A stretch of 39,402 bases of DNA from a virus (IMGVR_UViG_3300005077_000043:1-39402), one strand, 5' to 3'; counted from the stretch's first letter, positions 1-39,402 are shown. Made by a program: numbers and translations. Notes: generated by a model from the sequence alone, not told the origin.

Positions 1-289
1 CCTTCAGGACTTCCAAAAATGGCGAGTCCTCAATCAGGATGAAATCAAGGGCCTGCAAATTGAACTCGGCCTGACGTCGCAGTATCTCCGCAAGGAAATT
101 GGCCGCATGGAGAACTGGCTTATCAAATATGAGCATTCGGCGCGATCTAAAAAGACCGACTGGTACAAATTCATGAAAAATTGGTTGCCGAATAATAATA
201 AGAACGGAGGAAAAGGGAACAATGGAAAATCAAAACGACGCATCTCGGACTTCGGCGAAGGTTCTACCGGACAGTCTGCTATGCCGTAA
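1..289 (+). CDS. Putative replication initiator (C-terminal part; 5' end probably at 39332 if circular)
   Basis: Frame open from base 2 (LQDFQKW...EIGRMENWL...KKTDWYKFMKNWL); W...W..F..NWL pattern resembles C-termini of phage replication initiators; overlaps a DnaC-like gene. Confidence 0.55.
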   Translation, partial: LQDFQKWRVLNQDEIKGLQIELGLTSQYLRKEIGRMENWLIKYEHSARSKKTDWYKFMKNWLPNNNKNGGKGNNGKSKRRISDFGEGSTGQSAMP

Positions 290-935
290 ATGCGGCGAAC
301 TGAGCGAAGAAGACAAGCGGCTGTTGTCTCTGAACTTTGTGGCCCGGCTCGGATTCCCGAAACGACTCTGGGAATGCCAATTTGACGGCCGCCACGGGAC
401 TATAGAGGGGAAATTGTTGAAGCTATCTACTGTCGGGGTAGAATTCTCTGGCGTCGTCTTGGCGGGGCTCCCAGGGCGCGGGAAATCGGCGGCGCTTGTT
501 TCAATGGCTAAAGCATTTCTGATTTCCCGGTTTTATTCCCCCCAGGACTCTCCTCCCGTCAGATATATTCTAAACTATTTTCTTGCCGTGACCGAGTACA
601 TCCACTACCGAGACTTCAGCGCCATGATCCGCGATAGCCTGAAAAAGGATTCTGAGCAGGATTTGGCCGAACTCATGGAAACCTGGAAGCGGCCGACGTT
701 GCTTATCATCGATGACATGATGGACGGCAACGTGACGGACTGGGACCTTCAACAGCTCGGCGAAATCATCGATTATCGATATTCAAACATGAAACCGACT
801 TGGATTACAACGAACATATCGGCGAAAGACCTGTCTGTCTGGCCCGGATTCGAGCGATCGTATTCCCGCTTGGCCGACAAGTCGTGGTGCCTGTACTTCG
901 AATTCAAGGGCCCGGATTATAGGAGGAACCCGTGA
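222..935 (+). CDS. DnaC/IstB-like AAA+ ATPase (helicase loader)
   Basis: Walker A GLPGRGKS, Walker B LLIIDD, IIDYRY..KPTWITTN, R..SRL and G.DYR C-terminal motifs. Confidence 0.9.
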   Translation: MENQNDASRTSAKVLPDSLLCRKCGELSEEDKRLLSLNFVARLGFPKRLWECQFDGRHGTIEGKLLKLSTVGVEFSGVVLAGLPGRGKSAALVSMAKAFLISRFYSPQDSPPVRYILNYFLAVTEYIHYRDFSAMIRDSLKKDSEQDLAELMETWKRPTLLIIDDMMDGNVTDWDLQQLGEIIDYRYSNMKPTWITTNISAKDLSVWPGFERSYSRLADKSWCLYFEFKGPDYRRNP

Positions 936-1120
936 GACTGATAAAATATCAAGCAAGGGGCAAGTTCAATATCATGTTTTCCGTGACGGTTGACGACGAC
1001 CTGAACGGCCGGATACTGGCGGCATGTGCAGCTCATGATTGGAATAAATGCGACCTGATCCGGTATTTGTGCGACAAATATCTGCCGGAAACAAAGAAAA
1101 ACAAGGAGTATCAATTATGA
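932..1120 (+). CDS. Ribbon-helix-helix (CopG/Arc-like) DNA-binding protein
   Basis: FSVTVDDDLNGRILAACAAHDWNKCDLIRYLCDKYL: beta strand plus two helices; GTGA coupling to upstream gene. Confidence 0.65.
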   Translation: MRLIKYQARGKFNIMFSVTVDDDLNGRILAACAAHDWNKCDLIRYLCDKYLPETKKNKEYQL

Positions 1121-1557
1121 AGTGGGGATTTTATATTAATCCGCAAAAAGGTGAACCAGTGCTGTCATTTAGGGCTAAATCGTTCATCGACGCTACCAAG
1201 ACATTGCTTGTCTCGCTTACATTTAAGAGGGGTGAGGCCCCTGATTTCATGGTAAGGACAAGGGAATTGACAAATCTGGCGAAGAAGACGCTCGGCCTCA
1301 CCGGGCAATTTTTCTATGTGTACAACCTTGATGTCTTAGGCAACACAATAACTGTATGCCCGCCAATCATAACCGAGGAAGGCGCGGTCGAATTCGACCC
1401 GAATAAGTACGAGAAATACGTCAGGGATGAGTATTGGCCGGTTGAAATCATTGACTGTGAAACATTATCAGGAATCGGGGCGCTTATGCCGAAGCTGTCC
1501 ATTGGCTTACCAGAAATAAGCCCGGTCAAAACGAGCCATATACAGGTGGTCAAATAA
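1117..1557 (+). CDS. Hypothetical protein
   Basis: ATG at 1117 overlaps upstream TGA, AAGGAG SD; preferred over the 1048 start. Confidence 0.65.
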   Translation: MKWGFYINPQKGEPVLSFRAKSFIDATKTLLVSLTFKRGEAPDFMVRTRELTNLAKKTLGLTGQFFYVYNLDVLGNTITVCPPIITEEGAVEFDPNKYEKYVRDEYWPVEIIDCETLSGIGALMPKLSIGLPEISPVKTSHIQVVK

Positions 1558-1582
1558 CGTTGACAGAAAGGGGATAAATTTT

Positions 1583-1840
1583 ATGTCGGAAAAAGAAGAA
1601 ATGCCCTTATCCGAAAAAAAGATTATGCGGAAAAAATGTGATGCCTGCGACGAAGGCTTTGCGGTCAATGAATTATCTCTGATCGCCAGAGGGGTGACGA
1701 GGCTTCTTAACGTGTGCTCGGCCTGTACTTTACGTCCGATTATCGACCTGGCACGCATTGCCCATAAAGACAAAACGATCAATCGTGCTGTTTTATCAAG
1801 GTATCTTCCTCGACAATCCGACAAATGGAGGTCTCGATGA
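1583..1840 (+). CDS. Small putative Zn-binding protein
   Basis: CDAC and CSAC pairs; purine-rich SD (AAGGGG). Confidence 0.6.
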   Translation: MSEKEEMPLSEKKIMRKKCDACDEGFAVNELSLIARGVTRLLNVCSACTLRPIIDLARIAHKDKTINRAVLSRYLPRQSDKWRSR

Positions 1841-1995
1841 CTATAACTCTATTTGGGGTTTTGGGAATACTAATCCTTTATGTTGCCGGGATTGTCGGGT
1901 TGCTTCTGATTTTGAAATATATCGTGAAGCGGGTAATCCGCGATACAAGAGACAAGAAGGGAGGCGACGATGACGTAAAAAGCCATAATACATAA
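1837..1995 (+). CDS. Small single-pass membrane protein (52 aa, below ORF-track cutoff)
   Basis: GGAGG SD, ATGA overlap; MTITLFGVLGILILYVAGIVGLLLILKYIVKR followed by charged tail. Confidence 0.65.
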   Translation: MTITLFGVLGILILYVAGIVGLLLILKYIVKRVIRDTRDKKGGDDDVKSHNT

Positions 1996-2023
1996 GCCCA
2001 TTAGCTCTATTTATTCAGGCATG

Positions 2024-2059
2024 AAAAAGCCCCGGAAGGTTTCCCCCCTGGGGCTTTTT
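2024..2059. terminator. Bidirectional intrinsic terminator between convergent operons
   Basis: AAAAAGCCCCGG...CTGGGGCTTTTT: GC stem flanked by A-tract and T-tract. Confidence 0.8.
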
Positions 2060-2080
2060 CTTTGGGGTATTACAATGGGG

Positions 2081-2179
2081 TTATTTTGTCACATCGATTA
2101 TTATTCTGGCTATCGCCAACGCCGCAACTACTACAAAAATGATTTTCAACAATTTGATCCGTCCGGTAGTTTCCTTCAT
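2081..2179 (-). CDS. Small membrane peptide (32 aa)
   Basis: MKETTGRIKLLKIIFVVVAALAIARIIIDVTK; ATGA overlap with upstream gene. Confidence 0.45.
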   Translation of the reverse strand: MKETTGRIKLLKIIFVVVAALAIARIIIDVTK

Positions 2180-2313
2180 AGCCGATATCCGAATTCGCCG
2201 GTGCAAATCAGGCCGACAGCAATCAGCGCCCAAAGGCCGAGTATGACGAATACAATCATGATATAGTGCCACCAGTCCAGTTTCTTCACGCATTCCCATA
2301 ATGGATATTTCAT
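2176..2313 (-). CDS. Small membrane protein (45 aa)
   Basis: MKYPLW...YIMIVFVILGLWALIAVGLIC; start overlaps stop of 2313..2681. Confidence 0.55.
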   Translation of the reverse strand: MKYPLWECVKKLDWWHYIMIVFVILGLWALIAVGLICTGEFGYRL

Positions 2314-2681
2314 CACGCTTCCCCCTTCTCGATTTTCCGCGCCACTTCCGCTGGTACGGTCTGTTTGTATTCGGTATTGATCTTTTCCAGTTCGCTCAAT
2401 ACGATGTTCTGGCAATCGAGCAATACCGTCAAAAGCCGTTTGTCCCGGAGTTCAGGGTCGCGCCGCCTTGTTTCAAATTTTAGCCGGGTAATATGATTAT
2501 TCAATTCCAACAACCCCCGAACCGTGCCACCGCTCGGAAATGCCCGCAGAACGTCGTCAGCGGCTTCCTGTGCGTATCTTTCCTGCTTCTCCGGCTCCGA
2601 GGCCGTCGATTCGAGTTCGGCCTGTATATCGTCTCTCACTTCTTGCTCAAAATCTTCCATACGGTCGTAATGCTCTGACAT
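2313..2681 (-). CDS. Hypothetical acidic helical protein
   Basis: 122 aa ORF, AAGGAG SD, part of leftward operon. Confidence 0.7.
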   Translation of the reverse strand: MSEHYDRMEDFEQEVRDDIQAELESTASEPEKQERYAQEAADDVLRAFPSGGTVRGLLELNNHITRLKFETRRRDPELRDKRLLTVLLDCQNIVLSELEKINTEYKQTVPAEVARKIEKGEA

Positions 2682-2706
2682 AGTTTACTCCTTTTCTTTT
2701 AATTAT

Positions 2707-2943
2707 TTACCATGAGGATTGATATTCAAATACGTAATAGGGCTTACAATCGTCTTGCCCGCCTTGCACGTTCTCAACAAACCATCGGTGGATTGCGTTG
2801 GCTTTACGCCAATACATTGCTTCAAATATTACCTCTTGTACCTCCATCCCAATATCGGGGAACTGGTCGGCAACTACTTTTTTAAAGTAGTCCTCTCCGT
2901 GCCGGAGAAAACACCTAGCATTAAGATACATATCAAGTCCCAT
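2707..2943 (-). CDS. Conserved phage protein of the MGLDMYL/YWRKAN type, apparently internally deleted
   Basis: MGLDMYL, YWRKANAIHRWFV, DDC and terminal YQSSW motifs; AAGGAG SD; shorter than homologues as I recall them. Confidence 0.65.
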   Translation of the reverse strand: MGLDMYLNARCFLRHGEDYFKKVVADQFPDIGMEVQEVIFEAMYWRKANAIHRWFVENVQGGQDDCKPYYVFEYQSSW

Positions 2944-2946
2944 AAT

Positions 2947-3111
2947 TTACTCCTTTATCCATGAATATAAGAATCCAATCGCAAACAGCGCGCACAGAAC
3001 AATGTCGTACTCGTAATAATCCCACGGGATAAACCAGTAGTCGAACATTGCCAGCATACCGAACGCCACCATGAGTATGCCGCAACCGATCATGTTTTTA
3101 ACCTGCTTCAT
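2947..3111 (-). CDS. Small two-TM membrane protein (54 aa, not in track)
   Basis: MKQVKNMIGCGILMVAFGMLAMFDYWFIPWDYYEYDIVLCALFAIGFLYSWIKE; AAGGAG SD. Confidence 0.65.
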   Translation of the reverse strand: MKQVKNMIGCGILMVAFGMLAMFDYWFIPWDYYEYDIVLCALFAIGFLYSWIKE

Positions 3112-3114
3112 TGG

Positions 3115-3531
3115 TTACTCCTTCCTGCCGACAACTGAGTGGATGATTGCAATAACATCAACGCCTTCGGCTTCGGCGGCGGCATGGGCGGCATAGGCAG
3201 ATATTTTTGTTCTATCTTCTCCTGATAGCCACCTCTCAGCCCACGACAGCCATTTATCGTCTTTATAGACAACCATTACACAGCGAATCGCAATCTCGAC
3301 CCGTTGTCCGGCCGTCATCTCCGGAATAGGGATTTCTTTTAATGTCGTGCCCGACATGCATCCGCATTTTGTGCCATCAGATATCGTTTCTCCATGCGGC
3401 TCAAAAGCCCATAGCTTCATATTGTTATTAAAGTCTCCGTGTATTGGATTAAAAAACACGGCTTGATACTCGTCAAACGCGTCTCGAAGCTTGTGGTAAT
3501 CCATGCTTTCTTGATTTTCATTGGTTGACAT
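3115..3531 (-). CDS. Conserved phage protein (NPIH...WAERWLSGEDR + Ala-rich tail)
   Basis: Motifs recognised from common phage hypothetical proteins; GAGG SD. Confidence 0.65.
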   Translation of the reverse strand: MSTNENQESMDYHKLRDAFDEYQAVFFNPIHGDFNNNMKLWAFEPHGETISDGTKCGCMSGTTLKEIPIPEMTAGQRVEIAIRCVMVVYKDDKWLSWAERWLSGEDRTKISAYAAHAAAEAEGVDVIAIIHSVVGRKE

Positions 3532-3538
3532 AGCGTCC

Positions 3539-3835
3539 TCATCGGTTAATGGTTTCGTTCAATAGTATATTTCCAATTTTTGTTTTCATAGCGGCCGCGT
3601 CCGACCATTCCTTTACAGTAACCGGGACCTCGTACCAACGCCCACCACCCCCAAAAAAACTGAAAGCCCATTGGTTGTTGCGATGGGCCGATAATGTGAC
3701 TTTGGTCCCAACCCATTTTGATATATAACGGGCACAGTTGCCGCCATGGGTCAGAACGGCCGCCATACTAACAAGCCCAAGTTCGGACTGAGCCGCCCTT
3801 AATATCTTTTTGTATTCTCTATCGGTGGTCCTCAT
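3539..3835 (-). CDS. Hypothetical protein
   Basis: Start MRTTDRE after GGGGG SD, removes overlap with upstream ORF. Confidence 0.6.
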   Translation of the reverse strand: MRTTDREYKKILRAAQSELGLVSMAAVLTHGGNCARYISKWVGTKVTLSAHRNNQWAFSFFGGGGRWYEVPVTVKEWSDAAAMKTKIGNILLNETINR

Positions 3836-3845
3836 CCTGTCCCCC

Positions 3846-4076
3846 TTATAGCTCTTTACGGTTTTTGACAATCGGGATCCCGAGCATATCCGCCACAGAA
3901 GGCGCCGGCGGTGGCGCAGGCTTGACGATCCGCCCAGACTCGTCATCTGTATCGCCTAAAAACAAATCGACCGTCTGGCGGTCTCTGAATTCGTCTAACG
4001 CTTTTCTGGTCTTCTTGCGCGGCATTCTTTGCGGCTCGCCGGTGAAGATATCGCGGGTCTTATAGTCAAATTTCAT
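3846..4076 (-). CDS. Hypothetical protein with Pro-rich tail
   Basis: ORF tiles leftward operon; start uncertain (4076 or 4094). Confidence 0.55.
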   Translation of the reverse strand: MKFDYKTRDIFTGEPQRMPRKKTRKALDEFRDRQTVDLFLGDTDDESGRIVKPAPPPAPSVADMLGIPIVKNRKEL

Positions 4077-4090
4077 TTGATCCGCCCTTC

Positions 4091-4408
4091 TCAATTCAAT
4101 CGATTATTGACATAGCCCACAAGCCAGCGCTCAAGATCTGGGCTGATTTCCATCCGGCGCCATACCTGGCACTGCATTTTAGATACAACCGGCTCCCATA
4201 AAACAACCTCATTGCCATATTGCACCGAGCCCCAGAACAGCGACCGATTAAACACCATCGACACCAAAGGCAAAGATCGCGTCTTCCGATAATCCTTTAA
4301 TCGGATCAATTCCGGCAACTGGTGACATGTGCCGCCCTGGACTCCGAGAAGGTTAAACAGCTCGGCGCGGGTCTTCTCTTCGTGTGGGTAAGGGTAAGTT
4401 TTTTTCAT
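4091..4408 (-). CDS. Hypothetical protein
   Basis: 105 aa, AAGGGG SD, tiles operon. Confidence 0.6.
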   Translation of the reverse strand: MKKTYPYPHEEKTRAELFNLLGVQGGTCHQLPELIRLKDYRKTRSLPLVSMVFNRSLFWGSVQYGNEVVLWEPVVSKMQCQVWRRMEISPDLERWLVGYVNNRLN

Positions 4409-4417
4409 ATTATCCCC

Positions 4418-4621
4418 TTATGGTTTGAAAAAAGATATCTCAACTTTTGCCTGCTCTATGGCGCGGCTTACGTCCTGGCATACGCTGTCATTTATCAGCC
4501 GCGCCGCTCGACGCGCTACCGATTTCGGTACTCCATCGGTACGCCGATCGCTCGGTTGACCAATAATATCAACGTACCATTTTTGGCCGATATAGCCGCC
4601 TTTTGTCGCGATTGCTTTCAT
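4418..4621 (-). CDS. Hypothetical protein
   Basis: 67 aa, AGGAGG SD. Confidence 0.65.
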   Translation of the reverse strand: MKAIATKGGYIGQKWYVDIIGQPSDRRTDGVPKSVARRAARLINDSVCQDVSRAIEQAKVEISFFKP

Positions 4622-4653
4622 TTTATTGCCTCCTATATAGTGTTAAGTTTAAC

Positions 4654-4687
4654 GCTCAGACCGAGCCACAGAATGACCCGGCCTGGG
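4654..4687 (-). other. Intergenic RNA hairpin, copy 1
   Basis: Minus strand CCCAGGCCGGGTCA-TTCTG-TGGCTCGGTCTGAGC, 12-bp stem with G-U pairs. Confidence 0.65.
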
Positions 4688-4697
4688 GGTTAAGCTC

Positions 4698-4913
4698 TCA
4701 CTTCCATTCGTTTTTTTGGCCCTTAAGGATTTCCATCTCTGCGGCGATTTCACCAATAACACCATCAAAAAGAATTGCTTGCCCGCTACATCTACGACAC
4801 CAAATAGCGTCCAACCCGAAGAAGTTGCGAATAACTTTCTCCCCGTGTTCCTCAAGTTTATCCGCAAACCAGCTTGTGACGATCCAATGCTCAAGGATTT
4901 CCGGTTTCCGCAC
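4698..4913 (-). pseudogene. C-terminal fragment of a conserved phage protein (EHWIV...W.R...GQAI..D)
   Basis: No SD before the GTG; begins at apparent deletion junction. Confidence 0.45.
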
Positions 4914-4962
4914 AAACGGACTTGAACTTGGCTATTATTTCCCTTGGATCATCTTGATACAT
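4891..4962 (-). pseudogene. Truncated small phage gene MYQDDPREIIAKFKSVCAETGNP
   Basis: GGAG SD 9 nt upstream; stops right after CAETG. Confidence 0.45.
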
Positions 4963-4990
4963 TTTTCATTACTCCGGTTAATAGTTAAAA

Positions 4991-5025
4991 GCTCAGACAG
5001 GCGCCCGAATAGGCGCCCGCCTGGG
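4991..5025 (-). other. Intergenic RNA hairpin, copy 2
   Basis: Minus strand CCCAGGCGGGCGCCT-ATTC-GGGCGCCTGTCTGAGC, same base as copy 1. Confidence 0.65.
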
Positions 5026-5028
5026 ATC

Positions 5029-5211
5029 TCAACTCTTGCGCTTATAGATATTAAGGCCCAGGACCGCGCCGCTATCATGATCAAGCGGCTTATTGCCGGA
5101 TGTCGTCGCAATAACGATAGTCTTGCCGGTCTTAGATGGCCCGGCCTCTTTTGACAGATCCACCATAATAGTCAGGATGTCGCCATCGATTTTTGTTTCT
5201 ACGTTAATCAT
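5029..5211 (-). CDS. Small conserved beta-rich protein (first gene of leftward operon)
   Basis: LTIMVDLSKEAGPSKTGKTIVIATTSGN...GLNIY motif seen in small bacterial/phage proteins; GGAG SD before ATG 5211. Confidence 0.75.
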   Translation of the reverse strand: MINVETKIDGDILTIMVDLSKEAGPSKTGKTIVIATTSGNKPLDHDSGAVLGLNIYKRKS

Positions 5212-5273
5212 TTTCACATCTCCCATAGGTTAATCGGTTAATTTCGCCCTTATAGTACTCTATCACTATCGGC

Positions 5274-5302
5274 ACTATAACCAATTACTTTAACCTTGTC
5301 AA
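5274..5302 (-). promoter_or_regulatory. Sigma70-type promoter of leftward operon
   Basis: TTGACA-17 nt-TATAGT on minus strand, A-rich upstream tract. Confidence 0.8.
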
Positions 5303-5886
5303 GTCTTTTTTTGTCTTTTCCTGTATTTTTTTGTTCTATCCTATCTTAATCTCTACCCTAAATCAACCTAACTTTGTGATACTTTTGACCTTATATGTGG
5401 TAATATCCCTAAAAAACTTCTCTAACAGGCACGCTTTCTGTTTTATTATATTATTATATATTAATCCTCCCTCCCACTAACTTACCTATCTACCCCCAAT
5501 CTTACCACCACCCCCAAATCCACCACCATCATATACACTCTAATCTCTATACCACCTCCAATCACAACCAAACCACCTCAAACAGGCAGCAATCAATCAA
5601 TGCCCTTTTATTGTGCAAGGATTGCAATTCTGCAACCTTCCTCGTTATAGGTGTTTTTACCTATTCGTATAGGTAGTTCTACTTATGTCGGTTTTCTGGA
5701 CAGTTGTGTTTGCCCCTGTATTATATGGTGTACTGTATGGAATACAGTGCGTAGGCTCTAGGCCCGACCATGGCGCCCATAGCCCACCAGCCCACCGGGT
5801 CAGGAGCGCACCACGCAGGCACCCGGGCGCCCCATAGTATAGTATAGAGGACAACAGGCCGCACATGAACACGATCAAGCATGCTG

Positions 5887-5920
5887 TGCAAATCCTTGCA
5901 TATATGTGCAAAAGATTGCA
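5887..5920. promoter_or_regulatory. Tandem pair of TGCAA-N4-TTGCA palindromes
   Basis: 5887-5900 TGCAAATCCTTGCA and 5907-5920 TGCAAAAGATTGCA, 20 bp apart. Confidence 0.7.
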
Positions 5921-6230
5921 ATAATACGTAATGGCTCAGATTCGGTCGGCCCCAGGCACCCCCTTAGTTATGGATTTAAGTCCTCCGCGTAAAATTTCCA
6001 AAAATTTTTTTTGGTGTATGGGGGTATTGATATGGGGTGATGGTTGGTGGTAGGTTATGGGATATTTGGGCATTTTAGGGGTAAGATATTGACAAATATA
6101 TTTCTTCGTAAGATGTTCTAATTTTTTTAGTGGTTGGTATAATTTTTATATTGCGGAGTAATATTGGATGTGTTTATATTGGGTTTGCATAGTGATCCTT
6201 CGTTTGTCGTTTATGGTTGTTTTGTGGATG

Positions 6231-6295
6231 AAGGCGGCTTCTTTTCCCGGTTGGGGTCTTAGCCCCCCATAAGGGAATTGAGGCCGTCTTTTTTT
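6231..6295 (+). terminator. Long hairpin plus U-tract
   Basis: AAGGCGGCTTC/GAGGCCGTCTT outer stem, TTCCC/GGGAA and TGGGG/CCCCA inner stems, then T-run. Confidence 0.6.
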
Positions 6296-6362
6296 ATGTT
6301 GACATTGGTGGTGGGGTTTTGGTATGGTTTGGTTGGATGTTTTAGAGAAGGAGGATGTGAAT

Positions 6363-6806
6363 ATGGGTGATAACAGATATCGGGGTTCAGAAGATCGGCC
6401 GATGATTGTGTGTAATAAATGTGAGGGGCTGACTGCGCTGCCATTGCCTGGAGAGATTACGAGGGTAAGGATTGGGATGAGTGGTGGTTATTTTGATGTC
6501 AAGTCGATGGTTTGCCGGCACTGTAAAACTACGATGGTTCTTCGGCCTGTGGTGCGGGTATATCTTGATGGTCGGGAGGAGTGGTACCGAGCCCTTGAAA
6601 ATGTTGCTGATGGGCATCTTAATGATTTTGGATGTACGCCGCATCGGGAAGCTATCCGCCGCCAGCCGCGGGAGATCGATAAGTACATCATTTTCCCTGA
6701 TGGGGAGAAGGTGCTGGTGACGAGTACCCTGTCCGATGTCTACCTGTCTGAGGGGCCACCAGATCTTCGATGGCTCGAAGGCGCCGGTACCAGGCCAAAG
6801 GATTAG
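6363..6806 (+). CDS. Zn-finger-containing hypothetical protein
   Basis: CNKC and CRHC pairs; GGAGG SD; TTGACA at 6299 upstream. Confidence 0.65.
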   Translation: MGDNRYRGSEDRPMIVCNKCEGLTALPLPGEITRVRIGMSGGYFDVKSMVCRHCKTTMVLRPVVRVYLDGREEWYRALENVADGHLNDFGCTPHREAIRRQPREIDKYIIFPDGEKVLVTSTLSDVYLSEGPPDLRWLEGAGTRPKD

Positions 6807-6954
6807 ACCCGCGGAACTGTTTTGATTTCAAGACTGTTCCATTCTTCTCTGCTACATCAAGAACAGCGATCTGATAATCCGACAGTTCGATACCAAGTAC
6901 TTCCTTGGCAAACGTCTTCAAACTCATTTGCTGCAAGGCGTCATTGGTTTCCAC
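6688..6954 (-). CDS. Small protein resembling a terminase N-terminal segment
   Basis: FAKEVLGIELSDYQIAVL; GAGG SD; 3' end overlaps convergent gene. Confidence 0.45.
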   Translation of the reverse strand: METNDALQQMSLKTFAKEVLGIELSDYQIAVLDVAEKNGTVLKSKQFRGSNPLAWYRRLRAIEDLVAPQTGRHRTGYSSPAPSPHQGK

Positions 6955-7153
6955 AAACTACCTCATTTGTCATGTTTTTCACTTTCTGATAGCATGAATC
7001 GCATATCCAGCCACTCCGGTGCCAGTGCCATTCCTTTGAAGATCGGCACGAGCAACCGCCCGGGATAAAGCCGATCCAATCCATACCCGGCCCGGCAACT
7101 ACTCCTGGGCAACAATAATCCTCATCCGGATAAAGGGCCTTATTCTTTTTCAT
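6941..7153 (-). CDS. Small Cys/Trp-rich protein
   Basis: CAGGAGG SD before ATG 7153; CC, CSC, CDSC motifs. Confidence 0.6.
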   Translation of the reverse strand: MKKNKALYPDEDYCCPGVVAGPGMDWIGFIPGGCSCRSSKEWHWHRSGWICDSCYQKVKNMTNEVVCGNQ

Positions 7154-7332
7154 ATCCACATCCTCCTGTGGTAAGAATACTACATCAACAAACCATATTG
7201 CAATATAAAATATTCCCGAAAATACATACAGCGATTTCCCGTAACTGAATATGCTATGTAAACTCACTTACGAGAAAATATTCAAGCATCACTTCAAGTA
7301 TTTTTTATAACCCTTTAATACATATCAATGTT

Positions 7333-7346
7333 TGCAAATCTTTGCA
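7333..7346. promoter_or_regulatory. TGCAA-N4-TTGCA palindrome
   Basis: TGCAAATCTTTGCA in AT-rich divergent intergenic region. Confidence 0.65.
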
Positions 7347-7515
7347 CACTATTAATATTCTATCCAAAATACTTATAAACAACCTATTAATCCTCAATGA
7401 ATTATAATTTTTTTTAAAAAAATGCTTGCTTAAAAGTTTTAACATTTGTATATAAAAACACCCGTAATTTCCGAGGGGTTCCAGTACCGGAAACCTAAAC
7501 CCATTGGAGGTTTGT

Positions 7516-7731
7516 ATGCCCACACATTTTGGAACCAATAAACACCTTGTGCGCATTGTCGTCGACAATCGCATATTCCATATTTCAAAAAACGCCAAAG
7601 ACGACATCACGCGAATTTTGACGCCGTACAAAAATTCTTCTGTCCCGATGCCAAACGCGACGGCGACAACCGGCCGCGCCGAAGAAGCCGCCGCTAAGAA
7701 GGAATCAAAGAAAAGGGCCAACAAGGAGTAG
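7516..7731 (+). CDS. Small basic hypothetical protein
   Basis: GGAGG SD before ATG 7516. Confidence 0.65.
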   Translation: MPTHFGTNKHLVRIVVDNRIFHISKNAKDDITRILTPYKNSSVPMPNATATTGRAEEAAAKKESKKRANKE

Positions 7732-7739
7732 GGACTATC

Positions 7740-8141
7740 GTGCCGACAGAGCAGAAGGTCGAGATCGTTAATAAAGCAGGGCATTCGATTTATCCGATTG
7801 AGCCCGGCGTCGTCTTCCTGACTCACGACATCAAATCTATTATTAATCCTCAGATCAGTGAATTGCCGATTGACCATTATGAATATATCTGGATTCACGC
7901 GCTCTGTAAGATACGCATAAATATGCAGCCTAAAATGAGAAAAGTGAATATTGCAAGGTTACTCGTCCCGGTCCCGGTTTCTTTCCGAAAGATGGTCCAA
8001 CCGATTCAGGTAAAGACGGTGCGCTTTGATTATTTGACGATGAAATTCAGCAAGGGATTTGATGTCGTCGGCGAGGCAAAATGGGACAGGAATAAAGACA
8101 CTTCATACCGAAGATTTTATAAACTTCTCGAGCTTATATAA
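7740..8141 (+). CDS. Hypothetical protein
   Basis: 133 aa, GTG start after purine-rich SD. Confidence 0.6.
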   Translation: MPTEQKVEIVNKAGHSIYPIEPGVVFLTHDIKSIINPQISELPIDHYEYIWIHALCKIRINMQPKMRKVNIARLLVPVPVSFRKMVQPIQVKTVRFDYLTMKFSKGFDVVGEAKWDRNKDTSYRRFYKLLELI

Positions 8142-8201
8142 CTTTTTTTAGTGGTGATTCTTACCACGAATTAATCGAATAACTATAATATGTAAGAAGT
8201 G

Positions 8202-8296
8202 TGCAAAGAATTGCACATATTCTATTCTTGTTGCACAACAACTTACGGTAAAGTTTTATCTTGACAAAAACAAATATGCAAAGTATTGCATATATT
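8202..8296 (+). promoter_or_regulatory. Candidate late promoter with two TGCAA-N4-TTGCA palindromes
   Basis: Palindromes at 8202-8215 and 8277-8290; TTGACA at 8261-8266; -10 box weak and overlapped by second palindrome. Confidence 0.55.
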
Positions 8297-8322
8297 AGTG
8301 CGAAAAAATAGGAGTTTCTGAT

Positions 8323-8940
8323 TTGTCGAGAAATAGCGAACCGATCCAGCTTGACGATATCCGGAAGAAAGATCGCCGCGATAACGCGGAACTCTACCTG
8401 AAGGATAATGAAGAGACCCGGAAATTGTCTCCAAAGCAGCGGGCGTTTGCTATGTCGGTAATGGAAAATCCAGAACTCCCCGATACTGCCCATAAAAAAA
8501 TTGCCGGATACAGCGAGAACACGACGATTACTGAAGTGAAGAGATCGATTCAGGGGAAATTGAAACATACCCTGGAAGAGGCCGGTATATTTGAATCCGA
8601 TCTTGGCCGATGCCTGGCCGAGGGGTTGAACGCCAATCGTATCCGGTACGTGAAGGTCCCAATCGTCGAGGACGGGAAAGTCGTGAGATATGAAGTAAAG
8701 CGCGAAGAGGAGCCGGATTTTGCAATCCGGCACAAGTATTTTAATTCGGCACTGAAGCTCGGTCAGTATTTCCCCGCGGTGAAGGTTGAGCATTCCGGCA
8801 CGCAGACGGTAGAGCATAAAGTCCTTCATATTCTCCAAAATGTCCCGACCCACATCCTTGAGCAGAATATCAAACAAATGGAGAGCGATGGGGTTGAGGC
8901 TGAATTCGAAGAAATAGAGGAAGATTATGACGCTGCGTAA
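8323..8940 (+). CDS. terS: Terminase small subunit
   Basis: LSPKQRAF...AGYS HTH motif, VKVEHSG C-terminal strand, directly upstream of terL; TTG start with AGGAG SD. Confidence 0.8.
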   Translation: MSRNSEPIQLDDIRKKDRRDNAELYLKDNEETRKLSPKQRAFAMSVMENPELPDTAHKKIAGYSENTTITEVKRSIQGKLKHTLEEAGIFESDLGRCLAEGLNANRIRYVKVPIVEDGKVVRYEVKREEEPDFAIRHKYFNSALKLGQYFPAVKVEHSGTQTVEHKVLHILQNVPTHILEQNIKQMESDGVEAEFEEIEEDYDAA

Positions 8941-10684
8941 TCAACAGTTATCGCCCGACGAAAAGTCTGCTTTGCTGTTTATGCAGCGGGCTCAGCTTGC
9001 CCGTACTGATGTATGGAACTATCTCAAGTATTTTGTCTATACCCATGATGAGCATGACAAGGATGCTCCTGTAAAGGCATTCCCTCGATTGTTGATGTAT
9101 CGTATAATAGTCCGGGCCTATGAAGAACATCACGTTTTGTTTATAGAGAAATCACGCCAGATTATGATGTCGTGGCTTTTTGCTGCTATCTTTTTACATG
9201 ATATATTGTTTTATAAACATCGGCGAATAGCATTCCAGTCGAGAGAGGATGATTCCGCCTCGGCTCTTGTTCAGCGGGCAGAATTTATTTATGAACAATT
9301 AATAGCTCGCGGATTTCCGGACCTTCCTGAACCAAAGTGGGTAAACGGGAAGGTTGGTACAGAAAATAAACTCAAAATTCCCTCTAATAATAGCGTGATT
9401 ATTGCGGTTCCACGGGGAGAAAAAGTTTTTAGGTCATATACATTTTCTGGACTATTGAGTGATGAGATTGCTCACCAAGAATATCCTGAAAAAACCTATA
9501 AGGCCGCCTACCCGACAACCGGAAGAACTGGCCACTACGTTGCCGTAGGTACCCCTAATGGGAAAGTCTTTAACTATCAAATGATGTATGGTATTGACGA
9601 ACGCACGGGGCGACAAGCAGGAGTAAAGGTTGTTGATTCTTATGATATAACAAGAGAAAGATATTCTGAAGATCAATTATTGTCTATGAGTAAAGAAGAA
9701 TTTTACTCGATTCCATTTGAAGAAGTTGTCGCGTGCGCTCCGGGGATGCGTTTTTGGATAATGAAGATGGGTGACTTTGAGACCCCTTGTCTGCGCGTTC
9801 ATTATTCGGCAGACCCCAATAAAAGACCAGGTACTGATAGGGGAGACAGGTGGATATCGGAAGAAAAAAAAGGTTGCCCACCGTCGGTATGGGAACAGGA
9901 ATATGAAATCAGCTACGAGACTTACGCCGGACGGAAAGTAATCACGAACTGGTCGCGCAGTATTTTCGTCAAAGGCGAGGCGAATTGCGACCAGAAGGAA
10001 CTCGTACAGATTTCTTGCGATTTCGGGACCAAGGTTTGCTGCGCTCTGTTTGGGCAGTATAATAAGCTCCCGGATTTCAATTTTTACCAGGCGGTACTCT
10101 TCCATGAAATTGTACTCCGAGACTCGAACACCGTCGCCCTTGCAAATGAAATAGAACGGATACTCCGGAATTATTATCCGAAAATCTGGCGCGAACACAA
10201 CTTTGTAATCCACCCCGATCCGGCCGGCTATCAGAAAAAGTCGAATACATCGGAGAAGTCGTTACAGACCGATATCGGGATATTGCGGGCCAAGGGCTTT
10301 CCTATAAGAAGTAAGAAGCTGGCCGTCGGCGAATCGACCGAATTGGTCGAGACGGTCTTTGCTATGTCTTCTCCGGAGGGACATCCGGCAGTAATTATCC
10401 ATCCCCGGTGCGAATATCATATCGGCGCTCTGGAGGGTGGTTGGCGTTACCCGGATATCGAGATTGGAAAGCTCGGCCGTGTCCCGGAAAAAGACGGAGA
10501 ATGGGATCACGCCGGAGACGATGTGCGGCATCTACTTGCGAATATGTTCGACGTGAAACACTTAGTCGGCAAGGTCTATGCCCCACCAGTAACGCCACTT
10601 GTGAAGGTCAGAAACCCGGTGACAGGCCAGATTGTCGGAATGAAACGGCAAAATCACGGCAGGAGAAATGTCTATGTCAGATAG
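8927..10684 (+). CDS. terL: Terminase large subunit
   Basis: IEKSRQIMMSW Walker A variant, LLSDEIAH Walker B, GTPNG motif, nuclease CDFG and DHAGDD.R. Confidence 0.93.
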   Translation: MTLRNQQLSPDEKSALLFMQRAQLARTDVWNYLKYFVYTHDEHDKDAPVKAFPRLLMYRIIVRAYEEHHVLFIEKSRQIMMSWLFAAIFLHDILFYKHRRIAFQSREDDSASALVQRAEFIYEQLIARGFPDLPEPKWVNGKVGTENKLKIPSNNSVIIAVPRGEKVFRSYTFSGLLSDEIAHQEYPEKTYKAAYPTTGRTGHYVAVGTPNGKVFNYQMMYGIDERTGRQAGVKVVDSYDITRERYSEDQLLSMSKEEFYSIPFEEVVACAPGMRFWIMKMGDFETPCLRVHYSADPNKRPGTDRGDRWISEEKKGCPPSVWEQEYEISYETYAGRKVITNWSRSIFVKGEANCDQKELVQISCDFGTKVCCALFGQYNKLPDFNFYQAVLFHEIVLRDSNTVALANEIERILRNYYPKIWREHNFVIHPDPAGYQKKSNTSEKSLQTDIGILRAKGFPIRSKKLAVGESTELVETVFAMSSPEGHPAVIIHPRCEYHIGALEGGWRYPDIEIGKLGRVPEKDGEWDHAGDDVRHLLANMFDVKHLVGKVYAPPVTPLVKVRNPVTGQIVGMKRQNHGRRNVYVR

Positions 10685-12698
10685 CTTGCGGGCGCTCCGG
10701 TCAATGGGCGACGATGAAGCCGTCGAGTATATCAACGAGACCTATACTTCGGCGCAAACAGCCAAAGCGCAGTCAATCGACCGGTGTATGCGGTATCTCG
10801 ATATGTATCAGGCTCTCGATGTCTACGACGAACGACTGGACAAGGAAACCAACTCCCTCGAGACCGATGAGAATATTTGGAGCAACACCTATCTGCCGGT
10901 TGTCGCTGCTCGAGTCGACACCGCGGTCTGTAACCATTACAATACGCTGTTCTCTACTGCGGAATATCTTCGCTATGATCCCGATGATGATGCCGACAGT
11001 CTGGTCGCTATGAAAATCTCTGCTCACATACTGAGCCTCCATAAGGAGACTAAATTCAAACATGTGGCATTTTTGTCTTTGCTCGGATGCCATTGTTTTG
11101 ATTATGCCGTGACCATGACGAATTGGCGGCTTGAGGGCGGGTATATCCCGCAGCGGAATATCCGAATCGAGTCGGTCGATCTGGGCGGCTACAAAATGCC
11201 TCGCCGGAAAATCGACATGGATTTGCGGTGGGTCCCCGATAAAATCGACCGGCCTGAAGTTTCGGTCATTGATTATTTCAAATGCTACCACGATTGGAAT
11301 GCCAAAATCGGATTTGAAGACTCCTCATTCTTTATCGATGTCTATCAGATGGAGATGTCGGAGCTTGAAGACATGGCCCAAGGGGACGACAACCCACTCG
11401 GCGTCTATTACAATGTCGGGAAGATTCGGGAAAAGGTCCTCGAGGAAAATGGCTGGCTGAATACCTCGAGTAAAAAGCCGATTGACCCGGCCATAGTCGA
11501 CAACCCATTGTACCGTACCAAGAAGGTCGATATCGTCCGCTGTCATACGAAGCACCATATTGCTCATATGTGCGGGGAGATTATTATCCGGCGCCAGGAC
11601 ACTTTTGACTGGATGGTTGACCTTTGGCGCTGTTACCACAACCCGGGGCGATTCGCCGGGATGGGCCTGATCCAACGCGCCGAGCGAATGCAGTACGATA
11701 TCAATGGTGATGTAAACCAGCGCCGAAACCTGTATAATCTTGTGACAGACCCGGTATTCGCTATAAGCAGCGACCTCGAGTCATTGAGCGGGTCGACGAC
11801 ACTATTCCCCGGTAAGTGCTTCACCTTCGATAGTGAGCGCAACGCGGAAGAACTCATTCACGTTCACCAGCCTTCAATCGGACCCCCGCCGAATGCCATG
11901 CAGGACCTCGGCCTTGAAATCTCCATGATTGATGATATCACCGGGATCAACGAGAACATGCTCGGCAATTTTGCCAGCGGGCGCCGGACCGCCAGAGAGG
12001 TCTCGAACGTCGCCAGCGGCAGCGCGAGCCGGTTCATGTGCACTTCCGATATGTATGAGGAGCTGGTTCTCGAATCCATCTACATGAAGGAATTCAAGCT
12101 CAGTCAGTTATTGATGACTCGGGCCGCCAGGTTTAAGCATTATGGCGAAGAGGGAGTTTATTCGGTCGTTGTTACGCCGGAGGATTACAAACTGACGGGA
12201 AGTGGTAGGTTCCGCGCCAAGGGGTCCAAGACGCTTCGGGACGACGCAATCAAAACACAGCAGTTCATGTCGGCCATGCAGTTTGTCGTTCCGTTCCAGC
12301 AATATCATAACATCCCCGCGATTCTGAAGGAATTGTGGATGCACTTGAGCCCGGAAAACGCGGCAAAGTTCGTGAAGGACCCGGCGGCTAATGCTCACAA
12401 TATCCCGCAGCAAATTGAAATTGAGATTATGATTAAGGGCCGAACGGTTCAGGTCAGTCCTGCCAATAACGATCAGGAGCACTTGCAAATACTCGATGCT
12501 TACATGAATAGTCCGGACTACCAGATACTCCCGGAATCGAGAAAGCGCCTATTCGAGAACCACAAGGCGGCTCATTCGGCCCAGTTGATGCAGGGTATGG
12601 CCCAGGTTTTGGGCGGCGGCCAGATGGCTTTGTCGCCCGGTGGTGAAGAGCGGGTATCTCAGGGCATGTCCGGCGTCGGATTGCGAGGTGTTCAATGA
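10668..12698 (+). CDS. Portal protein (podovirus type)
   Basis: Follows terL; 676 aa; PGRFAGMG, ITGIN..MLG, RTAREV motifs, helical Q-rich C-terminus. Confidence 0.88.
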   Translation: MSMSDSLRALRSMGDDEAVEYINETYTSAQTAKAQSIDRCMRYLDMYQALDVYDERLDKETNSLETDENIWSNTYLPVVAARVDTAVCNHYNTLFSTAEYLRYDPDDDADSLVAMKISAHILSLHKETKFKHVAFLSLLGCHCFDYAVTMTNWRLEGGYIPQRNIRIESVDLGGYKMPRRKIDMDLRWVPDKIDRPEVSVIDYFKCYHDWNAKIGFEDSSFFIDVYQMEMSELEDMAQGDDNPLGVYYNVGKIREKVLEENGWLNTSSKKPIDPAIVDNPLYRTKKVDIVRCHTKHHIAHMCGEIIIRRQDTFDWMVDLWRCYHNPGRFAGMGLIQRAERMQYDINGDVNQRRNLYNLVTDPVFAISSDLESLSGSTTLFPGKCFTFDSERNAEELIHVHQPSIGPPPNAMQDLGLEISMIDDITGINENMLGNFASGRRTAREVSNVASGSASRFMCTSDMYEELVLESIYMKEFKLSQLLMTRAARFKHYGEEGVYSVVVTPEDYKLTGSGRFRAKGSKTLRDDAIKTQQFMSAMQFVVPFQQYHNIPAILKELWMHLSPENAAKFVKDPAANAHNIPQQIEIEIMIKGRTVQVSPANNDQEHLQILDAYMNSPDYQILPESRKRLFENHKAAHSAQLMQGMAQVLGGGQMALSPGGEERVSQGMSGVGLRGVQ

Positions 12699-12943
12699 GA
12701 GCGAAGGATAGAGGCGAATTGAGCGTAGAGGCCGCGCAGTATTTAGCCCTGGCAAAATCAGAGGGGTGGAAGAAAATCTGCGAATATGTCGATTTGAAGA
12801 TTAAAAACATAGAGAAACGGGCCCTTGAACATCTGGCAAAGCATGAGCCCAACAAGGCTGAGGCTTTTGCGGTCAAGGGTGATAACTGGCGCGAGCTGCT
12901 TGGCATAATCAAGACTAAGCTCGCTAACTCAACGCAGGAGTAA
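12695..12943 (+). CDS. Small helical protein between portal and scaffold
   Basis: L..SEGWK.I motif common at this position in podophages. Confidence 0.7.
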   Translation: MRAKDRGELSVEAAQYLALAKSEGWKKICEYVDLKIKNIEKRALEHLAKHEPNKAEAFAVKGDNWRELLGIIKTKLANSTQE

Positions 12944-12948
12944 CAGAT

Positions 12949-13785
12949 ATGCTATTTAGGCGGTTTTACGACGCTGACGACGGCGGCGGTTCGGGCGATG
13001 CCCTTGCTGACGGCGGCGGGGCACAAATTGGCGGTTCCAAGGCTGGCTCCGGCGGCGTCGGTGCTAACGATGGTTCCACCAAGCCAGACAGCGGAAAGCC
13101 TGTTGATTACGAAGCCTTCTATAATCAACACAAAGAGTCGGTGGCGAAGCTGCCGGAGCTTGAAAAAGAAATCGATTCGCTCAAGAAAACGAACGGAACG
13201 ATCGGAAACAAGCTCGGGAGTTTCAAGAAGATTGAGGACCGGATTAAAACCGATCCGAAGGGATTCATTGAGACTCTGGCGGCTGAGCATCAACTGAAAG
13301 TGAAATTCGGCGATACGGTTGATTTTGGCGACAAGGACATCACGGAGATGACTCCCGAAGAGCGGAAGAAGTATATCGCTTTTGAAGTATCTCGGGGCGT
13401 CGAGGAGCACAAGCTCACAATGAGCAAAGAGTTCGCCATGATCCAAGACCACCAGATGCAGACCAAGTATGAAGATTGGGAGGACCAGAAGGCGGCCCGG
13501 GAGAACGTCCGGCTTGCCCTCATGAGCGGCGAAATGACGCACGCTGAAGTCCATCACCTCGCATTGCGCGGGGCGAATATGCCCAAGATTCTTGAGGCGC
13601 ACAAGGAGCAGGTTATCGCCGAGTATCAGGCCGAATTACAGAAGAAGGGTGCGGCCGGTCAACACGGCGGTGGAACACGCCCAGAACCTAAACCCGGCCA
13701 AAACGTCGGAGACAGCCAACTCGACCTGTCCAAACCGCAGGGACGAGAAGCTCTCCAACGGGCCGCGAAACGCGCAAGACATTAA
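12949..13785 (+). CDS. Capsid scaffolding protein
   Basis: Disordered G/D-rich N-terminus, coiled coils, basic C-terminal helix; upstream of capsid gene. Confidence 0.8.
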   Translation: MLFRRFYDADDGGGSGDALADGGGAQIGGSKAGSGGVGANDGSTKPDSGKPVDYEAFYNQHKESVAKLPELEKEIDSLKKTNGTIGNKLGSFKKIEDRIKTDPKGFIETLAAEHQLKVKFGDTVDFGDKDITEMTPEERKKYIAFEVSRGVEEHKLTMSKEFAMIQDHQMQTKYEDWEDQKAARENVRLALMSGEMTHAEVHHLALRGANMPKILEAHKEQVIAEYQAELQKKGAAGQHGGGTRPEPKPGQNVGDSQLDLSKPQGREALQRAAKRARH

Positions 13786-13795
13786 GGAGAATTAA

Positions 13796-14989
13796 TTGTC
13801 ACTACCAAATGCAGTAACTTATACACGGGATTTGCGGGACTCATCGGATGAGATTAGCCAGGCTCGACCGTTAGCAATCGGCGAGAATATCTGGATTAAC
13901 GACCCGAACGAGAACAAACTGCTTTCCCGTATTATGAGAACGGCAGGTAATCAGGCGGTCGACCAGGTGACGTTCGGACATCTTGAGGATGCACCGAATG
14001 CAAACTGGGTGACTTATAGTGGCGCCGATGAAACATCTTCGCAGGCGACGACTGGCTTGGCGATAACTGGTGTCGGATCACGCTGCGCCGAGGGGACGCG
14101 GTTGGTCAATGCCAGAAACAAAGAAGTCATTCGTCTTACTGCGGATGCAGCTTCGGCTAATGTCACTGCCGCTGTCGCCCGTAATTTCGGGCGTGGCGTC
14201 TCCACGGATTACCTGCTCAACGGTGATAAGCTCTTCATCATCCCCCCGGCGATGTATGAAGGCTTTACAATGGGTAAGGGCTTGACCAACGCCAAGGTCT
14301 ACAAGTCCTTCAACACCGGTATTCTGTCCTATCCGGTCAGAATAACCGGAACTGAAGGGGCCACGAAACAGCGCGGCGGAAGTCCGTTCGAACGCGGTCT
14401 CTTCAAGTCTTGGAAGCAGAGCAAAGACCAGATGGAAGCTGAACTGCTTTACGGTTCAGGTACTCTCGATACGACTACCTATGCCCAAAGCATGCACGCA
14501 GCCACCGGCCTTTATGATGTTATCGAGACCAACGTGTTCACTATCGGCGGCACCCTGTCCCGCCGTGACCTCTGGGATATTCTGACCGAAGTTTCCCTGC
14601 TCAACAAAATGGGGATGATGATTGTGTGTTCGCAATTCATGAAGAACCTGATTGCTGAGTGGGCTCTGGAACTGGTCGAATATGTCCAGGGCACCGATGT
14701 TGATGGCATCGAAATCGACAAGGTTAAAACCCCTGTCGGCACTTTCGAAATCGTCGTAGTCGATTTTCTCAATCAGGAAGAGCACCTGATGGGTGACATA
14801 TTCCTGATTCCTTCCGATCCCGCTATTGATTATGTCCACTTGGAAGCGAATGGTCGCAACCGCGATATCGCCTACAAGCCAGTCGACCGTGAAGAAGTCG
14901 ACCAGGATGAAGGTCATATCATGGGCGAGTATGGATGGGAATACTACCTTGAAGAGAAATTCGCCTACATAACCGGAATTGAATTCTAA
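13796..14989 (+). CDS. Major capsid protein (DUF5309/SU10-like, with insertion domain)
   Basis: N.T.I...V.ITGT, E..LLYG, T.GL...I, TPVG, D...G.I.GEYG motifs; TAAGGAG SD; TTG start. Confidence 0.88.
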   Translation: MSLPNAVTYTRDLRDSSDEISQARPLAIGENIWINDPNENKLLSRIMRTAGNQAVDQVTFGHLEDAPNANWVTYSGADETSSQATTGLAITGVGSRCAEGTRLVNARNKEVIRLTADAASANVTAAVARNFGRGVSTDYLLNGDKLFIIPPAMYEGFTMGKGLTNAKVYKSFNTGILSYPVRITGTEGATKQRGGSPFERGLFKSWKQSKDQMEAELLYGSGTLDTTTYAQSMHAATGLYDVIETNVFTIGGTLSRRDLWDILTEVSLLNKMGMMIVCSQFMKNLIAEWALELVEYVQGTDVDGIEIDKVKTPVGTFEIVVVDFLNQEEHLMGDIFLIPSDPAIDYVHLEANGRNRDIAYKPVDREEVDQDEGHIMGEYGWEYYLEEKFAYITGIEF

Positions 14990-15000
14990 GGAGGAATGGG

Positions 15001-15813
15001 ATGAGCCCGATATTTTGTAATCGTCCGTCAGCCTCCGAGGTTGACAAATTCCACATTGAGTCGCTGTACGATCTTGACGTTCTTTTCCGCCTGTACTACA
15101 TCGGCGCTGAAGAGAGCGGTATTGTCGATATTGCATCAACAGGCGATATGACATTCAAGCATGGCGATTCAGGTTCCGAAGAGGCCGACACCGATACCAA
15201 GTTGGATGCCGGTGGCCTCGGGGTCATCGATGTCAGCGCGGATATTACCGACTACCATAGCCTTGAACGTCATATCAATTTGACCGACAACTGGCGCATG
15301 GTTCCTGTCGGCTGTCTGCCCGATGCCGACCCGCACACGACTACCACCGGCCACTTCACGGAAGTCACCGGAGGTAATTGCTCCGCGGTTAATGGCTATG
15401 CCGTCACCGGCGATAACAGCGATGCGCTGTATCTGACCTGTGGTATCACGCAGCGCGGCAAGCCCGGCAAGATACACAATACCGACCATCAGATGATTCA
15501 CCAGATTCATCGGATTGTCGAATCTTCAACTTTTGCTTCCGGAACGTCGACACTCAAGGTCTACGCCTGTGACGACGATGACGGAACCAAAGAAGAAATC
15601 CTGGCCCTTACTTCGGCTGCGACAACGGCTGAAGTCGCATACCCGGCCCTGACGACTCCGGCAACAGAGGTTATGGCTCAGGTCAAGGGTAAACGCATGG
15701 TCGTTCATCTCTTGAACTCGGCCGCTTTGACCGCCGGTTATATCAAAGTAGATGGTTGCAGTTGGAAGGTCGGCCCATCGGTCGATTCTGCGAAGCTGTG
15801 GTCCAAGTATTAA
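15001..15813 (+). CDS. Putative capsid decoration/cement protein
   Basis: Follows capsid gene, strong AAGGAGG SD, beta-rich A/T/G/D composition. Confidence 0.55.
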   Translation: MSPIFCNRPSASEVDKFHIESLYDLDVLFRLYYIGAEESGIVDIASTGDMTFKHGDSGSEEADTDTKLDAGGLGVIDVSADITDYHSLERHINLTDNWRMVPVGCLPDADPHTTTTGHFTEVTGGNCSAVNGYAVTGDNSDALYLTCGITQRGKPGKIHNTDHQMIHQIHRIVESSTFASGTSTLKVYACDDDDGTKEEILALTSAATTAEVAYPALTTPATEVMAQVKGKRMVVHLLNSAALTAGYIKVDGCSWKVGPSVDSAKLWSKY

Positions 15814-15820
15814 TCACATA

Positions 15821-15852
15821 GCGGTGGGGGGGGCGTAAGCCCCTTCCTTCGC
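15821..15852 (+). other. GNRA-capped hairpin after the capsid genes
   Basis: GGGGC-GTAA-GCCCC core extended by G-U pairs; no U-tract. Confidence 0.55.
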
Positions 15853-15870
15853 AAACACAAAGGAGCGATT

Positions 15871-16335
15871 ATGTGGGAGAGACGATTACCGAAAGAATAT
15901 CAGAAGCACGACCTGCCGGCCGGGGCCAGCTTTGTTGTTTCAAACGAAAACACAAAAGTTCTCCGCCTGCTGCTCAAGGCGGCCGACGAAGTATATGACA
16001 AGGCCCTGAAACGCGATGTCATTGTCCCCAACTCGGCGGTAAGAGTTACATTTAAGGGTGGGACGTTCACGACTCACAACTCCAAGATGCGTGACCTTCT
16101 GCTCAATCATCATGCGTTTGGTTTGAGCGGAAAAGAAGGGTTCAACATTGATATCACCGATCCGACCGGATACTGGCGGGCATCCGGCGTGTTGACCACC
16201 GGAACGCAGGAAACAGTTGTGGCTGTGGCCTCGGGCGCTGACCTGAAGAAACTGGATAATGATGCCGCGGTCAAACGGTTCAAGGAAATCGCCGATAAGA
16301 AGGAAGAAATCAAACCTCTGGCGATAGCGCTGTAA
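15871..16335 (+). CDS. Hypothetical virion-module protein
   Basis: 154 aa, AAGGAG SD, no signal peptide. Confidence 0.7.
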   Translation: MWERRLPKEYQKHDLPAGASFVVSNENTKVLRLLLKAADEVYDKALKRDVIVPNSAVRVTFKGGTFTTHNSKMRDLLLNHHAFGLSGKEGFNIDITDPTGYWRASGVLTTGTQETVVAVASGADLKKLDNDAAVKRFKEIADKKEEIKPLAIAL

Positions 16336-16336
16336 G

Positions 16337-17011
16337 ATGGCGTCGAAATCGCATATAGTTGATTCTCTCCTGGTCGAATGCGGAAAAGCATCGGCCGGGG
16401 TGAGGGAAGAAATCAGTCGGAAAGTTGGCGAGATTGCTCTCGATATGCTTCAGCAAAACGATGGTCGGTTCTCTGCCTTGAAAAAGACAGAGACTTATAC
16501 CATCGCTACCGATACGCTGAAGTATAAACTTCCGGCCGATTTCTTTGCGATTGCCGTCGAGTCCCAAGAGGTCGACAGTGATGGCGCCTACAAAAACATC
16601 GTCGAAATCGTCGATAAGGACGACATCCTGACCCGCAAACGGCAGGGCGCTTATTATGGGTATCGGCTCTGTTACATCGAGCTTGATACCGATAACGCTT
16701 CCGGCCGCGGGTGGTATTTAGTGTTGTCAGATTATGCCCCGTCGAGCGCGATATTCGAGATAGATTATTTCCGCGAACCGACCGAAGATGATGTCGATGC
16801 TATCAAAGAGACCAGCCTTCTGAAGTCGGGGGTGCGCGGGGCGTTGCCGCATTTGTTTTCGACCGCCGAAGTCGATTCATACAAATACATGAATCGGATA
16901 GACAAATATCAGGAGAGCCCGACCAAGACTCGGACTTCACTGTCGTATCGGCCGAACATCAGGACGCAGCGGCGCAACCAACTCATGCACCGTATCGGGA
17001 GGGGATCGTGA
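16337..17011 (+). CDS. Head-tail adaptor (tail tubular A-like), cytoplasmic copy
   Basis: Helical N-terminus, KYKLPADF motif, I.Y...P; no signal peptide. Confidence 0.7.
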   Translation: MASKSHIVDSLLVECGKASAGVREEISRKVGEIALDMLQQNDGRFSALKKTETYTIATDTLKYKLPADFFAIAVESQEVDSDGAYKNIVEIVDKDDILTRKRQGAYYGYRLCYIELDTDNASGRGWYLVLSDYAPSSAIFEIDYFREPTEDDVDAIKETSLLKSGVRGALPHLFSTAEVDSYKYMNRIDKYQESPTKTRTSLSYRPNIRTQRRNQLMHRIGRGS

Positions 17012-17664
17012 AGAAAATTGTATTCATACTTCTTCTGGTATTACTGCCCGGATTGCTGCAAGCCGCAACTCTGGGCGATTTGCTATGGCAGATGAATCAG
17101 AGAATCAATGAAGACACCAGCTATGCCCTGATCCCGGACACGGCGAAGATGCTGTTCCTCGATATGGCACAGTATTCTATTTCAAGAAACATGGACTATT
17201 TGCCGAAGCGCGTGGATGTGTCTTTCAGCCTCGATTCGATAAAGTATGCTTTGCCTTCCGATTTTGTCGGCCTGTCTGAAAATGCGGTCATGGCCCTTGA
17301 AGTTATCAGCGGTGTTGATACGGTCGGATGGTCTCCGGTATGGATGAATCCCGGATTTCGGATTGATACGACGGCGACCACCTATCAGTATTTTATTGCA
17401 TGGGAGACCTCGGCTCAGGCCGAGATATATTTGAAGGGAACCCGTTTTCTCGAGGGACAGACAATCAGGATATTTTATCGGGCATGGCCGAGTCAGTTGA
17501 CCGCGAGAACAGACACCGTTTCTATCCCGGTCCGCGACCAGGTTCTTGTCGTTCAGGAGGCGGTGAGTTATTACAAGCAGGCACAGGAAAATTATGCGGC
17601 CTTCCAATTATTGTGGAATATGATCCGTAGCGATATGGGGATCGGAGTGCAGGAGAAGCAATGA
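17008..17664 (+). CDS. Second adaptor/ring protein with signal peptide
   Basis: MKKIVFILLLVLLPGLLQA|ATLGDLL..MNQRINE; KYALPSDF motif; IRIFYRAWP. Confidence 0.75.
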   Translation: MKKIVFILLLVLLPGLLQAATLGDLLWQMNQRINEDTSYALIPDTAKMLFLDMAQYSISRNMDYLPKRVDVSFSLDSIKYALPSDFVGLSENAVMALEVISGVDTVGWSPVWMNPGFRIDTTATTYQYFIAWETSAQAEIYLKGTRFLEGQTIRIFYRAWPSQLTARTDTVSIPVRDQVLVVQEAVSYYKQAQENYAAFQLLWNMIRSDMGIGVQEKQ

Positions 17665-20309
17665 AGCGCTGGATACTACTGATAATCGCATTGATGAGTT
17701 TCTTGACGGCGGTATGGGGTCAGGAGTTTCAGGAGTCCGAGGTTTCTAACTTCTCCGGTGGTTTGGTCAATTCAATCAGTAATTCCGTGATGCGACCGAA
17801 CCAGGCGCTTGTTCTTGATAACTACGACATCGACAAATACGGCAATCTCAAACGACGCCCCGGAATGAGGTTAGTATATTCCGGTTCTGCAATTAACGAG
17901 TATGCTGCCCAATCGTTGATATCATATTATGGCCTTTGGTCGGCAAAAAGTTTGTTGGTAATGAGGAATGATACATCCCGCCATTCTGAAGCGTTGGCAA
18001 AGGCCGGGTTCTCGTCGTTGTTCAGTTGTGACGATGGTGTCTGTACTACCTTTGTTGCAGAAGATTATTACCAGTGGCGTAGCGCTTTGTCGTACCCATA
18101 CAGTTATGATTATAGTATCGTGAACAATAATCTCGTAATCGCCAACTCGAATACTGAGTTGTCGGTTTATGACGGGTCAAAAAGAATGATTGCCCGGCCG
18201 TATATCACGGGGCAGCCGAGGGTGCATGTCCTTAACGGCGCCGGAACCGTAACCGGGTCAGTCCGATATCGGTACATATACAGTAATGACGGTTGCCCTG
18301 CGCCATCTACTCCGTCGTATAGTGTGACTCCGGTTAATGGAATGGTATTTGTAGACGGCCTGACGCCAGCCGGAACTGGTGATACTATCCGTGTTTATCG
18401 TGAAGATAATTTCGGGGAATCGTGGCACCTCATTGATTCGTTGGTCGGTGACACCGCATTTATTGATTCGATGTCATTGACAACTGCGGCATTACAACCG
18501 ACGATTGAAATCGAGTGGTTCCCCGGCAGGGCTGCCATCCCGAAGAATACCGATACCCTTGATTATGACTCCGCCTGCCCCGGTGGAATAAATGTCTCGA
18601 TTGCCGACTCAGCACATTATTCATTGATTGTATGTGAGAACGGGCGTGGTGGTTATTGTCATTATCCCTGGGGTATTCAGCTTTTACCGGTTGGCATGGG
18701 CCCCGACACCTGCACGAATCAGATCGCTATTTACGGTGAGAATTATTGGGCCGCGTGGTCTGTTGTATTTGTGGACTCCGCTGGTCGGGCGAGTTATATG
18801 TCCCCTCCAACCATAAGATTAATCGGGAATTATGATGATGAGAAGGATTCCATCGGTTATTGGGTGACAAAAGCTAATTTGACCAATATCCCCGTTCCTT
18901 CAGGGATTGATTCCGCATCTATTGAAAAGAAGTATTTGCTGCGGGCGTATATCGACCCAAACAAAAGGCAGGAGGACGGACACGGCATGCAGGAAAGTGC
19001 TTCATATATGGCGTGGGATAGTGGCCTTACATACATTGACTCAAAAATAGGGAAGTTTTATATTGTTGCCGAACTTGACCCCTACGATGCAACACATACT
19101 GACAGTATATCATTCGATATGCTCGGCGATAGTTACGGTTCGTTTTCTTTCTCCGAATATTGTGACCTCGACCCCCTTTATATAAAAGTTGATTCTGCCA
19201 GTGACACCTGTGGAACCGGAACCCCATATTATGCCTATCGCTACCGATACGACCTTGATTCAACGAGCGTCCTTGACGCTATTACCGGATACTGCCGGGA
19301 TGATTCGACGATTACGTTCCAGCCAAGCTCCATTGAATATCTCAATTCAAGGATGTATGCCATCGGTGATGGTGCGAACCGCAATAGAATCTATATGAGC
19401 GATTTCGGTAAGCCCACGACATGGCCTTCAGATAAATTCATTGATGTACCTTCCAATAATGGTGATTGGTTCAATGGTTTGGGCCATGTCGGTCAATCAC
19501 TGGTGCTTTTCAAATATAATTCAATCTATCAGTTTTCTGGTCTGACGTTATACCAATACACCATTAGCGAAATAAGTAATGACAAGGGGGCGGCATCTTC
19601 TCGTTCTATTGCCAGTTTTAATGGCAATGTATATTTTGCTCATCCGAGTGGTATATATTCGGTCCCATTTTTTGATAGAAATCAGAGTGCGCTTTCCATC
19701 CCGATTAAGCAGTCGATAGATTCGGTTGCGAATAACATCGGGTCGTCGTTCGGCAAAATCATCCAAGACGAATATTGGTTTTCATGTGGCGTAACGGATT
19801 CTCTTCCTTCTAAGACGTATATATATAATCCCTTGCAGGGCAACTGGCGGGTTTACGATTTTGGCCTGATAGATGTCGCGCAATACGACACCCTGTCTAA
19901 TGGTGCATCGTACTCAACCGATAAGTATATCTTTCTCCTGAGCGATGATTCCCTTTATGAATGGAATTATTTTGGAGATACCCTTGATGCTGGTGCGCGG
20001 ATCGTGGCCACGTATCAGTCGAAGTATTTTTTTGATGACGGCCTGTCTCGGGAGAAGATAGGGTACCTTGATTTTGCGGGAACCGGGAAATGTGATTCGA
20101 TGATAGTCACTCTGTTTGACAATTACGGCCAAAGGACAATTTCCTGCGATACCATTTCACTTGATTTTACGGATAGCACCCGGCAGAGATATCCTATTAT
20201 GCGCGTTGCCGTAAACCTGTCCGTGAAGCTGCAAGACCTCGGTTATGGCGATTATACTCTTGAGAAGTATGTCATTGGATACAAACATTGGGATGAGGGG
20301 AAAAAGTGA
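17661..20309 (+). CDS. Tail nozzle (tail tubular B / P22 gp10-like) with signal peptide
   Basis: MKRWILLIIALMSFLTAVWG|QE then NFSGGL...N..ID..GNLKRRPG; NRIYMSD...P..W, LVLFK..SIY, GA.S..SI propeller motifs. Confidence 0.8.
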   Translation: MKRWILLIIALMSFLTAVWGQEFQESEVSNFSGGLVNSISNSVMRPNQALVLDNYDIDKYGNLKRRPGMRLVYSGSAINEYAAQSLISYYGLWSAKSLLVMRNDTSRHSEALAKAGFSSLFSCDDGVCTTFVAEDYYQWRSALSYPYSYDYSIVNNNLVIANSNTELSVYDGSKRMIARPYITGQPRVHVLNGAGTVTGSVRYRYIYSNDGCPAPSTPSYSVTPVNGMVFVDGLTPAGTGDTIRVYREDNFGESWHLIDSLVGDTAFIDSMSLTTAALQPTIEIEWFPGRAAIPKNTDTLDYDSACPGGINVSIADSAHYSLIVCENGRGGYCHYPWGIQLLPVGMGPDTCTNQIAIYGENYWAAWSVVFVDSAGRASYMSPPTIRLIGNYDDEKDSIGYWVTKANLTNIPVPSGIDSASIEKKYLLRAYIDPNKRQEDGHGMQESASYMAWDSGLTYIDSKIGKFYIVAELDPYDATHTDSISFDMLGDSYGSFSFSEYCDLDPLYIKVDSASDTCGTGTPYYAYRYRYDLDSTSVLDAITGYCRDDSTITFQPSSIEYLNSRMYAIGDGANRNRIYMSDFGKPTTWPSDKFIDVPSNNGDWFNGLGHVGQSLVLFKYNSIYQFSGLTLYQYTISEISNDKGAASSRSIASFNGNVYFAHPSGIYSVPFFDRNQSALSIPIKQSIDSVANNIGSSFGKIIQDEYWFSCGVTDSLPSKTYIYNPLQGNWRVYDFGLIDVAQYDTLSNGASYSTDKYIFLLSDDSLYEWNYFGDTLDAGARIVATYQSKYFFDDGLSREKIGYLDFAGTGKCDSMIVTLFDNYGQRTISCDTISLDFTDSTRQRYPIMRVAVNLSVKLQDLGYGDYTLEKYVIGYKHWDEGKK

Positions 20310-20758
20310 TCCGATACGCGATAATCGCTTTATTGGCGACGGTTGTGATGGCGGCAGAACCGGTTCCCGATTCTGTCGATACGTCGTTTAAGGACACCGT
20401 GTCGACAATAACTCCGACGGTCTCAGAGCAAGAGATTCTTGGCAAGGTCAGGACGGTCTATGATGTTGAAGGCCGGCCGATCAATCAATCGCAGGAGGCC
20501 AAGGGCTATCATCGAGTTGCCGGAAAAGCTACCCTAAAAAATGGGGTCGATACGGTCACGATCAATACCTCGACGGCCGATGGGCGCCAGGATATGAGTT
20601 TTCTTGGAGATTCGACTTATTCCGGCATGGCATGGTCTTTGGATGCTGGTAATGGCAATAGATATTGGATAGTCCCGATTGGAGGAAATAAATTCGTCGT
20701 GATGTCAAGCGATACGACAGATAATGCGACGGTCAGGTTTCAGGTTGAAGGAGAGTAA
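20306..20758 (+). CDS. Needle/short fibre-position protein with signal peptide
   Basis: MIRYAIIALLATVVMA|AE; C-terminal G.ATL.NG..TV...F.V.SS...D.ATV beta domain seen in phage fibres. Confidence 0.6.
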   Translation: MIRYAIIALLATVVMAAEPVPDSVDTSFKDTVSTITPTVSEQEILGKVRTVYDVEGRPINQSQEAKGYHRVAGKATLKNGVDTVTINTSTADGRQDMSFLGDSTYSGMAWSLDAGNGNRYWIVPIGGNKFVVMSSDTTDNATVRFQVEGE

Positions 20759-20759
20759 A

Positions 20760-21380
20760 ATGGGACCATTGCTTGCAACGTCTCTGATAAGCGGCGGCTC
20801 GAAATTGCTTGGCGGCCTTATTGGTGGTCTCGGTGGAAGCGGAGGCGGCGCTCCGACGATTCCACCTTGGCTTATCGAGATGGCCAAAAAGCAGTACGAG
20901 ATGGACAATTACACGGGATTCTTGCCGGATAAGCAGGCTTACTCAGCATCGGCACAGGCGGCCGTCGATAGTGTAATGTCCCGCCTGCCAATCTCGATGG
21001 AGAGCTTTAACGCCGATTTAGCATCGCGGGGGATATATGGCGCAGGAGAAGCACCCAAGTACATGTATCGTGATGTCATTGCCCCGGTCGCCCAGGCCGC
21101 CACAAATGCGGTGGCCCAATCCGAACTCGAATATGCTCGGGCGTATCAAAGTGGAAGCATTCAGGCTGCCCAGATGAAGCAGAACGCGTTCAATGTTCTA
21201 TCCGGCCTTGTCACGGGGAATGTCGGGTTGGAGCGGGAGAACTATGGTTACGAGCAGTCCGGCCGAAGCCAATTCTTTGGTGAACTGGGTAACATCTTTG
21301 GAGATATCGGTGGTTCAATCGGCTACGCAGTATTGATGGAGAAAATCTATGGCGGCGGTTCCGATGGAGGATACCAATAA
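20760..21380 (+). CDS. DNA ejection/pilot protein 1
   Basis: Gly-rich hydrophobic N-terminus, LASRGI.G motif, A/Q-rich helices, no Cys; AAGGAG SD before ATG 20760. Confidence 0.7.
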   Translation: MGPLLATSLISGGSKLLGGLIGGLGGSGGGAPTIPPWLIEMAKKQYEMDNYTGFLPDKQAYSASAQAAVDSVMSRLPISMESFNADLASRGIYGAGEAPKYMYRDVIAPVAQAATNAVAQSELEYARAYQSGSIQAAQMKQNAFNVLSGLVTGNVGLERENYGYEQSGRSQFFGELGNIFGDIGGSIGYAVLMEKIYGGGSDGGYQ

Positions 21381-22639
21381 TGGCTTTCAATTTCAATTCA
21401 GCCGCGGCCGGGATGAAAGGCGCCGGGGGCGGAGTGGCCCCTTATCAGCAGTCAATTTTTGAGTTGGCCGCCCAGAAGCGCAAGGACGACCAGAAGGCAA
21501 AAGGAGTCACGTCGGCGTATCGGACCCTCTTCCCAAATCTATCGTCGGAACAATCGGATGCGATGGGTATGCTGGCAATGATGGGACAAAATCTACCACC
21601 TGGGATTACCGACCAGATTCTCAATAAAGGCGTGAAAGATGAGTGGATGAAGGGCCTCGACCCGGAGACGCGGCAGATGCTTCAGGGCATGCCTCAGAAC
21701 GTCAAGGACAAGGCCGCCATGCAAATGTTCACTCAGAAGCAGATTTCAAACGAGGAAGATCGCCTTGTCGGGAATCTGATGGCCTTAAAGTCGCAGTTGA
21801 CGCTGCGGGCAGACGGGACGGTTGATTGGCAACGGACCCCGCCTGAGTTAGCGACGCGATATTCCAACGCGGTTGACCAGTCAATCTCTGATCCGGCGAT
21901 GCGGAACTATTTCAAACATGGTCAGTGGGCCGATGCGGGCAAGGAGGGTTCGGAGAAGAAGCTGTACGGCTCGTTCAATTCAACTGAAGATGCCATGTTG
22001 CAGAACATCCTGAATGACCCGAAAAAAGCCTATTGGGAGAATCTGGACTCCGGAGAGAAGGCGTTCCTGATTGGCAAGAAAATCGCTGATGGTCCAGTCG
22101 ATTGGCAAAAGAAAATGGGCACAGGTGAGATTGAAATGATGAAGGAAGCTGCCCCAAACGCCGAAAAACGAATTGGGGCGGCTCTGAAACTCCAACTTCC
22201 TTGGGGATGGACGGCCGACCAAGCATTTGAAGGGTGGCAAGCCGGTCTTCTTGATCCAAAAAAAGACCCGAAAACAGGAAAGGTCATTGATACATATAAG
22301 GGCATCCGCACGTTTCTTGAAGAGAATTATCATTATGGGACTAAAATGGTCAAGGATGAAGTTCTGTTCCGAGAAGCCTCAAATATGCTTGAAATCGGAA
22401 ATGCTATCGCGGACAACGCTAATCTGTCCGGCCCGTCGAAGCGCGTACATGCCGATTTGTTCCAGAAGTGGAAAGAGACCGAAGGACAGTGGTCGCCATT
22501 GCTCGTTGACTGGCTTGTCCAACAGGGCTATCCGCCCCTTGCTATTGAGCAGTTCAAGACGGCGTTCGAGTACATGAATAACAACGATACCGATGGCGCG
22601 ATTAAAGTAATCAAGTCGATGACCGGAGATGAAAAATAA
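21380..22639 (+). CDS. DNA ejection protein 2
   Basis: Helical, M/Q/G-rich, no Cys, middle gene of small-medium-large trio. Confidence 0.65.
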   Translation: MAFNFNSAAAGMKGAGGGVAPYQQSIFELAAQKRKDDQKAKGVTSAYRTLFPNLSSEQSDAMGMLAMMGQNLPPGITDQILNKGVKDEWMKGLDPETRQMLQGMPQNVKDKAAMQMFTQKQISNEEDRLVGNLMALKSQLTLRADGTVDWQRTPPELATRYSNAVDQSISDPAMRNYFKHGQWADAGKEGSEKKLYGSFNSTEDAMLQNILNDPKKAYWENLDSGEKAFLIGKKIADGPVDWQKKMGTGEIEMMKEAAPNAEKRIGAALKLQLPWGWTADQAFEGWQAGLLDPKKDPKTGKVIDTYKGIRTFLEENYHYGTKMVKDEVLFREASNMLEIGNAIADNANLSGPSKRVHADLFQKWKETEGQWSPLLVDWLVQQGYPPLAIEQFKTAFEYMNNNDTDGAIKVIKSMTGDEK

Positions 22640-25600
22640 TGGCTGACCCCGCCAACATGCCACATGGGATGTATGAAGAGTCCCAGGGATTTACGAAGAA
22701 ATGGTTTCGGGACGATCCCACCAAGTCGCAGAGCGTTTATGCTCTCGATTTCTCCAAGCGGCCGATGAATTCGGAGCCGTTTTCTTCGTATAAGCAGCGC
22801 ATGGAAGACACCATCAACGGCGTAATCAATTCCATCCCGCCCGAGGCTATCTTTGCCAAGACCAGTCCGGAGTTTCAGGATGCTGTCCGCCGGTTCATGG
22901 TCGACGGCGCCGATGGCGTGAATGATGAAGAAAAGACTCAGATACAGGCCGCTATGCGTGTTGGCATCCTACCGCCTGACCTTGAGAACAAGGGGTGGGA
23001 GAAAATCTTCAGGACTCCTGATGAAGAGTACGGGTTTCTAAAAGAAGTTGAGAAGACCGTGGACGAGGCTGATCGTCTGGGATTCAAGATATTCAAGGCG
23101 ATCACCGGAGACCCGGAATTATCAAAACTCCTTGAAGACGTTCTTTTTACGGATGTTCCGACCTTTGAGCCGGAGTTGGATGCGGCAGGGAAAGTCACGG
23201 GGGTGAAGCCGCCTAAAAGCGGTCCCTCGTCTGACCTTGAGTCGGCGAATGAGCTGCTTGATCGGTTCCTTGGTTCAATCGGTTTTGACAGGGAAACCGG
23301 AATGCGAGACCCTGATAGTTTCATCAACGTGGCAATACCGGAAGACCGCCAGAAATTCATGGATGCTGACTTGAAGCAGAAGATAAAGTATATCTTCGGA
23401 ACTCCGATGGGGATTATCGACAAGAACGTCTCGGGCATTCCAAAATTTTTGCTCAACGGCCTGAATGATATTGTTAATGGCGGCAAGCCGACAGGGAAGA
23501 ATGGTGAGCCGGCCGAGGAACCTTGGAAGGATAAGACCAAACGAATATTCACGAATTCTCTGCAACTCCTTCGTCCGATTGAGAATATGGTTATATTGCT
23601 TCAGCAGGGGGCCAAGGATGTGACTGGTGGGGTTCTGCCTGGTCCGCCAGCTTCGGATGAGCGCGTAAAGCAGGCGTATGTCGAATTCTACGACAATCCT
23701 CTTCTCCACTACTGGATGATTCGCGGCGGCATGTCAAAGGGCCTGAAGATGTATAAGAACGCCAAGGTCCGGGAATATGCGATTGCCCAATCCAAGGAAG
23801 CTCAACTCCAGCAACAAATCAACGATGCGGCTCAGGCGGCCGAAGATGCTCGGGTGGATGCCGGAATCAGGAAAGCCTTGGCCGATAGAAAAGAGGCTAA
23901 GGCTGCCGAAGTCCGGAAAGAAGTCGTTGACGAGACCGTGCAGGAATTCTCCGACTGGTCGAAGAAGCAGGCAGAAAAAGAGGCTCGGAGGGCCGCGCCA
24001 AAGGCGGAAGTTCCGGTCGAGGAGGTTAATCAGGCTCAGACCAACGAGATTCTGTCGAGCAAGCGGAATGATTTGGCCGCAAAGATCAAAGAGCGGAACC
24101 CGGAAGCGAATATCGATGAGATGACTCGGTATGAAATGGAATATCTGGAATCTGGCGGGAATATCAAACGGTATCCGAGATTCTACAAATCGGCCAAGGG
24201 TCCGGTCAAGGCCGGATTCTATGAGGGGGCCGAAGCCGAATGGATGCTGACCGGTGGCAAGAGCGGAACCGAGCCGTCAAACCCCATATATGTAAAGCCT
24301 ACATGGGAATACGAATCTTCCGCAAAGGTCAGGGCGCGGTTAGACCGCGGTGAACCGGCGTACACGAATCCCGATTATGTCCCCGAGCGATTGGCCCCTG
24401 AAGATATCGCCCCAAAAGTGCCCGTTAAACCGCCTGAGAAGCCCGTAGAGACGAAAACGAAATCAGAGCCACAACTACCCTTGGAAGAGCAGAAAGCCCC
24501 GGAGACGACGACTGGCACGCTGGAGGTGGCAAAGAAGATTGAGCCTGAAGAATGGTTCAGAGGTGAAGATAAAAGAAATTCTGGTGGTGGCGACAAATTC
24601 TATTCTGCCTCCGAGGATGTTGCTGGTAATTTTGGGAAAGTCTCAAAAGCCAATGCGTCTGATATGCCTAAGAACCCCCTTATTGTAGACAGTAAGGAGT
24701 CCCTCGCTGAAAGGATTGGGTATGATGGCGATCCGTTGGCCGAACCATTGAATGCCAAAGTCCGATTTGATGATTTGGCGAAAAGCTATGCCAAGAAAAA
24801 CGGACATGATGGTATTATTTATGAAAATGGCACGCTTGGAGAACGGGAGATGCACGTTTTCGTAGAAGGGGCAAAAAGGGTTGATTCTGATTCGAAATTG
24901 AAGCCTGGCAAAAAAACAGCCACCGGTCCCAAGCAGGAGCCGGTCACTGTCGTCGAGGACCGTGGCGATCTGGTCGACGTGAAGGGCGAGTTCGGTGAAG
25001 AGAAGACGGTCTCGAAACTTGACCTGACGAAAGAAGAGAAGATTACTCCGCCTGAACAGACAGAGGGCTACAAGGCTGGCCGAGAAGTTATTGTACCGAT
25101 GAAGGATATCAATGTTGACACGAAGCGGTTTCAGCCGAGAACCACAGAATTTTCAGAGGATTCGGCCGCTCGGCTTGAAGGGAATTACGATAATCGATAT
25201 TTGGACCCGATAGTAGTCTGGCGCGATCCGGTTGGTAAGAAAATCTACGTCTTGTCAGGGCATAGTCGATTTGAGGGGCTTGGTCGGGCAAAGCAGACAG
25301 AGGCGCCGGTTCGATTTTTTGAGGGAACCGAATCCGAAGCGATTCAGTATGCTCATGGATTAGCCAACGAAGGGGCCACCCCATTAACAATTCAGGCCAA
25401 GATTAAAAGCTATCAGACGCTTAAAAGCACCGGGATGGATAATGCGGGATTGAAAAATGTTTTTGGTCCCAATCTTCTGCCCCGTCTTGAGGCATATCAA
25501 AACTTGTCCCCGCTCGGAAAATTCATTGAGTACATGGATAATAAGAACACCGACTTGGCGACTCCGGGCATCAACCATTTTGCCCGATGGATAGGGGAGT

Positions 25601-28600
25601 TGCGCGAAAAGTATGGGGACAAACTGACCAATTATCATGAGAACCAATTATTCGAGTACCTCTATCAGAGCGGAAAAAATCATTATACGATGCCAAAGGA
25701 CAAATTCGTGGCCCTGATTGATAAAAACATGGGAGACGCTTTACGAACCCCAGAGATGCCACTTGATCTCGGGCAGGAAATGAATGTCGGTCTACATGCT
25801 CGGGCCGATACCGGTCCGATCGTGGCCGAAATTCGTCGTCAAAGGAAAATCTTCGATGAAGCAAAGGAGATGAGAAACAATGCCCAGACGGTTCAGGAAA
25901 TCAAGGCGCAGAGTGATATTATGGACGAGGCCCAACGTGAGATTTCCCGGTTGCAGGGCGGCATTGATGAATTGGTTGAGAAGCAGGGCGATATGTTTGC
26001 GGAACCGGCGAAGCCCTCGGGTAAGACCCCGCCGGCAGACATACCGGGGGCCGAGTTTGACAAGCTGTCTCCGGTCGAGAAGTTTTCTGTAATTCGGAAG
26101 CGCGTCAAGATGGCCGAAGAAGCCGGGGAAAAGAGCATGGTGGATGACCTGAAGGAAATCGTCAGGTCGGAGCCGGACGGCATCAAGTATTTCGAGAAGT
26201 ACGATGCTCTGGAAACAGAGGCAAAAGCCCGTCTACGAGAACTCGGTGAAGAGGCGATGAATAACCTGTCGTCCGGCGTTGATCCGGTTCTGGCCGCAAA
26301 GACAATCAAGGAACTGGCAACAATCGGTTACGCGAAGATGGCAAAAGGCTTACTCCGTCTCGATGATTGGTCCCGCGAAATGATTGCCGAACATGGCGAC
26401 AACATCCGGTCTATCATCCCTGAGATATATGCCAAAGCTCGCCGTATATTCCGTGGTCATTCTATGACCTTCAGAATGATCCGGAACCAGAAGGAGGCCG
26501 ATTACATTAAAATCACCCGGCAGGTCCGCGATGAGATTTACAAGGTCAACGACCAGACCCGGAAATGGGATAAGGAATATACTGAAGCCGAACGCAATGA
26601 TGTCGGAGCCATGATCGAAGGTATTGACAATATAGCCGAAAACAGGCCCCCGATTGTGAATGATAGAACGCGAGCCCTGCGAGATGCCTATCGGCCCTTT
26701 ATTGAGCAGCAGAGGCAGAACGTGAATGCGTACCTGGCTGGCTTCACAGAGGGCGAATACATTGACTTCACCGAGAATTATTTGATGCACCTGTACGAGG
26801 GGCGACCTGACCATATTAAAAATGTCGTCAATACGAAGCTCATTCACAGCCCGAGTGCCAAAGCTCGAAAAATGATCACCTTGAAGGAGGCGATGGGTGC
26901 CGGGCTGAAGCCGGTAACTCAGGATGTCTCTTATCTGACGAGGGTATGGGCCGATATGAACTGGCGAATTGCCGGAAATCGTAAGATTGCCAACATGCTT
27001 AAAAATTCCTTTGACGAATTCGGGAATCGTGCTTTGTCGTTAAAGCCACCGGAAAATTCAACTGGTTGGGAACGGTTCGATTCCCCCGCCCTGAAGCGTT
27101 CATTCGCTATGCAGGGGCCGCCGAGATTTGAAGTCCGAAAGAAAGGCGCTGCCAGGGCTACTCGAATCTTTGATACCCATGAAGAGGCCGCGTCCTTTGT
27201 CGCCACTAAAAGGAATCAATATTTTGATGTGAATCAGATCAAGGGTGATATGATCGTTCATCAGGCAAGTGTTTGGGTGGCGCCGGAGTATCGACGTATT
27301 GCTCACATGGCTTTTGATAATCCTTATGCCAAACGGGAGTGGTTGGGGTATCATTATGATGTCCTGAATGGATTGACAAAATCCACCGCGCTGCTTGCAT
27401 CGTTCTTCCACAATATCAACCAGTCTGAATCAGGTGTGGCGATGCTCGGCGTTAAAGAGATATACAATATCTCGACCGGCCGGGCCAGTTGGAAGATCGG
27501 GAAGAAACTTATTTCTGAAAACCCCGAGTTTGTCAGTGATGCAATTATGCACGGTCTTCAGCCAGCATCAAATATGCAGGCGGATATGGGATTCGGCCAC
27601 GTAGACCGATTCTTCCGTTCAACGGAAAATTATCTCAACCGAAAAAGTATTCCTTATGCAGGCGATGTCGTCGGTATTTTCCGGAAAGCCCATGACAAAA
27701 TGAATCGGCACCTTTGGAGTGATATCCATGAGGGCTATAAATTCTATACCTATTACAAGCTGACCAGTGACATATTGCAGAAATTCCCCGATGCGACTCC
27801 CGAGATGATTAAGCAAATCAAGGAATCGATTGCGGCCAGCATCAATAATGGTTTTGGTGGTCAGGAATGGGAATCGCATCTCTGGCTCAGGCCGCGAAAT
27901 CTTATGTATGCTCGCAGGGCCTTACTTGCCCCTGACTATACGTGGTCAAACCTTCGCATCGCCGGTGTCCAGACGAAGACGTTTACCGATCCGATTGCTC
28001 GCCGAGTGATGGCGAAGTATTGGGTAAATATGGCATTGGGTATTGGAGCTGCTACCGTTGCTTTGAATTACGCTATCACGGGGCACGGCCCTTGGGACAA
28101 TGAGTATGACCATAAATACGATATTGAGGTGACTCCGATAATCAAGGCCGGGAAGATGGTCTGGTCAAAGATGCCGTTGACCGAGGATTATGATTGGGAT
28201 GCTGATAAGACTCATTACTATGCCCGGCTCGGTAAGCAGGCGCGAGAGATTTTCGGGTGGTTTACCGAGCCTTGGAAGACAGTCGGGAATAAGATGGGGA
28301 TGTTGTCTCGTCAGGTGATTAATCAGGCAACTGGTACAGAAATTGGTTCCGGTTGGGAAATGCCGTGGCGCAAGGAAGACCTCGACCTTTGGGAGAATTT
28401 GGAAGAACGGGCCAAACATGCGGCCTCGATGTTCCGGCCGTTCTCATTCAGCGAATCGCAGTTTGCTTTCACCGTCCCGATGTACAAGGGTATGTCTCCC
28501 TACAAGGGCATCAAGGCGTATCAGGAAGCACTGGACGCGAAGTCGTGGACAGTATTTGGCGAACCGACAATCAAAGAGAACGCTATCCGGGAAATCAGCG

Positions 28601-28968
28601 ATGCCCTGATATTGAATGGTCAGGATGGACCCGGCCTGTTTAAGATCGCTCTGGGTGGGGTCAAGTCGAAATATTATAAGCTGTTCTATGATCAATACGA
28701 AAAGGGTGACTTCGACGGAATGGAAGAGACGGCGGTTAAGCTCCTGCAGTTGCAGGCGACGTGGAGTAATTTGGAACAGAGCTTGTCGGCGCGAGGCGCT
28801 ACCAGAGAAGACTTGATTGAGGCTCGAAGAGTTTGGCGAAGCAAGATGGGACTGCCGCCGATGGGCGATTTATATGAAAATATTATCGGTCCCGATAAGA
28901 TTATGCAGCAAAGGATAGAGGAATTGAAAAATAAGTTCAATCAAGATATTGCTCCGGGAGGGGAATGA
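22639..28968 (+). CDS. Large ejection / polyvalent protein with ART-like and ParB-like domains
   Basis: 2109 aa, no Cys; FRG..FYS...NPL...GHDGII...E.E..VF; RFQPR...PIVVW...VLSGHSR; helical C-terminal region. Confidence 0.75.
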   Translation: MADPANMPHGMYEESQGFTKKWFRDDPTKSQSVYALDFSKRPMNSEPFSSYKQRMEDTINGVINSIPPEAIFAKTSPEFQDAVRRFMVDGADGVNDEEKTQIQAAMRVGILPPDLENKGWEKIFRTPDEEYGFLKEVEKTVDEADRLGFKIFKAITGDPELSKLLEDVLFTDVPTFEPELDAAGKVTGVKPPKSGPSSDLESANELLDRFLGSIGFDRETGMRDPDSFINVAIPEDRQKFMDADLKQKIKYIFGTPMGIIDKNVSGIPKFLLNGLNDIVNGGKPTGKNGEPAEEPWKDKTKRIFTNSLQLLRPIENMVILLQQGAKDVTGGVLPGPPASDERVKQAYVEFYDNPLLHYWMIRGGMSKGLKMYKNAKVREYAIAQSKEAQLQQQINDAAQAAEDARVDAGIRKALADRKEAKAAEVRKEVVDETVQEFSDWSKKQAEKEARRAAPKAEVPVEEVNQAQTNEILSSKRNDLAAKIKERNPEANIDEMTRYEMEYLESGGNIKRYPRFYKSAKGPVKAGFYEGAEAEWMLTGGKSGTEPSNPIYVKPTWEYESSAKVRARLDRGEPAYTNPDYVPERLAPEDIAPKVPVKPPEKPVETKTKSEPQLPLEEQKAPETTTGTLEVAKKIEPEEWFRGEDKRNSGGGDKFYSASEDVAGNFGKVSKANASDMPKNPLIVDSKESLAERIGYDGDPLAEPLNAKVRFDDLAKSYAKKNGHDGIIYENGTLGEREMHVFVEGAKRVDSDSKLKPGKKTATGPKQEPVTVVEDRGDLVDVKGEFGEEKTVSKLDLTKEEKITPPEQTEGYKAGREVIVPMKDINVDTKRFQPRTTEFSEDSAARLEGNYDNRYLDPIVVWRDPVGKKIYVLSGHSRFEGLGRAKQTEAPVRFFEGTESEAIQYAHGLANEGATPLTIQAKIKSYQTLKSTGMDNAGLKNVFGPNLLPRLEAYQNLSPLGKFIEYMDNKNTDLATPGINHFARWIGELREKYGDKLTNYHENQLFEYLYQSGKNHYTMPKDKFVALIDKNMGDALRTPEMPLDLGQEMNVGLHARADTGPIVAEIRRQRKIFDEAKEMRNNAQTVQEIKAQSDIMDEAQREISRLQGGIDELVEKQGDMFAEPAKPSGKTPPADIPGAEFDKLSPVEKFSVIRKRVKMAEEAGEKSMVDDLKEIVRSEPDGIKYFEKYDALETEAKARLRELGEEAMNNLSSGVDPVLAAKTIKELATIGYAKMAKGLLRLDDWSREMIAEHGDNIRSIIPEIYAKARRIFRGHSMTFRMIRNQKEADYIKITRQVRDEIYKVNDQTRKWDKEYTEAERNDVGAMIEGIDNIAENRPPIVNDRTRALRDAYRPFIEQQRQNVNAYLAGFTEGEYIDFTENYLMHLYEGRPDHIKNVVNTKLIHSPSAKARKMITLKEAMGAGLKPVTQDVSYLTRVWADMNWRIAGNRKIANMLKNSFDEFGNRALSLKPPENSTGWERFDSPALKRSFAMQGPPRFEVRKKGAARATRIFDTHEEAASFVATKRNQYFDVNQIKGDMIVHQASVWVAPEYRRIAHMAFDNPYAKREWLGYHYDVLNGLTKSTALLASFFHNINQSESGVAMLGVKEIYNISTGRASWKIGKKLISENPEFVSDAIMHGLQPASNMQADMGFGHVDRFFRSTENYLNRKSIPYAGDVVGIFRKAHDKMNRHLWSDIHEGYKFYTYYKLTSDILQKFPDATPEMIKQIKESIAASINNGFGGQEWESHLWLRPRNLMYARRALLAPDYTWSNLRIAGVQTKTFTDPIARRVMAKYWVNMALGIGAATVALNYAITGHGPWDNEYDHKYDIEVTPIIKAGKMVWSKMPLTEDYDWDADKTHYYARLGKQAREIFGWFTEPWKTVGNKMGMLSRQVINQATGTEIGSGWEMPWRKEDLDLWENLEERAKHAASMFRPFSFSESQFAFTVPMYKGMSPYKGIKAYQEALDAKSWTVFGEPTIKENAIREISDALILNGQDGPGLFKIALGGVKSKYYKLFYDQYEKGDFDGMEETAVKLLQLQATWSNLEQSLSARGATREDLIEARRVWRSKMGLPPMGDLYENIIGPDKIMQQRIEELKNKFNQDIAPGGE

Positions 28969-29228
28969 TGTTAAAAAAGATTGAAGAGACACTGAATGGA
29001 CGGACAAAGCTGGCCATTGACCTCGTTGGACTATTCCTGAGCCTTCTGATTATCCTAAGTGCCATTATGAAAAGTCATTATGCCACAGAAAACTCAATCA
29101 ACGAGATTAAGGCTCAACAGGCGATTCAGTTTGAAAATATCAAGGACGGGATCAATCGGAATACCGTCAGGATTGAGCGGATAGAAAACCTTTATATCCG
29201 TGGAGAGGGTAATCATGCAGCACCGTAA
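28965..29228 (+). CDS. Single-TM plus coiled-coil membrane protein
   Basis: LAIDLVGLFLSLLIILSAIM followed by heptads ending RIERIE. Confidence 0.7.
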   Translation: MMLKKIEETLNGRTKLAIDLVGLFLSLLIILSAIMKSHYATENSINEIKAQQAIQFENIKDGINRNTVRIERIENLYIRGEGNHAAP

Positions 29229-32200
29229 ACAAAAAAAACAGTCGGCTTACCAGAAGTATTTCCCGATCGTATGGTATTCTTTTGGATTAATTCTTTTGGT
29301 TCTCGCTTTCTTCAAACTGGCATACAGTGGGACGCCTCCATCGGAACCACCGCGGTACGATAAAATTGATGGCGGTATTGCTACTGACTCAACAGATGTA
29401 ACCACAGCTTTGAAGGCAGCAATCAGCAGGGCACAAACAACTACCGGATACGTGAGGCTCGATTCAGGCGTTGTCCTCTTGAAAGATTCGATAGTTATCC
29501 CATCGGGTGTGGAGATTGTCGGTAATCAGACACGGGTACGTTTTGTTGATGCCGCAAAAGGATTTGTACTTCGTAATAATACGACCATAAAAGGTTTTAG
29601 CATCATTGAAACGATGTGGTCCGACTCGGCACCGCCGACTGGGGCCGAGGAATTTGGTTCTCCGATTTCTGTTGGTGACAGAACAACTGGCTCTGGATAT
29701 CACGACATCGAGATATCAAATCTGACCGCAAAGTCAAACCGCAATGCAGGTGCCGATATTGTTATCACCGGTAATACGTATAATGTCAAGGTGGAAAACG
29801 TCAGGTGTGAAACCAATTATGATTCTACCAGATTTGGCGTTTTAATTAAATATGCTTCTGACGGGAACGATTCCACATATCACCCGAGAAACATTGACCT
29901 AAATAATATATGGGTTGATTCTCTTGACCCGCCCGACACAAATGGATACGCGATATCTCTTGATGGTGTTTATGGCGCAAAGGTAGCAAATATAACAACT
30001 GAATACTCTTATATGGGCATTGACATCCGCCCTGATTCATTAGGCTTTACCTTTGCCCATTCAGACTGCAACCTTGACCAAGATGGGTTCAGTCCGGCCG
30101 TATTGCTAATAAACTCTCATTTTAATAACGTATGGACATGGGGTATCCGTGTGTCCGGTTCTGTTGAAGATGCTGGTTCTGCCGATACTATTTCTCTTCC
30201 ATTGACTGTGATTGGATGCACGTTCACCGGCCAAGATACGACTGCGGCGGCGGGATATGGCTCAAGTGTCCCAACCGGAGCCATGCACAGATATCATGCA
30301 ATGGGTGTAACCTATATCAACTGCTCGTTTTTCAACTGGAACAGGGGGATATCGTTTGATGAGGCGGATGGTGTCGATATTCAGAACTGTCTGTTTGAGC
30401 GGAATCAATACGATATTTATGCCCATTCGTCGAGTTATCCTGACAATATCACCATTAGTGAGAATTCGTTTCGGAATCATTCGGCTTCAGGAACGTCTGG
30501 TATCTACATCGGACGCGCGGGTCATGTAGTCATACAAAACAACAGGTTCGGGCGCCCGATTGATTCTTCATATCGCTATCCGATTCATGTCATTAACCCG
30601 TCAAGTACACCGGCCAGGTTAAAAATTGTCAACAACCACGTAGTAAATATCAGTGCTCATGATTCTGCGAGAGCGTATAGGCTTCTTTATGACCCATCGA
30701 TACTGGTCTTTGAGGGCAACTCCATTGATACCCAATATGTCGATACGGGAGATTACTCAACGACGGCGACCTATGCTGGCCGATGGTCAATGGCAAAATT
30801 CCTCGGTGGTGTAGCTGAGGATACATCGGTCGGGGCAACGGACAATTATGTTTGGACTTACGACGCAACATCCGGTAAGGCTCGGTGGGAGGCTGCTCCG
30901 GGTGCTGGTTCGGGTGACGATATCGTTATTGATACGGGTGGTGTCGGTGGTGAAGTAGATGTTAATAACCCGACAATCGGCGGCGGGCACATGATTGGTG
31001 CCAGTGTGTCTGGATCGGCGGTCAACTTTTTCTTATACGGTGATGTCCCCGATAGTAATATCGCAAGCGCTTCGGAATGGTCAGAGGCATACGATTCGGT
31101 CACATCATGGGGTGATGTCTCCGCTGTTTATTTTCCGTATAATGGGGGCACTCTGTCCGGGAACATTAATATGGGTTCCAACGATATTATCGGGGTTGAT
31201 TCAATAAATGCAACGGCAATTACCGTAGCTCGACTCCGTGCGCCAGTTTCTTCTATAAACTTATATCAAAACTTGGCAGGTAGTGGTGGCAATGCAACGA
31301 TATCGGCTATGGAATCTGTTCAGGCTGATACCATAAAAACCCATGTGACACAGGGGAAGATTTACAACAACTCCGGCGCTATGAATTTGCAGGATAACAA
31401 TGTTGGGCCATATACCTTAACTCAATTATATGGGATGGGACCGTCAGTATCATCTGCCGAAATTACAAACGGAGTAATTCTTGAGGAGGATTTATCGGCC
31501 ACGAATAGTCCGACCGATAATTATCTATTGAGCTACGATCAGAGTTCTGGTGGTTTTACATGGGTTGTATCTCCTACTGGCGGCGGTTCCGGTGATACTG
31601 CATTATGTTTGTCAGAGGCCGCTGGTGGTGCTGATAAGGTCTATTGGGATAATGATACTCTTGAAATCTGCACTGGCGGGAACGATACTCTGAAGTTCTA
31701 TAACAACGGGACAAATTGGGTGATGAGTGGTGGCAATGGTTTGCCTGCTTATGACTCATTGGCTATACTCAGTCTGTTTAAGTTTGTATCTGGTTCTGAT
31801 ACGACATCGATTAACAAATCTCTGGTCGATTCAATGATTAATCAGACGGGTCGGTTTGCTACCGGAAATGTCGCTGCTGATATCGGTGATACAATCAATG
31901 CTCGAATGACCAAAGCGGTAACGGGGAACACAGAGACAGGCATAGCGGTAACGTACAATTCAACCGACAGTACCTATGATTTTGTTGCCGAAGTAACTCA
32001 GGCCGAGCTGGATGCAATCGCTAATGACACGGCTAACTTTTTAAGAGCCGTTGATTCTGTCGATGCTCTTGACGAGACTTATTTCCCAATCGCCGATACA
32101 GGGGCATACTCAACGACACTAAAAGGTGATATGAGCGACACCGGAGATGTTGTCCGGTCAGAGATTCGGGACACCATCGAGGCGGTCGTTGATACTGTCT

Positions 32201-32544
32201 GTGTGAATTTCTCTATTGTCAAGCCGGATGCGGTAAACGATACAGTTGCTCTCTTTTACGTCTCTCCGGCCATGTACCCGAGTGGGATAACGATAACCCG
32301 CCTTGATTTATACACCGGAAATTCGACTGGAACGTATGCACTTCAGTTTGAGGAATGGGAGACTTCCGGCCTGACGGCAAGGACTGGTTATATCGATACT
32401 TTAACGATTGCCAATGATTCGGCTCATGTCCATTCGACTACTTTTATGGATGCAAATATCGCCGCCAACGGTTCGATATGGGTAATCGTTCCGGCAACTG
32501 ATGTTGACTGGATAGGCGGTGCAATCACGTTCACAAAGGATTAA
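29215..32544 (+). CDS. Tailspike/fibre with pectin-lyase-like beta-helix and signal peptide or anchor
   Basis: GGAGAGG SD before ATG 29215; basic n-region, FGLILLVLAFFKLAYS; D.T.AL.AAI and I.NC.F beta-helix motifs; two TDNY..YD..SG...W fibre repeats. Confidence 0.75.
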   Translation: MQHRKQKKQSAYQKYFPIVWYSFGLILLVLAFFKLAYSGTPPSEPPRYDKIDGGIATDSTDVTTALKAAISRAQTTTGYVRLDSGVVLLKDSIVIPSGVEIVGNQTRVRFVDAAKGFVLRNNTTIKGFSIIETMWSDSAPPTGAEEFGSPISVGDRTTGSGYHDIEISNLTAKSNRNAGADIVITGNTYNVKVENVRCETNYDSTRFGVLIKYASDGNDSTYHPRNIDLNNIWVDSLDPPDTNGYAISLDGVYGAKVANITTEYSYMGIDIRPDSLGFTFAHSDCNLDQDGFSPAVLLINSHFNNVWTWGIRVSGSVEDAGSADTISLPLTVIGCTFTGQDTTAAAGYGSSVPTGAMHRYHAMGVTYINCSFFNWNRGISFDEADGVDIQNCLFERNQYDIYAHSSSYPDNITISENSFRNHSASGTSGIYIGRAGHVVIQNNRFGRPIDSSYRYPIHVINPSSTPARLKIVNNHVVNISAHDSARAYRLLYDPSILVFEGNSIDTQYVDTGDYSTTATYAGRWSMAKFLGGVAEDTSVGATDNYVWTYDATSGKARWEAAPGAGSGDDIVIDTGGVGGEVDVNNPTIGGGHMIGASVSGSAVNFFLYGDVPDSNIASASEWSEAYDSVTSWGDVSAVYFPYNGGTLSGNINMGSNDIIGVDSINATAITVARLRAPVSSINLYQNLAGSGGNATISAMESVQADTIKTHVTQGKIYNNSGAMNLQDNNVGPYTLTQLYGMGPSVSSAEITNGVILEEDLSATNSPTDNYLLSYDQSSGGFTWVVSPTGGGSGDTALCLSEAAGGADKVYWDNDTLEICTGGNDTLKFYNNGTNWVMSGGNGLPAYDSLAILSLFKFVSGSDTTSINKSLVDSMINQTGRFATGNVAADIGDTINARMTKAVTGNTETGIAVTYNSTDSTYDFVAEVTQAELDAIANDTANFLRAVDSVDALDETYFPIADTGAYSTTLKGDMSDTGDVVRSEIRDTIEAVVDTVCVNFSIVKPDAVNDTVALFYVSPAMYPSGITITRLDLYTGNSTGTYALQFEEWETSGLTARTGYIDTLTIANDSAHVHSTTFMDANIAANGSIWVIVPATDVDWIGGAITFTKD

Positions 32545-32546
32545 AA

Positions 32547-32789
32547 ATGGCTAAGTACAGAAAAATTCCTGTTGTCGTTGAGGCGGTAAGATACTTCGGA
32601 GCAAATGATGAAGAGATATTCTCCTTTTCTGGAGATAAGGTAAGAGTTGGTAATGACTCCTTGATTGTTCCAACTCTTTCAGGGGATGTAAAACTCAGGC
32701 GTGGCTGGTGGCTTCTCAAGGGTGTGGATGGAGAACTGTACCCCTGTGAGCCTGGCATTTTTGAAAAAACATACGAAAAGGTGGAGTGA
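32547..32789 (+). CDS. Widespread small phage protein (YRK.PV.VEA...KGV.GE.YPC.P.IFEKTYE)
   Basis: Recognised motif; no signal peptide. Confidence 0.8.
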   Translation: MAKYRKIPVVVEAVRYFGANDEEIFSFSGDKVRVGNDSLIVPTLSGDVKLRRGWWLLKGVDGELYPCEPGIFEKTYEKVE

Positions 32790-33577
32790 TGCGGAAGATA
32801 CTTTTACTTGTCATTATCCTGCTGTTGTTACCGTGGACACTACGGGCGGCTGATGTCACGATTAACAGTCAGGACTCGACCCAAGACACGTATTTGCGAG
32901 AAGCCACAGCGACAACAAACTATGGAACGGCGACGGCGATTCGAGTAGGATATGATATTAATAGTTGCATGACCGGGCATACAACATCTTGGGTAAAAGT
33001 GAATCTTGACGGAACAGGGTATGACACTTGCTCGGGAATGTTGATTATCACGACACTTGGATACGATTTGACCGACGGCACAGCGGATACGATAGACGTA
33101 TTCCGATGCACCCGGGCCGCGGTTGTAGGTCAAGCGACATGGAATATATACTCAACCGGTAATAGTTGGACTACGGTTGGCGGTGATTTCGATACGAGTC
33201 ATTCGTCTGGATTTTGGCAGAATAATGGGGCGTTTATTGTCAGCGACCTCGGCAGTTCTAATGTTTGTACGTTGTCCGTTCCACACGCCGGGGTTGATTC
33301 TATGATGCAGGGGCTTTTGACTAATAACGGGCTGATTCTGGTCGCCAGAAGCTACTGGAGGGACCACATTAACTGCCCGACGAATGCTGCGACAACTCTT
33401 GTTATACAATCGGAAGATTATGGAACACCGGCATCGAGGCCGCAGTATGTATTAAAAGATGTTGGGATCCCCGCTGCTGGCGGCCCGACCCCACAAGTAA
33501 TAATAATCGGGAGAAATGATGCTGAAGACCATTTTAATAAGTTTGGTTCTTTGCCTCGTCGCTATTTCATCAACTAA
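32786..33577 (+). CDS. Secreted DNRLRE/CBM96-like domain protein
   Basis: MRKILLLVIILLLLPWTLRA|AD; DTYL......NYG, ATWN, W...GGD, NNGLIL, SE.....RP motifs. Confidence 0.75.
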   Translation: MMRKILLLVIILLLLPWTLRAADVTINSQDSTQDTYLREATATTNYGTATAIRVGYDINSCMTGHTTSWVKVNLDGTGYDTCSGMLIITTLGYDLTDGTADTIDVFRCTRAAVVGQATWNIYSTGNSWTTVGGDFDTSHSSGFWQNNGAFIVSDLGSSNVCTLSVPHAGVDSMMQGLLTNNGLILVARSYWRDHINCPTNAATTLVIQSEDYGTPASRPQYVLKDVGIPAAGGPTPQVIIIGRNDAEDHFNKFGSLPRRYFIN

Positions 33578-36089
33578 TGCGGCTATCGTAACGGCTGACC
33601 ATAATGCAGTGGACCAGTACGAGGACATACCAGCAGCTTGGCGGGATTCCATCGCTACGAAATATATCTGGCAACTGCACCAATCTCACGGTTGCCGGAA
33701 TATCTGTGGTATGGAATACCTGTACGCTGACAACAGCACCCTTCATCATGTCCCGTTTGTCGGCTCTGAATGGTGGACTTCGAACTGTGGCGCATCTGAC
33801 TTAGGACAAGGCGGGGATACTTGTTATATAAATATTCTCCGAGATACCTTAACAAACAATTCCGACATCGATGCTATCACATGGTCATTCTCCCACAATA
33901 CCACAACGAACGACTCTTTAGATGTCATTGCTCATATAACGGCAATGCACAATCTGGCAAGCGACTTCCCTAATGTCGCTGTTATTATGCAGACAGCGCA
34001 GTTGGGTTATTCGACCTTTACTCAAGGACACCGTGATAGTATTACTCAGTTGAACCACTGGGTTCGAGGTCTGGCTGATACTATTACCCTTGATAATTTT
34101 TTCATATTCGATGTCGCGGATATCCTTGGGTTTAACCGGAATACTCAACAATACGATTCAACGGCTCACTGCTCAACTGACGCTTGGATTGAAACATACA
34201 TTTCGGATTCAAGCATAACTCCGGTTGAGTGTGAATATATTACAAATACAGACCTGACTTGGACAACTGCGGCCAATATCGGCGACTGGAACTGCCATCA
34301 TGCGGGGAATGTCACAAGTTACGTCCCTTACAACTGCCCCGACGCCGCAAACTATATCTGCGAGTCTCACGGCAAGGCGATGCTCTGGTTGCTTGCTCGT
34401 TCGGCTGGTTGGGAAGGTGTGGATGTCAATGAAAACATCTGGTATGTTTCGAAGGCCAATGGTGACGATGCGAATGGTGGGCATTCGTGGGATGATGCGT
34501 TTCGAACCATTGATGCCGTAAACAATAATTTAATTGCCGGCGATACCGTAGTATTCGGCGCCGGTGTTTATGATTCACTTCAAATCATCCCCCCTCTCAA
34601 TGGGGCCGACTCGGGCTGGACGTTGTATATAGATTCATCAAAGTATTACGGAGGACCAGGGTTTACGGCGACTCTTTCAGGTGGCGAGAATATCACTGGA
34701 TGGGTGATTTACTCTAACACGGATTCTGTCGATGTATGGGTTGCTGTTGGTCATGCCTTTCGAGATACATGGACTGGCTCTGCTGGTGACGAAGGTGGTG
34801 ATTTGGCCCGATGCTGGACTCTTCGCTATGGCGACTCGCTGTTCAAACCTTACAATAGTATCGACTCCCTTTTGAAGTACGGTAATTATACGATGTGTCA
34901 TAGGGAGAATGCTGGCGGGACGGCCAACGACACAATCTATATTGGACTTCCTAATGGCATCACCCCTTCAAACCTCGGGACTATTCGTGGTTCGGCTCGT
35001 CCGGTATTCCGTTTTGCTGAGGACGCCCAACAAAAGATTAGGATTGAAGGATTTAAGATATATGACGGTAAACAGGGTTGTGTTTTATTTACAAACGGGG
35101 CGGTCGATTCAATTCAAATTGTCTCATGCTCTCTGAAATTTGTAGGACATGGGTATGGTGAAAATCCTGCTTTGATTATGTCTCGGACAAAAGCGTTCGG
35201 CCCACCTGTCTATTTCAAAGTTGCAACTCACGTTGAGATCTATAACTGTGACTTTACAAAAGCGATAGGAACGAACGACTCATACTACGAACATTCCGGC
35301 TCGGGGATAGAAGGGTACTGTGCTGAATACTGGCGCGTCAAGGGGTGTTCTTTCCGAAACCTGCCTGGTACTGGTCTTTATTGGAAAAACGAAATCGATA
35401 TCCACGACACGATGATGTCAAATAACGTCGTCGATTCATGCTATTTTAATAATCTCGGTGGGTATGGTGTCTGCGCCGGTGAAACCGGTATCCACGATAC
35501 AGTTATCAACTGCATCTTTGACAGTATTGGTGAAGCGGCGATATCCCTGAATCATCAAGTGACGAACCTTCATGGTGGTCATGCTATTCTAAACAATACT
35601 ATACGCCGGTGTAATAACGCTATATGGGATTGGCACGCAGAAGATTCGACACTAACGACGACTGCAAAATATAATATTGTAAGTCGGACTTACGTCACTA
35701 TTTGGGATGGGTGGAGATACCGGACTGGCGATTATTATCGACACTATGCTTTCCGGTCTGATGCAAACTACGACCAGTGGGATATTGATTCAAACTGGTA
35801 TGACGCAAATGTGACAGATTCTACTGCAACCCCGTTCCGTTCTGCCGGCGACCGCAACTTTGCCGGTTGGCAGTCTCAGGGGCACGACTCAACAGCGGGA
35901 GCCGTGACAGAATTATTCATGGATTGGGATTCATATATGTTCTACGATACAACCAGTTTTACAATAGATGTGACGCACTCCGGTCGGACATGGACGCATC
36001 CCGGCGCTAATTGGGGTGTTCTTTCAACAACGCGGTTCCATAAGATTGAAGGTACTGCCATCGTTGGTGGCAAAGTGAGGATACCATAA
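33516..36089 (+). CDS. Secreted two-domain protein: SGNH-like alpha/beta domain plus beta-helix
   Basis: MLKTILISLVLCLVAISSTNA|AI; HQSHG, FDVADI, W.LAR.AGW.G; YVS..NGDD.N.G.S...AF.TI and AGDTV (DUF1565-like) then beta-helix repeats. Confidence 0.75.
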   Translation: MMLKTILISLVLCLVAISSTNAAIVTADHNAVDQYEDIPAAWRDSIATKYIWQLHQSHGCRNICGMEYLYADNSTLHHVPFVGSEWWTSNCGASDLGQGGDTCYINILRDTLTNNSDIDAITWSFSHNTTTNDSLDVIAHITAMHNLASDFPNVAVIMQTAQLGYSTFTQGHRDSITQLNHWVRGLADTITLDNFFIFDVADILGFNRNTQQYDSTAHCSTDAWIETYISDSSITPVECEYITNTDLTWTTAANIGDWNCHHAGNVTSYVPYNCPDAANYICESHGKAMLWLLARSAGWEGVDVNENIWYVSKANGDDANGGHSWDDAFRTIDAVNNNLIAGDTVVFGAGVYDSLQIIPPLNGADSGWTLYIDSSKYYGGPGFTATLSGGENITGWVIYSNTDSVDVWVAVGHAFRDTWTGSAGDEGGDLARCWTLRYGDSLFKPYNSIDSLLKYGNYTMCHRENAGGTANDTIYIGLPNGITPSNLGTIRGSARPVFRFAEDAQQKIRIEGFKIYDGKQGCVLFTNGAVDSIQIVSCSLKFVGHGYGENPALIMSRTKAFGPPVYFKVATHVEIYNCDFTKAIGTNDSYYEHSGSGIEGYCAEYWRVKGCSFRNLPGTGLYWKNEIDIHDTMMSNNVVDSCYFNNLGGYGVCAGETGIHDTVINCIFDSIGEAAISLNHQVTNLHGGHAILNNTIRRCNNAIWDWHAEDSTLTTTAKYNIVSRTYVTIWDGWRYRTGDYYRHYAFRSDANYDQWDIDSNWYDANVTDSTATPFRSAGDRNFAGWQSQGHDSTAGAVTELFMDWDSYMFYDTTSFTIDVTHSGRTWTHPGANWGVLSTTRFHKIEGTAIVGGKVRIP

Positions 36090-37012
36090 TGAAGAAAATG
36101 TTGATTATATGCCTGTTTTTTGCGTCCTTAGCCTTCGCGCAGGCAACAGGAAATCTCTGGCCGTACTATGAGTTTAAGTCGGCTGATTCGGCCTTCCTGA
36201 TACTCCATAATTCTTCCGGCTTTGACACTCTTGTTTCTGTCACGGACACGACTCGGATAGACACTTCAATCTCTTGTGGCTCACTCGCCGACGGTGTAAA
36301 CGTCCTCGAATTTGCCGTCTACTATATCGGTGATACAACCAAGTATTCGGCGACCGATATTTTCAATAACGTCTATACAGGTGGAGATGCTGCTGCGGGC
36401 AGTTTGTCTGTGAAGTACGATGTTGCCTTTTGTGACTCAATAATGATGATTCACGAATCACAAGGGTCAGTTGATACGACAATATGGACTTCGGTTTATG
36501 GAATAGACACTACTATTGCCTGCGCCTCAATGGATATTGGCGTTCATAATTTCATTGTTCGCTTTCTGTATAACGGAATAACCGATTGGCTTTCGGGGTC
36601 GATTATCTTCCACAACTCATCAGCCGCGGGCGGGGTCACTTATGCCAGTACATCGGTCGATTACGTGACTTGCTACATAAATATGGCATATAGCCAAGTG
36701 TCGCCGGGCGGAGTGTTATCAAAGATCACCAGCGGTAAAGCCTTCTTGACTTTAATAGGTGAGCCGGGGATTCACTTCTGCGATTCAACATGGGGATTTA
36801 TTCCGATATCGTATCCGGCAAAAGCGGATCCTAATGGTCGATTCACATTTTATGTTCCGGCCAATACAAAGCTCTGTCCGCCTGGCTCGTATTACGAGCT
36901 TCGATTTGCGGGGATACCGGGCAGTTATTTCTTCGGGTCATCTTATACCCGCTTTCTTGTTGACACGCTGCCCGACCCGCTGAACATTCTTGACGCGCCG
37001 AGGGTACCGTGA
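36089..37012 (+). CDS. Secreted protein with two internal repeats and fibre-anchor-like C-terminal domain
   Basis: MKKMLIICLFFASLAFA|QA; repeats around IDTSISC/IDTTIAC; ADPNGRF...PAN...PPGSYY. Confidence 0.7.
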   Translation: MKKMLIICLFFASLAFAQATGNLWPYYEFKSADSAFLILHNSSGFDTLVSVTDTTRIDTSISCGSLADGVNVLEFAVYYIGDTTKYSATDIFNNVYTGGDAAAGSLSVKYDVAFCDSIMMIHESQGSVDTTIWTSVYGIDTTIACASMDIGVHNFIVRFLYNGITDWLSGSIIFHNSSAAGGVTYASTSVDYVTCYINMAYSQVSPGGVLSKITSGKAFLTLIGEPGIHFCDSTWGFIPISYPAKADPNGRFTFYVPANTKLCPPGSYYELRFAGIPGSYFFGSSYTRFLVDTLPDPLNILDAPRVP

Positions 37013-37461
37013 TGAAAGACCATCCCCATTATGAAATCATACGCCGGATAGCCTTTGCTCATTATAATGTGGCCTATATCTACGGCGGGAAGAAGTATCG
37101 GATCGGGTTCGATTGTTCGGGGTTCGTTCATGATATCCTAACGGCGGTCGGGCGCCTTCCGGAAATAAAGACGGGTATGTCGGCCGCGATGATATTTGAT
37201 TATTTCAAATCTCGAGATTACCAGGTCTTCCAGGGGGCTCCGTTTGAGGGCTGTCTGGTTTTCTACGGGAGCCTATTTCGTATCAGCCACATAATGTACT
37301 GCCTTGACGGAGGAATAACGATAGGAGCTGCGGGAGGCAGCGAGAAGTGTACTACAGTGTCAAAGGCGGCCGAACTCGATGCGCGGGTGAAGTGCTTGCC
37401 CTATAACTATCGGGACGATGTTGTTGGATTCATAGATATCTTCGAAAAAGAAAAGAGGTAA
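37009..37461 (+). CDS. NlpC/P60 peptidoglycan endopeptidase (endolysin)
   Basis: Y.YGG, GFDCSGFV catalytic Cys, G.LVFY, SHI catalytic His; no signal peptide. Confidence 0.88.
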   Translation: MMKDHPHYEIIRRIAFAHYNVAYIYGGKKYRIGFDCSGFVHDILTAVGRLPEIKTGMSAAMIFDYFKSRDYQVFQGAPFEGCLVFYGSLFRISHIMYCLDGGITIGAAGGSEKCTTVSKAAELDARVKCLPYNYRDDVVGFIDIFEKEKR

Positions 37462-37464
37462 ATT

Positions 37465-37710
37465 ATGGCGGTAAAGCTTGCTCCTGAAACAAACCGGGCC
37501 TACAGTCTTGGTTTTGCGGCTCTGATTTTAGTTGCGGTTCTTTGCGGTATTGTGTTATATCAGAAGCCGGAACAGTGGTCGTACATCTTGACTCAGTTCA
37601 TGGATTACGGCAAATGGATCGTCATCACGCTGGTTGGTGGCAAAGCTCTTGAGAAGAGCGTTCAGAAATTTATAGGGCCGAAGGGCCTGGATGATGGAGG
37701 TACAAAGTGA
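37465..37710 (+). CDS. Putative holin
   Basis: 81 aa, one strong and one weaker TM, GGKALEK motif, adjacent to endolysin. Confidence 0.65.
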   Translation: MAVKLAPETNRAYSLGFAALILVAVLCGIVLYQKPEQWSYILTQFMDYGKWIVITLVGGKALEKSVQKFIGPKGLDDGGTK

Positions 37711-38195
37711 AGTTGAAAATCTGTACTCTGATGATTGTGGCCCTGCTGTTGCTGGTGTCGGCAGACGGCATTCTGGCTCAGGTCGATATGTATGGCGTTG
37801 GAAGCGCCGGGGTCCTATTCAATGGCGATAACACAAAGTTCGCCTTGGCAGTGGGCGGAAACACCAAGATCAAGTCCGATACCGGATTCGTCACGTATAA
37901 TCAGACGATTATGAAATATTCCGATGGCTTCAAGGGGAGTGGCGAAATCCAAGAGGTCTGCACATTTATTATGAGCGAGAAAACCCTGGGGATCGGCAAA
38001 TCATACGCCGCTTTTGGGACCGGAGCAATCGTCGGCATTAATGACGGTTCCGATGATTTCAATATGGCTATCAAGGCGGAGCTTGGCTATGGTATTGGCT
38101 GGAAGTGCGGGCTATCCATCGGCATTGAATATGTGCCAATTACGGATGCCCCGGACAGGTCGTTTATCTACGGCTCAATAGATTTATTCCGTTAG
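37707..38195 (+). CDS. Outer-membrane beta-barrel protein (about 8 strands)
   Basis: Signal peptide ...GILA|QV; alternating amphipathic strands (FALAVGG, AELGYGI, LSIGIEY); ends FIYGSIDLFR. Confidence 0.65.
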   Translation: MKLKICTLMIVALLLLVSADGILAQVDMYGVGSAGVLFNGDNTKFALAVGGNTKIKSDTGFVTYNQTIMKYSDGFKGSGEIQEVCTFIMSEKTLGIGKSYAAFGTGAIVGINDGSDDFNMAIKAELGYGIGWKCGLSIGIEYVPITDAPDRSFIYGSIDLFR

Positions 38196-38226
38196 AAGCG
38201 GTCCTTTTCGCATCCCTTCCGCTCTC

Positions 38227-38264
38227 CGGCCAGACTACCAGCCCACAGTCTGGCCGTTTTTTTT
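38227..38264 (+). terminator. Intrinsic terminator of late operon
   Basis: CGGCCAGACT/AGTCTGGCCG 10-bp stem followed by 8 T. Confidence 0.88.
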
Positions 38265-38341
38265 GAAAAAATCCCACATTAATAGTAGTCTCTTTTTTTG
38301 GCCTATTTTGTGTTATTTTGTGTTTTTATGTGTTTTTTTGC

Positions 38342-38369
38342 TTGACAAGGATTAAAGAATCAGTATATT
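38342..38369 (+). promoter_or_regulatory. Sigma70-type promoter of rightward early/replication operon
   Basis: TTGACA-16 nt-TATATT, T-rich upstream tract. Confidence 0.7.
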
Positions 38370-38403
38370 GCTGTCGACCACAATAACAGAGGAGTTGGTA
38401 GAT

Positions 38404-38592
38404 ATGATAATTCCCGGATTAGAGTATAAGCCGTATTACACACTGGCGGAGTTACGGAGAACGTTTAAGATGTCCTGGACGACTGCTCGGGCTGTTTTTC
38501 GTCGCACTCTGGTTGACGGGTACGATAAGCCGCGGGTGACTCGCGGTGAAGTAGAGCGGGTATTTGAGATGCAGAAGAAGGAGTCCGAATAA
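38404..38592 (+). CDS. Excisionase/MerR-like HTH protein
   Basis: YYTLAELRRTFKMSWTTA...RVTRGEVER; GAGGAG SD before ATG 38404. Confidence 0.65.
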   Translation: MIIPGLEYKPYYTLAELRRTFKMSWTTARAVFRRTLVDGYDKPRVTRGEVERVFEMQKKESE

Positions 38593-38867
38593 TGCAGAAG
38601 AATCGAGAGATCGAACCTACGTACACGACGGATAGGGTGTTAATCCATTTCCGCGATGAAAACGCTGCCACTGCAATCTTCACGGTTGAGCCGGGTGATG
38701 AATTGTCGTGGAATATCGTTAATAATGCCGTCATCATCAGGCAGACGGTGATTCAGAAAGAACAGAAGACGTCCTGCTCGATCATTATCCCTGGCGGCAA
38801 GAAGACGGTGCATATCAATGCTATTCCCCTCGACACCGTTCGGTTTGTTGAGGTCCTTGAGCACTAA
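38592..38867 (+). CDS. Hypothetical beta-rich protein
   Basis: 91 aa, AAGGAG SD, TAATG coupling. Confidence 0.7.
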   Translation: MQKNREIEPTYTTDRVLIHFRDENAATAIFTVEPGDELSWNIVNNAVIIRQTVIQKEQKTSCSIIIPGGKKTVHINAIPLDTVRFVEVLEH

Positions 38868-38978
38868 GGCATAGCGCTTCGGCGCTGTTTTACTCCTATA
38901 TATGTCAGTGGTACCGGGCGGTCGTGGTATGGCCGTCCGGGTTAAAAATGTCAATGGAAGGGAAAGAGGAGTAGTCTC

Positions 38979-39293
38979 ATGACACGCAAAGAAGTATGGT
39001 GGAAGATATTCGACGCATACAGTACGCCGCAGATGAAGAGGTCTGGTGGTCAGTCTTGTATTGCCGTAGAGGGTCTTTGTTATGCGGTACAGCATGTTTG
39101 TATCTTTAGGGCTATCGCCGAAACAGAACTTTACCATAAATTAAAAAATGACTTAAGAAGTGTCGAAAATTGTAGGGACCACTGGTATCCGTGTTTATCG
39201 GACGACAGCGACGATATTCGTGCGATGTTCGCCTACTGGATGTACATAATGACGGACGAAGAGTACGAAGAGTACGAAGATACGTTTGCTTAA
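38979..39293 (+). CDS. Hypothetical protein
   Basis: 104 aa, GAGGAG SD. Confidence 0.7.
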   Translation: MTRKEVWWKIFDAYSTPQMKRSGGQSCIAVEGLCYAVQHVCIFRAIAETELYHKLKNDLRSVENCRDHWYPCLSDDSDDIRAMFAYWMYIMTDEEYEEYEDTFA

Positions 39294-39331
39294 GATAAAA
39301 AGCTCTTTGAAAACTGAATGGGGAAGTGGTA

Positions 39332-39402
39332 ATGGGTTTGAGACCTCGTGTTGAAAGAAGCACAAATAGAACCCCTGTCGTGGCTACCCCTTCCCCAAAA
39401 AT
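39332..39402 (+). CDS. 5' part of an ORF running off the end; in frame with 1..289 if circular
   Basis: ATG 39332, 23 codons plus 2 nt; AT + base 1 (C) gives ATC and continues into LQDFQKW. Confidence 0.45.
   Translation, partial: MGLRPRVERSTNRTPVVATPSPK

Follow-up and report, generated by a model that had tools for sequence, protein, structure and literature searches.

Late operon and leader peptides

The window, meaning the whole stretch of DNA analysed here, is a 39,402-bp virus record, a genome fragment made up of a single contig without terminal repeats. Its late operon lies on the + strand and runs from terminase, portal, scaffold and capsid genes through two further late genes to adaptor 1, adaptor 2 and the nozzle, followed 3' of the nozzle by 20306, three ejection-type ORFs, 28965, four spike- or CBM-like genes, an endolysin, a holin-like gene and a barrel-like gene. 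In the list below, leader counts refer to the related loci with the window included, and motif counts refer to the Bacteroidota-type periplasmic O-glycosylation motif D-S/T-[AILVMT], given as observed against the number expected from composition-keeping shuffles.

8323..8940, +: probable small terminase, leaderless; sits before terL, homologues in L002 and L003
8927..10684, +: large terminase, leaderless (leaders 0/5); phrog_2, E 4e-22
10668..12698, +: portal, leaderless (0/6); by position and size, phrog_332 connector E 1.5e-9
12949..13785, +: probable scaffold, leaderless (0/7); by position
13796..14989, +: SU10-type major capsid protein, leaderless (0/7); PF17236 E 1.8e-19
15001..16335, +: two leaderless late genes (270 and 154 aa; leaders 0/7 and 0/9), order conserved; motif ratio 0.48 and 0.55
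16337..17011, +: predicted first adaptor ring (adaptor 1) with conserved basic C-terminus, leaderless (0/10); PF24175 in 6/10 orthologues
17008..17664, +: predicted second adaptor ring (adaptor 2), Sec-type leader LQA↓A (13/13), motif 5 vs 0.8; PF24175 and model fold
17661..20309, +: predicted nozzle (tail hub), Sec-type leader VWG↓Q (13/13), motif 22 vs 4.2, Cys123/Cys128; phrog_511 E 1.7e-16 and fold matches
20306..20758, +: small beta protein, leader VMA↓A (8/8), motif 5 vs 0.8; 44-49% identity in 7 relatives
20760..28968, +: three ejection-type proteins (206, 419 and 2109 aa), leaderless (0/8, 0/7, 0/5), without Cys; by position and composition only
28965..29228, +: single-TM protein with coiled-coil-like C-terminus; equivalent position in L001 and L002
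29215..32544, +: spike/fibre-like protein, leader AYS↓G, motif 28 vs 6.7; C-terminus common with a G288 protein
32789..33577, +: CBM96-like protein, leader LRA↓A, motif 3 vs 1.7; PF24517 E 1e-5, just below the cut-off
33516..36089, +: beta-helix spike-like protein, leader TNA↓A, motif 20 vs 4.1, 21 Cys; PF13229 E 8e-4, homologue in the G017 phage
36089..37012, +: conserved late protein, leader AFA↓Q, motif 9 vs 1.5; leader-bearing homologues in G287 (E 8e-17) and G288 (2e-19)
37012..37710, +: leaderless NlpC/P60 probable endolysin (PF00877 E 1e-7) and holin-like membrane protein (hydrophobic 81-aa ORF)
37707..38195, +: small outer-membrane beta-barrel-like protein with leader and no motifs; ESM Atlas 0.96 to OMP-barrel and PagL-like clusters

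The first-pass annotation had placed Sec-type leaders on seven tail-type ORFs, and all seven were found again at the same starts, each with a basic n-region, an uncharged hydrophobic core and a cleavage site with small residues at -3/-1, the features of Sec/SPase I substrates. Leaders were called with a heuristic of our own (mean Kyte-Doolittle value of a 9-residue core) plus inspection; the cores of all seven scored 3.1-4.1, and none of 74 internal 45-residue windows from the same proteins reached 2.8 (highest 2.0). An SD-like purine run is present at all seven starts, in agreement with the Shine-Dalgarno sequences described earlier. The translational coupling proposed for these genes fits 17008, 17661, 20306, 32786/32789 and 36089, which overlap the preceding stop codon, but 29215 and 33516 are not simply coupled, overlapping the preceding gene by 14 and 62 nt, respectively. 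Upstream of the start, the in-frame open stretch measures 3-13 codons in six of the genes and 72 in 17008, where it overlaps adaptor 1. The CBM96-like gene at 32789 may instead start at GTG 32786.

Terminase, portal, scaffold, capsid, the first adaptor 16337 and the three ejection-type ORFs carry no leader in the window, as previously described, and the 15001 and 15871 products, for which a PHROG search gave no match, are likewise leaderless. An eighth leader (on 37707) and the single-TM protein 28965 are two features that the earlier annotation did not contain. Scans for tRNAs, promoters and terminators, and repeats found nothing above chance in the window, and a tblastn search of 50,697 phage records recovered no cultured relative with the capsid or with adaptor 2 as query; the nozzle gave two partial matches, both weak.

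Conservation of the leaders and identity of the tail proteins

Scans with a nozzle alignment gave 17 loci, of which three duplicates were dropped and 14 analysed with starts chosen by hand. Gene order is identical in the 14 loci. The partition of leaders, for which a check across relatives had been suggested, recurs throughout: every scored orthologue of adaptor 2, the nozzle and 20306 carries a leader, and head, first-adaptor and ejection-type orthologues together have none (0/78). Leader sequence varies among the relatives, and the leader properties are kept.

A nozzle profile search of 1.84 billion representatives returned 70 proteins at E<=1e-30 and 621 at E<=1e-10, from which the best 150 were taken. 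Within these best 150 listed, 51 of the 56 close full-length nozzles have a cleavage call; the remaining five have their first residue within the leader region or beyond it, as expected of truncated gene calls. In a FastTree phylogeny of the last 360 residues (131 rows, with 14 truncated or doubtful rows omitted and the region non-homologous in a few of those kept), the leader label changes 4 times, compared with 42.7 times when labels are shuffled. One branch consists of 66 leader-bearing rows and three small leader-bearing groups lie elsewhere; several origins of leader-bearing nozzles are possible, and the switch to exported nozzles may have taken place more than once. Because distant leaderless homologues exist and the tree is unrooted, the comparison leaves two histories for the nozzle leader, either gained by a core virion protein or lost from one.

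The mature parts of the adaptor and nozzle begin where the family-specific parts begin, consistent with what was proposed from the window. In 17008, PF24175 covers residues 21-199 (model positions 2-174), and the family domain thus begins directly after LQA↓A. In the nozzle 17661 the FSGG motif lies near the cleavage site, with its F at residue 31; many leaderless nozzle homologues have this F at about residues 9-25 and no hydrophobic stretch ahead of it. A fold comparison of mature 17008 and 17661, set beforehand, matched the predicted structures to a podovirus adaptor ring, of the type that sits below the portal and combines a helix bundle with a beta dock domain, and to a beta-propeller/platform nozzle, respectively. 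The model of mature 17008 (pLDDT 85, from 13 sequences) has as its best match the crAss001 ring 7qoj (E 1e-6), with further matches to the adaptors of cyanophage A4, KHP30, Pa223, VP1 and SU10 (7z47). The model of mature 17661 is mediocre (pLDDT 68); each of the 20 best Foldseek matches listed is a podovirus tail, with SU10, A4 and crAss001 at the top, at E 2e-13 and up and with TM scores of only 0.2-0.3. Since PDB sequence searches with the adaptor 1, adaptor 2 and nozzle profiles gave nothing significant, adaptor and nozzle identity rests on Pfam and on these folds.

PF24175 was also found in six of the ten adaptor 1 orthologues at E<=0.1 (best E 4e-6). When the profiles of the two adaptors were compared directly, the match was weak, at a probability of 18%, and their kinship is drawn from the Pfam family common to both. 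On family membership, 16337 and 17008 are both assigned as SU10-type adaptor rings, which would place the export boundary between two related rings. This relationship, as well as the glycosylation signal described below, was missing from the first-pass annotation.

The product of 20306 has a weak K1-lyase_C match (E 0.05), with no family match above that level and no Atlas match, and by position it is a candidate needle, plug or fibre knob. Position and composition point to an ejection role for the proteins of 20760-28968, and position and domains to a virion role for 29215, 32789, 33516 and 36089. No virion anchor was recognised in these four distal proteins; the C-terminus of 29215 is common to a 1672-aa leader-bearing protein of G288 (E 2e-11).

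The relative G288 is a complete genome (52,110 bp, with terminal repeats) in which packaging and lysis genes are accompanied by an HTH repressor-like gene and an integrase. Temperate phages therefore belong to the family; an integrase also occurs in the G017 phage. Temperate relatives and four distal genes without a recognised anchor would suit a phage-derived surface machine, domesticated by the host or defective, or distal genes that are secreted lysogenic-conversion enzymes. We regard this as the least probable of the alternatives considered here, since terminase, portal, capsid, ejection-type and lysis genes are intact and in conserved order, the G288 genome is complete, and one nozzle gene was seen per genome. 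For single distal genes such an explanation may still hold.

Periplasm-type signatures of the leader-bearing proteins

The seven leader-bearing tail-type proteins of the window contain 92 glycosylation motifs against 19.4 expected, about five times chance, with the control patterns E-S/T-x (3 vs 7.3) and the reversed motif (19 vs 20) run on the same proteins. The excess is significant in six of the seven, 32789 being the exception. Enrichment was absent from every leaderless window protein tested, and the barrel-like 37707 has 0 motifs against 0.6. Pooled over orthologues, adaptor 2 has 52 motifs against 12.4, the nozzle 185 against 38.3 and 20306 23 against 5.5 (ratios 4.2, 4.8 and 4.2), compared with ratios of 0.5-1.3 in ten leaderless families; adaptor 1 orthologues have 8 against 7.1, and the three ejection-type families have ratios of 1.3, 0.9 and 0.5. 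The third motif position favours T, I, L, V and A. Motifs of this D-S/T-hydrophobic type are described as marking non-cytoplasmic proteins modified in the periplasm (PMC12871550).

Among the 145 nozzle homologues of at least 440 aa (from the best 150 listed), the median ratio is 4.3 in those with a leader (n=74) and 1.05 in those without (n=71, a set that takes in about ten truncated, motif-enriched close relatives); the Mann-Whitney p of 1e-15 for this difference is inflated by kinship, which is uncorrected. Off the main branch, six of the 8 leader-bearing nozzles have a ratio of at least 2.2, and P0133 and P0143 show no excess. A bias in composition or towards beta-turns was considered as the source of the motif excess and is ruled out by the composition-keeping shuffles, the flat controls and the leaderless nozzle homologues without excess.

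Two further features point in the same direction. Cys123 and Cys128 are either both present or both missing in 53 of the 56 close nozzles (among the best 150 listed), a covariation that suggests a disulfide bond. Gln occupies the +1 position in 29 of the 51 automatic nozzle cleavage calls from the same best 150, in agreement with the Q-rule (PMC5837995).

The leaders could in principle act as uncleaved membrane tethers, or be bypassed by downstream starts, with the tail assembled on the cytoplasmic face as usual. Some nozzles (e.g. L002, L016) indeed have a Met directly ahead of DFSGG, as skipped leaders would have it, but this Met is not conserved, and in the nozzle of the window the stretch from the cleavage site to FSGG contains no start codon. 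Tethering sits poorly with the small-residue cleavage sites and the kept +1 Gln, and cytoplasmic assembly would leave unexplained a periplasm-specific motif that leaderless members of the family lack. We consider both versions improbable. That the tail proteins are exported and mature outside the inner membrane, the central proposal of the first-pass annotation, is by comparison well supported by the leaders, which persist throughout a deep clade despite their variable sequence, and by the predicted adaptor and nozzle folds, the motif and the Cys pair. In the checks run, none of the refuting observations named in the first-pass annotation turned up. We infer with high confidence from these sequence features that the tail proteins are exported, cleaved and modified in the periplasm.

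Proposed assembly route, lysis and host

In the assembly route that we propose, proteins without a leader (head, portal, ejection-type proteins and the first adaptor ring) would remain in the cytoplasm, and the second adaptor ring, nozzle, 20306 and spike-like proteins are predicted to be exported through Sec and then cleaved. The exported proteins would be disulfide-bonded and O-glycosylated by host periplasmic enzymes, and the tail would likely be pre-assembled in the periplasm. After holin holes join the two compartments inside an intact outer membrane, this pre-built tail would dock onto adaptor 1 of the filled head. The complete picture, with a head built in the cytoplasm, a host-glycosylated tail including the DNA-sealing nozzle built in the periplasm, and joining in a holin-breached, outer-membrane-wrapped cell, is the one we favour, less firmly than export itself; a widespread group of two-compartment tailed phages is part of the same reading and is held with the same reserve.

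The lysis genes bear on where joining would occur. The probable endolysin is leaderless and would, in the canonical model, need a large-hole holin (PMC6116005). A heuristic search found no lipobox ORF (o-spanin) in the window or in the complete relative G288, and lambda cells without spanins are reported to persist as outer-membrane-bounded spheres (PMC6116005). The leaderless endolysin and the missing lipobox ORF agree with holin holes of large size and with an outer-membrane bag that persists for a time, and it is on these grounds, together with the lambda spheres, that docking after holin action inside the outer membrane is favoured. The timing of joining at holin triggering is speculative. 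The barrel-like 37707 has counterparts of similar size, also leader-bearing, in G287, G288, G017, G171 and G086; BLASTP among the proteins of the window, G287 and G288 is weak (E 0.007 and 1.7), and these three correspond in position and type, not by shown orthology. A point against the proposed route is that in G086 the first ring, too, lies above the hydrophobicity threshold of our leader calls.

Alternatively, docking of the exported tail on the head could precede lysis and take place across an unbroken inner membrane by way of a dedicated membrane protein, with particles finished in the periplasm. The candidate for such a protein is 28965, a single-TM product with 3 motifs against 0.5 whose gene sits between the ejection and spike genes in all three genomes examined, and early docking would shorten the unsealed state of the head. 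We consider this unlikely, although the strongest of the alternatives: nothing large enough for moving a capsid through the membrane is encoded, the sole hint for 28965 is holin/antiholin-like (a weak match of the L001 copy to holin/anti-holin phrog_10340, E 0.011), and an ordinary endolysin-holin block is present. The product of 28965 is thus a candidate holin/antiholin-like protein or a candidate membrane anchor for tail assembly.

Lambda and T4 heads join tails in vitro. With this precedent, heads and exported tails could also meet only after complete lysis, in debris or medium, and the sequence evidence for export would be identical. Such joining would be costly through dilution after outer-membrane rupture and loss of DNA from unsealed heads (PMC3741392), and the apparent absence of an o-spanin favours a confined stage; we rate it slightly below docking across the inner membrane. 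In P22, particles lacking the needle plug are reported to lose DNA even before lysis (PMC3741392), and for this reason an exported nozzle would need a temporary seal on the head in the route that we favour. A seal formed by adaptor 1, the ejection proteins or both is speculative; candidate seals are the basic C-terminus of adaptor 1, the ejection proteins and the 15001/15871 products, the last of which are candidates for head decoration as well. Equally speculative is the purpose of the arrangement, which might be a host-glycan-coated, disulfide-stabilised tail.

P22/T7-type adaptors, nozzles and spikes assemble in the cytoplasm and are not known to have signal peptides. In its parts the tail resembles the SU10/T7 type, by its PF17236 capsid, PF24175 adaptor family and predicted nozzle fold and by the gene order portal-scaffold-capsid-adaptor-nozzle-ejection-fibres. 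The SU10 tail is described as containing adaptor gp11, nozzle gp17 and needle gp18 (PDB 7z47, 7z4b; PMC9509320). It differs from the present tail in having one adaptor-family ring instead of two, and in the SU10/T7 type the leaders and motifs found here on the second ring, nozzle and distal proteins have no equivalent; the PF24175 model starts at the point where the mature protein of the present adaptor does. Phage phicrAss001 (7qoj, 7qok) provides the best fold match of adaptor 2, has its muzzle among the top listed nozzle matches and likewise stacks related rings; here, in contrast, there are only two rings and a 40-50 kb temperate genome. The crAss001 rings are cytoplasmic and are not known to carry leaders.

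As in Bacteroidota-type O-glycoproteins, the motif is confined to leader-bearing proteins and Gln at +1 is common, but the predicted substrates here are viral structural proteins. Mycobacteriophages Che8 and Rita have been described with glycosylated capsids and phage-encoded glycosyltransferases (PMC11256854). In the present case the predicted target is instead the tail, and a host periplasmic system is implied; a scan of 28 window ORFs turned up no glycosyltransferase encoded by the phage. The host Sec pathway is also used by the coat proteins of filamentous (Ff) phages and by Sec/SAR endolysins. Ff phages, which have ssDNA and no tail, leave the cell by extrusion through the membrane, and exported endolysins do not form part of the virion; here, by contrast, it is the tail core that is predicted to be exported, and the endolysin carries no leader.

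Textbook tailed phages complete their virions in the cytoplasm, and lysis merely releases them. In open-licence papers and bioRxiv, as far as these sources cover the subject, we found no report of exported adaptors, nozzles or other core tail proteins. The tail architecture is of a known kind; the two-compartment route that we propose for it is not one described in these sources. If the route is correct, lysis would be an assembly step, and the tail would bear the glycan of the last host, through which that host could influence host range or stability. A podovirus head would in that case have to retain its DNA in some new manner, without a nozzle. The combination of leader and motif would also allow virion proteins to be sorted by compartment from sequence, and could serve as a pointer to the kind of host.

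Of two close relatives, one was binned under the title Ignavibacteriales (G001) and the other under Phycisphaerae (G002). None of the phage contigs seen in bins is flanked by host sequence, and the links to hosts are therefore drawn from binning. Host leader proteins are motif-enriched in G001 (89 vs 37) and G171 (41 vs 17), 2.4 times in each (samples of 7-25 proteins), and not in G005 (20 vs 19.5, n=7), G017 (12 vs 21, n=11) or G002 (19 vs 21); no leader proteins were obtained from G149. Within G001's phylum, enrichment was seen in only two of the four bins with data. The Phycisphaerae-labelled G002 is doubtful as a host, given its lack of motif enrichment and because 300 further genomes sampled from its phylum yielded no nozzle, leaving uncounted two short, weak matches that fall in ORFs of 1736 and 3220 aa.

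G001's phylum is small, being represented in the collection by 285 genomes, apparently the whole group, and distant nozzle genes were found in 7 of the 284 further ones, on contigs of 7-47 kb (7/284 vs 0/300 between the two phyla, Fisher p 0.006). The host is probably a diderm of G001's phylum, on the strength of binning and mixed evidence. All seven distant phages have a leader and a motif excess on the nozzle and on the upstream second ring, and neither on the large ejection-type genes.

Leaders in the head region and around adaptor 2 of relatives

Two distant nozzle homologues, P0133 and P0143, form a separate small group in which the leader (a Sec-type signal peptide) is present and the D-S/T-[AILVMT] glycosylation motif is not in excess, as expected for exported tails where the host has no D-S/T glycosylation system. 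In two distant phages (L054 and L055), portal and scaffold flank genes carrying both leader and motif, which suggests that these encode exported head decorations:

L054 6974-7510, leader- and motif-bearing gene between portal and scaffold
L055 11776-13218, leader- and motif-bearing gene between portal and scaffold

Four orthologues of adaptor 2 have an internal insert of ~85 aa that looks like a duplicated beta dock domain, and a further related locus, L017, appears to have two adaptor-2 genes in tandem. In some relatives, added leader-bearing genes separate adaptor 2 from the nozzle.

L001 9054-9947, adaptor 2 with insert
L003 9078-9992, adaptor 2 with insert
L005 9085-10002, adaptor 2 with insert
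L013 7683-8564, adaptor 2 with insert
L006 679-1134, extra leader-bearing gene between adaptor 2 and nozzle
L065 10576-13274, extra leader-bearing gene between adaptor 2 and nozzle

Membrane-associated genes near the spike and lysis genes

A leader-bearing, outer-membrane-barrel-like protein of 160-180 aa recurs in the window and five related loci:

Window 37707-38195, barrel-like gene
L029 2826-3320 (-), barrel-like gene
L026 16331-16870, barrel-like gene
L063 10710-11237, barrel-like gene
L061 3219-3698 (-), barrel-like gene
L066 17819-18334 (-), barrel-like gene

None of the six genes contains glycosylation motifs. Wherever an endolysin/holin block is visible, the barrel-like gene follows the endolysin and holin-like genes, and no o-spanin was seen. 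The window copy matches a PagL-like cluster in the ESM Atlas, 96% of whose hits are viral. The barrel-like protein may be a spanin replacement or a lysogenic-conversion protein.

The window and two relatives share a conserved gene, located after the ejection genes and before the spike genes, for a single-TM, coiled-coil-like protein; holin/antiholin-like protein and assembly anchor are its candidate roles.

Window 28965-29228, single-TM gene
L001 20771-21037, single-TM gene
L002 19912-20205, single-TM gene

Other features of the window

Window 32547-32789, leaderless phrog_419 gene, 80 aa
Window 222-935, gene for a DnaC-like helicase loader (E 6e-30 to phrog_50)
Window 7327-7363 and 8185-8221, inverted repeat arms

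The phrog_419 gene breaks up the series of distal genes whose products are exported. The helicase loader gene lies at the left end of the window, with the remaining replication module outside the contig. Directly upstream of the late operon, the AT-rich region holds a 37-nt inverted repeat (76%) that overlaps the best sigma-70-like site (window 8161-8189) and whose arms are possibly an operator pair.
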